From: Mobula hypostoma
Lineage: Eukaryota
Assembly: GCF_963921235.1 (NCBI RefSeq)
Contig: NC_086097.1
Location: 137,394,001 to 137,458,000, forward strand
Direction: 5' to 3'
Length of the DNA stretch: 64,000 bases
The position numbers and the translations under genes were made by a program. Of the stretch, positions 1 to 64,000 are shown piece after piece; the stretch's first letter is position 1, and each line of letters opens with the position of its first letter. Under the pieces are notes generated by a model. That model saw only the letters and a list, made by a program, of their open reading frames with translations, was not told the origin of the DNA and ran no database searches.

Positions 1-454
1 GGCAGTAGCAGGTAGGTAAATTTCCAGTTTATGTTCTGTGTTTTCCAGCTGCATAATAACTATCGAGCAATTAACCCACTGCATTCTAAAACATGATGCC
101 TTTCAAGGAGTGACTTCATGCTGAATGACTGTGCTATGCCAAGGGCCAGGCAGCTAGAACAGTTTCTCTTGCAGAGGATCAAACGTTCATCCAAGCATAA
201 GCATCACCAGAAATATAACTAATAAGGAACCAATTGGTGGAATCATTGTTATCACAGGGAACAACCTGCAACCATATTTAAAACCACAGAATTAAATATC
301 AATGCAACAGGCTCTTTACAATACAGTATTCAAGGCGTGTGTAATCTTATATAGAATGAGCGACATAGTGGAGATGATTAGAGCTGCTGCCACAGTTTCA
401 GTGAGCTGGGTTCAATCCTCACCTCCAGAACTTTATGCTTCTTTTCTTTTTGTG

Positions 455-1550
455 AAAAACTGAATTAAACCAATGAACTCTACTCAGGCTTCCAGCCGGA
501 AACAGGTATTGATTATAACTGATTTTTTCCCCAAAAATATACTTTATTCAGAAAAATTACAAAATAAAGTTATTTACAAAAAACCATTAGTTGACTCTGA
601 GTCCTTATTCAATAAATAAAGTTATTTACAATGAATCATGCATTGACTCTCAGTTCTTATTCAAAATAAAGATTTTTACAATAAATCATTCGTTGATTCT
701 CAAACCTTAGTCAAGAATAAAACTTAGTTACAATAAAAATATTTATAGCCAGGCGTTGACTCTCATTTCTTTACCGAAGTTCCTTTACGGTCTATACCTT
801 TCCACATTTCCAGCCACTCCTGTGGCACCATGTTGATTCATCTATCCACACCGCTGATGAGGGGTATACTCCTCCACACCCAACCCCTCCCACTCCCGCG
901 GGATGTCTGAGCATGTCTAGTCCAGTGGTATTTATACCCCGCAGTCTGTCCCTCCTGATTGGTTAGTCCTTATCCAGTCAGGTTTCCGCTCTCCCACTTT
1001 GTTTACAATTGAATTCCAGTTCTTACTTAGAGCGAGAACTTTGCCTTTGTTAAAATTCTTTGCCTCTTGTTTCATTTCAATGGTTTCCTTTACCAGGTGG
1101 TCCCAAAAGCCACTGGCGTGGCACAGCAGTTTGTGCCGAAATCAATCCTATGGCCGTTGCGAATGCAGTGTTCTGCTATCACCGATTTCTCTGGGTAACA
1201 CAAACGGGTACACCTCCTGTGCTCCTTGATGCAGGTTTCCACAGTATAACCCGCCTGGCCAACATACACTGCTCTGCATTCACAGGGAATCCTGTAAATG
1301 CCAGCCAACCTGAGTCCCAGGTCATCTTTGACCCACATAAGCTGTGACTAGAGCTTCCTTACAGGTTCTAATGATCCTTCCAGGAACCGTGGAAAAATAG
1401 GGAAGACAGGTGGTAGCGACAGGTCCCTCCTTCTTGTTAGGTTTCCTGGTTTTTCCATCAGCCCTTTAAGGACCTGATTGATTTCCTTTACCTTGTAGCC
1501 ATTCTGTAGGAAAGTCATGCATTATTGTCTTATTTCCTCTGGGAGACTGA
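455..1550 (-). mobile_element. Penelope-like element fragment (GIY-YIG endonuclease plus terminal repeat), interrupted at ~523-900
   Basis: ORF 1090-1338 GIYRIPCEC..VYVGQ..IKEHRRC..EKSVIAEHC..GHRIDF is a PLE GIY-YIG signature. Confidence 0.85.
523..900 (-). mobile_element. Probable L1/Tx1-type LINE 3' end with internal ~50-bp tandem repeats
   Basis: Minus strand ends ctgaataaagtatatttttggggaaaaaa (poly(A) signal plus A tail); four degenerate units at ~544-772. Confidence 0.5.
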
Positions 1551-2317
1551 ATTAAAGTTTACAAAATTTCTAAGTTTCATTTCCATTTTAGTTTACTTTT
1601 AATTTTTCCAATCATAATGATGAACTTCTGAAAATTTAAACTTTTGACAAAGTCATTAGATCAGTTGAACAAATGTATCAGACTTTGTTACAAATGCAAA
1701 TTGATAATGCAACTGCAATTAGTGCCAAATTAAATGCAGAAAAAAAGAATGAAATAATACAATTGGTGGTCAAGAGAAGGTTAAACAGGAAGGCAAGGTA
1801 GGCACAGACTTGAGCAGGTCCATTCTACTGGTCTTTTGTACTCTATCTCCTTATAGCTATAGAAGTACTGTACTAAATCGGTAATTGGTATCTTATTATC
1901 ACGTGCATTGAGATAACAAAAAGATTTTGTTTGCGTGCCATCCAGGCAGATCATTTCATACACAAGTGCACTAAGGCAGTACAAAACAATGCAAAATAGT
2001 TAGAGCATGTGCAGTGCAGGTAGACGAATAAAGTGCAATGACCAAAGGAGATAGATTGAGAGATCAGGAATTCACCATGGCACACAAGAGGTCCATTCAA
2101 AAGTCTGGGAACAAAAATAACATTCATGTTTAATTGCCACATTTAACAGCTTCCAAGTGTCTCAAGTCTTATGCTGAACACAGCACTTAATCCAACACCT
2201 GCCCATCACCAGATATGCAGCACCAGAAATCAGCAGATCATATACTCTATTCTCAGTGGGCAAATGCGACTACTGGACTTCCAAACAAGATGCACCGGAT
2301 ACAAATAGAAAGAGAGC

Positions 2318-2369
2318 AAGTTCAAATGTTTTGAGTATTTCCAAAGTTCAAATGTTTTGAGTATTTCCA
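2318..2369. repeat. Exact 26-bp tandem duplication
   Basis: aagttcaaatgttttgagtatttcca x2. Confidence 0.95.
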
Positions 2370-2529
2370 TATGTTCCGCATATTCTTGCAACCATGTACG
2401 AAATCAATGCTGTTCAAAGCCTACCTCATATGCCGAGACTTTTTCCCTATAAAAGCAGTCATTTAAATAAAAGTTGCATCCAAGACAGTCCTGTTTAAGA
2501 GGCATGAGCCTACCTTAACATATATTTCT

Positions 2530-5520
2530 ATTACATCCATTGACAGTTCATTAAACTGTAAACAAACTGTGCAAATGCAGATAATAAATAAATAGCAATA
2601 AATAATGAGCATGAAATAACAAGATAAAAGAATCCTTAAATGAGTGTAGCTATCCCCTCTTGTACAAGAGTCTGGTGGTTGAGGGTAGTAACCGTCCTTG
2701 AACCTGGTGGTGTGAGTCCTGAGGCTCTTGTACCTTCTACCTGATGGCAGCAGCAAGAAAAGAGTATGGCCTGGGTAGTGAGGATCTTTGATGAAGGATG
2801 CTGCTTTTCTACGGCAATGTTTCATGTAGATGTACTCAATGGTTGGGAGGGTTTTAACTGTGATGTACTGGGCCGAATCCACTACATTTTGTAGGATTTT
2901 CCACTCAACGGCATTGATGTTCCCATACCATGCCATTTTGCAGCCAGTCAGCACACTTTCCATCACACACCTATAGGAGTTTGCCAAGATTTTTGATGAC
3001 ATGCCAAATCTCCACAGATTCCCAAGGAAGTAGAGGTGCTGTCAGCTTTCTTCGCAATTATATTTATATGATGGGTCCAGGCTAGGTCCTCAATTTAAAG
3101 TGTCTGACCCTCTCTACCTCTGATCCTCCGATGATTACTGGCTCATGGACCTCTGCTTTCACTCTCCTGAAGTCTACAATCAGTTCCTTGGACTTATTAA
3201 CATTGGGTACGAGGCTGTTGTTATGATGCCACTCAGCCAAATTTTCAATCTCCCTCCTCTATGCTGATTCATCATCCCCTTTGATACGGCCCACAACAGT
3301 GGTGTCATCAGCAAACTTGAATATGGTGTTGGAGCTGTACTTAGCCACTCAGTCATAGGTGTAAAGCGAGTAGAGCAGGGGGCTAAGCACACATCCCTGT
3401 GGTGCTCCTGTGCTGATGGAGATTGTGGAGGAGATGTTTTTGAACACTTGAACTGACTGGGGAAATCCAGATCCAATTGTGCAAGGGGGTATCGGGGCCC
3501 AGGTCCGATTTGTTTAGAGGGGATGACGTATTAAATGCTGAGCTGTAATAGATAAAGAGCATATTGAGGTAGGTATCTTTGCCGCCTAGATGCTCCAGGG
3601 TTGTGTGAAGAGCCAATGAGATAGCATCTGCTGTAGATCTGTTGCTTCGGTTGGTGAATTGGAGCGGGTCCAAATCACCATTCAGACAGGAGCTGATATG
3701 CTTCAAAACCAGCCTCTCAAAACACTTCATAAATATAGATGTAAGTGCCACTGGGCGATAGCCACTTCGACAGGTTACCACGTTCTTCCTGGGCACTGGT
3801 ACAACTGAAGCTTGCTTGAAGCAGGCGGGTAGGACACTCTGCCGGAGATACCTGTGAGTACACCAGCCAGCTGGTCAGCACAGGTCTTCAGTACTCAGCC
3901 AGGTACTCCGCCCAGACCGGATGGTTTATGTTACAAGGATCACCCCTTGTAATAATGCTCAGGGAGGTAGAGAGAGAATCTGCATTTACCGACAAATACC
4001 TCGATTGACTCAATGGAAGAACACGTGAACTTACACCACCAATACCTGCATGCACACCAACTAAGTTTTCCCTGACCTTCCATGGACAGTCAAAGAACAT
4101 AAAATACCAGTTAAAAAGGAATTTCTGCTGCTGGCCACGTTTCTCGTGGTCCCATCTTGAATCTCCATATATCCGTGGGGCACCTCACATCCGCGATAGT
4201 TGTTCTCTCACAGAGTTACCAACAGCACACTTGAAGCATCCAATTTATATTCATTCCTTACCATTTCTTATGTTACATTCCAGTGTACTTGACTGTAGGT
4301 CATGTGTCTGACCTTTAACTCCTTTTTATTGGCTCTACTCCAGGCCTACATCCATTTATTGCCATTTTCCCAGCAAGTGACATTCGGTAATTTGTGGCTC
4401 TTTGTTCTCAATCAGCAACCAGCTTGAATCACACAGAACAGATAGAGACTCCAACAGTCAAAACGCTGCAGAGTTGTATCCAACCAATGAACATTCTTAT
4501 TTGGAAATTATCTCTAGTCCAGCAGATTACCTGGAGCGTCATTATGTCTTCTTTAATTGATTAAGTCAAACAATTTAAGCACACAAAATGGAGAGCAGTG
4601 TGTCTTCATAAAATGGCAGACACCAATATCAAGCCTGCAGCAAGAGCAAAGACAGTTGGTCTATCTGCTTCCACTGTCCTCGATTCATTCAAATTTACTG
4701 ATTTTGTAGACTGTAGCTTCTTCTGGCCAATAGATTCGCTCTCTTGAAGGCAGCCCGTACATCACCTTCAGATACTGAGACTAAAAGCAAGCATAGAAGG
4801 TAATGAGCTCATCTGGAAGCGATGCTCTGCCGTTCTCCCATGTCTCAAGATTTCACTTTGTAGGAGATTATGGCATTCAAACCCCGCCACAGCTGTCGAG
4901 TATCCCTTGTTGATTCCAGTCTAGTCCAGAATCTCCACTTTGCCCAAGAGATGGCTTTCTGGAGATCATACCGGCATCTCTTGTAGCATTATTGATCTCT
5001 AGACTTGAATGGCTCTGACCTTGCTCTCAGCAGATTCTGGATTTCAGCCAGGGCTTCTGATTGGGGAAAACCCTGAATGATTTTGTGAGGATGCACTCAT
5101 CTACAGCTGTTTAAATAAAGTCTATAATGACCCTGGTGTAGTTATTCAAGACATCAGATGAGTTCTTGAACATGGCCCAGTCCACTGACTCAAGGCAATC
5201 GCTCTTCTGTTTCCTGCAATCAAGTTATCTTGATCTCTGGAGCCTTGCTCTGTAGGCTCTGTCTGTATGCAGGTAGTTGGAGTACAGCCAAATGAACTGA
5301 CTTGCCAAAATGCAGTCTCGGAAAGGTACGATACGCATTCTTTATCATAGTGTAGCAGTGGTCTCCTGTGTTGGGACCTCTGGTCAACAAGTTACATGCT
5401 AGTGATAATTAGGCAGGGTTTTCTTCAGACAGGCCCGGTTAAAGTCGCTGACTACAATTTGAAATGTGTTGGGATGAGCTGCTTCCTGCTGACAGTCAAC
5501 AACATACAGTTACGCAAGTG
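2530..5520 (-). mobile_element. Degenerate Rex1/Babar-clade LINE (APE, RT, C-terminus), interrupted at ~3929-4730
   Basis: YRPVALTSIFMKCFERLV..DPLQF..RSTADAISLALH..YSSAFNT; C-terminal LLPSGRRYKSLRT; FPNQKPW and LPDEL motifs at ~4800-5075. Confidence 0.85.
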
Positions 5521-6194
5521 CTTGCTTATAACCATATTACTTATCAAGTACTGATTTGTTTACATGCCCCAAGGAATTCACTCCCCCCACCCCCCCCATG
5601 TCATTCAAGGGAGATAACTACATGTTTTTTTGATGTTATCAAATGCATCCTAATGGAACAATCTGAACTGGACTGCAGAAATCAGGACATATTTGTGCTT
5701 CAAAGTGTATAAAAAGATGAAGCAGGCTGCAGGATATGACAAACAGTAGATAACTCACCTCATTATGTCGGCTTGCATCAACTACATTAAGTGTTGAAAT
5801 AAGTTTAGCAAGAAAATGGAACATCACCAAATGTTCTGCAGTGAGAAAGTCACAGTTACATCATTCCCATACTGTGGTTGACAAATGTAGGAGTTTATGT
5901 AGGAGTTTATTTATATTACATTGCCTCAGAGTGACACAATCATTAAGCACAAAATGCAGCTTCTCCGGTGTCTGCCCTTCACTTTGGTTCACTTATTTGT
6001 TCTATTCTCCTTCAAACATTGCACTGAAATTAATCTAGCCTATTCCTCACTTGCTACGTTAGCATTCTATCATTTTCTGCCTGAAGTAGTTTCTCCAGAA
6101 CTCTCCATTGGATATATAGCCTCTAGTTCAGAGCTACTGTATTGAGATAATTTGTAGTAAGAAAACTTGGACATCTGCAGAATAAAACTGATCT

Positions 6195-6570
6195 TTCAGC
6201 AATTTCTCACCTCTCCCCCTTCTCTTTTTCCATTTCCCATTTTGGTTCACTTCTTCTCACCTGTACATCAACTCCCTCTGGTGCCCTTCCTTCCCTTTCT
6301 GCCATGGTCCATTTTTCTCTCCCATCAGATTCCTTGTGCATCAGTCCTTTACCTATCACCTCCCAGCTTCTCACTTCATCAGCCCTCCCCCTCGCACGGC
6401 CTTACTTATCATTTGCCAACATGAACTCCTTCCCCTCCCTCCACCTTCTTATTCTGGCTTCTCCCCACCTTCCTTTCCAGTCCTGATGAAGGGTCTTGGT
6501 CCAAAATGTCAATTGTTTATTCCTCTCCATAGATGCTGCCAGGCCTGCTGAGTTCCTCCAGCATTCTGCT
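6195..6570 (+). mobile_element. Penelope-like terminal repeat with degenerate hammerhead motif
   Basis: Pyrimidine-rich tract, then cagtcCTGATGAagggtcttggtccaaaatgtc..gatgctgcc..gagttcctccagc. Confidence 0.75.
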
Positions 6571-7636
6571 TATTGTACAGAATAAAAGCAGCTAGTTAAT
6601 GCCAACAGAACTGGAAACATACAAATTCGCTCAATACTTGTTAGGAGATAATAGGAAAACAACAAATCAGAAGGTAGACAGGTGACACAAGAGACTGGAG
6701 ATGCAGAAAATTTAGAGCAACACAAATGAGAAAGCATCTGTGGAAAACAAAAGAAAAGCATCCCTGGAGAAAAATGAACTGTTAATATTTTGGATTGAGA
6801 CCAGTTGCCAACACTGGAAAGAGGGGGAAATAGCCAGGATAAAATGGCAGGACTTTTTTTTCTGTATCAGCAGGAGATCTGCACATTGACCTCATTTTGT
6901 ACCAGTGTAGATTTTGGCAGAATGGTCTCCTAATAGTACTAATAGAATTGATGTCCCAGAACGTCCCCTCAATTGATATTGGAAGCCATATGTTACACAA
7001 TAATTTCAAATGGTGTTAAATAGACAGATGCAGAATTGTTTTCAGTGACCAGGGGGTGTTAGGAGTCCCTGGCTGCACACAATCTTCAAAGAAGAGCATG
7101 GACATTCATGATGAGAGTAGGAGACATTGAGGACAGTGAAGGTTCAGTCATTGATTGCATACAAAATGACAATCCAAAGACTTCAGGACATTAAGGGACT
7201 CGAGGGTTATGGGATTAGTTCAGTAAAAATGCACTGAGGCAGAAGAATGAGTTATGACCTCATTGAATAATGTTTGTAATAGTGTCTGAAGTCATCATGC
7301 AGAGTTGGAGATTAACTTCTGTTATAAACACTTCTATTACAGAAAAGCTTAGGAGTTTTCAAATCCAATTAAAATCTGACAGCTCTAGGTAGTGCCCATT
7401 TGAGACACTTGAAAGGATAATCTGCATCACTTCAACCAAGATACATGGAACAGGATTTGTTACCAGGATATATATTTTTAAAAATATTCATGTATTTTGT
7501 TAAATTATAATAAATTTGGTTTGGGATAATGAAGCTGCTGCTTTTTCTTAGAGCCTCTTTAGAGAAGGAAACATACTAAGCTTCTCTAATGTGGGTCTAC
7601 AAAAGACAGTAGTCCTGCAGTATAGACCTAGGTCCT

Positions 7637-8430
7637 CACAACACGCTGGAGGAACACAGCAGGTCAGGCAGCATCCGTGGAAACGATCAATGTTTCGGGC
7701 CAGAACCCTTCGTCAGGACTGAAGAGGGAAGGGGCAGAGGCCCTATAAAGAAGGTAGGGGGAGGGTGGGAAGGAGAAGGCTGGTAGGTTCCAAGTGAAAA
7801 ACCAGTAAGGGGAAAGATAAAGGGGTGGGGGAGGGGGGCAGGGAGGTGATAGGCAGGAAAGGTGAAGGAATAGGGGGAAACACAATGGGTAGTAGAAGGA
7901 GGCGGATCCCCATTCGGATATGTCCATACATGGCCTCCTCTACTGCCATGATGAGGCTAAACTCAGGTTGGAGGAGCAACACTTCATATACCATCTGGGT
8001 AGTCTCCAGCCCCTTGGTATGAACATAGAATTCTCCAACTTCCGGTAATTCCCTCCCTTCCTCTATCCCTATTTCACTCTGCCCCCTCCCCCAGCTGCCT
8101 ATCACCTCCCTCATGGTTCCGCCTCCTTCTACTACCCATTGTTTTCCCCTATTCGTTCTTCACCTTTCCTGCCTATCACCTCCCTGCTTCCCCTCCCCCA
8201 CCCTTTTATCTTTCCCCTTACTGGTTTTCCACCTGGAACCTAGGAGCCTTCTCCTTCCCACCCTCCCCCCACCTTCTTTATAGGTCCTCTGCCTCTTCCC
8301 TCTACAGTTCTGACGAAGGGTTCCAGCCCAAAACGTTGACTGATCATTTCCACGGATGCTGCCCATCCTGTTGAGTTCCTCCAGCGTGTTGTGAGTGTTG
8401 CTTTGACCCCAGCATCTGCAGAATATTTTG
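7637..8430 (+). mobile_element. 5'-truncated Penelope-like element: inverted terminal repeat, GIY-YIG C-terminus, direct terminal repeat
   Basis: Arms 7637-7906 and 8118-8393 are reverse complements. The spacer encodes HSDMSIHGLLYCHDEAKLRLEEQHFIYHLGSLQPLGMNIEFSNFR*. Confidence 0.85.
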
Positions 8431-9609
8431 TATTTAGACCTAGATCCTCCTAAGCATATTTCAAAGACTTCTCAACTGTCCGCAAAACACTTTGGGAGAA
8501 TTTGTGGAAGGTATTATGGTAATGCACATCCTTCTTCAGCAAGTGGTATCAAACTTACAATGCAATTTGCAGCTGTTTACAAATTAACAACAGACTATTA
8601 CCTGAACAAGACAAAGACGAACCATGGGATCTCAGATGATGACCATCTACAAAAAAGTCAAATTTCAGTTCTGCAACTACAGAAGGGGCCATCTGCTGTC
8701 TGCCCTTGGGAAGGTCTTCTGAAATGATCTCTCCAAAACACCTTTCAGCTACTGAAGAGATGCCTTCACGGCATGGATTCTATCCATCTAGGTGGCACAA
8801 TTAATGTAACCTTCTGTGTAATAATACTTTAAAAAGTATTTTTTTTATTTGTGCAATGTCCACTATAAACATGAATTTTTGACTGTAAAAGTCTTTGATA
8901 TCAATCCAGAGACTTGGGAGTGTTTTTCTCAAATTTAGCTACCTCAAATTTACCCCAAAGACTCCTTGAAAATTAATACCTCTCGGTATTTCTTGGAAAC
9001 TCAACACCATGATGAAAGCAAAATTATTAAATGACCTCAAGTTCCTGTTTGAAAAGCAAATGAAAGACTAAAAGCATCAAAATATTTCTCATACTATCTA
9101 TGCATCAGCACCTCCAGCTTCAGCTGTGGCACATTTGGAGAACCCCTGCTAAACTCATAAAACTGAAGTCAGTCATCCTCACACGATGGCCTTAGATTAG
9201 AAAACCAAAATGAAAACAGAAAATGCCAGAAACACTCAGCAAGAACATCTGTGGAAGGAAAAACCTGAACTATTTCACCTTCCACAGGTGCCGCTTCATC
9301 TGTTAAATGTTTCCAGCAACTTCTAATTCTATGTCTCTTCGTTTAGAAAATGTTTCACCTTTTGAAAGCCATCACAACTGATGCTTTATTACTTTTGCAT
9401 TTTTGCCCCCGACAGTCCTCCACAGAAATTTACTGACAGGAAGCATTTTTTAGCAACCTATTGGCGTCAACCTTCGGTACAGTTGACTCAGCTTACAGGA
9501 AAAAATTGTTTTGTTGAAGATTGGCACACCCTTTGCGGGTTTATAGATTTTATCTGACTTGCATAATATTAAAAATGTGCAAAGAGGGGGAGGGGGAATA
9601 ATTAATACT

Positions 9610-10450
9610 CGCGGAGGTCAGCCACACCCTCACCTTACAGGTGCAAACCTGCTGCCGGTTACAACGTTGACACCACACCTCAAAGTCCTACCCCTCCATG
9701 GTATGACGCGCGTAGCCGGCTCGTCACAGCCCTGCCCCCGCCCCTACCGCGAGCTGCTTTTGACGTTGAAGGGGATGCGCAGTTGAGTGCTGCGCAGGTC
9801 GCTCGAGCCCGAGCTTGTGTTTGCAGCTGTCGGTTTGCGCGGCGCTGGGAACTGCGCCGGTGACGGGATTACGGGAATTTCACATCCGAGGCCGTCCACT
9901 TGCCTGCGCCGTCTTGCTGCTCCTCAGATCCCTCGCGTGGTTAGGTCCGGAGAGGATTAAACCGAGCGATCGCAGGCTTTGGTTAAGGTGAGCGGGCGAA
10001 GAGCCGTGCTCGGAAGCCAGGTGAGGCGAAGTGCCAGTTCTCGCCCGTTTCTGCTCACATCACCTCCCCCAACTCCCCCTCTCCGCTCGCTCCGACGGTG
10101 CTTGTTGCTTCGGGGTGATCGCGGCCGCCTTCGCCCTTCACCCTTCACCGAGGGCTGCGCGAGAGTGAGGCGCTCGCCATCCGGGCCTTCGGTGAGCCCT
10201 GCGCCGCCAGCAACGGAACGCCCGCGAGGGCAGGCGCGGTCGCCACGGTAACCGGCTCGGTTGCGAGCAGGAGGAGGCGGGAGCCGTGCACCTAGGTTTG
10301 GTTCGCTCTGGCCCCGCCCCTTCCCCTCCCCTCCCCTTCCCAGGGGGCTGCGGCGACTTGGGTGAGCCACAGTGGCAAGGTGGCTCTTTCTATCGGGTTT
10401 TACTTGACATTCGTGTACTGATGCATTCCCTCCATCCGATCGCTGGTCCA
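9610..10450. promoter_or_regulatory. CpG island; probable SNRK promoter and non-coding first exon
   Basis: The only long GC/CpG-rich non-repeat stretch. Contains GC boxes (cccccgcccc ~9736, ggccccgcccc ~10310), TGACG half-CRE sites and an NRF1-like tgcctgcgc (~9901). Plus-strand donors AAG|GTGAGC (9988) and CAG|GTGAGG (10021). Confidence 0.8.
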
Positions 10451-11727
10451 GGAAAACTCATATTCCATCTCCCTCTTCTTAAAGGCAATACTTGAAGCAA
10501 TACCATTTTCATCCGGTAAATAGTCAGCGATCTACTACAGATGCTGTCTTACTTGCTGAGTGTATCCAGTATATTTTGCTTTTATTTCAGATTTCCAGTA
10601 TTTACATTCTTTTGCGTTCCAACTTCGCCAACTGGTCCCATGCGTTTGACCTCAGCCTTGTCATTGCTATCTATACTCACTTCTGTAGCATTGCTGACTT
10701 TCGCTTTTCCTTGGCTCATTTTCTGCTGAAATCATCATTTGCCATTGTTTTTTCTGGTCTTGACTATTCCGTCACATTCCAAACCTGCCTCCCTCAATAT
10801 ATTCTGTGAAGTACAGTGGTCATACACAGCTGTCCTTTGTGACAGTGATTCCTGATCACTCGTCTTTCTTATGCACAATGATCCACATTGCCTGCCGGTT
10901 AACCAATGTGTAAGTTTACATTCTCTAATAAATTTTTGCTGCCCTTTTTTGCTTTGCTGCAAACTTCAGCACAGTACCTCTTCAAAATACCTGCACTCCA
11001 ATTTTTATCTCTTGACAATTCCCAGTTTTATTGCTTTTCTATTGGTTGTACTTTCCTTTGCCAAGGTCATAAACTCTGAAATTTCCTTGCTTGACCATGG
11101 GAGGCAGTGATTAAGGAAGAAATCTTTTCTATTTTTACAATGCATTTTAAACCTGTGACTTTGCTGACTTGATTTTTGAAGTTACCATGCAGCATCTTGT
11201 GGTTCCTCCACTGACCATATCTCAGTTGCTTACAATGTACGTGCTGTTTCCTTTTACATAAAATTAGTTCACATTTAAAGAGAAAATTGCATTTTTCTGT
11301 CAGTTATGGCTTTTGATTAGGTCAGTATGGCATTGATTCTGCAATGTAATTGGTTATTAATTTTCCTGGAGCATTGGTTACAGTAATTCAAACGTTGCAT
11401 CAGCCTTATTGTAAATGTCATCTTTTTTTAAGGCTACAGAATTTAATTATGTCGCAATGCAAAATCTGGGTAGTTGGCGCTACTTTGCGCATCTGTCATT
11501 TTGTATCCTCATATAACCCCTCAACAACCCTCTTCAACTTTTTTTAAATAATCACTGGGTTCTTGTGCATTTTGTTTTTTGTTTGCCATAAAGCAACTGC
11601 TGATTTTTTTTTTATTTAAACAAGCCCCCTTTTTTTGTTGAGTTGTTACAGATTTTTGATGACGCCCTTTAACCAGTAAGTAGGTATAGTGGTTCAGCCC
11701 GGCTGTAAGAACCCAATCTCTGACACA

Positions 11728-12457
11728 GTGTCAAGAAAACAGCCTCTCCCTCAATGTCGCAAAAACAAAGGAGCCGGTTGTGGATTACAGGAGGGATGGA
11801 GACGGGCTAACCCCTAATGACATCAATGGATCTGGGGTTGTGAGGGTAAACAGCTTCAAGTTCCTTGGCATTCATATCACCAACAACCTCACATGGTTTG
11901 TACACCCCAGCTGTGTGGTGAAAATGGCACAAGAGCGCCTATTTCATCTCAGACCGTTGAGGAAGTTTGGTATGGGCCCCAAACCCTAAGAACTTTCTAC
12001 AGGGGCAGAATTGAGAGCATCCTCACTGGCTGCATCACTGCCTGGTATGGGAACTGTATCTCCCTTAATTACAGGCTCTGCAGAGAGTGGTGTGGACAGC
12101 CCACCGCATCGGTACTTGTGAACTTCCCATGATTCAAGACATTTACAAGGACAGATGTGTAAAAAGGGCCTGTAGGATCATTGGGGAGCCGAGTGACCCC
12201 AACCACAATCTTTTCCAGCTGCTGCCATCTGGGAAATAGTACTGCAGCATAAAAGCCAGTACCAACAGGCTCTGAGACAGCTTCTTTCACTAGGCCATCA
12301 GACTGATTAACTCACGCTGATGTTACATTGGCTGTTCTATTTATTATAAGTTACGATGATTGCACACTTGGAGAAGTAACATAAAGATTTTTACTCCTCA
12401 TGTATGAGAAGGATATAAGAAATAAAGTCAATTGAATTCAATTCAATCAATTCAATT
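11728..12457 (+). mobile_element. Rex1/Babar LINE 3' fragment
   Basis: SFKFLGIHITNNLTW and IESILTGCITAWYGNC motifs; AATAAA then an (ATTCA)n-like tail. Confidence 0.85.
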
Positions 12458-14221
12458 TATACGGTTGCAACATTCAATGTTGCTGTACAATTACAATAGA
12501 CTGAAGAAAATGACATGAAAGTGAAAATGAATAACAAAGAACATGGCTGTCAATATATTACTACAGTATCTGTAATATGAAGCCGTGAATGGATTTTCAG
12601 CTAAATACTAAAAAAGATGGGGAGAGATTTGTAGTTTAATCAGGAAGCAATGGAATTGACTTATTCATCCTTCAGATATGGCTGTTGTCTCTTTTATTTG
12701 CATGAAGATTTGAAACTTTGATGACCTAAGCAGTTTTACAAATGTACTAATTACTTTAATTTGAAAAACGATCACTTTGTTTGGAGGGTTGGAGGTTCTA
12801 GTATATTTTTTTGGTTGTAGTTTTATGTTCAAACAAGAGATGGTAATCTACAAGCTGCTCTACATTCTGATATACCTAGATTTGTACATATGTCTGTAAT
12901 TGTACACTTCTGCTGTTGTATGTAAAGTACTTATTTTTCCTCTCATTGGTTTCCCATTAAGTTGCAGTATTATCCATTTCCCACCAGTACTTTCCATGTA
13001 ATTTCAGTGCTCTCACTGCTTATAGCAAGGTTACCATATTGAATCCAATTACGTTTTTGGAAAAATATTTTGGCATTTTGGTTAGAATATTTTGAGCTAT
13101 AATACTGCTTAAAATATCTGCCTGTATGGTATGAGGCACAGGTCTTCCCCAGAGTTCCGATCCTGAGAATTTTCCATTTCCCAAATGATTTGTATGTCAG
13201 AAATGCAACCATAAACTGAGTTCCCATGTGACAAATGTTCCCACCTGGAGAGTTGGATTGTCCCATAGGAATAGTTAGAATACATGGGTTGCAGTTTGTG
13301 TAAAATCTTTCATGTGGAGCTTTTTTAGAACCCTTCTGAAAGACATCTCATGATGTGAATATTCAGTAAATCTCTGCCTAGCGTTTCATTAGAATAGAGT
13401 CAAGAGACAATTTGAATCTTTGACAATTATAATATTTATCTGACAGTAAAGCTTTTTGTATTGTACACTTTTCATCTTAGTTTATAGTTACTTGAGAATT
13501 ATATTGTACTCTGTTTTGAAACAGAAATATGGTTTAGTAATGTTATTTCATAGAAACATTTTTTTTTATCCAACCTTTTTTTAGTTGTCTATTGTGTATA
13601 CTTAAAGAAGTAATTCAGTTTGATTTGTTGCATATTTGCTAATAACTGACACATGCTTCTGTATAGTTTAAAAACAATTGTTTTGTTACTTGTAGTATGT
13701 AAATTGCAGAACAATTTAGTAGATGTCTAAGTGAGAAAAGTTATAGTTAAAATATTTTCTATTTTGTAAGGATTAGGTTATTTTTTGAATAATGTAAAAT
13801 GTTTTCTAAGGATGTTTTATGTAGATAGAACTGATGTCTAGAATTGATGATGATGAGCAGTATTTTCCCTTATTTTGGGAAACTATTGCTTGCAAGTTAG
13901 TGTAATTATGGCAGTTTGTGCAAATGTTGAAAATGAATGGAAATAAAACATGAACAGCTAGGGTCCAAGTTATTTGGGGAAAAGCATGATAGAACCTCAA
14001 CATGCCATGCCAATAAGCTATGCACATCTCTGAAATTAACATTACTGTTTGCTTTATTCCACATAGAAACATGTAACAATGAGAAAATAATTAATGATTG
14101 CAAATCATTTCCACGTCTATTGGCAATAGAACAGGGGTATTTAATAATATTTGATTAAGGATACCGATTTTTAAAAGCCACCCTCACAGAGCTGCCTTTA
14201 AAGCAATTTCAGGACTTTAAA

Positions 14222-15370
14222 CTTTTGGTTGGCTATATGGAATAATCTGTGTTCTAACCTTACTCTGGTGTCACTCCCCAACTTTTCCTGTGCTGCTTCC
14301 TACACCCGTGCAGAGCTTGTCAATTTCATCAACTTTACCTTCAACTTCCACCCTGCCCTCAAGTTTACCTGGTCCATTTCCGACACCTCCCTCCCCTTTC
14401 TCAGCACAAAATACTCTGCAGATGCTGGGGACAAAGCAACACTCACAACACGCTGGAGGAACCCAACAGGTCGGGCAGCATCCGTGGAAACAATCAGTCA
14501 ACGTTTCGGGCCGGAACCCTTTGTCAGGACTGAAGAGGGAAGGGGCAGAGGCCCTATAAAGAAGGTGGGGGGAGGGTGGGAAGGAGAAGGCTGGTAGGTG
14601 TACCACCACAGGAGTTCCTCCAGTGTGTTGTGAGTGTTGCTCCCTCCCCTTTCTCGATCTCTCATTCTTTATCTCTGGAGAGAGCTTATCTACTGATGTC
14701 TATAATAAACCCACTGACTCTCATGACTACCTGGAATATATCTCCTCCCACCCTGTTACTTGTGAAAATGCTAACCCCTTCTCTCAATTTCTCCGTCTCT
14801 GCTGCATCTGCTCTCAGGATGAGGCTTTTCAATCCAGAACAAAGGAGTTGTTCTCCTTCAAAGAAAGGGGCTTCCCTTTCTCTGCCATCAACACTGCCCT
14901 CAACCCATCCTCCCACCACACCACCATGTGGATAGGGTTCCTCTTGTTCTTACCTACCACCCCACCAGCTTCCATGTCCAGCACATAATTCTCCGTAACA
15001 TCTGTCATCTTCAATAGGATCCCACCACCAAGCATATCTTTCCCTCTTCCCTTCCCCCACTTTCCGCTTTCCACAAGGATCACTCCCTATGCTATTCGTT
15101 ATTGATCTCCCTCCTGACACTTATCCTTGCAAGTGGAACAAGTGCTACACCTGCTCCAACACCACCTCCCGCACTCCCTCACTACCATTCAGGGCCCCAA
15201 ACAGTCCTTCCAGGTGAGGTGACACTTCATCTGTCAGTTTGTTGGAGTCATCTACTGTATCCAGTGCTCCCAATGTGAGACCCAGTGTAGATTGGGAGAC
15301 CACTTCGCCGAGCACCTATGCTCCATCCACCAGAAAAAGTGGAATCTCAATGTGTAATTCCACTTCCCAG
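14222..15370 (+). mobile_element. Degenerate Penelope-like element (RT thumb plus GIY-YIG)
   Basis: FHPALKFTWSISDTSLPFL / DLS..STDVYNKPTDSHDYLEYISSHP..PFSQFLRLCCICS; downstream GVIYCIQCS and RLGDHFAEHL. Confidence 0.85.
14403..14639 (-). mobile_element. Short PLE terminal-repeat-only insertion with 16-bp target-site duplication
   Basis: Flanked by ctccctcccctttctc at 14387-14402 and 14640-14655; nearly identical to the arms at 7637-8430. Confidence 0.85.
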
Positions 15371-16769
15371 ATTGTCAGTATTTTGTTTTCATAGGCTGGT
15401 TGTTTAAAATCTGCTTGGAGACAAATATTTAAATTATTTATGATTATAAACTTAAAATAGAGTTTTGGAGTTTAGGTGTTTGTTTGTCACACCACTGTTC
15501 TTTATGGAAGTACTGGTGATACTCTGTGTCTACTTCAACTTTTGAAAATGCCCCGAGAGGTAAATCTCCATTTTTGGATAAATTCCTAAAGGTTATTGAA
15601 AAAACATTCATGATTGGCTTGGTATTTAACCACTCACTAATTCTAAACCTGGAACTTATAAGGATCCATGCTTCTTTGAAAATTATGATTAAAGATTGAG
15701 TTACAGATTTTTATAGTACATATTTTTTAGTTTTTGTACTAAATAACTCCTTCAGTGGAAGAATTAATCAATTTGAGATTACCGCAACAACCACAGAGTA
15801 ATGAAATTCAGAGTAGTAACAGATGACGACATTTACAGAAAAACAAACCTAAAGGAAATGTGGTTCTATTTCCATGTCACTTGTGCAAGGTTGCCTGATG
15901 CAAGTTATTTTCTCAAACTATATTCACTAGGGAATTTTTACCTCCTTTTTCGTTATTGTTGCATCTGAACACTACTCATTGTAAGTGAAAAGGCAGATTA
16001 CGTCTTAAATTGTGACTCCAGAAAATTAAAACATCGTTAGTGGTATCAAAGTATTTGCTAAAAACTGATGTAATTAAATACAAGTGTCATTTTATCAAGA
16101 CTAGTGACATCTCAACAATTCATCGAGTTAAATCCATCACTTTTGATGTCTGTGACAATTTTTTTATTTGTAAGTTGTTAAAAATTTGGAATCCATTTGG
16201 GGTCAGTAACAAATAATGTTCTGTCATTTGATTTTGACATTTAGGTTAACACTGTTAACTGCATTGTTGATTTAAGAAAGTATTGCATGGATTTGTGGGG
16301 AAAATCATGCAATTAATCTCTGGCAGTTACAATTTACTACCAGAAATGAATTAAGTTACATCCAAGGACTAATCCTGGTGACTGGTAGATGTGATACATA
16401 GTAGCATTTGAAAGAGTGGCATTTCAAGGGAAGAGATCCAGAAAGTGGAACTGAGGAACAGGAGTGGGTGCAAAGGAGTTACAAGAAAAACTTAAACCAT
16501 TTTGGCAGAGGATAAGATTAAAAGAGAGCAGAGATACGTGAGATGAAGGAGAGACTTTTAAATTAGAACAAATTTCCTGACTAGTTCCATTGGTGCTTGG
16601 GATGGGCTTGATTTACAATTAGTTGGACATATATTTAGGTGTCTTGAAATGTCGCTTAACAAGAAAGTTTACATGAAAGGTATATTAATTGAGTGTAATG
16701 GATTGATGTTGTTACAAAATACTCAAGTTTTCTTCCTGTATTTGATCACAATTTATAATTATTCCAATC

Positions 16770-17000
16770 TATGTGTAGTGTTTAGCACAATGCTTTACTG
16801 TACCAGCGACCCAGATTAATTCCTACCACTGTCTATGGGTTTCCTCTGGGTACTACAGTTTCCTCCCATAGTCCAAAGACGTAACAGTTGGTAGGCTAAG
16901 TGCTCATTTTGAATTGTTCAGTAATTAGGCTAGGGTTAAACCAAGCAGCGTGGCTTGAAGGACCAGAAGGGCCTATTCCACACTGTATCTCAATAGGTAA
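16770..17000 (+). mobile_element. tRNA-derived V-SINE (HE1-like)
   Basis: A-box-like gtagtgtttagc; V-domain tgggtttcctctgggtactacagtttcctcccatagtccaaagac. Confidence 0.7.
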
Positions 17001-18230
17001 GTACATTTGATGGGAGAAGTGATCAGGGTTAGAAAACCCCCTTTCCTTAAATTCCATGGCTTTTGACATGCTTGCTGAGGCCAACTTGCAACTGCAGACT
17101 GCCATGGGTGGATGTGGTGCTTGACTGCATAGGCAGATTGGTTGTTCAGGACCTATGTTCCTTCTGCTTTTTAGGCTAGGCTTCTGTGTGCATCTAATAA
17201 TGGAATAGCATTGATAACCTCAAGAGCAAGTGGTTTTCTCCATGTTCAGCTGTTGCATGAAGTGAGAGCATACAAACTCAGCATAAACAGTAGTATTCGC
17301 ATGTTTATCCTATTCCTTAGGCTATGTCTTCTTAACCACCTGTCCCCACCCTATGGTGAATATGCAGGTCCCACATTAGCCCCTTCAGCCACCTTGGAAC
17401 TCACTGGACTGAAATTATAACAAGTCACTCTTGATTCTAAGGGACAATCCAAGAAGATAACCATTTCTAAATTAGCGTTTTCAACATTAATTCATGAACA
17501 TTGGAATAATTCTGGAGTGTGGTCAGAAGCCGCTGTGAAGCCTTTCAAGTGCAAATTCTTCTGTAACAGTAGTAGCCTTTCCCTTTACCAATTATGCTCC
17601 AATTTAAACAATATTGTTTAATTATGAGGGTCAATAATCCCAAATGTTACTTGTGAGATGAGAAACAAATATAGCCTGACTTCCTGAATATCACCACCAT
17701 TTTCTGTTTTATTTCAGTAATGCATAGTGATTTGTACTTTTTTGCATCTTGAATTTTGTGTCAGATAAGCTTCCTTCCTGTTATTAACGCATTTGTTGGA
17801 TTTGCCACTTACTTAGTTTGTCTCAGTTTTGCAAAATTTTACCTTGCCATTCTAATACAGAAGGAATATGTAGTATTACTTACTGCATGCCATTTTTCTT
17901 CGAGACTTAATTTGTACAGTTAATAATTTGGGTTAGAGTAAAATTTTGATCTTTCAAAAAGACAGTATCTTATTGTCTGCAACCTTAAATTGAAAAATAC
18001 TTTAAACTTTATTTTCTTTACATTTGTACATATGTTATGAACAAAATGCATTTTTAGCTGGAATTGCAATAGAGGTATTCACAGTGCTGTTGTTCCCTTT
18101 TAATTTTATAACTATGAATTGACATTTGTATTGCAGAGATTGATAACATTGTGTTTAGAGCATTTATACAGTGCTGAAACAGTCTTTACACATAGATGAA
18201 TTAACTTAATGTTTTCCTCTTATATTACAG

Positions 18231-18358
18231 GGTTCACCATAACAAACAGCAAGAAAAAATATGGGTCCTTTGGATATTTTGAAATAATTGCAAATTGACA
18301 CATTTTACCTGCTACTGGATATAAGCTCTTATGTTCTACTTCCAGTTTTGAAAACACA
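18231..18358 (+). other. SNRK: SNRK 5' UTR portion of first coding exon
   Basis: Acceptor gttttcctcttatattacag ends at 18230; start codon context acaATGG at 18359. Confidence 0.7.
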
Positions 18359-18947
18359 ATGGCAGGTTTTAAACGTGGATATGATGGAAAAATTGCTGGT
18401 CTATATGATTTAGATAAAACATTGGGCAGGGGTCATTTTGCTGTTGTGAAATTAGCACGACATGTTTTCACTGGAGAAAAAGTAGCAGTGAAAGTCATCG
18501 ATAAAACAAAACTTGACTCTGTTGCTACAGGGCATTTGTTCCAGGAAGTCCGATGCATGAAACTTGTGCAGCATCCCAACATTGTTCGTTTATATGAAGT
18601 AATTGACACCCAAACAAAACTTTATCTTATTCTGGAATTGGGAGATGGAGGTGACATGTTTGATTACATCATGAAACATGAAGATGGTCTCAGTGAAGAT
18701 CAAGCAAAAAAATACTTTGCACAGATAGTACATGCGATATCCTATTGCCATAAACTGCATGTTGTTCACAGAGATTTGAAGCCAGAAAATGTGGTTTTCT
18801 TCGAACATCAAGGAATTGTAAAACTTACAGATTTTGGGTTTAGTAACAAGTTTCAGCCTGGAAAGAAGTTAACAACAAGCTGTGGGTCACTTGCATATTC
18901 AGCACCAGAAATTCTGCTTGGAGATGAATATGATGCACCTGCAGTAG
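18359..18947 (+). CDS. SNRK: SNF-related serine/threonine kinase, coding exon 1 (kinase N-lobe to activation loop)
   Basis: [59 protein letters not shown] is the recognisable SNRK N-terminus. Acceptor ttacag|18231, donor G|GTAGGT at 18948; 589 coding nt (phase 1). T173 is at the activation-loop position phosphorylated by LKB1 in AMPK-related kinases. Confidence 0.98.
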
Positions 18948-21900
18948 GTAGGTTCACTCTAAATGTGGGCTTTTAAAGTAAGTTGTTAATTTTGATTTTA
19001 AAAGTACTTTAACTGTCAGAAACTGCTTAGACTTGGTTTGGTGGTGCATTTTGTTATTGAAAAGAACTGGGTGAGGAGGGGTAGAAAGAAAAAAATAATC
19101 AACTGTTCCATGAAATCTTTTTATTTATCAGATGTGATACAACACCTGTTCTTCCAGCCTTTTACTACCTATAATAAGAAATGGGTAACAATTTAGTACT
19201 GGAGAATTGCAGGAAATACTGTGCACTGTGAAAGACAATCAGCCACCCTCCTATACTCCCACACAATGCTACAACTTAGAAATTACTGCAAGCAAGACCT
19301 TGTCCATCTCCTCCTTTGAACATTTTAAAATATAATGTGATTAATTAGACGAGAGTGTTTAAAAGTGAAAAGTTGTTCAGGAGTGATGATCCAAAGATAT
19401 TTGTCTATCCGTATGTCATTAAAATATCATAGATTGGTATGAAAAATAATCAAAATAGTTAGAAGAATGCTGGCTGTTTTTGTATCTGGAGAACTGGAAT
19501 AAGTGATAGAAACGCTATATCCTATTCAAATCGTATTTGGAGTAACTTTAAGCAGATCTGTTCACCTTGAGGATATATGTATAGATGATACACTATTGAT
19601 TTCCCGGGATGCTACCTTGATCCCAGGACTAAAATTAAAACAAATAAACAAATTAGATTTGTATTCCATGAAATTTAGGTTTATGTTTGCAAAATATTAA
19701 ATTTAAACTGTTCGGGTTGTCTGGGGTGCTTGGTTTAAGACTTAGAGCCAGACCTCTCAGTGGTGAAGTTTGGAAGCATTTGACTTGCATGAATTTGCCA
19801 TTTTAAACTTTTGTGTCAGCATAAATTCATATTAGTACATTTGTTAATTTTAAACAGAAAGAAATAGAGTGCCAAGGCAGGTTATTTAGAATTCGGTCAC
19901 AGATGTGCTGATCTGGCTTGAGCCTCCTGGCTCTGTATTTCCCAAGTTCCTATCAAAAGACGTGCGGCAAACCACGTACTCCTAACTCTCTGCTTTTGTA
20001 ATGCGTAGTATTGCTAACTAGTCCTCTCTAGAAAATCTAGATCAAATATCGTCTTCCTCTAAGTATTTTTATCCTTTCTACATTTAAAAAATATTGATCA
20101 TATACTTTAAGTTTAAATATTTTCCCTGATAAGAAGCTCCAGTCCCCAAAACCTCATTCAATGCAGATAAAAATCTTCTGACTTCCTTTGGACATGAATG
20201 TCCCTTGACTTATAAAAGGATCAAAACTGGGTACAGGCTTCTAAATCAAGATCTGTATAAGGTAAGACTTCTTTTTTGTACCTAGTTGTTCCAGTTATAC
20301 ATCTTAACATTATCTGATAATCTGCCTGACTATTGGGAAATCTGAGGAGTTTGGCATCTGGTTGACCAGATGATGTTTGCTGCGCTGCTCATCCACTTGG
20401 CAGAATTTGTTCTGCACTTCCTTTAAATTTGCCAGGTTTGTTAGAAACTTTATCACACAACTGTGTTACATTTCTTTATTTTGAAAATAAAAGTGAATCA
20501 AAATTATATTGAAATATTAATCAAATAACATCTAATAGTTCGGAAAATCTGCTAATCCAACACACGTCCTGAGCGTGTTAGGTTAATGGAGTTTTATAAC
20601 TAGGGTAGACTTTGATAAAAGTCCCTTAGTATTTCACATATTTCTCGTGCGCAATCTTGAATAGGCAGTCTCTGGAATTTGGATATCATGCTGTTGCTGC
20701 TGTCCAAACTTTCCTACACTGAAGACATCTGTCACACATGGGTCATTCTCCTATTGTATCTAGATCCACTTGAAGACTATTTAATTTGTCTAAGGTACCA
20801 AATCCCAAATAGCACTTGTGTATTTATTACCATTTTTCTTCAAGTATCAACATTCAGATACTAGTAATAACAAAGTGGGGGTTCTCTTGGGACTTTAGCA
20901 GTGGTCATTTTGCTGTGTGCCTGTGCTGTCTTTGTAATGTTACTGTGATATTACTTAGCAGCTTTATATCATTTTGTCACAGTCATGACACATACTAAAC
21001 TAGGTTTACCTACCAAAAAAAGTTCAAACACGTTGGAGAATCAGAATGATCTTTTAAGAAAGAGTGGTGTGATTCCAAAATAATTTCTGATCTTTTTTTG
21101 TTTATATCTCTTTAATTCTTCCTAGTCCAAAATTTGACTTCTTCCATTGTGTTTTCCTGATGTCTTGTATGTGTTCCAAAATCATACATTTGCATCAAAT
21201 TAAACTGATGGTTCCTCAAATATAACTATTAGAAGATTCTGTGTTACCTGTAGGAGAGACCAGTCAGAGGGGTGACACAGTGATATGCAAGCAGAAGGCA
21301 GTAGCGCTCGGTAGAAACTCTGAACTCAGAAGGATGCAGACTGTACTTTGAGTGGGAGCGGAGGGTCCACTCAAAGTACGTTGATGTTCATCATTAAGAG
21401 GACCTGATAATTCCAGCACTAAACTAACTGGTCAAATTCTGAAGGGGAGATCCAACGTAATGGGTTTGTCTGAATCAATATAATTGATAAAGCTACTTCA
21501 CCAGTCTACTGTGACAGGTAAATCTGTCCAGGTTGAAGTGATAGAAGAGACCACTGTACAATTCTTGAGGAAACAAAGTCCTGTCTTCAAATTAAGTCCA
21601 CCCTCCATTATTATGAAAATTGATGGATTTGCAGTGGATCCAACTGAAAACATCATGAGGTGCGGTGGACCATATCAGCAGTAGAAATGAAGATCATCAT
21701 AATTTGTAAATTCATGATGATACCTACAGTCATTCCTCCTGTTTATTACAGTGTTGATAATTAAAGAGCTAACAAGAGGATTGGTTTGCTCCCAGAAAAT
21801 TTCCATATGTGCTTTAGATTTTACATGGCCATTTGGCTTCAGACATGGACCAAGGTGCTAAACTCAGCAAGCTGCCTTTGCCATGAAGGTAGCATTTCAC

Positions 21901-22099
21901 AAGTGTGGCATGAAGGAACTATGGGAAATTTCATGTCAATGGCCACCAAAGAGACAACAGAACAATGATTAGATGGCTGTGGATTTTGGAGGTTCATAAC
22001 ACTATAATTAACCTGTGGACAATACATCATGAGTTTATTAGGATAGCATCTTATGCCCAGCCATCTTCAGCTACACGGCAAGAACTTTTATTCCATTTA

Positions 22100-23370
22100 T
22101 AAAATCCGAAGTGGAGATGAAGTCTGTTCTAGGCTGTTAAAAGAAGGAAAAGCGAAAATTGTATACCTTGCTACATGAATAGTGTTGGAGGATTGGAGGA
22201 CTGTTAACTGCAGAAAGAGAGGATGGTAAGAAAGCATTAGACAGCAGATTTTTGGGGACAGAATTGCTAAGGTGGGGTCACGTTACCCATAGATTGGCCC
22301 TCCATTGTGCCTCAAAAATAAAGTGTATATTGCATTTGACGTAACCAAATGGGTTTCAATTTTTGACATGATCCCACTTAGCAGGCTAGTCAAAAATTAG
22401 AAGTCTAAAGGAGAGTGGATGTAGTTGGTGCAAAGTTGTCCCTGTACTAGGAGGCAAACGGTAGTGGTTGGCAAGCATATCTTGTGATTGGAAGGCTGCA
22501 TCAGTAGGGCTCCAGGGACTTAGTACCCTGTTCCAATTATGGGATATAATTCGAGATTATGTAGGTGGCAGAATAAATACATTTGCAGATGATGAAACAA
22601 CTGGCTCTGAGCTCTAAACTGCAGGAGGATATAAATGGTTTAGTAAGTTGGGAAGAAATCTTAACAAACTTCATTTAAAACAGAGAAGCAAGGTAGTGCA
22701 TTAGGGGAGGTGGAAGAAGGCAATGGAAAATGCAATAAATGAAAGAACATGAGTGATACCAAGGAACAGAAGGATATTAGCACGTACATTCACACATCCT
22801 AAAGGTAGGAAGATTGGTTAAAAAAAAGTTGTCAAAGTATACAGATGTTTTCTTTTAACAGCCAAAGCCTTGAGTATAGGAGTGGGGAGGTTATGCTCGA
22901 GCTATGTACAACACAGGTTGGACCACAGCTTCAGCCCTGAATATATTTCTGATGACCATCACATTGCAGGAAATATGTAATTGCTCTGAAATTTGTGTTG
23001 TAGAGATTTACAAAGATATTAACTGACTGAAAGATAGGATAAATTAGGGTTGTTTTCTTTGGAGCAGATGAGGCTGAGCTAAATCTTTATCTCATCCCCT
23101 CAATTTTATCCATCTCAATTGATAAATGAGTAAATGGGAAGATCCTATTTCGCTTAACAAAACTAATGCATGGGATTAAGATAATTGATAGATGGAGTCA
23201 AGGGGCAATGAGGAAAAGCTTTTTATCTAAAGGTTGGTGGAGGTCTGGAACTGTGCTTGAAAGGATAGTAGAGGCTGAAATTTACACCACACTTTAAATG
23301 CACACCAAAGAGCTGTAACCAGCAGATTAATGGATCTGGTGCTGGATGATGCGATTAGACTGGGTAGCAC
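22100..23370 (+). mobile_element. Old, highly degenerate CR1 LINE
   Basis: Remnants such as tttgcagatgat (FADD) and gagtataggagtggggaggttatgc are colinear with younger CR1 copies in the window. Confidence 0.65.
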
Positions 23371-25154
23371 AAACACTGAGTCAGATGAACTCTGATGTAA
23401 GTTTGGAGTTTATGAAAATTAGAACATCAGTCATATTTCTGCATAGTTTATTATCTTCTCTGGAATTCCAATTTTCCCTTTTCATTGATAAAAATAGGAA
23501 GGGATATTTTCCTTTAGGCTCTAATTTTTTTTGGCCTAGTTACTGTAGTATTCTTGGTTATAATTGGGCAGTACATGTCAGTATGCTTATAGAACCATTC
23601 ATTTGCTTTTAAATTGCACAGCTTAATTCAGCTTTGGGTAGAATTACTTTATAAAATTCTTTCAAGAGAAGCACAATGTATACCTAATTAGGAATGAGGA
23701 TAGTGTGATGGTATTGGATTTGCTGACTGCAAACTTCTAACTCAAATGACAACTTCAAGCCCTATTGGATATAAATAGCCACAAGTACTCTCACTAAAGG
23801 GAGATTATACTGCAATTACCCAATCTTTAAAGATTAGTTTTCTTCTCTGTTTATTTTGCATAGCAAGTTTAGCTGCCAATATTCACTATTTGAGCTGTTC
23901 ATTAAAACATAGTTCAATTATTTACAGTGATACATGTTTAAGCAACATTCTTAAAGCACATTTAAAACCCAGAAGGCTTCTATCTTAAACATTTCCAAAT
24001 TCTGACAGAGAATTTCTATCTTAAATCATTATCTTGAATCTTGAAACATTATGAAACATTTCCAAATTACAAACCATTTCTAAAACATGAACCATTTCCT
24101 AAACAAAAAACACCTTGAAAACAAAGCATTACTTAAACATAAAGGGTGAAGGACAAATTATTTCCAAAACACGTTTACAATTCCTATAAACTAAAAATAC
24201 ATACCAATAATGCAGACAAACAGATTGTCTGTTACAGAAACTGAAGTTGGAAGAATGGATTCTCATTCATCCCTTGTTTCTTTCACGATTCTTAATGTTC
24301 CTTACCCTATTCCTAATAAGCCTGAACTGCTTTTTACATTCATATGGTTTCTCTCCAACTTGAATGATATCACAAGCATGTGATATTTCTTCAGATATCC
24401 TTTTAACACAAATGGTTTAAGAAAATTTTCGGAGACATAGACCTCAGCTTAATGTTCATAGTTCACAATTATTGCTGTAAAGCTAACATAAAACTCCCAA
24501 CTATAAACACATCAGATATTGATTTGCTAAATGATTTTATCCATCTGTTCTGCAAGCTTCCTTGAACTAAACAGTTTAAGACTCAGCTTATCTGTTTGAA
24601 ACACCCCAAGTGTGGAGATTCTTGCAGGCTGCCTTAGCACATATTTGGACTGTGCTGATGCAAACAGCACATTTCACTTTGTTTCACTGTTTCGATGTAT
24701 ATGTGACGTGTCTCTCTTCATTTCCTGAGATGTGATTGGAATGTTACATAGATATGTTTTGTTGTGATGAGAGCTTTTGTTCTGTATGACTGGGCTAACT
24801 TGTTAAGATGCCATAGGTGTTTCTTACTACGTAACCTGCAAAGGAAAGAATGCTGAACATAGCTTACATAACCTGTTTTCCTTCATTCTGCAAATATTCT
24901 TCAAAAGTACTTCTTCCTTGTTTGTAGGACCGCTGTAATTAGTCATGATTTTTGTATGCAGTGTTCAGTTTTAATGCCAAAATGTTTGTTGGTTTAGTCA
25001 CCTTAATGGCAATGAACACTCCCAAAAATCCTTACTACCACAAGTAATTGGGTGCCATGGTAGTGTAGCGGTTAGCTTGACACTATTAGAGCTCCGGTGC
25101 ATCAGCATTCTCAATACAGGTCGACCTTCATTAATCTGGCACCATTGGGACCTG

Positions 25155-25900
25155 AGGAAAAAATACAAAAATTAGAGGTACAATGGAACTTAGGAGTCTT
25201 TGTGCAGGGTTCCCTAAAGGTTAACTTGCAGGTTGAGTTGGTGGTAAGGAAGGCAAATGCAATACTAACATCATTTTGAGAGGAGTAGAATATAAGAGCA
25301 AGAATATGATGCTGAGGATTTATAAGGAATTGGTCAGATTGTACTTGGAGTATTGTGAGCAACTTTGGGCCCTTTGTATAAGTAAAGATATGATGGTGTT
25401 GGAAAGGGTCCAGGGGAGGTTCACGAGAGTGATTCTAAGAATGATAGAGTTAACAAATGAGCGTTTGATGGCTCTCAGCCTGTACTTGTTGGAATTTAGA
25501 AGAATGAGGGGGGATCTCATTGAAACCTATCGAATTTTGAAAGGCTTAAATAGAGTGGAAGTAGAGGGGATATTTCCTGTAACAGGTGGGTCTAGGACCA
25601 GAGGGCACAGCCTCAGAATAGAGGATTGTCCGTTTAGAATAGAGATGAGGAAGAATTTCTTTAGCCAGAGGGTGGTGAATGTATGGAATTCATTGCCACA
25701 GTTGGCTGTGGAGGGCAGGTCATTGAGTATATTTAAAGCGGAGGTTAACAGATTCTTGATTAGTCAGGGCGTCAAAGGATATGGGGAGAAGGCAAGAGAA
25801 TAGGGTTGAGAGGGACAGTAAATCGGCCATAATGGAATTATGCAGCAGTTTCAATGGGGCCGAAAGGCCTAATTTTGCTCCTATGTCTTATGGGCTTATG
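25155..25900 (+). mobile_element. CR1 LINE 3' fragment
   Basis: LEYCEQLW..LERVQGRFTR..RRMRGDLIETY..RTRGHSL..FFSQRVVNVWNSLP. Confidence 0.9.
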
Positions 25901-26391
25901 GTCAATGTTAGACACTGGCCATTGGTTATCTGTCTTATCCTTCCAACCTACTTAAATAATTGCACCATATTTGCTGTCTTCTGGCCAGTCAGTTCCGTTT
26001 TTGGGGCAAGAAAAGGTCTGAAAAGTTAGGGGCTTAGCATTATCTACCCTTGCTTCTCATATCAACCTGCATATAACTCACCAGGCCCTTGGGATTTATT
26101 TTTTGCATTGAGTCCATTTTTTTAATATCATTTTCTTCATTCCTTTGACATCTAACCTTCAACTGAGCAAAAAGAATAAAATTATTTTATTCAGTTTTAG
26201 AACTGAAAAAAATGTGAACACTTGCAGCAATTAAAAACCTATGGGCAATACAATGAATGCTGACTTAAGTGGGACTAGAGACCATAAATGATTTTTTTCT
26301 TAGAAAAGGAATTAAAAATAGTGATGCAATTGTGATGTATACTATTTTTTTCATCATTCCATACTTGATATTGTAAACATTGTGCTGATAT

Positions 26392-29300
26392 TGTCAGGCT
26401 TGCACAGGCAGACTCCTTTCATTTTCCGCCCAGCTAACAAGAGTCACTCGCTACTGGATTCCAACTCATCACCTGCAGCCTTTTCAAACCCAGCTCTCAT
26501 CCACAGTCCTTTGTTTACTCATTGAACCAGCAAACTTCAACCAGTTGCTGCTAACCAGTTACGCCACAACTTCCTGTCCCAGTGCATCTTACACTTTGAG
26601 CTCCAGCCATAACTGTATTCTACAGACTGAGCCAAGATTGCCTTCGTCATCTCTCTCCTGACTGGGCATGCTCTGACCTGGGCTCCTGCAAACTGAGATA
26701 ATAAAACCACCATTTGCAATAAAAATGAGGAATTCACTGCTGAGGTGCACCACGTTTTCGACCATCCAAGAGCAGAATTGGGGTAGCAGATGGGATACCT
26801 CACCTGTGTCAAGGCTCACACCTTGACGTCAAGGCTCACACTCAGTGGGGGATTACCATAAGACGTAGGAGCAGAATTAGGCCATTTGGCCCATCGAGCC
26901 TGCTCCGCCATTCAGTCATGGCTGATCCTTTCTTCCCTTCCTCCACCCCATTCCCTGGCCTTCTCCCTGTAGCCTTTGATGCCGTGGCCAGTCAAAAGCC
27001 TAACAAACCTCCACCTTAAGTACATCCAATGACCTGGCTCCACAGCTGCCTCGGGTAACAAATTCCACAAATTCACCAGCCTCTGGCGAAAGAAATTCCT
27101 CTTCCTCTCTGTTTTAAATGGGTATCCCTCTATCTTGAAGCTGTGCCCTCTTGTCCTAGACTTTCCCACCATGGGAAACATCCTTTCCACATCTACTCTG
27201 TCTAGGCCTTTCAATGTTCCAAAGGCTTCAATGAGATCCCCCTCTCATCTTGGACCATAGGACCATAAGAGATAGGAGCAGAATTAGGTTATTCAGCCCA
27301 TCGAGTCTGCTCCGCCATTCCATCATGGTTGATCCTAGATCCTACTCAACCCATACGCCTGCCCTCTCACCTTATCGTTTGATGCCCTGACCGATCAGGA
27401 AACTGTAACTTCTGCCTTAATTATAACCGCAGACTTAGCCTGCACTGCAGTCTGTGGCAGAGAATTCCACAGATTCACCACTCCTGGCAAAAAAAATACC
27501 TTGCCTCCATCCTAAAAGCTCACCCCTCAATTTTGAGGCTGTGCCCTTTAGTTCTAGATACCTCCACCATAGGAAACATCCTCTCCATGTCCATCCTATC
27601 TAGTCGTTTCAACATTCGGTAGGTTTAAATGAGATCCCCACGCATTCTTCTAAATTCCAGTGAGCACAGATCCAAAGCTTCCAAATGCCCCTCAAATGTT
27701 AATCACTTCATTCCTGGAATATTCCCTGTGAAACTCCTCAGGACTCTCCCCAATGACAACACATCCTTTCTGAGATATGGGGCCTGAAATTGTTGACAAT
27801 ACTCCAAGTGTCTTATAAAGCCTCAGCATTATCTCCTTGCTTTGCTATTCCATTCCCTTTGAAATAAATGCCAACGTTGCATTTGCCTTCTTTACCAGAC
27901 TCAACCTGTAAGTTAACCCGGGAGTCTTGCAAGAAGACTGCTAAGTCCCCCTATACCTCTGATGTTTGAACCTTCTCCCTATTTAAATAATAGTCCACAC
28001 TATTGTTCCTTTTACCAAACTGCATTATTATACATTTCCCAACATCGTATTCCATCTGCCACTTTTTTGCCCATTCCTCCAATTTGTCTACGTCCTGCTG
28101 CAATTGCATTGCTTCCTCAGCACTACGTACCTCTCTACCTATCTTCATATTATCCACAAACTTTGCCACAAAGCCTTCAATTCCAATTTCCAAATCATTT
28201 AACAACATGAAAAATAATGCCCCCAATACCAGCCCCTGAGGAACACCACTAGTCACTGGCAGCCAACCAGAAAAGGCCTCATTTATTCCCATTTGCTGCC
28301 TCCTACCTGTCAGCTATTCCTCTATCCATGCCAGTATCTTTCATTCCTGGAATCATCCTTGTGAATTTCCTCTGAACCGTCTCCAATACCAGCACATCTT
28401 TTTTTTAGATAAGGAGCCCAAAACTGTTCACAATATTCAAGGCACCAGTGTGGCCTCACCTTATAAATCCTCAGCATCACGTTCTTGCTCTTATATTTTA
28501 GAACTCTTGAAATGAATGCTAACATTTCATTTACCTTCCTCACCACCAAATCAACCTGCAAGTTAATCTTCAGGGTGTTCTGCACAAGGACTCCCAAGTC
28601 CCTTTGCATCTCAGACTTTGGGATTTTCTCCCCATTCAGCAAATGGTCTGCACATTCATTTCTACTACCAAAGTGGATGACCATGAATTTTCCAACATTG
28701 TATTTCATTTGCCACTTTCTTGCCCATTCTCCTATTCTGTCTTAGTCCTTCTGCAGCCTTCCTGTTCCCTCAACACTCTGCCCCTCCACTAATCTCCATA
28801 TCATCTGTAAACTTGGCAACAGAGCCATCTATTCCATTATCTATATCATTGATATACAGCATAAGAAGAAACGGTCCCAACACCGACTGCTGTGGAACAC
28901 CACTAGTCACTGGCAGCCAACCAGAAAAGGATCATTTTATTCCCACCTCGCTACCTCTTGGTATGCAGCCTCATGTGACACTTTTTCAAAGGCCTTCTGA
29001 AAATACATATATACAACATCCACTGCATCCCCTTTATCCTACTTGCAGTTTCCTCAAAGAATTCCAACAGGTTCATTAGGCAAGATTTTCCCTTAAGGAA
29101 ACCATGCTGATATTCCACCACGGAATTGAGGACCCTCACACTCACTGCTGGATTACACTGTGGAATTTGGAACCTTCGTGGTGGAGTGCAGCTGGAAAGC
29201 AGAAGCGCTGCTGGTTTATTACCATCACAACCTCTCAGAGCACTTGAAAGACAAGCTGTCTACCCTCGAGATGCCGGCCGACCTCAAAAGCTTTCTCTTT

Positions 29301-31951
29301 CTGGCCCTCTGAATTGACAAGTCTTATGGAACAACCCTCCAGATCATTATCTAGACCACCAGTTCCATTCCCAGAACCATTTCAGGCTGCAGGACCCTTA
29401 TCATCAACACCTCCGGAACCCATGCACTTAGGGAGAGCTCCCTTAACTCCCCAAGAGCATGAGCTCCAATCATCCACACATCAAGGGCCCACTGTTTCAT
29501 GGAAAATGGCACCACCAGGTAGAGATGACGAGCCTTCTATCTGGTAGGCTCCCCCAGCCCTCTTGTTATAGCACGATGCTCCCCCTCCCCCTCCCGCCCA
29601 TCCGTCCTCCACACCACAACAGCTCTACACATACAGGAGGCTCTGGTGGATTCCATTGTAGCAGGTAACTTTCTAGACTCTGCGCACCTTGGACTCCCTA
29701 CTGAGCCAATTCTCTCTTCTGCATCTAAGCCATTGATGGACATCCCTGGGGTTTGGAATGGTCAGGGTGTGCACTCAGCCGTGCTTCCGAGGAGCTTAAG
29801 AGACACTTCACCGCAGCTCTCATTATCTGCTGTCTGAATCCCTTTGGCTTTTTGTGGCAGATGTGGATGAATCTGTAGTGAGTGCTAGTGGCCATCCTTT
29901 ACCAGTGAGGACCAGATGGGCAGACACACCCTTGTGCCTTTATGTGCAAGTTCAACTTTACATGTGTGCTGTTGTGGAGTAGGAGAATGGAAACTACTCT
30001 CCATTAAATAGGCATTGGAGGAAATGAGACATTGACTCATAGGTAACATCGAGCCCTTCCTGATCTGGACTGACCACCAGAACCTCATATTCATACAACA
30101 GACCCACCAACTCAACCCATATCAGGCTCGCTGGGCCCTCTTCAAGTAATTCAACCTCACCTTCTCCTATCATCCTAGTTCCAGGAACAAGACTCCCTAT
30201 CAGAACAGTTCAATCTAGCTGAAATGGAGATCAACCCTCTGCCATCATTCCATCCTCGCAGATCTTCATCCCAATCATCTAGGATCTTGAGAACCAGATC
30301 TGCCAGGCCCTAGAGCATGAACCTGCTGTGGTCAACACACTTGACAGCTGCATGTACGTGCTGAAGACTATGTGTTCTGAGGCACTCCAGTGGGCCAACT
30401 CCTCACCAGCCATCTGGGTTCATGACGAATTCTGGCCCATCATGATTGCAGATGTAGGCCAGCTTATCTCAGCCTGACATCAATGTACCCAGTCTAGTTC
30501 CTCCAACCAGCAACCCTCTGGGCTCCTATGGTCCCTACCAATCCCCTGACACCCATGGTCCCACATCGCTATCGATTTCAACCCAGGTTTGCCACCTTTC
30601 GATGTGGCCACAGTAATCATGAGTGGTGGACTGGTTCTCCAAGGCGGCCCACATCATCGCTCTCTCCAAAGTTCTGTCAGCCACTGAGGCAGCAAACCTA
30701 GTTCTTCAACATGTAGTTCGCCTCCACGGTTTCCCTCAGGACATTGTGTCGCACCAGGGCCCACAATTTGTCTCCCATTTCCAGCAAGCCTTCTGCTCCC
30801 TCCTTCGCACCTCAGTTGAGTTTGTCTTCTGCTGATCATCTGCAGACAAATGGTTAGTCAGAAAGAGCCAATCATCAAGTGGAGAAATTTCTGCAATGCT
30901 TCATCGCCCCTAACCCTTTCATATGGAAGAATTATCTGCTCTGAGCTGAACTGTCATACAGTCTACACACCTCTTCTGCCATAGGTATCTCAGCCTTTGA
31001 AGTGCTTCATTGCTACCAACACCCATTGTTCCCCATGGAGGAGCCATAGGTGGAGGTCCTGTCCACCAGGGCCCTGGTTTGCTGATGTCAGAATGCTTGG
31101 AAGAGGGCATGGAGGGCCATCCCAGTTGCCAACCAAGCCAACTGCCACCATTCTAATTGCTGTCAGCACTCAACCAGACTACTCCGGCCTGGGGACCATG
31201 TCTGACTGTCCATCCAAGATTTGTCCCTTCACACTGACTCCCACAAGCACTCAATCTGGTTCATTGGTTCCTCTAAGATTACCTATTGTATCAACCCAGT
31301 CTCTTACCATCTCCAGCTGCCACTATCCCTCAGGATGACATGTACCTTCCATGTGTCCTGCCTCAAGCCTATTGTCCATGGACCTCTCAACCCACCTGAG
31401 CCACCACCTCTAGAGCCAAGGATGGTGGAAGGTGATCCAGTATACACAGTTTTTTAGTTGATGAATTCGTGCAGTTGTGGCCAGGGAGTGTAGTATCTGG
31501 TCGACTGGGAAGGGTACGGTCCAGAGGAGAGGTCTGGTGCTCTTTATTTTGGATCCATCACTCATTCAGGAGTTCCACCAGACCCATCCAGATCATCTTA
31601 GGTTGTCAGGTGCCAGCTGCAGGAGGGAGAGTCCTGTCAGGCTTGCACAGGCAGACACCTTCCAGTCTCCACCCAGCTAACAGGAGTCACCTGCCACTCA
31701 TTTCCAATGCATCACCTCAGCCTATTTAAACCCAGCTCTCATCCACTGTCCTTTGTTCACTCAGTGATTCAGCCAACCTCAACCAGTTGCTACTAGCCTT
31801 TAGTTACCTCATTGCCTTGTCATGTTAAGAATCTGTTCTTGTGGCTCCCCAGAGCTTGTTATTTTGTAGTTTATTAGTGAAGTATTATTTACTGTTTAAA
31901 TCATCTATACTACTCTGCTTTTGGGTCAAGCATCCTCTACATTTCTTCATA
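26392..31951 (+). mobile_element. Degenerate chromodomain-containing Ty3/Gypsy LTR retrotransposon (Sushi-like)
   Basis: 5' LTR remnant 26392-~26552 matches 3' LTR 31635-31951 (both start TGTCAGGCTTGCACAGGCAGAC). PPT aggagggaga at 31621; 5-bp TSD GATAT at 26387 and 31952. Integrase VDWFSKAAH..RLHGFPQDIVSHQGPQF, RNase H WTDHQNL, chromodomain YLVDWEGYGPEER. Confidence 0.9.
26856..29113 (-). mobile_element. Cluster of nested CR1 LINE fragments inside the Gypsy gag region
   Basis: At least three pieces with CR1 RT motifs (HGFLKGKSCLMNLLEFFE, SGVPQG, LEYCEQFWAP) and accata-type tails at ~26856 and ~27254. Confidence 0.88.
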
Positions 31952-32789
31952 GATATGTCTATATGTCTATCTTGGGAAAACTCCAAGACTACAATCTGTT
32001 TGCCATTTTCATGGTAGTACGTGATGTATTTTGAAATACAGTACACCACCTGTATATACTTTTCCATGCAAATAAATACTAAAATTAAGAAGCTTCAATT
32101 CATTCTATTACATTATGAATTTATTTTTAATGCATCCACTGCCTTTGCATATTATCTTGTCTGCCTTAATGCTCTTCATAGAGTGAGGCAATTTTTTTGT
32201 ACACTAAATATTTGTATCTTTTTTAAAAATTCTTTTGAGCCACTTAAACTCATTGAGTTAGAAAACTGTCCTTTTGTTTTTGTGTAAAGCATAAATTTCA
32301 GTGGCAACTTGGTCATGTTCTCCACTGTTTAATTCCTGGAAGTCAATAGAGCTGGTCTGTTTATTAGTTTCCTGCCCTACTTTAGAATGTCTCAGTTGGA
32401 TGTTTTTTATCCTCGTGACATTCAAAGATCTTTACAGAATCAGGTTTAATATTTCTTTGATGTTTCAAAATGGCACTGAGGACATTGATTTCAGTCTTCC
32501 TCAATGCTTTAATCGACAGGATCAGTGAGAAATGGTGTTGATGAAGGGCTCGTGCCCCAGGCTTCATGGCCTCCAGGATGCGTGCTTAGCTTGAAACTTC
32601 ACCGGACTCCCTCGGAGACAGCAAAGCGCCAGATTGCTCAATCAGCCCAAAAGCACACCAGCAAGATATAGATCACAAGCTCATAACAGTAGCAGAACCA
32701 CATTTTAAAGAAAAAGATGAAGTAAACGAAGTGAAAGAAGTAGTTTCATGAACTGTCTGAAGGATGTTGCCCCTGATTGTATTGTTCGC

Positions 32790-33035
32790 TGGTGTCATTT
32801 TCTTCCAAAAGATTCCGGATTCTCACATCAGTCTCTTTCATTCTCCTCCCCCCCCCCGCCCCTTTCCCTTCTCACCTGGACACACCTATTTCCCACCAGC
32901 TGCTGCTCCCCCCTTCTTCCTGCTTAGTTCTCAATCCTGATGAAGGGTCGTGGCCCAAAATATTGACTGTTGATTTCCCTTCAAAGAAGCTGCCTGATCT
33001 GCTGAATTCCTCCAGAATTTTGTGTGTGTTGCAGG
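32790..33035 (+). mobile_element. Penelope-like terminal repeat with degenerate hammerhead motif
   Basis: caatcCTGATGAagggtcgtggcccaaaatattgactg..ctgctgaattcctccagaattttgtgtgtgttgc. Confidence 0.75.
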
Positions 33036-33439
33036 AGTCTTGAATTATTTTTGCACATTGAACATCCGAAAGGAGTTTCAGATTGATACTTCTCAACTGC
33101 GTCAATGTGCTCACTGATGCTACGCATTTAGATATATAGTCAGAATTTAACAGTGTCTTTCTGGGATGTAATACTGCAGAACTGAACCAAGTGGATTAAT
33201 AAAGAGCATTCTTAACTGGTGCTTTATTACTGAAGAGTGCCTTCATTGGTAGTGTGATGATGCAATCTATTTACTAAGCAAATACGATTGCTTCTTGTGT
33301 ATCAAGGATGAGATTGCTATCTAGTTGAAATGATACTTTAGATTAGTGGTACTCGACCATTTTCTACTCATGGCCCACCTGTGACTTTTACTTGTGTGGG
33401 CCCCACCCTCCATCGTCTACATTAATTGCAGGTTTTTAA

Positions 33440-33740
33440 AAATTTATTTATTTATTTATTGAGATACAGCGTGGAGTAAGTAAGCCCTTTCCGCCCTTAG
33501 AGCTGCGTCATCCAGCAGTTCCTCTGGTTTAATCCTAGCCTAATCATGGGACAATTTACAATGGTCACTTAACATATCAACTGTTATGTTTTTGGACTAT
33601 AGGAGGAAACCAGAGCACTCAGAGGAGACCCACAATCACTGGGAGAATGTACAAATTCCTTACAGGCAGCGGGGGAAATTGAACCCAGATCGCCCGTACA
33701 GTAAAGCGCTGTGCTAACCACTACATTACCATGTTGCCTG
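33440..33740 (-). mobile_element. tRNA-derived V-SINE (HE1-like)
   Basis: Minus strand shows an A box (tagtggttagc), B box (gggttcaattt), V-domain and (AAAT)n tail. Confidence 0.8.
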
Positions 33741-33789
33741 TTTTTTTTGGTCAACTGTACTAATTATTCTAATATACAGTCAATAATTA

Positions 33790-36700
33790 TGTTTTTGGAT
33801 CACTTTTGGCGCAGGTGTGACCTGTACAAAAAGGACGGGTTACACTTGAATCCTAGGGGGACCAATATCCTGGCGGGGAGATTTGCGAGGGCTACTGAGG
33901 TGACTTTAAACTAGAGTGGTTGGGGGGTGGGAATCAAATTCAAGAGACTAGGAGGTAAGAGGTTAGTTCACAACAGGGGGATGGGAACCAGTGCAGAGAG
34001 ACAGAGGGGTGTAAAATGAGGGTAGAAGCAAAAAGTAGTAAGGTGAAAAGTAAAAATGGCAGGCCGGCAAATCCAGGGCACAAATCAAAAAGGGCCACTT
34101 TTCAACATAATTGTATAAGGGTTAACGGTGTTGTAAAAACGAGCCTGAAGGCTTTGTGTGTCAATGCAAGGAGCATTCGTAACAAGGTGGATGAATTAAA
34201 AGTGCAGATTATTATTAATGAATATGATATAGTTGGGATCACAGAGACATGGCTCCAGGGTGACCAAGGCTGGGAGCTTAACATTCAAGGATATTCAATA
34301 TTCAGGAGGGATAGACATGAAAGAAAAGGAGGTGGGGTAGCATTGCTGGTTAGAGAGGAGATTAACACAATAGAAAGGAAGGACGTTAGCCGGGAGGATG
34401 TGGAATCGATATGGGTAGAGCTGCATAACACTAAGGGGCAGAAAACGCTGGTGGGAGTTGTGTACAGACCACCTAACAATAGTAGTGAGGTTGGGGATGG
34501 TATTAAACAGGAAATTAGAAATGTGTTCAATAAAGGAACAGCAGTTATAATGGGTGACTTCAATCTACATATAGATTGGTTGAACCAAATTGGTAAGGGT
34601 GCTGAGGAAGAAGATTTCTTGGAATGTATATGGGATGGTTTTTTGAACCACCATGTCGAGGACTGGGTATTGAGCAATGAGGAAGGGTTAATTAGCAATC
34701 TTGTCGTGAGAGGCCCCTTGGGTAAGAGTGACGATAATATGGTGGAATTCTTCATTAAGATGGAGAGTGACATAGTTAATTCAGAAACAAATGTTCTGAA
34801 CTTAAAGAAGGGTAACTTTGAAGGTATGAGACGTGAATTAGCTAAGATAGACTAGCAAATGACACTTAAAGGGTTGACGGTGGATATACAATGGCAAGCA
34901 TTTAAAGATCACATGGATGAACTACAACAATTGTTCATCCCAGTTTGGCAAAAGAATACATCAAGGAAGGTAGTGTACCCATGGCTGCAAGGGAATTAGG
35001 GGTAGTATCAATTCCAAAGAAGAAGCATACAAATTAGCCAGAAAAAGTGGCTCACCTGAGGACTGGGAGAAATTCAGAGTCCAGCAGAGGAGGACAAAGG
35101 GCTTAATTAGGAAGGGGAAAAAGCATTATGAGAGAAAACTGGCAGGGAACATAAAAACTGACTGTAAAAGCTTTTACAGATATGTGAAAAGAAGAAGATT
35201 GGTTAAGACAAATGTAGGTCCCCTACAGACAGAAACAGGTGAATTGATTATGGGGAGCAAGGACATGGCTGACCAATTGAATAACTACTTTGGTTCTGTC
35301 TTCACTAAGGAGGACATAAATAATCTTCCAGAAATAGTAGGGGACAGAGGGTCCAGTGAGATGGAGGAACTGAGGGAAATACATATTAGTAGGGAAGTGG
35401 TGTTAGGTAAATTGAAGGGATTAAAGGCAGATAAATCCCCAGGGCCAGATGGTCTGCATCCCAGAGTGCTTAAGGAAGTAGCCCAAGAAATAGTGGATGC
35501 ATTAGTGATAATTTTTCAAAATTCTTTAGATTCTGGACTAGTTCCTGAGGATTGGAGGGTGGCTAATGTAACCCCACTTTTTAAAAAAGGAGGGAGAGAG
35601 AAACAGGGGAATTATAGACCGATTAGCCTAACATCGGTGGTGGGAAAGATGCTAGAGTCAGTTATCAAAGATGTGATAACAGCACATTTGGAAAGCGGTG
35701 AAATCATCGGACAAAGTCAGCATTGATTTGTGAAAGGAAAATCATGTCTGGAGAATCTCATAGAATTTTTTGAGGATGTAACTAGTAGAGTGGATAGGGG
35801 AGAACCAGTGGATGTGGTATATTTGGATTTTCAAAAGGCTTTTGACAAGGTCCCACACAGGAGATTAGTGTGCAAACTTAAAGCACACAGTATTGGGAGT
35901 AAGGTATTGATGTAGATAGAGAATTGGTTGGCAGACAGGAAGCAAAGAGTGGGAATAAACGGAACCTTTTCAGAATGGCAGGCAGTGACTAGTGGGGTAC
36001 CGCAAGGCTCAGTGCTGGGACCCCAGTTGTTTACGATATATATTAATGACTTAGATGAGGGAATTAAATGCGGCATCTCCAAGTTTGCGGATGACACAAA
36101 GCTGGGCGGCAGTGTTAGCTGTGAGGAGGATGCAGGGTGACTTGGATAGGTTAGGTGAGTGGGCATATTCATGGCAGATGCAATTTAATGTGGATAAATG
36201 TGAGGTTATCCACTTTGGTGGCAAAAACAGGAAAACAGATTATTATCTGAATGGTGGCCAATTAGGAAAAGGGGAGGTGCAACGAGACCTGGGTGTCATT
36301 ATACACCAGCCATTGAAAGTGGGCATGCAGGTACAGCAGGCAGTGAAAAAGGCGAATGGTATGCTGGCATTCATAGCAAGAGGATTCGAGTACAGGAGCA
36401 GGGAGGTACTACTGCAGTTGTACAAGGCCTTGGTGAGACCACACCTGGAGTATTGTGTGCAGTTTTGGTCCCCTAATCTGAGGAAAGACATCCTTGCCAT
36501 AGAGGGAGTACAAAGAAGGTTCACCAGATTGATTCCTGGGATGGCAGGACTTTCATATGATGAAAGACTGGATGAACTAGGCTTATACTCACTGGAATTT
36601 AGAAGATTGAGGGGGGATCTGATTGAAACATATAAAATCCTAAAGGGATTGGACAGGCTAGATGCAGGAAGATTGTTCCCGATGTTGGGGAAGTCCAGAA

Positions 36701-37015
36701 CGAGGGGTCACAGTTTGAGGATAAAGGGGAAGCCTTCTAGGACTGAGATGAGGAAAAACTTCTTCACACAGGGAGTGGTGAATCTGTGGAATTCTCTGCC
36801 ACAGGAAACAGTTGAGGCCGGTTCATTGGCTATATCTAAGAGGGAGTTAGATTATGGTCCTTGTGGCTGAAGGGATCAGGGGGTATGGAGAGAAGGCTGG
36901 TACAGGGTTCTGAGTTGGATGATCAGCCATGATCATACTGAATGGCGGTGCAGGCTCGAAGGGCAGAATGGCCTACTCCTGCACCTATTTTCTTTGTTTT
37001 CTATGTTTCTATGTT
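33790..37015 (+). mobile_element. Young CR1 LINE: end of ORF1 (SGNH esterase-like) and near-complete but disrupted ORF2 (APE plus RT)
   Basis: DGLHLN (ORF1); NARSIRNK..GITETWL..YRPP..MGDFN (APE); [35 protein letters not shown] (RT). A few stops and frameshifts; (tttctatg)n tail. Confidence 0.95.
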
Positions 37016-37053
37016 TTACAGATTATAGGTATTGTATGTTAAAAATGAAAACT

Positions 37054-37356
37054 TATATAGGCATCCGTTAGTCGCGTGAGACCGTGGATTTGCGCCTTGG
37101 AAGGTTTCCAGGGCAAGCCTGGGCAAGGTTGTATGGAAGACCGGCGGTTGCCCATGTTGCAAGTTTCCCCCCTCCACGCCATCGATGTTGTCCAAGGGAA
37201 GGGCATTAGGACCCATTCAGCTTGGCACTGGTGTCGTCGCAGAGCAATGTGTGGTTGAGTGCCTTGCTCAAGGAGACAACACGCTGCCTCAGCCAAGGCT
37301 TGAACTAGCGACCTTCAGAACACTAAACGAACGCCTTAACCATTTGGCCACGCGCC
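37054..37356 (-). mobile_element. Full-length tRNA-derived CORE-type SINE with 14-bp TSD
   Basis: TSD taaaaatgaaaact at 37040-37053 and 37357-37370; A box tggccaaatgg, B box agttcaagcc, CORE-like ccttgagcaaggcactcaacc. Confidence 0.85.
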
Positions 37357-37676
37357 TAAAAATGAAAACTAAAACTATTTCAAAGCTCTGAATAGGATAC
37401 TCTATTTATAATAATATTCTTCTAACCAGCAACAAAAAAAGCACAAAATATTGTTTATTTGGTTAATTCGTGAGATCTTTGTGTCTGATGGCATAATAGT
37501 GAGTTTTTTGAATATCTGTTTGCAACTTGGTTAAAGATAATTGAGGATCACCTTTTTTTACAACCTTAAGACGGTTATGAGCTCTTGATAGCAGGTGAAG
37601 AACTTGGCTGAAACCACATTTAATTAGATAATAGGTGGGAATTCCAATTAAAAACAACTTTGCTTTCTCCCAGAGT

Positions 37677-38075
37677 TACATAGAAACATACAAAACCTAC
37701 AGCACAATACAGGCCCTTCAGCCCACAAAGTTGTGCCGAAAATGTCCCTACCTTAGAAACTACTAGGGTTACCCAGAGCCCTCTATTTCTCTAAGCTCCA
37801 TGTACCTATCCAAAGTCTCTTAAAAAACCCTATCATATCCGCCTCCACCACCGTTGCCGACAGCCCATTCCACGCACTCACCAGTCTCTGCGTAAAAAAA
37901 AAAACACTTACCCCTGACATCTCCTCTGTACCTACTCCCAAGCACCTTAAACCTGTGCCCTCTTATGGCAGCCATTTCAGCCCTGGGAAAGAGCCTCTGA
38001 CTATTCACACGATCAATGCCTCTCATCATCTTATACACCTCTATCAGGTCACCTCTCATCTTCCGTCACTCCAAG
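37677..38075 (-). mobile_element. CR1 LINE 3' fragment
   Basis: MRGDLIEVYKMMRGIDRV..RGHRFKV; catagaaa-type tail. Confidence 0.88.
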
Positions 38076-38620
38076 TTGTGGAAACTTATTTTGGATATCA
38101 CTAGTTATTTAGAAATATTGCTTGCTGCGTTTGAATTTTGCTTAATCTGTTATATTCACTCTGCAGCTCAATAGAACATTCTTGCAATGTGGTGTCAACA
38201 TCATTCACATTCACCTAGGATAGATCCGAAATATGTATCTCCAGCTGGTCTCTGAACCAAAATTCCATATCATTGTGCACTTATATTAAGAATGGCTAAT
38301 GAAAGAAATTGCTAGACTCGTGGCATCCAATAATGCTGCTGAGAAGTTTTTTTTTCCCTAAGTGGTGGTAGCCTCTTTGCATAATCTGAGATTGTAGTTT
38401 TTTTCCCTTGTAACTGTTTGTTTAATAAATTCAGTTTTTCAAATATAATCAATATGTTCAATAAAGACGTGAAAAGTACAGTTGTTTGTGTATTATAGTT
38501 TAAGCAAATGGTGTTTGTGTATTATTATGACTTAGATGACAATCAGACCATATTTTATGAGTAATTAATGCAAAAAAAAACAGGTAACTGCAAAGAGTTC
38601 ACAAACTTTTTCTTGCAATT

Positions 38621-40691
38621 GAGTGGTGCTAGAAAGTTTATGAACCCTGTAGAATTTTCTCTATTTCTGCGTAAATATGACCTAAGATGTGATCAGATCT
38701 TTATAAGTTTTAAAACTAAATAAAGAGAACCCAATTAAATAAATAACACAAAAATATTATACTTGTTCATGTATTTATCGAAAAAAATTCCAATACTCTA
38801 TGTATTTGTTGGAAAACATACGTGAACATTTGCTTTCAGTAAAGCCTGATTTATACTTCTGCATCAATGCAATGTAAAAAGTACTGCATCGCCGCAAAGC
38901 CAACGCAGATCCCTACGCCAGAGCCTGCGTTGCAGCGATGCACATCTCTCCCAAAATGTAACCGTGCGTCGCGGCAACGCAGAACGCAACAGTTGTGATT
39001 GGTCCGCTTGGTAGCATCGCATTTCATCCTACGCTGCAGTAGCTTCCCATTGGGCGACTGAAGGGCAGGGAAGGAACTCTGGCTGCAATGATAAAGCTTT
39101 ACAGACCTCCGAAATTACGGAGGACACATTTCGCTTTTACGAAAAATGCTCACTTCTTGTTTACCCCGAGGAAGACTACCATGACCATGAAGCCTTGCGC
39201 GGGCAGGTGTGTGCGCATGTGTGACGTGCGCGAATTGCAGAGTGATGCAGGCATACCAACGCACAAGTATAAGTGCTCACAACGCGCATAAGTCACTTGC
39301 GTAGGTTACGGCGTCAAGTTAACGCAGAAGTATAACACAGGCTTAACTGGTGTGACCCACTTTTACAGCAATAAATTTAACCAAACATTTCCAGTAACTG
39401 TTGATCAATCCTGCACATTGGCTTGGAGAAATTTTACGCCATTCCCCCTTACAAAACTGCTTCAACTCTGGGATATTGGTAGGCTTCCTTGCATGAACTG
39501 CTTACTTCAGGTCCTTTCACAACATTTCTATCGGATTAAGTTCAGGACTTTGACACGGGATTTTCTTCTTTTTAAACCATTGTTGTTGATTCACTCTGTG
39601 TTTTCGGATCATTGTCTTGTTGCATTATCCAACTTCTATTGAGCTTCAAGTGATGGACTGCTACCCTGACATTCTCCTGTAGTGTCTTGATACAATTTTA
39701 TCTCAACGATTGCAATCTGTCCAGGCCCTGAGGCAGCAAAGCAGCCCCAAACCATGAATCTCCTTCCACCACTCTTCACAGCTAGAATGAGGTTTTTGGG
39801 GTTTGTGGGCAGTGCCCTTTTCCCTCCAAACATATTGGTATGCAATTCTGCAAAAAAATGTTCAACTTTTGTCTCATCTGTCCACAGAATATTGTCCCGA
39901 AAGCGTTGTAGAACATCTAGATGGTCTTGTAAACTTGAGACTTGCAGCAATGTTTTTTTTGGAGAGCTGTGGTTTCCTCCTTGTTGTCCTTCCATGAACA
40001 TTATTCCTGTTCAGTGTTTTTTCTTATAGTGGACACATGAACGGAGACTTTAGCAAGTTTTAGAGATTTCTGCAGGTCTTTTGCTATTACCCTTGGGTTC
40101 TTTTTCACCTCCTTCAGCATTGCACATTGTGCTCCTGGTGTGATCTTTGTAGGATGCCCACTCCTAGGGAGAGTAGCAACAATACTGAATTTCTTCCATT
40201 TGTAGACAGTTTCTCTTGCTGTGGACTGAAGCGCACTCAGGTCTTTTGGAAATGCTTTTGTAGCCTTTTCCATCTTCATGCTTCTCTACAATTCTTCTAA
40301 GGTCCTCTGAAAGTTGTCTTGATCGGGGCATGGTACACATAAACAGATCTTTATTGAGAAGAACAGGCTCTGGCAGTAACCTTTGAGTGTCTTTTTTATA
40401 GGGTGGGGCACCCTTACAACCCACACCTCCAATCTCATCTCATTGATTAGAACACCTGACTCCAAATAGCTTTTGTAGAAAGCATCACCCCAGAGGTTCA
40501 CATATTTTTCCCAACTGAAACATTTAATATTGGATCATTTTTGTCAATAAATGAGCAAGTGTAATGTTTGCTGTGTTATTTATTTAATTAGGTTCTCTTT
40601 ATTCAGTTTTAGGACTTGCATGAAGATCTGATCTCATTTATGCAGAAATGGAGAAAATTCTACAGGGTTCACAGTCTTTCTAGCACCAATG
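38621..40691 (-). mobile_element. Tc1/mariner DNA transposon with long TIRs and disrupted transposase
   Basis: TIRs gtggtgctagaaag..tgaaccctgtagaattttctc / gagaaaattctacagggttca..ctttctagcacca, then TA. Peptides MPRSRQLSEDLRR, RSGHPTKITP, ILWTDETKVE, FMVWGCFAASGPG. Confidence 0.92.
38843..39343. mobile_element. PIF/Harbinger-type MITE nested in the Tc1 element
   Basis: TIRs agcctgatttatacttctgc / gcagaagtataacacaggct; 3-bp TAA duplication at 38840-38842 and 39344-39346. Confidence 0.8.
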
Positions 40692-41539
40692 TATAAACAG
40701 TAGCAACAATACAATTGTGTGAATAGGTACTACAGAAAATTAGTAAACACTGAAGAATTATAATAAGTATAATCTCAAGTGAAAGGTATTAGTATTGAAT
40801 ATACATGTAAAAATAAAACCAGCTTATTAGATAGTTTTTAAAAAATAATTTAATTTTTAGGCAAATATTTTTAAAAATACTATTATATATGCCGATTCTA
40901 TGTGGCAATAAAGAGTGTATACTCACCAAGGAAAGCGAATTGAACTTCCTTTCAAGCTAAAGTATCAGAAATTTAATGGAAGCTGTAGTGTAAATAGTGA
41001 TGCAGTGGTACATTCACGCATTCACGCCTCTACAGTTTAGCCATTTCTGGCAGATGACCTCACTGCAGTAACTACAGGCTTCTTGTCGCATTTAACACGC
41101 ATGGGTCAGTGGAAGATAAACAGAACCAGCCTCCTGCTGCATATTCACTGATTGGCCTTGCTGGAGACAGCCCTGCCCCGTCTTCAGTTTGTTTGTGATA
41201 CTTGTAATGGTTTTAATTAGATTACCACAACATGGGCCATCCCAGGCTTTCCATATTGATCCCCTTCTGATAAGGGTCTTGATAAGGAAAACATGGCAAC
41301 TTCTGACAGTCTTTCAGTCGGAATTAGATGTGGACGGTTCCTATTAACATGTAATTATCCATAGCAAAGTAATCATAATCACTGGTTCATGGCACACATT
41401 ATCGGGGTGTCCTACCGGGTTGCACTCGCCTCTCATGATCAGTGATTTTGGGGGTGGATGTGAAATGGCGCTCTGCAGGGTGTGAATTGTGATCTGTGTA
41501 TGGTCAAGCTTGAGCAGAGATTATGCCTGTCACCTCTTC

Positions 41540-41541
<2 letters not shown>

Positions 41542-41583
<42 letters not shown>
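41542..41583. repeat. (AC)n microsatellite, ~21 units
   Basis: Perfect AC run. Confidence 0.98.
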
Positions 41584-41585
<2 letters not shown>

Positions 41586-42810
41586 ACCACCACCAGTCTA
41601 CACCTGTTTTGTTGGCTCATTTGCATCATCTAGCATATTTTCCCATTCACTTCATTCAGGGTTCCAATTAAATTACATACATATATTAATTTCTTTTATT
41701 TATTTATATATTTTAGTAATATGTGTTAAAACAGTAAACTTACCGTGGCCCATTCAGAAATTTCTGTGGCTCCCAGTTTCTTTATTTACTTGTGGCTCTT
41801 ACAAAATCCAGCATGGCACCCTAGGGGGCCATATGGCCCATGTTGAGAATCACTGTTTTAGATGTTTCTTGTGGAGGTTTTGCAGTGACTAGTCTAATAT
41901 ACAGATCGTGAAGAAAATCATAATGATAGTCTATGCCAATAAGAAATGGATGGTTGGACTTTCTATGAAACCCCTAATTAAATCTTGTTTCTTAGTCTAT
42001 TATTTCCTTGTAGAGGTATCAGTCAAATCTCATTTCTTAGAACTTTACAGTCAGTATTACTGTAAAGCACAATTACCTGTCATAACACATCTAGGAAATT
42101 AACATTCAACTAACTGATTCCCTAAGTGTCATTGTCACAGGAGTAACAAAAAAAAGTATCAAAGGAATAAGTGAACAAAGATATTCAAGAATAAAATTAT
42201 TGTTTCGTGTATCATAAAACTGATTATTCTGAACCTTCTTAGTTTTAGGTTCAGATCCTCCTTAGTTTTGGGTACATGCTTTTATTTGAAATGATTGAAA
42301 TGTAAGCTTCAATGTTGGGATTCCATGAGTTCTAGAAGGATTTGTTGATGATGATCAGGTTTTTGAAATCAATATAATTTTGTAGACTTTGCCCCTAAAT
42401 AATATTTAGTAATTATGCATCTTCGCTGTGGATGAAATTTTATAGAAAAAGAATGTCCATAATTTCCCATGAGGAGAAGGGGATACTATATGGTTACTTT
42501 TACTGCTACTGCAATGCAGTCTCCTCATTCCTACTGATGTGAAGATTATAGAATAGTAATAATTAGATGTGAATCAGATCGTGAGTGAATTGCAAAACTT
42601 AATCAATCTGTGCAAATTAGCTCAAATGTTGAAATCAAAACCTCAAGGGAATAACAAAATGTGCGTATTGCTATTTTCTCTTGTATGTTGGAGGAACATG
42701 GAACAGGAAGGGAGCAGTCCAGTTGTATGATAGACCTTCAGGGCTGTTTCTGCTATAGGTAGAGGGAGCAATTATTCTGAATAAATTTTTCTCATCTTTA
42801 ACAGTAACCA

Positions 42811-42918
42811 GGGGAGGGAACGTCAACTCAGACCACGAGAGGCCTGCGTCGGGCATTTTCATGCCTTACAAGGTGCAGATTGGAAGTCTATGTGGGGCGT
42901 CACTCCTCACACAGAATC
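42811..42918 (-). mobile_element. 5'-truncated SINE/LINE tail with 12-bp TSD
   Basis: taacagtaacca at 42799-42810 and 42919-42930; the minus strand resembles 43729-43800. Confidence 0.7.
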
Positions 42919-43167
42919 TAACAGTAACCAAATCTATGATAAAGATTAAGAACTTATTTTAAATGGGAATAGTCACTTTTACTGCCAGTTAAAGTTTTCA
43001 ATGTTTGGATTGATAATAGAATGGAGTAACTTTAGAATATCCACTTAGGCAAGTATTGCACAAATCAAAGCACATACTTCTTCCGAAAGACCAAATACTT
43101 TCTAAATGCAGGTTTACAGTTTGAGCTATTAGAAACTATTAAGTCTTTTTCATGCTTATCTTTGCAG

Positions 43168-43309
43168 ATATCTGGAGCCTGGGTGTTATTCTTTTCATGT
43201 TGGTATGTGGGCAGCCTCCATTTCAAGAGGCAAATGACAGTGAGACTCTCACCATGATTATGGACTGCAAGTACACAGTGCCTGCCCATGTCTCCAAAGA
43301 ATGCAAGGA
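43168..43309 (+). CDS. SNRK: SNRK coding exon 2 (kinase C-lobe)
   Basis: tttgcag|AT ATC TGG.. reads (D)[46 protein letters not shown]; donor GA|GTAAGT; 142 nt, phase matches the previous exon. Not in the ORF track. Confidence 0.97.
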
Positions 43310-43512
43310 GTAAGTCATTGATATGCTATAATGTATGTTGTCATAGCATGAATTACTTCTAACCTGATTGATGGTTTAGGAAATGCTATTTACATTAAAT
43401 AGGCTACATACGTTAAGGATCAATTAAAAAAACTTAAAATTTGTGCTTTGAAGCGTTTATAAAATCCATTGCAAGATTTTCTATAATGTAAGGTTTCTTG
43501 TGAATATAACTA

Positions 43513-44367
43513 CATGTTCCCCCGCTATCCGAAAGTAGAGTGTTCCTATGAAACCATTCATGGGCTGGCTGGTGGCGCAACGACATCGGCGCCGGACCCG
43601 GGAGCGGAGGTTCTCGGGTTTGAAACTAGTCGGGTCCGCCCCCGAGTACACTTTCCATCCATGCCAGGTTGAGTGTCGAGATCGCAACTCGACCTCATAA
43701 AATAAAGGGAAAAATACTGTGAAAATGCCTGTTTGAGGAGTGGTGCGTCACACTGTCTCTCTCTCGCTCCGCGCCTTGTAAAAAGCCATGAAAAAGACAT
43801 CATCATGGACGCATGCACGGACACGGAAACGCACACACACGCACACTGGCACGCACGCAGGCACATGCCAAAAAAAAGGAAAGAAAGAAACCATTTGTAA
43901 GCTGAAATGGCGTAAAGTGAAGCAGCAATTACCATTAATTTATATGGGAAAAATTTCTGAGCGTTCCCAGACCCAAAAAATAACCTACCAAAATCATACC
44001 AAATAACATATAAAACCTAAAATAACACTAACATATAGTAAAAGCAGAAATGATATGATAAATGCACAGCCTATTATCTACTTTATACGTAGAAATAATA
44101 TATGTACAGTGTAGTTTCACTTACCAGAATCGGGAAGATTTAGCCAAAACCGATTTGTAGAACATGCATGCACACACACCTGCCGCACAAGGCTTCACGG
44201 TCATGGTAGTCTTTCTCGGGGTAAACACAAGTTTAAAGCGGGCGCCTTTTTTCATAAAAGCGAAAATCCTCCGGATTTCTTTCAGTTAGTGAAAACAAGT
44301 ACTAATGTAGGTCTTTCGTAAAAGTGAAGTGGCGTAAAACGAACTTTTGTAAAGTGGGGGACACCTG
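43513..44367. mobile_element. Tigger/pogo-type MITE containing a tRNA-derived SINE-like segment (~43562-43800)
   Basis: TA|catgttcccccgct ... agtgggggacacctg|TA; internal A box tggcgcaacg and B box gggtttgaaac. Confidence 0.75.
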
Positions 44368-44756
44368 TATTGTGTTGCTATCAATTGTATTTTTCTACAG
44401 CTGTTTTGTAAATATTTAATACTAATAAATATTATAAATATATTTAATAAGGCTTTACATTTAAAACAGCTACTTGACGGACTAACAGTGGAACTTGATT
44501 AAAAAGATTCCAAAATAATTAGGAAAATTTAAGGTGATGTATTGTAAATAAATATCCCTTCCAAAACTGTTACTTTTCATTTCCATGTATAAATGTGGGC
44601 TGACTACAAGTTGCTAATTTGAAAATGGTTTGTATCTGTCCAGGTTTTAGTTGGACTTGTGGTTAAGATGCTTAATATATGGTGGTGATTAAAACTTAGA
44701 ACTCAGTTTTTCCTGGGCACTCCTCACATCAATTTTCCACTCTAAATGCATAGCTA

Positions 44757-45440
44757 GGTAGGATCATAAAGAGAGTTTTTGGCACATTGGCCTTCATAAA
44801 TCAAAATATTGAGTACAGGAGTTGAGATGTTATGATGAAGTTGTATAAGACATTCATTGTCGTTGTTGCTACCAATAATCAGGCCTAATTTGGAGCATTG
44901 TGTGAAGTTATGATTACCTACATGCAGGAAAAATATCAATAAGATTGAAAGAATACAGAGAAAGTTTACAAGGATGTTGCCAGGACTTGAGGGCCTGAGT
45001 TATAAAGAAAGGTTAAATAGGTTAGGCCTTTTTTCCCTGGAGAGTAGGAGAATGAGGGGAGATTTAATAGAGGTTTCAAAAGTATGAGGGGTATAAATCG
45101 GATAAATGCAAGCAGGCATTTTCCACTGAGATTGGGTGGGACTCAACCTAAAGGTCATAGGCTAAGGATGAAAGGTGAAATATTTAAGGTGAACATGAGG
45201 GGAAACTTCTTCGCTCAAAGGGTGGTGAGAGTGTGGAACAAGCTACCAGTGGAAATGATAGATCTGGGTTTAATTTCAACATTTAAGAGAAATTTGTGTA
45301 AGTACATGGAAGAAAGGGGTATGGAGGATTATAGTCCAGGTGTGGGTCAATAGGTCTAGGCAGATTAATAGTTCAGCATGGACTAGATGGGCAAAAGGGC
45401 CTGGTTATGTGCTGTAGTGCTCTGTGACTTTCTGACTATA
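44757..45440 (+). mobile_element. CR1 LINE 3' fragment
   Basis: MRGINRINASRHFPL..FFAQRVVRVWNKLP. Confidence 0.88.
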
Positions 45441-45540
45441 TTAGTTTGGATATCCCATTTTCTCAATAACAGAAGGCAGTGATTCTAAACAGTTTCAGCA
45501 CACGCAAGTTTTTATATTTTTCTAATGTTATTTCCTACAG

Positions 45541-45753
45541 TCTTATCAATCGCATGCTGCAGAGAGATCCAAAACGAAGAGCCTCACTGGAAGAGATTGA
45601 GAACCACCGTTGGCTTCTAGGAATTGATCCTTCACCTGCAACCAAGTGCAATATTCCGCTTGTCTCTTACAAGAATCTCTCAGATGAAGAACATAATGGG
45701 ATCATCCAGCGCATGGTGCTTGGTGACATTGCAGACCGAGAAACTATTATTGA
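45541..45753 (+). CDS. SNRK: SNRK coding exon 3 (end of kinase domain, start of UBA-like region)
   Basis: ttcctacag|T CTT ATC.. reads (D)[34 protein letters not shown]; donor GA|GTAGGT; 213 nt. Confidence 0.97.
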
Positions 45754-45927
45754 GTAGGTGCAACGGAACCCTACACACAAGAAGCAAGTCTTTATCAATA
45801 CTGGCTTCTTTTCCAAAGTGTATTGTGAATATATTGTTTACATGTGCTATCAAAATTTTGAGACTGATAGATTTAGCACACATCACAAAACTTGAAATTA
45901 AGCTGTATTGTTTAGCTTAACTGCATA

Positions 45928-46135
45928 AACAAAAGAAAATCTGCAGATGCTGGAGATCCGAGCAACACACACAAAATGCTGGAGGAACTCAGCAGGCCAG
46001 GCAGCATCTGTGGGGAAGAAAAGTATAGTTGATGTTTCGGTCCTGCCAAAGGGTTTCAGCCCGAAACGTCAGCTGTCTTTTTTCCATAGATGCTACCTGG
46101 CCTGCTGAGTTCCTCCAGCATTTTGTGTGTGTTGC
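45928..46135. mobile_element. Palindromic PLE terminal-repeat-derived element
   Basis: Arms 45962-46040 and 46061-46135 are near-perfect reverse complements; hammerhead remnant ccGAAACGTC. Confidence 0.8.
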
Positions 46136-47229
46136 ATATTCAATATGTTTTGATTCAAACTATTGAAACTTAGTCAAAGTCAAAATACAGTATATTTAAG
46201 TACATCATGGAACAATATTTGCAATTTTTTCACACTAATGGTGAAATGATATTCACCAGTGAAGGAAAATGAGGAAACAGAAATAGGTGTAAAACAAAAA
46301 ACACTGGGAATACACAAGTTGAGTGGGACACTTCAATGACTTTCTAAAATTATAAACAGCTTTCCATGTGCAGTTAAAAGTTGTTGAAATCCCATTGAAT
46401 AACCATCATTGATAGTAGTCTTTTTACCTTTCTGCTGTGCATTTAATTATTTATATTAAAGAGTGAAAAGGTAAGCAAAGTAGTTTGTAGTTGTCGGATT
46501 CAGCTTTACACTCTTTCCTCAAGTGATTAAATAAGTACTATGAAGGGGAAAAGGTACACATTAGTTTACAGAACATAATGCTTAAAGTACATTTAATTAC
46601 AGGAAAGATTATTCTCAAAGGCAGGATTCTTATATTCTGCTTAATTGGCTGTGTACTTGTTCATGTCAGGCTGTCGCATAGAAATTTGTAACAAACATAA
46701 TGTCTAGAATATTGAAGTTTTAGACAGGTGTATGTGTATCTCAAAATCTCTACAAGATTCTGTAAAGTCATATTGTTTTACAAATGGACAATATCCCCAG
46801 TAATGAGAAGGGAGCTCTCTTCACTTGATACTTTTGACATGAATGCAGGTACATATTAATGTACCACTACTTTCAATCAGCACAGTTGCTTAATGGAGCA
46901 GCTCCAGACTAAGGAGTGAGCCAGATGGCCAATCTTTGGAACTTTGAACAATGAGATAGCACATTATTGCAGTTGTAATGAACAGCATTGTTAATGCCAA
47001 AGTAGTAATAATTCTGGATATAAATGCTTCCCTAAATTCAAGATGCTGTGATATTATGATGAAAATACAATAACTGAGACAAAGATGTGACTATCATTAT
47101 GTCATCTGTGAATTACCTTGTGATGTAGAAAATGGCCATATGGGATCAGCTCTCGGAGTAATCCTGTTCCCTTACTTAGTTCCCTGTAACCTATTCTCCC
47201 TCAGATGTTCATGAACAAATGGCATCAAC

Positions 47230-48735
47230 TTCATGATTCTTGTAATCCCCAGGGCCTGACAAGGTGTTCCCTTGAACACTGCGAGAAGCAAGTGTAGAAA
47301 TTGCCAGGGCTCTAGCAGAGATATTTAAATCATCCTTAACAACAGATGTGTCAGAGGACTGGAGGATAGCCGGTGTTGTTCTGCTGTTTAAGAAAGGCTC
47401 TAAGAACTAAACCAGGAATTTGTAGCTCGGTGAGCCTGACGTCATTAGTGGGAAAGTTATTGGAAGGTATTCTAAGGGACCGGATATATGAGTATTTGGA
47501 TAGAGATGGACGAGTAAGTATAGAGTTCTTTGAGGAAGTTCCCAGGGAAGTTGATAAAGGCAAGGCAGTGGGTGTTGCCTACATGGATTTTAGTATGGTA
47601 TTTAACAAGATCCCGCATGGGAGGTTGGTCAAGAAGGTTCAGTCACTCAGCATTCAAGGTGAGGTGGCAAACTAGATTGGACATTAGCTTTGTGGGAGAG
47701 GTCAGAGAGTGGTAGTAACTGGTTGCCTTTCTCACTGGAGATGTGTGATTAGTGGAGTGCCACAGGGATCGGTGTTGGGTCCGTTGCTGTTTGTCATCCA
47801 TATCAATGTTCTGGATGATAATGTGGTGAACTGGATCAGCATATTTGCAGATGACACTGACACTGGGGGTGTAGTGGACAGCAAGGAGGACTATCATGGC
47901 TTGCAGCGGGATCTGGGCCAGCTGGGGAAAAGGGCTGAAAAATGGCAGATGGAATTTAATGTAAATGAGTGCAAGTTGTTGTACTTCGGTGGAACTAACC
48001 AGGGTAAGTCTTACACAGTGAATGGCAGGACACTGAGGAGTGTTGTAGAACAAAGGGATCTGGGAATGCAGGTCCATAATTCATTGAAAGTGGTGTCACA
48101 GGTTGATAGGGTCATAAAGAATGCTTTGGGCACATTGGCCTTCATAAATCAAAGTATTTAGTACAGGAGATGGGATGTTATATTGACATTGTATAAGAAA
48201 TTGGTGAGGCCTGATTTAGAGATTGTGTGCAGTTTTGGTCACCTACCTATAGGAAAGATGTAAATAAGGTTGAAAGAGTGCAGAGAAAATTTATATGTTG
48301 TTGTCGGGTCTAGAGGACCTGAGTTATAAAGAAAGACCGAATAGGTTAGGACCTTATTCCTCAGAATGTAGAAGATTGAGGGGAGATTTGATAGAGCTAT
48401 ACAAAATTATGAAGAATATAGATAGGGTAAATGCAAGCAGGCTTTTTCCACTGAGATTGGGTGAGATTCGAACTAAGGATCATAGGTTAAGGGTGAAAGG
48501 TGAAAAGTTTAAGGGAATGTGAGGGGAAACTTCTTCAGTCAGAGGGTCATGAGAGTGTGCATGTGAGCTTGATCTCAATGTTTAACAGAAGTTTGGATAG
48601 GTACACGGATAGCAGAGGTATGGAGAGCTGTGATCCTGGTGCAGGTCAATGGGAGTAGGCAGATTAAATGACTCAGCACAGACTAGATAGGCCGAAGGGT
48701 CTGTTTCTGTGCTGTACTTTTCTATGACTATAATT
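47230..48735 (+). mobile_element. CR1 LINE RT and 3' fragment
   Basis: [36 protein letters not shown] motifs. Confidence 0.9.
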
Positions 48736-49131
48736 CCACTGATTGTCCTATCATCCGCATAAGGGTGACTTACGATCAACCATTAATATGACAATCAGCA
48801 TGCCTTGGGGATATGAGAGGAAACTGAAGGCCTAAGGAGAGGGTGTATACCTATACAGTTAGAGGAAGAACAAAACTCCACACAGTAAAAAAGGTTGGAA
48901 TTGAATGCAGGTTGCTCAGGTGTGAGACAACTACACTACCTGCAGAACCTCCATTTAATATAGTCATTTCTATTTGTTACAAGTAAAAGCCTTTTGCAAC
49001 CTACATACATTCCTATAATGGTTTTTAGACTCGAATAATCCCAAGGCAATTTACAGGCATTTAAGTACTTTTGACATTTGGTTACTGCTATGATATATTT
49101 ATTCTGATTCATTATTTGTTTGTTCTTTAAG

Positions 49132-49263
49132 GTCGCTGGAAAGTAATAAATACAATCACATCACTGCCACTTACTTTTTGCTGGCTGAAAGGACCTTGAA
49201 GGAGAAGCAGGAGAAAGAAGTTACCCGTTCCTCCAGCCCAAGCCACATTAAAGCTCAGTTCAG
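49132..49263 (+). CDS. SNRK: SNRK coding exon 4 (UBA-like region)
   Basis: ttctttaag|G TCG CTG.. reads (E)SLESNKYNHITATYFLLAERTLKEKQEKEVTRSSSPSHIKAQF(R); donor AG|GTACAA; 132 nt. Confidence 0.95.
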
Positions 49264-51882
49264 GTACAAACAAGTAGGCTACACATGTCTGTTAACAGAT
49301 ACTTGTAGAGGTACACTGTCACATTGTATTTCTAATGTATTTACAGATTACTTAAGTCTCTGGCTCTGTCATTTCCTGTGGTGCAGGACTAGTGCACAAA
49401 AACATACATGTTGAAACTTTTACACAGCTTAGTCACATGCAGATTCTTAAAAACTCGGATATGGCACATTAGTTAAAAGAAGATAGACTTTATTGTTGGA
49501 ACTGTCTCTGGATGTTTACAAGAGGGTTATAAGCTTTGGAGTCAGGTCTGGAACATTTACTTGTGCATAATATTGTGCAGAAGCATTTGTAACGTACTTT
49601 TTCTTATGGACATAGTTCAGAGGAAAAAACTTCTTTGTGAAGAACTAAAGTTACTTATCTACTATAGGTGATTGGATACATGAGGAAGGAAAATTTGAGT
49701 AGTAATTCTTCACCTTGAGGGATCCTTTTCTCTTTGAGTGCTTATCTCCCTGCTTCTTGAATGAGCTGTTTCTGCTGACCCATTTCCCTGCAAGTAGGGG
49801 TATACAAATGTTTGAGTCTTAGATTAAATGAGATACAAAATAAAATAAAGTATAGAACCATTCTTCTCATTTTAAAATAGAGATGAAGATGAGTACTTTG
49901 AATACATTGTGTAAAGGCAGAACAAAACTGATACATTGAAGATTTCCTGGGTTTGTTGCATGTGGGGCCATAGTTGTCTGGTACAATGCTCATTTAGCTT
50001 GGGGCTGGAATTTTAAATCAATAGGATGTGAGTCGCAAGAGCAAGTGCAAGATTTGAGCAAGTAATCCAGGTTGACTGGAGACTTACTGTCCTGTTAAAA
50101 TATGCTGCTTTATATTTGAATAGCCTTGTTTTGTTCACAGGCAGTCAGATATATCATGACAGTATATGAGCAGTAGGAATGTTGACAAATTAATTGAAAC
50201 CTTGCATCAAAACTCAGTGGTCATGCAAAATCCAACAGAAGTGAACAGAGTGGCATTAGCTTTAGAAAATCAGCATCCCAAGGCTGCTGCACCTATTTTT
50301 TTTTAAAGTTCTGCTTTTGCATCTTGGGTTTAGTTGTAAAGTGGCCCTGCCTTTTGTATTTCCCTGGTACTGGTTCATTGTCCTTTCTTGTTCATGTGGC
50401 ATGAGGTAAGACTGGACCAGCATATTGGTGCACTGAAGGCAAAGCAACCAGAATTGCATTCTGAGATCGGGTGTCACACCCAATATTGGTGCTACAGCTA
50501 CATATTTGCTACAGAGAATGTTTTGTGTAGACTTCCATATCAGAAAGATGCAACTTCTCCTGGGCCTCTGAACCTTCCAATGAATAGGAAGCAGAGTCAA
50601 GCTAAAAAGGTTCTTATAAACCTAATGGAATTGTAGGTTTCCTCAAAAAGAAGTAACTACAGGATCTCAGTTAGAATCGAAGGACAATATAATAACCTTG
50701 TATGAAATATTATTCTGGTGAATCTTACTCTCTACAGGCTCAGAATTGTTATTGTTTTGTGGAGCCCTGCATTAGAAAGAGCAATGAAAATTTCACTTCC
50801 TTAGTTTCACAACTTGCCGAAAAGGATATTGCAGTCTTTTGTCTGGTATAGTATCAAACTTAAATGTGCATTGTGAAAATGTGACATTAAATTAATAAAA
50901 TGCACTACCCAATTCTGCAAGATTAAACAGTCAGTCCAACATTTGACCAGTTTATCACGTAAATTGAGCCTAATAGTGACCTGGTGTGGTAGTATTTATC
51001 TTAAAGATGTTTTGTGTCTGAGCTTTTCCATTTGTATATGCAGATGTTACTGAGATTCTTTGAAATTCAGTAATCTTTCACATAATATCTGTTTCTCCAA
51101 ACAGTAGGTCCAATCTTAGTTTAGGCTGAATGATGATTTTAAGTCTTTTCAATACATGATCACATTTTCTTATGATATTTGTTGGGCCTTTTTATTTAGC
51201 CTGTAGACTTTTCCATAATTCATATTTGTGGAAACCTCAATTAAAGAGTTACTCCCTTATACCATTGCATGTAGTGACTTTCACACTGTTAATCGAAACT
51301 GCAGCAACAGTACAATCATTGTCATCAGATCCAGTAAAGATATTTACTCTGATATTGACTGCTATTCTCATCCCTGCAGGTTGAGTAGAGTTATTTTTCT
51401 ACATCTGGATGAGTTAGTCACGCCTACATTTGTCACACCAAGATACTAATTAGTACAATTTCATAAACATTTTGCACATTTAGTCTGGGGAAGATGGAAG
51501 GTTTTGAATTATTGACATCTGAATCTTGATCTTTCTGAACATGATAAACTTGGAAAATGTTATGAAAGAGAATTTGATATTTTGGTTGCATTAGTTGTAC
51601 TTATTGAAGTAGTGTTCCAGTCGTTCATGTTTTCTTCATGATCTTCATTTTTTTTTTGCACGAGATTGTGCCTTAGCACAGCATAAACTGATGCTGATGG
51701 ATTTACTGCAAAGCAGAAGTAGACTGGATGTCTAATGTTAAATGTTCTATTAGTATGCATTCAAGAATAAGTAACTGAAATGTAAAGCTAATTTTAAATT
51801 TGGTACCATAAAGCCTAATTAAAAAATTGAAGAAAGTGACTGAAGATTTTGATTCCCTTTTCTCTTTTGTTTTCAAAATTAG

Positions 51883-53071
51883 GCAATCCTGGCCTACAAA
51901 AATAGAAGTAGCAAAGGATATTGAAGACATAACAACATCACCCATCATCCATCCTGTGTCCATTGCTGGAGTCTGTTCCCCAGCCCGCACTGCAGAGTCC
52001 ACCATTAATGGACATCGAATGAAATCTGGTGAGCCTGCAAAGAAAGAAGAATCATCGACAATTGGTGCTATTGGAAAGCCTCCTACGAACAATAGGACGT
52101 GTTTGTTCAGAGTGGAAGAGGATGAAGAGGATGATGATGATGACAGAAATGTAATTCCTCTTCCCACTCCTGTAGTTTTGCGACGCAAACCTTCCATAAC
52201 AAACAGGCTTACCACCAGGAAGAGTGCTCCTGTCCTTAATCAAATATTTGAGGAAGGAGAGTCGGATGATGATTTTGACATGGATGAAAACCTGCCCCCC
52301 AAGCTCAGTCGGTTAAAGATGAACATTGCTTCTCCAAGCACTGTGAATAAACGTTACCACAAGAGGAAAAGTCAAGGCCGTGGATCAAGCTGTAGCAGTT
52401 CTGAAACCAGTGATGATGATTCAGAAAGTCGCCGTCTTCTTGACAAAGACAGTGGGTTCACCTACTCCTGGCACCGCCGTGATAGCAGTGAAGGGCCTCC
52501 AGGGAGTGGGGGGGATGGAAGTGGGCAAGGCAAGTCAAGTGATGGGAATGCTGGTTTTGACAAGAGCAGCCCAAGTGATGGCAACAAAGGTGGGAGTAGT
52601 CCTTCCAATGATTCCGGTGGGAGCACCAACAACACGGGAACAAGAACTCACAGCTGTACAACACAAGGAAATTCTTCACAGTCACCTAAAGTTGCAGAAG
52701 ATTTGGTGGAGAGCCTGAAGCTAATGAGCCTCTGTCTTGGGTCGCAATTGCAGGGTGGCAATGGTAGTCGATATATCATTGAACCAACATCTGGAATTAG
52801 AATACATGAGAAATCGGCTTGGAAAATGTGCATCACTTCGAGCAATATTATAGAGCGAACCTCTGGCTTGACCAGTGGCGAATCTTATTCTGACCAAATG
52901 GCTGACCTGCTGAATATGCTTGAAATGTCGAAAGAGAACAACATGAACTTGAAAAACAATGTTCTACAGCTACCTCTTTATGAGAAAACACTCTCTGTGA
53001 ATTTTCAGCGGAACCCTAAGGATGGACTGCTGTGTACCTCGAGTCAAACCAGCTGCTGTCAAGTTATTTAA
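51883..53071 (+). CDS. SNRK: SNRK last coding exon (acidic and Ser/Gly-rich C-terminal region, ends SCCQVI-stop)
   Basis: Pyrimidine tract then aattag|G CAA TCC TGG. Open frame with RQSWPTK, LRRKPSITNRLTTRKSAPVLNQIFEEGESDDDFDMDENLPPKLSRLKMNIASP, to TAA at 53069-53071. Spliced CDS is 2265 nt. Confidence 0.97.
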
Positions 53072-55720
53072 TACGTTTTAGCTTGATTAACTGTTATTCT
53101 TGCTGGTTACAGTTTGACTTTTTTAGCAAAGTGGAATTCTTTTAGCCTTGAGCTTTTTAAATGGACTTTTAAAATTATTTATTGCAATGTTTGAATTTGT
53201 TTGCTTAATATATTGACAATGCATGGTCTTTGTGCATGCTGCTGGCTACTGCTTTACTTTCCCAACAAGAAAAACATGACTGGGGCAGAATTTTTTAATA
53301 TCTTGGGAGTTTAGTATCAACCTGTTGGTTGTATGTTGTTAATGGAGCTAAATACAGTTTAAGTAAATAGTGCACTTTGTAGCTCTTTGTGTTGCACATG
53401 AAAGGATACTGCAAATCGATATGGTTTCAGACCATATGATCAAAGAGTGTTAGGTTTAATTACTTACTCTAGTGTACCTGACAGAAAAGAACCAAAGCAA
53501 TAACTAAAATATTGCAGCCCTTGTGAAAACATTTCACTATTCCAAGCTTGATGAAATGCTCTCTGCACAATAGTCATACTGGAGAGTCTTAATTTGTTGA
53601 AAGATTGCAGAGAACTCACTTCAGGGTGGTTTAGTCTATATTGACTTAAACTCAGGATAAGGCAAACTTGAGCAAGACTTTGAAGGTGCTATAATTGGAC
53701 AGAATTGGATTGAACTAAGTTTGCTGATTATTAGTGGCCATGACACTATGTTGCCCCTCAAGTGAGAAGGCCCTGCACTTAGGCTAGCTTGTCTCTTTAT
53801 CTGTGTATATGTTTGGATCTACTTGTCTGTCAGTTCCGTGGGGTAGGACATGGTGTAGTGATTGGAAGCAACAAAAAATAGCATTGTCACTTGCAGACCA
53901 ATAAGTTGTGATTTGCTAGAAAGACAATGTCAGGGTAGCTATGATTTAAATGTGAAGTACTTACTGTTTATATCCTGCACCATGACACTTAAGATACCAC
54001 CAACTCCCTTCCTACTATTGAAGGGATTCTCCACTGACACATGGAGAATTGCATTAAGACCTCGAAGGAGGAGAGATTTTCAGTGCTAATCTGTAATTGG
54101 AATTTCAGTTTTTTATTGACCAACAGTTTATGGATTACTTTCTGTTAAACTCTGTAGTTTATGGATTGAATAAAGTAAACCTTTCCTAATCCATAGATAA
54201 ATGGGCTATACTCCAGTCAATAGGTAGTTATGGATTTACTCATAAGATTATTTATCCTAACATTGAAAAACTCTACTTCCTTGAAATATAGGTCTGGCTT
54301 TGGCAAAAGCTTTCCAGTCAGTTATTTGGTGGTAAATATATGTTTTAAATTTAATGTTGCAGGATAATTTGGAGTTGGGGTTGGGGTGTATCAAGTTATT
54401 CTTAAAGTATATTGGCATTCCAGTTTTTAATGGCCTGATTTTCATTGTGGGAAATAACAAATAGTGAAGGGAATTCATAGCAATTGTGTAGATGCAGTTA
54501 AGTTTTTGGATTAATGTACATAGTTTTGTTTATATTTTATGTATAGCATTGTGATGGCACCTTTTAGAACTCCTACCTTGTGTATTTGTACAAGAACTGT
54601 AAATTTGTGTATACACAGTACTGAGAATTACAGTGATGTACAGTTGTCAGATTGTACTAGATTAATGTAGGTGGAAATGCCCACTGTTTAACTGTCTGTA
54701 TTCTATATGGAGTTGTCTCAAGTGAATGACCTGTAAGTAATGTGTTGTATGTTGTGCTGCATCATTTGGTGCAATGAATGGAAAGAGTAACCACTACTTA
54801 TGAATGTTGTTGGACCAAATAATGTAATAGTATGAAAATGTGGCATCCCATGGCCAACCTTCAAATTGGTATTTTCATGTGTGAATAGTGGCTAATTTCT
54901 AGTCAGTTGTAACTTTAAAACTATTAAAATATGTAAAATTATTTGAATTAGAAAGAAAGCCTAGCTCAATTTGTGGTTGACTTGCATGTGTAGATGACAA
55001 AAACCTTCAAAACTATCATCTTTGCTTAATAGCTTAAGGACAGTATCATTCTGAAGCAATAGTGAAACAACAGACTAGTTTCCTTCTGTTGTTACTCTAT
55101 TATTTATAAAACCAACCATTGTGTAGTTTGGCACATTACAGAAAAGGAATTTTGGAAATTAACCAAGACCTAAAGAACGATCCGCATTGCCGTCCAGTAT
55201 TGCCTCCCGAACTCAACTAGACATTAATGAAACTAAATTAGGAATTTAAGTAAATCTCCACAGTTTATGTCGTTACAACTGTTGTACGCAGAGTTGTATT
55301 TCCTGAAGAGGGCTTAAATATATCAGTACACCACCAGTGTTTTGATGCATGGAGAGAAATTTGTTCAATTTCTGTTCCAAATGTATGACTGCTATTTTAG
55401 CTGTAGCCTCTTCTATTTCCACGTGGCATTCAAATCAGTTCGGCTGAGGCAGCTTGATGAAACAGGATGCTCATAATATTTGATCAAATTTATTTTGTTT
55501 GTGTACTTCATCCAGAGATTCTGCCAAGATATGGAGTATATTCAATGTTATATGTTTTCACCATAAATGAAAACTCCAGTTCAACCAAAAACGTATAATT
55601 GTTTTCCAATTTGTTTCAATCATCCATTTGCCCTGTATTTGTGAGTTTCTACCAAAGTTGCCCATTTAAAAAATTTCATCCTTTTTAAATAAAAAATTCT
55701 CCCTGATCTCTACTTCAATA
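53072..55720 (+). other. SNRK: Probable SNRK 3' UTR with candidate poly(A) signals
   Basis: AT-rich with no recognisable TE. AATAAA at 54169 and 55688, ATTAAA at 54923. True end not determinable. Confidence 0.6.
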
Positions 55721-56929
55721 TCAAGCTCTAAAGTAAAGGTTTCATGATTAGCTTTATTTGTTACAAATACATAGAAACATACAGCATGCATCAAGTCAAA
55801 TCAGAGGGCACTGTGCTGGGCAACACACAAGTGTCACCGTACTTCAAGTGCCAACATAGCAGATCACAACTCACTAATCCTAACTCTACATCTTTGAAAT
55901 GTGGGAGGAAACCCACGCGGTCACAGGAAAGATGTACATACTCCTTACAGCTTGGCCTTTAAGTTTTATGCTAGCCACTACGTTAATGTACCACCTGACT
56001 CCAACTCAACCTACATTTCCTAGTTCTAACCTCCAGATCAATTCCTCTCCCAAGAACCTATTCTTCCAACTTAGGCCTTATTAAGCACTGGATCTCTATT
56101 CTAGAAATGTTTTCAGCTGTCTTGCCCACTAGTTTTGGAGTTCCCTCTAAAATCTCCACCTATCCCATTTCAGACTCCAACCTTGTCATTGGCCAAGCTG
56201 TAGTCAACTTGCATTTCTCTTCTCGGGTGGTCTTTATCTCTCATTCAGGTTCTTGGAGAATAACTTGGTTATTGTAGAGTCATAGAAAACTACAACACAG
56301 AAACAGGCCCTTCAGCCCATTCAACCATGCCAAATCATTTAAGCTGCCTAGTCCCATCGACCTGCACCAGGACCTTAGCCCTCCATGTCCTTCCCATCCA
56401 TGTACCTATCCAAACTTCTCTTAAGCTTTGAAATCAAAATCACATCCACCACTTGTGCTGGCAGCTCATTCCACACTCTCACCATCCACTAAGTGAAGAA
56501 GTTTCCCCTTATGTTCCCCTTAAACATTTCACATTTCATCCTTAATCCATTACCTCCAGTTGTACTCCCATCCAACCTCAATGGAAAAAGCCTGCTTGCA
56601 CTGACCCTATCTATACCTCTCATAATTTAGTATACCTCTATCAAATCTCCCTTCTTCTACATTCTAGGGAATAAAGTTCTAACCTATTCAATTTTTCCTT
56701 ATAACTGAGTTCTTCAAGTCCCAGCAGCATCCTTGTAAATTATCTCTGTACTCTTTAAATCTTATTTACATTTTTCCTGTAGGTAGGTAGCCAAAACTGC
56801 ATACAATAGTCCAAATTAGGCTTCACCAACATCTTATATAACTTCAACATAACATCCCAACTCCTGTAGTCAATACAGTACATTAATTTATGAAGGCCAA
56901 TTAGCCAGAAGTTTTCTTAATGACCCTAT

Positions 56930-57338
56930 CAGTGGTGCAGTGCTTGCTGGAGCGCATCCAGCATATCTTTAAGAAAAAAGACGAAATAAACAAGCTAATT
57001 AATTAGGTGCTGCCCAGGGTGATTTAAGTATCTTAGAAATTGCTGATCTCCTGGGATTTTCACGCACAACAGACAGTGCCAAAAACAAAAAAAACATCCA
57101 GTGATTGGCTGACCTGTGAGCGAAAACATCTTGTTAAATCCACACGCTGGATGTTTTTTTCTGTTTTTGGCACCATTCTTTGTAAACTCCAGAGTCTGTT
57201 GTGCGTAAAAATCCCAGGAGATAAGCAGTTTCTGAGATTCTCAAATCACCCTGGGTGGCACCTAATTAATTAGCTTGTATATTTTGGCTTTTTTCTTAAA
57301 GATGTGCCAGACGTGCTCTGGCTAGCACTGCATTGCTG
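56930..57338. mobile_element. Fold-back hAT-type MITE with 8-bp TSD
   Basis: gaccctat at 56922-56929 and 57339-57346; CAG..CTG termini; nearly the whole element is an inverted repeat. Confidence 0.88.
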
Positions 57339-58844
57339 GACCCTATCTACCTTAGACACCATTTTCAATGAATTAGGGACCTGTAATCCTTAATCCCTTT
57401 GTTCTACCACACTCCTTAGTGTCCTACTACTCACTGTGTAAGACCTACCCTGATTGATCCTCTCAAAGTGCAACACCTCACCCTTGTCTTCATTAAATTT
57501 TATCTGCCATTTTTCAGGCCATTATTTCAGCTGGTCCAGATCCCATTGCAAGCTTTGATAGTCTTCCTCGCTGTCCACTACACCCCCATTCTTGGTGTCA
57601 TCTGCAAATTTGGTCTCATCCAGTTAGTCACATTATCATCCAGATCATTGATCTACATTACAGACAACAACAGACCCAGCACTGATCGCTGTGGCACTCT
57701 GCTAGTCACAGGACTCCAGTCAGTGAGGTAATCATCTACTACCACTCTGGCTTCTGCAAAGCCAATATCTAATCCAATTTACTACCTTATCTTGAATGCC
57801 AAGTGACTGAACCTTCTTGACCAACCCCCCCCCCCCCCCAATGCAGGGCCTTGTCAAATGCCTTGCTAAGGTCCATGTAGACAGCATCCACTGCCTTGTC
57901 TTCATCAACTTCCTGGTAACATCTTTGAAAAACTCAATAAGATTGTTTAGATATTACCTACCGTGCTCAATGCCATGCTGACTATGCCTAATCAATCCCT
58001 GACTATCCAAAATGGTCATATATCTGGTCTCTTGGAATACCATCCAATCAATTTCCCACTACTGATGTCAGGCTCACTGGCCTATAATTTCCTGGTTTAT
58101 TCTTAGAGCCTTTCTTAAACAGTGGAACAATAATCCTCCAAACCTGTGGCACCTCACCTGTTACTAAGGATGATTTAAATGTTCAAGCTTTGTAGTCTCA
58201 AAATTTCACTTTTGAAGGCCTCCCACTTAACAAGTACACCTTTGCCTGTCCCAATCCACACTTTCCAGATCCTTTCTGATACCATCAAAATTGGCCTTAT
58301 TCCAATTTAGCATCTCAAATCGAGGACCTATCCCTTTCCATAATTGCCTTGAAATTAGGGATCATAATTATGATCTCTAGATGCAAAGTGTTCCCCTACA
58401 CAAGCTTCTTTCACCTAACCTGTCTCATTTCCTAGTAGGAGATCAAGTATGGCACACTCTCTCATTGGGACTTCTACTTACTGATTAATGAACCTTTCCT
58501 GAACACATTTGACAAACTCTATTTCACCTAGTCCTTTTATAGTATGGGAGTCCCATACTATATTAATATGCGGTAAGTTAAAATCACCTACTATCACCTT
58601 ATGTTTCTTGCAACAGTCTGCAATCTCTACACATTTGTTCCTCTAAATCCCACAGACTATTGGGTGGTCTATAACATAGCCCCATTAACATAGTCATACC
58701 TTTCTATTTCCTCAGTTCCACACGTAAGGTCTCATTAGATGAATTCTCTAGTTTATTCTGACTGGTAATGCCACCTTTCCCCGTTTAATCCCTCCTACTC
58801 TATCATATCTAAAACAACAGAACCCCGGAATATTGAGCTGTCAA

Positions 58845-60110
58845 AGTCCAAAGTAAATTTTATTATTAAGAACATATATGCTACCTTATACAATTCTGAG
58901 ATTCATTTTTTGTGGGAGTACTCACCAAATCTATAGAATAGTAATTATAACAGAATCAATGAAAGACCACCCAACTAGGGTGTTCAACCAGAATGCAGAA
59001 AACAAACTGCAAATACAAGCGTAAATAAATGGCAATAAATAACTAGAACAATCAATGAAGAGACTTTGAAAGTAAGTCCGTTTGATGTGGGAACATTTCA
59101 ATGATGGAGCAAATGAAGTTGAGTGGTCTCCTTTTGTTCAAGAGCCTGATGATTGAGGGGTAGTAACTGTTCCTGAAATTGGTGGTGTGAGTCCTGAAGC
59201 TCTTGTACCTTCTTCCTGATGGCAGCAATGAGAAGAGAGCATGACCTGAATAGTGGAGATCTCTGATGATGGATGCTGTTTTCCTATAACAGTATTTCAT
59301 GTAGATGTGCTCAGTGGTTCGGAGGGCTTTACCTGTGATGGTCTGGGCTGAATCCACCAGTTTTTGCAGGATTTTTTGTTCAAGGGCATTAGTGTTTCTA
59401 TACCAGGCTGTGATGCAGCCAATCTTTATACTCTCCACTACACACCTATAGAAATTTGTCAAAGTTAAGTCTTGTCGAAGTTTTAGATATTATGCTGACT
59501 CCACAAACTCCTAAGGATGTAGATGCACTGTTGTGCTTGCTTCATAATTGCACGTGGTTGCCCTTATGTGCTGGGCTCGGGACAGGTCCTCTGAAATAGT
59601 AACACTCAGGAATTTAAGGTTGCTAACACGCTTCATCTCTGATCCTCCAATGAGGACTGGCTTATGGACCTCTAATTTCCCTCTCATTAAGTCTATAATC
59701 AGTTCCTTGCTTTTGCTGACATTGAGAAGTTGTTGTTATGACACCACTCAGCCAGTTTTTCATTCTCCTTAAATCTATATGCTGATTCATTGCCACCTTT
59801 GATTTGGCCCACGATGGTTGTGTTATCAGCAAACTTGAATATGGCATTGGAGCCGTACTTAACCACTCAGTCTTAAGTGCAAAGTGAGCACAACAGGTCT
59901 AAGCACACAGCCTTGTGGTGCATATGTGCTGATGAAGATCTTGTTGACAATCTGAACTGACTGGGGTCTGCAAGTGACGGAGACCAGGATCGAATTGCAC
60001 AAGGAAGTATAGAGGCCAAGGTCTTGGAGCTTATTGATTAGTTTTGAGGGGATGATGGTATTGAACGCTGAGCTGTAGTTGATAAAGAGCATCCTGATGA
60101 TTCAATCTTT
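58845..60110 (-). mobile_element. Rex1/Babar LINE fragment
   Basis: [53 protein letters not shown]. Confidence 0.88.
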
Positions 60111-60317
60111 GCCCGTCCTGCCCCTCACATAATTCCACATGTTGATCAACGCCCTGAGCCCGTCTGTCTTTCCTACAATACTTCTTGCATTGAAATTTAT
60201 GCAATTCAGAACATTAGTCTCACCACGCTCAACCTTTTGCTTCCCAACTTTGAAAATTTAACAACAGCTATCTTCACAATCACTCTACTAATGGTTATGG
60301 TACTCTGGTTCCCATTC

Positions 60318-60790
60318 AAAAGATTGTAAGAACTCGGAGCAGGAGGCCATCCGGCCTGTTAAGCCTGCTCCGCCATTCAACAAAGTCATGGCTGATCTGA
60401 TCATGGACTTATCTCCACCTACCTGCCTTTTCCCCATTACCTTTAATTCCCCTACTATTCAAAAAGTCCATCGAACCTTGTTTTAAATATATCTATGGAT
60501 GTAATCTCCACTGCTTCATTGGGCAGAGAATTCCACAGATTCACCACTCTTTGGGAAAAGCAGTTCCTCCTCATCTCTGTCCTAAATTTACTCCCCTGAA
60601 TCTTGAGGCTACATCCCCTAGTTCTAGTGTTACCGACCAGTGGAAACAGCTGTCCTGCCTCTTCTCTATCCCTTTCATAATTTTATATGTTTCTACAAGA
60701 TCTCCTCTCACCCTTCTGAATTCCAGCAAGCACAGTCCCAGGCAACTCAATCTCTCCTCATAGTCTAACACTCTCATCTCCAGAATCAAG
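60318..60790 (-). mobile_element. CR1 LINE 3' fragment nested in an older CR1
   Basis: YEERLSCLGLCLLEFRRVRGDLVETYKIMKG. Confidence 0.85.
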
Positions 60791-63076
60791 CCACTATATT
60801 CTTCCTGCAAATCCCCTGCGATTATAGTTTAACTGCCACCCTTTCCCAATCAGTACCAGCAAACCTTTCCACTAGAATATTAGTCCCCCTCCTATTTAGG
60901 TGCAAAGTGTCTCCTTTGTACAGGTTCCTCCTTCCCTGGAAGCAAGCCCAATGATTCAAAACTCTGACACCCTCTCTCCTACACCAGCCATGCATTAAAC
61001 TGTATCATCTTCCCATTTCTGCCCTCACTAGCTCATGGCATGGGTAGCAATCCCAAGATCACAAGCCTGGAGGTCTTGTCCTTTAACTTAGCACCTAGCT
61101 CCCTGAACTCACTTTGCAGAACTTTGTCCTTCTTCCTACCTATATCAGTGATACCCACATGGACCACAACCTCTGGCTACTTACCCCCCTACTTAAGAAT
61201 GGCGAGGACTCGGTTTGAGATGTCACGAACCCTGGCACCCAGGAGCCAACATACTATGAGAATCTCATTCTCATCCTTCCCATTCCCCCATCATCACAGC
61301 TAGCCTCTTCTCCCCATCTTCCCTCCTGAGCCACAGAGCCGGAGACCTGACCACCGTGACTTTCCTCTACTCGGCCATTTTCCCCCCAGCACCCCCACAA
61401 CAGTACCCAAAGTGATATACCTGTTGTTGAGGGGGATGGCCCTTTCCCCCACCTGATTGTCACTCAGTTTCCTGTGTCCTGTACCTTAGATGTAACTACC
61501 TCTCCATATGTTCTATCACCCACTCAGCCTCCTGAATGATCCGGAATCATCCAATTCCAGCTCCAACTCCTTAACGCAGAGTGTTAGCTGCAGCTGGATG
61601 TACTTCCCACAGGTGTCAGAGACACTGGAGGTTTCCCTGCCTTCCAACATCCCACAAGAGGAGCATTCAACTTTCCTAACATCCTTACTGTTCTAGCTGT
61701 GCAATTATAAAAGGAGAAAATAATAAATTAGAGAAAAAAATCTACCTACAGCTTTTCGCCTCTCACTCAAGCCTCAAAATCCCCACACTAACACTTTCCA
61801 CTCCAACAATCACAATTCTACTTGCCCCACCTTAATTTGCACTCGCTAATGAATCCCAAACTTTGATCGGTTGTTCAAATGCCAGAACTCCCACGAAGAG
61901 CGAGTCATTCCTTGACCTGAGTGAGTCACTCCCTCTCTTGCTCCCAATCTGATTCGCCGCTGTTCAAACTTGATATTATTTTACCATTGTATTTTTTTAA
62001 TATTACAGGTAACTTTTAAAAAAACCTGCATGTTCATTGAAACTTTTATGGCCTGGAATATTGGAACTTGATCCAAAAATAGCTGCATATGGCAGAATAT
62101 AATGCAACCAGTCATTTTCAATGGGAGATGGTGGATGTCACACTGTAATTTCAGAGCTAAGTAATCGTAAAGTAAGCTGAGAAAGCATTTTATTCATGTA
62201 ACCACATTGGTTCTGGGTCTGCTGTCATTTGGTGGAGTTATGTCAACAAAGCCCTGGCATGGACATTCTGCCCATTCATTTTCTCAGGTACAACCATGAA
62301 GAAACCCTCTTTGGGCATGCCAGATTGTGAATTAGATTTGTTGGGTTTCCAGTGATCACCTCAGAACACAGAACTGGAACCAAAGTAGTCAAGCTACTTG
62401 AATGTAATAATGGGCAGATTGAAGATTTCCATATTCACATGTGCATAGCAAAAATCCTAAAGTTGCTAAGTGTAATATGCAAGATAAATGAAGACAAAAG
62501 AGTACAGCTTTAGTATGAAAAGTTTGAAGCCAGAAATCTCATTTATTTAATGTGAAGCTTGCAAAGTGTTTTTACAAGTTAAGAGGTGCGGTCTTATTTA
62601 TTATATTTTATATACCTACTCAAATACAAGTTTTATTTCTCCATCCTGCCTTCATAATATGTTCTGCACCATTCAACTTGCTTTATCTGCATGGGTGTGA
62701 CTACAATGATTTATGCAGGCTTCAGAAAATGGATATATTTACAAAGAGCCACCAAGCACTGTGTTGAGAGACATTCTCATCTTCACACTAAACTTAATCC
62801 ATTTCAGTCAAAAATGTATATATTCAAAGTTTTTTCTTTTCTTCCCATTCTCTCTTTGTTTCATCAAGTTGCTCTTCCTTGGCCATTGATTCGTCAGCTT
62901 CCTTTATTTGCTGTGGGAACAAAAATCAGATCACTGAGAGGCCAGAAAATTTGGTGATGTCTACCTTAAGCAGGGTAAGAATAAGTCCTGTATTATGTGC
63001 AAAGGCAAGAGGTAAGTGGATCTTTGAGGGAACAATATGATACAGTAATAATGTTGTTCCAGCATTTCATTGAAAC

Positions 63077-63882
63077 AAAGTAGATTCTGGTTAACTGGGC
63101 TATTGGTTAATTAGGGCAACCACTTATTATTTGGGACAAATCTTAAAGAACAAAAACAAAATGAGAAAATAGCCAGGATTGCCTTCATTTATTTGGGACT
63201 CTTCTATGCCGCTTAAATGGGCCAGGAGACTGTTGTTGAATAGTTTCTAACTAGTGTCAGGCATATGCACTTGTTTGGGTGGATGTGTGGGTGTGTCTCT
63301 CTCCCCCTCTCCGTGTGACCCCGTCTGTGTAAAAAGCAGTGATTTTTGTCACTGATATTTGTAGAAATAAGCAGTAAGATAATTCAGAACTGTTTTGCAC
63401 TCACTGTGGTTTCAAGCATTCTGGCTTGGAGATGCCAGAAATGACCAGGAGTGCAAATTAAACTATTTCACTACATCAAATTATTCATAGTTCCTAACTT
63501 GAAGGTCTCGATGATCATCTTGAATGTTACAGTAAAAATGAAAATTTGAAGAATGCGATAGTCAGAAGCATCGTATGAAGGTGGTCTATTATCTGCACTG
63601 TTTTGTTCATTTACAGCCAAAAAAGAACACGGCAATGAAATTCCACTGTTAACAACCATCAGGAAATTATACAGGTTTATAGTACTATAGTAGAATTGGT
63701 AGGGATATAATCTGTTCTGCATTTCATTTAAATATACGATTTGTTACTCAGTTAAACAGTAGTTTGTTTTTTTAAAAATATTTTTAACTATTTCTATGAA
63801 ACTGTCGCTAGTTGGGGCAGCTGCTTAATTGGGTCAAAATGCACTGTTCCTGGTGTGTCCGAATTAACTAGAATTCACTATA
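63077..63882. mobile_element. Degenerate Tigger/pogo-type non-autonomous transposon
   Basis: Imperfect TIRs agtagattctggttaa / ttaactagaattcacta, plus subterminal ttggg(a/g)ca repeats at both ends. Confidence 0.55.
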
Positions 63883-64000
63883 CTACACAATTGATGGGCT
63901 GGATGTTTCCTCAATCCAAAGGTTCTAAAACTCGCAAGCATGATCTTAGTTTAAGGAATTAGTTTTCTGGGACTTAGATGAGTAATTTCAAAGGTTTATA

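What the first reader, a model, noticed from the sequence alone, without database searches (positions are those of the whole stretch)
6478..46075. Six copies of a minimal type-I hammerhead ribozyme motif in Penelope-like terminal repeats
Seen: copies at 6478-6515(+), 7686-7722(-), 8305-8343(+), 14494-14533(-), 32932-32969(+) and 46036-46075(+). Their consensus is CAGUC-CUGA(U/C)GA-A-GGGU(UCCG)GCCC-GAAACGU(U/C)-GACUG. This gives stem I (CAGUC/GACUG), the CUGANGA core, a 4-bp stem II with tetraloop, GAAA, a loop-less palindromic stem III (ACGU) and a GUH cleavage triplet. Established: Penelope-like elements carry minimal hammerheads with palindromic helix III that are thought to cleave as dimers. 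Inference: this lineage has a high-copy self-cleaving RNA module that defines PLE transcript ends. Three copies lie inside the SNRK transcription unit, two of them sense.
Basis: partly seen in the sequence, partly recalled or inferred. Interest (0 to 1): 0.75.

Follow-up and report, generated by a model that had tools for sequence, protein, structure and literature searches.

The report
Decayed Penelope hammerheads, capped uncut template
These six motifs are mutated relics of the small self-cutting RNA module that Penelope-type jumping genes are known to carry; elsewhere in this genome short copies tend to begin at the module's first base with an extra G, not at its predicted cut site, so they were likely copied from capped, uncut RNA.

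Summary
The six motifs exist and are not chance, but they are five insertions of decayed Penelope-like element (PLE) ends. Only 1 of 6 keeps both catalytic boxes and none also keeps the ACGU helix III. Both sense copies inside SNRK lack G8 or G12. The genome holds 100,177 exact core matches against 47 in the control, and long copies carry an RT plus GIY-YIG-like ORF. Minimal hammerheads in PLE pLTRs are published (PMC4209133). The claim that cleavage defines transcript ends is not supported: 20 of 20 ORF-picked copies run 53-99 nt past the cut site, and 5' ends at the cut site are 0 of 96 and 2 of 99. Instead 5' ends pile up 6-7-fold at the ribozyme's 5' edge. Copies starting at -32 are preceded by G in 50 of 83, against 12 of 61 and 11 of 32 in controls. 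Likely reading: the RNA starts, capped, at helix I, and reverse transcription runs off the uncut 5' end. No RNA ends were measured. The scan noted this pattern before in other shark/ray genomes (unchecked notes).

The parts
6478..6515 (+). Decayed minimal hammerhead (G12>A, helix III AUGU) in an older-subfamily pLTR remnant that matches other copies over about 6426-6568
7635..7909 (-). Inverted, 5'-truncated, tail-less pLTR copy; holds the motif at 7684-7721 (both boxes intact, helix III ACAU)
7910..8436 (+). Main copy of the same insertion: end of the PLE ORF (7911-8027, 97% to L065 protein), pLTR with motif 8305-8342 (G12>A; predicted cut 8337|8338) and tail; target duplication of about 12 bp around 7635-8436
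14401..14650 (-). Short pLTR insertion (main copy about 14406-14599 with motif 14495-14532, G8>A; inverted fragment 14612-14649) with a target duplication of about 14-16 bp, antisense in SNRK intron 1
14181..15366 (+). Older broken PLE ORF remnant (RT to endonuclease region, 53-76% to L065 protein), interrupted by the 14401-14650 insertion
   Evidence: tblastn
32932..33033 (+). Old pLTR remnant with decayed motif 32932-32969 (G12>A, helix III AUAU), sense in SNRK
45926..46136 (.). Head-to-head inverted insertion: tailed copy on - (45926-46040, starts about 10 nt before the cut site) joined to a tail-less copy on + that starts at about -31 (motif 46038-46075, A6>C and G8>A); 6-bp target duplication read by eye
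9797..10020 (+). SNRK first (non-coding) exon
   Evidence: joined to 18231 in 4 of 4 runs of one study
18231..18947 (+). SNRK first coding exon (kinase domain)
51812..53071 (+). Open frame that is likely SNRK's last coding exon (inferred, not aligned to SNRK)

Best explanation
The six motifs are decayed copies of the minimal hammerhead in the pseudo-LTR of endonuclease-bearing Penelope-like retrotransposons, and they were likely copied from capped, uncleaved RNA that likely starts at the ribozyme's first paired base. Shown: the motif sits in the pLTR behind an RT/GIY-YIG-like ORF; copies end at two sites about 65 and 100 nt past the predicted cut; 5' ends pile up at -40 to -15 with a peak at -32/-31; copies starting at -32 are enriched for a preceding G; after insertion the motif decays mainly at CpG. 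Inferred: an internal promoter starts transcription at A(-32); the PLE enzyme starts reverse transcription internally at about +65 or +100; on the RNA's front pLTR the cDNA runs off the cap after 100-135 nt and copies the cap as an extra G, giving short solo and fold-back copies; on the rear pLTR it gives long copies. The hammerhead in the master elements would then cut slowly, as a dimer or with protein help, and a cut would remove the cap or the priming sites rather than make the template's ends. The six window copies are predicted to be inert.
For: Identity: RVT_1 32.2 and 35.1 bits (cut-off 29.6) and GIY-YIG 15.8 and 17.0 bits (below the 22.6 cut-off) in 643- and 727-aa open frames upstream of the pLTR; partial tandem pLTR-ORF-pLTR in L062; inverted truncated copy and tail as described in PMC8557442. 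3' ends: 20 of 20 loci picked by protein run 53-99 nt past the cut site; subfamily B ends cluster at +57..+78 (52 of 99) and +99..+114 (36 of 99), like the two internal RT starts that bound the tail in Anolis PAc (PMC11167929). 5' ends of copies picked only by a downstream anchor: B 33 of 99 at -39..-15 against 15 at -143..-40; A 25 of 96 at -40..-16 against 19 at -240..-41, 7 at exactly -32 (at least one is a B-type copy); per-base rate 5.9 and 7.4 times higher, p 3e-9 and 2e-10. At the cut site: 0 of 96 (-2..+2) and 2 of 99 (0, +1; both inversion junctions). Base before a -32 start: G 50, A 20, T 13 of 83 (tallied by eye from 100 of 215 listed, 17 B-type rows left out; a script on the 30 fetched loci gave G 17 of 24). 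Controls: G 12 of 61 for a -27 start (Fisher p 1.3e-6) and 11 of 32 at other ends (p 0.021). Other subfamilies: G 22 against A 7. An extra G marks copied caps at full-length L1 5' junctions (PMC11702581). D. virilis Penelope has an internal TATA-less promoter (PMC2377424). Decay: CpG sites differ at 87 of 492 and non-CpG at 16 of 1066 cells in the motif. An intact monomer folds into a non-catalytic hairpin (-11.9 against -7.9 kcal/mol), and the active dimer (-14.7) is far above the cofold minimum (-32.1).
Against: No RNA 5' end was observed: the runs on hand are contigs. The pile-up is broad (-40 to -15), and 34 of its 58 ends adjoin an inversion; for ends with no adjacent inversion the excess is 6.1-fold in A (p 4e-5) but only 2.3-fold in B (p 0.03). 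Both arms of an inverted pair were counted as separate ends. In several copies with a clear target duplication (L322, L350, L365) the G belongs to the target site, so it shows microhomology, not an added base (by eye). The second control (34% G) is nearer to the test value than the first (20%). The same position also looks like a 3' splice site, and in D. virilis the start lies 46 bp before an intron whose end meets helix I. Samples are the first matches on one contig, not random draws. Cutting followed by ligation would leave no trace in the DNA.
Confidence: 0.62

Rival explanations
1. One reading: the hammerheads of the two pLTRs cleave as a dimer, release a unit-length RNA, and the ends are ligated into a circle that is the main template.
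For: The 38-nt motif is 0.92 identical between subfamily majorities while the upstream flank is 0.48-0.51, so master elements keep it. L062 has two motifs in direct orientation 3.5 kb apart and a more-than-unit-length copy. Dimers cleave weakly in vitro and the circle model is proposed in PMC4209133. Ligation restores the sequence, so long copies could come from circles unseen.
Against: Copy ends avoid the cut site: 0 of 96 and 2 of 99 5' ends, 0 of 20 3' ends. A circle has no end at -32 and no cap G. PAc hammerhead mutants insert normally in vitro and no RNA-seq reads start or end at the cut site (PMC11167929). The conservation figure is partly circular because copies were found by the motif, and no two-sided stem change was seen among the majorities.
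Confidence: 0.18
2. The 5' pile-up is real but marks a splice acceptor or a reverse-transcriptase pause and fold-back site, not a capped start.
For: All four subfamily majorities have a pyrimidine tract followed by YAG just before the core. In D. virilis the intron end maps to helix I (PMC4209133). The GUC-CU-GAC quasi-palindrome centres many inversions, and the monomer forms a stable hairpin.
Against: Spliced host exons should end mostly in C/A-A-G (recalled consensus), but G outnumbers A 50 to 20 before the AG. Where a target duplication is clear it abuts the -32 start within 0-11 nt, with no captured exon (by eye). A junction of the ORF-end donor to this acceptor has 0 matches in the genome (one candidate donor only). 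A pause at a helix should fall on its 3' side (inference), where ends are few.
Confidence: 0.17
3. The sense copies in SNRK introns cleave the host pre-mRNA and regulate the gene.
For: Two copies are sense within the likely transcription unit.
Against: 32932 lacks G12; 46036 lacks A6 and G8. G12 and G8 are the catalytic base and acid (PMC6155905). The two lie 13 kb apart and their helix III halves differ. Spliced SNRK contigs of about 4.4 kb are present in 3 of 4 runs. The density is ordinary for a genome with over 100,000 intact cores.
Confidence: 0.02

Closest known systems
Minimal type-I hammerheads (min-HHR) in pLTRs of metazoan PLEs, including fish Neptune, Poseidon and Xena (Cervera and De la Pena 2014, PMC4209133; parts 1-2 of 4 read)
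   Same: CUGANGA and GAAA boxes, an extra base before helix II, G10.1-C11.1, palindromic helix III with no loop, short helix I, mostly solo copies from truncated PLEs, some close pairs on opposite strands.
   Different: Helix II is 4 bp here (7-8 bp in Schistosoma). The count, 100,177 exact cores, is far above the about 4,000 (coelacanth) and 9,000 (Xenopus) reported there with another descriptor. The end census argues against cleavage making the template's ends, which that paper proposes.
Poseidon element of Anolis carolinensis, PAc (Frangieh et al. 2024, PMC11167929; parts 1-2 of 4 read; supplements searched, no hits)
   Same: Two internal RT start sites that bound a 30-40 nt tail downstream of the hammerhead; uncut RNA as template; hammerhead inactive without protein.
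   Different: Here the linker has a CxxC motif (Neptune-type). PAc's ORF starts inside the hammerhead; here the spacer varies 18/19/20 nt between subfamilies, so no shared frame runs through it. The paper's parts read give no RNA start site or cap signature.
Drosophila virilis Penelope internal promoter (Schostak et al. 2008, PMC2377424; passages read)
   Same: Internal TATA-less promoter in the pLTR region; a splice-acceptor-like sequence meets helix I.
   Different: There the start lies 46 bp before a 75-bp intron that ends at helix I; here the inferred start is at helix I itself and no spliced copy was found for the one donor tried.
Non-LTR retrozymes of animals (bioRxiv 10.64898/2026.07.22.740005; part 1 of 5 and passages read)
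   Same: Type-I hammerheads related to PLE pLTRs; reported in one chondrichthyan.
   Different: Retrozymes are tandem arrays with a ribozyme in each unit; the window's copies are dispersed or inverted PLE ends with ORF remnants.

Membership tests
PLE minimal hammerhead | CUGANGA and GAAA catalytic boxes | tested here: met
   Met for the family: 100,177 exact cores vs 47 control. In the window only 1 of 6 copies keeps both.
PLE minimal hammerhead | Extra base between 9 and 10.1; G10.1-C11.1 pair; helix II | tested here: met
   6 of 6 window copies have the A, the G-C pair and 4 of 4 helix II pairs counting G-U.
PLE minimal hammerhead | Loop-less palindromic helix III and NUH triplet | tested here: met
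   ACGU-C in all subfamily majorities; ACGU in 3 of 6 window copies.
PLE minimal hammerhead | Lies in the pLTR of a PLE | tested here: met
   Behind the ORF in long loci and at window 7910-8436.
PLE minimal hammerhead | Compensatory changes in helices I and II | tested here: inconclusive
   Majorities differ in the tetraloop and outer helix I only; no two-sided change. No cross-species set was available.
PLE minimal hammerhead | Self-cleavage as a dimer | not testable with these tools
   Folding only: monomer prefers a non-catalytic hairpin and the active dimer is not the minimum.
Endonuclease-positive PLE, Neptune type | One ORF with RT and C-terminal GIY-YIG | tested here: met
   RVT_1 above cut-off; GIY-YIG at E 0.007-0.018, below cut-off; full-length relatives carry both Pfam domains (P0009).
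Endonuclease-positive PLE, Neptune type | Partial tandem pLTR, inverted 5'-truncated copy, 30-40 nt tail | tested here: met
   L062 tandem; window 7635-8436 and 45926-46136 inverted; ends differ by about 35 nt.
Endonuclease-positive PLE, Neptune type | CX2-5CxxC linker between RT and endonuclease | tested here: met
   Read directly in the L061, L065 and L008 translations; feature as in PMC8557442.
Endonuclease-positive PLE, Neptune type | Placement in the Neptune clade by RT phylogeny | not tested
   No tree was built; the clade name rests on the linker motif.
Non-LTR retrozyme | Tandem units, each with a complete hammerhead | tested here: not met
   In the window the copies are dispersed or inverted and none is head-to-tail; the rest of the genome was not screened for arrays.

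The most novel reading that the evidence does not exclude
In ray Neptune-type PLEs the hammerhead is the very front of the capped transcript: helix I's 5' strand doubles as the transcription initiator, and internally primed reverse transcription that runs off the cap mass-produces 100-135 nt ribozyme-headed stubs and fold-backs. The ribozyme is then a decapping or off switch on the element's own RNA, not the tool that cuts out the template.
Probability: 0.5. Interest if true: 0.62.

Novelty: new member of a known kind. Interest (0 to 1): 0.38.

Why it matters
As flagged, it is a known motif in a known element, and the window's copies are predicted dead. What adds value is the end census. What PLE hammerheads do is an open question (PMC8557442 calls it unclear). 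A genome with over 100,000 copies records where the template RNA began and ended, and it points to a capped start at the ribozyme and to uncut templates. That agrees with the single biochemical study and gives a base-precise prediction, a cap at A(-32), that one CAGE or 5' RACE experiment can test. It would also explain why solo and inverted pLTR stubs are so many.

Tried and rejected
Rfam scan of the window: no hammerhead family at E<=1. Cores with 14-18 nt spacing: 912 matches vs 983 in the control, no excess. RNA: no RNA holder listed, only contig runs guessed to be RNA. Laying four runs on the tandem element L062 gave no pile of ends and no joint at the candidate intron among the 15 of 281 joints shown; contigs cannot show ends, so this says nothing either way. 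Intron-less junction of the ORF-end donor to the helix-I acceptor: 0 matches. ORF starting at the AUG of a CUGAUGA core, as in PAc: in frame in subfamily A, but spacers of 18, 19 and 20 nt break a shared frame and relatives start at a later Met-Pro (P0010). Pfam found nothing in the 237-aa C-terminal part alone. The subfamily A 3'-end column was capped by short references and is not used. Cluster 25 is a fold-back junction form of subfamily B, not a subfamily, yet it is inside the 10 pairwise identities. One search was a useless self-comparison. Lunse et al. 2016 is not held; I saw only its title in a reference list, and it may already list shark or ray examples. Not-in-print searches: searches found no paper on a cap G or RNA start at a PLE hammerhead, nor on elasmobranch PLE hammerheads; subscription papers, Repbase and Dfam were not searched, and the supplements of PMC4209133 (not opened) and of the bioRxiv preprint (closed) may bear on this.
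Full report
Observation. The six motifs are at the stated places. A fuzzy scan finds these 6 in the window and none in 20 random sequences of the same dinucleotide make-up. Rfam has no hit for them. Copy by copy they are damaged: 6478, 8305 and 32932 have G12>A; 14494 has G8>A; 46036 has A6>C and G8>A; 7686 keeps both boxes but reads ACAU in helix III. G12 and G8 are the catalytic base and acid (PMC6155905, passages). The six belong to five insertions. 7635-7909(-) and 7910-8436(+) are one head-to-head insertion with a target duplication; 14401-14650 sits inside an older broken PLE ORF; 45926-46136 is another inverted pair.

What the element is. Window 8230-8430 has 1,651 candidates in the 3.48-Gb genome, 40 scored. 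The flanking protein has 224,001 first-look candidates. Open frames of 643 and 727 aa upstream of the repeat carry RVT_1 above cut-off and a weak GIY-YIG match below cut-off, with a CxxC linker read directly in the translation. L062 is a partial tandem, pLTR-ORF-pLTR, with two motifs 3.5 kb apart. Inverted truncated copies and a 30-40 nt tail are the described PLE architecture (PMC8557442, passages). The nearest proteins are from two rays at 82%, so the host is likely a ray. The Neptune label rests on the linker; no tree was built.

How common and how conserved. The two boxes at fixed spacing with ACGU match 100,177 times against 47 for the reversed pattern; a stricter pattern matches 21,556 times against 0; wider spacings show no excess. 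From 185 fuzzy hits, 172 unique, 165 with pLTR sequence behind them, five clusters of three or more were formed (38 copies left out); one is a fold-back form. Between majorities the 38-nt motif is 0.92 identical, the upstream flank 0.48-0.51, the spacer 0.63 and the next 40 nt 0.83. This is partly circular, since copies were found by the motif, and no two-sided stem change appears. Within subfamily A (41 of 45 copies from protein-picked loci) differences in the motif fall at CpG: 87 of 492 cells against 16 of 1066; flanks give 53 of 246 and 143 of 3321; 25 of 45 keep both boxes and the palindrome. So masters keep the motif and inserted copies decay. All this fits the published min-HHR (PMC4209133, parts 1-2 of 4), which names Neptune elements of fishes and reports low activity even as dimers.

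Does cleavage define the ends? Positions below are relative to the predicted cut. 3' ends: 20 of 20 loci picked by protein run 53-99 nt past it, and subfamily B ends cluster at +57..+78 (52 of 99) and +99..+114 (36 of 99). 5' ends were mapped in copies picked only by a downstream anchor, the first matches on contig C1. Subfamily B (99 copies): 44 reach beyond -143, 15 end at -143..-40, 33 at -39..-15, 7 at -14..+15, of which 2 at 0/+1, both inversion junctions. Subfamily A (96 copies): 25 end at -40..-16, 7 of them at -32 (at least one is B-type), and 0 at -2..+2. The per-base rate at the ribozyme's 5' edge is 5.9 and 7.4 times the upstream rate. Both arms of inverted pairs were counted; for ends without an adjacent inversion the excess is 6.1-fold in A (p 4e-5) and 2.3-fold in B (p 0.03). 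The retrotransposed RNA was therefore not cut at the ribozyme, unless cuts were ligated again. PAc agrees: ribozyme mutants insert normally, cleavage needs the protein, and no reads end at the cut site (PMC11167929, parts 1-2 of 4).

What marks -32? Among subfamily A copies with foreign sequence before -32 (215 matches, 100 listed, 17 with subfamily B flank left out) the preceding base is G 50, A 20, T 13 (by eye; G 17 of 24 by script on the fetched loci). Leaving out five G that an adjacent inversion or duplication could explain gives 45 of 78. Controls: G 12 of 61 before a -27 start (p 1.3e-6) and 11 of 32 before other ends (p 0.021). In the other loop class, 29 of the first 100 matches had G or A there: 22 G, 7 A. 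An extra G at the 5' junction reflects the cap in full-length L1 insertions, also as microhomology (PMC11702581, passages). In some copies here the G is part of the target duplication (L322, L350, L365), in others it is extra (L329, L332, L338) (by eye). The bases around A(-32) resemble an initiator consensus (recalled, not from a call), and D. virilis Penelope has an internal promoter with Inr and DPE (PMC2377424, passages). The window's 46036 copy starts at about -31 and is an example of this class.

Mechanism. Shown: location, decay, two 3' end classes, the 5' pile-up, the G bias. Inferred: transcription starts at A(-32); reverse transcription starts internally at about +65 or +100; on the front pLTR it runs off the cap and gives 100-135 nt stubs, often folded back or joined head-to-head; on the rear pLTR it gives long copies. 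Folding predicts that an intact monomer pairs its core into a non-catalytic hairpin (-11.9 vs -7.9 kcal/mol) and that the active dimer (-14.7) is not favoured (cofold minimum -32.1), which fits slow or protein-assisted cutting. A cut in the front pLTR would remove the cap; a cut in the rear one would remove the priming sites. Rivals: cut-and-ligate circles (cannot be excluded for long copies); a splice acceptor or pause at the same place (pyrimidine tract plus YAG in all majorities, but no captured exons and 0 spliced junctions for the donor tried); host regulation (no support).

SNRK. The kinase exon matches SNRK and exon 1 at about 9797-10020 is joined to 18231 in 4 of 4 runs of one study. 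The placement is right, but both sense copies lack catalytic bases, so an effect on SNRK is unlikely.

Novelty. The motif in PLE ends is known; this is one more host lineage with a very high count. I found no paper on a cap signature or RNA start at a PLE hammerhead, with the limits listed under Tried and rejected. PMC3846280 (passages) explains junction palindromes by self-priming on an antisense template, a different reading. Five unchecked notes of this scan report the same run-off pattern in other shark- or ray-like genomes; my reading was fixed before that look-up and they are not independent support. Interest 0.38: ordinary as flagged, with one testable mechanistic lead.

Noticed in passing
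L116, L119, L123, L133 (around base 1500 of each): A second kind of minimal hammerhead with a longer helix II (17-18 nt between the boxes); L133 lies beside a PLE ORF remnant 51% identical to the L065 protein.
   Followed up: partly
G000 C1, first 100 matches: About two thirds read U instead of C at position 11.1 (G-U closing pair) while the other CpGs are intact, which suggests a large subfamily with a weakened helix II rather than decay alone.
   Followed up: no
window 8353-8420 and subfamily majorities: A long-range stem downstream of the ribozyme (GAUGCUG paired with CAGCAUC) recurs in folds of subfamilies A, B and C; the two 3' end clusters fall inside it and just behind it. Candidate binding or priming structure.
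   Followed up: partly
P0001, P0004: Public ray gene models named after host genes consist almost wholly of this PLE ORF; P0001 runs past the usual stop, which hints at a splice donor at the ORF end or at an annotation artefact.
   Followed up: partly
window 14181-15366: A young pLTR stub has inserted into the RT region of an older PLE copy, inside SNRK intron 1.
   Followed up: yes
L061:1705-3885 (-): The 727-aa frame owes its length to about 20 tandem copies of a 9-residue unit just before the RT domain.
   Followed up: no
window 33959-36870 (+), 3386-3874 (-), 25237-25803, 44749-48678: Broken LINE remnants with endonuclease and RT matches make up most other repeats of the window.
   Followed up: no
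window 562-715: Three head-to-tail copies of a 50-52 nt AT-rich unit.
   Followed up: no
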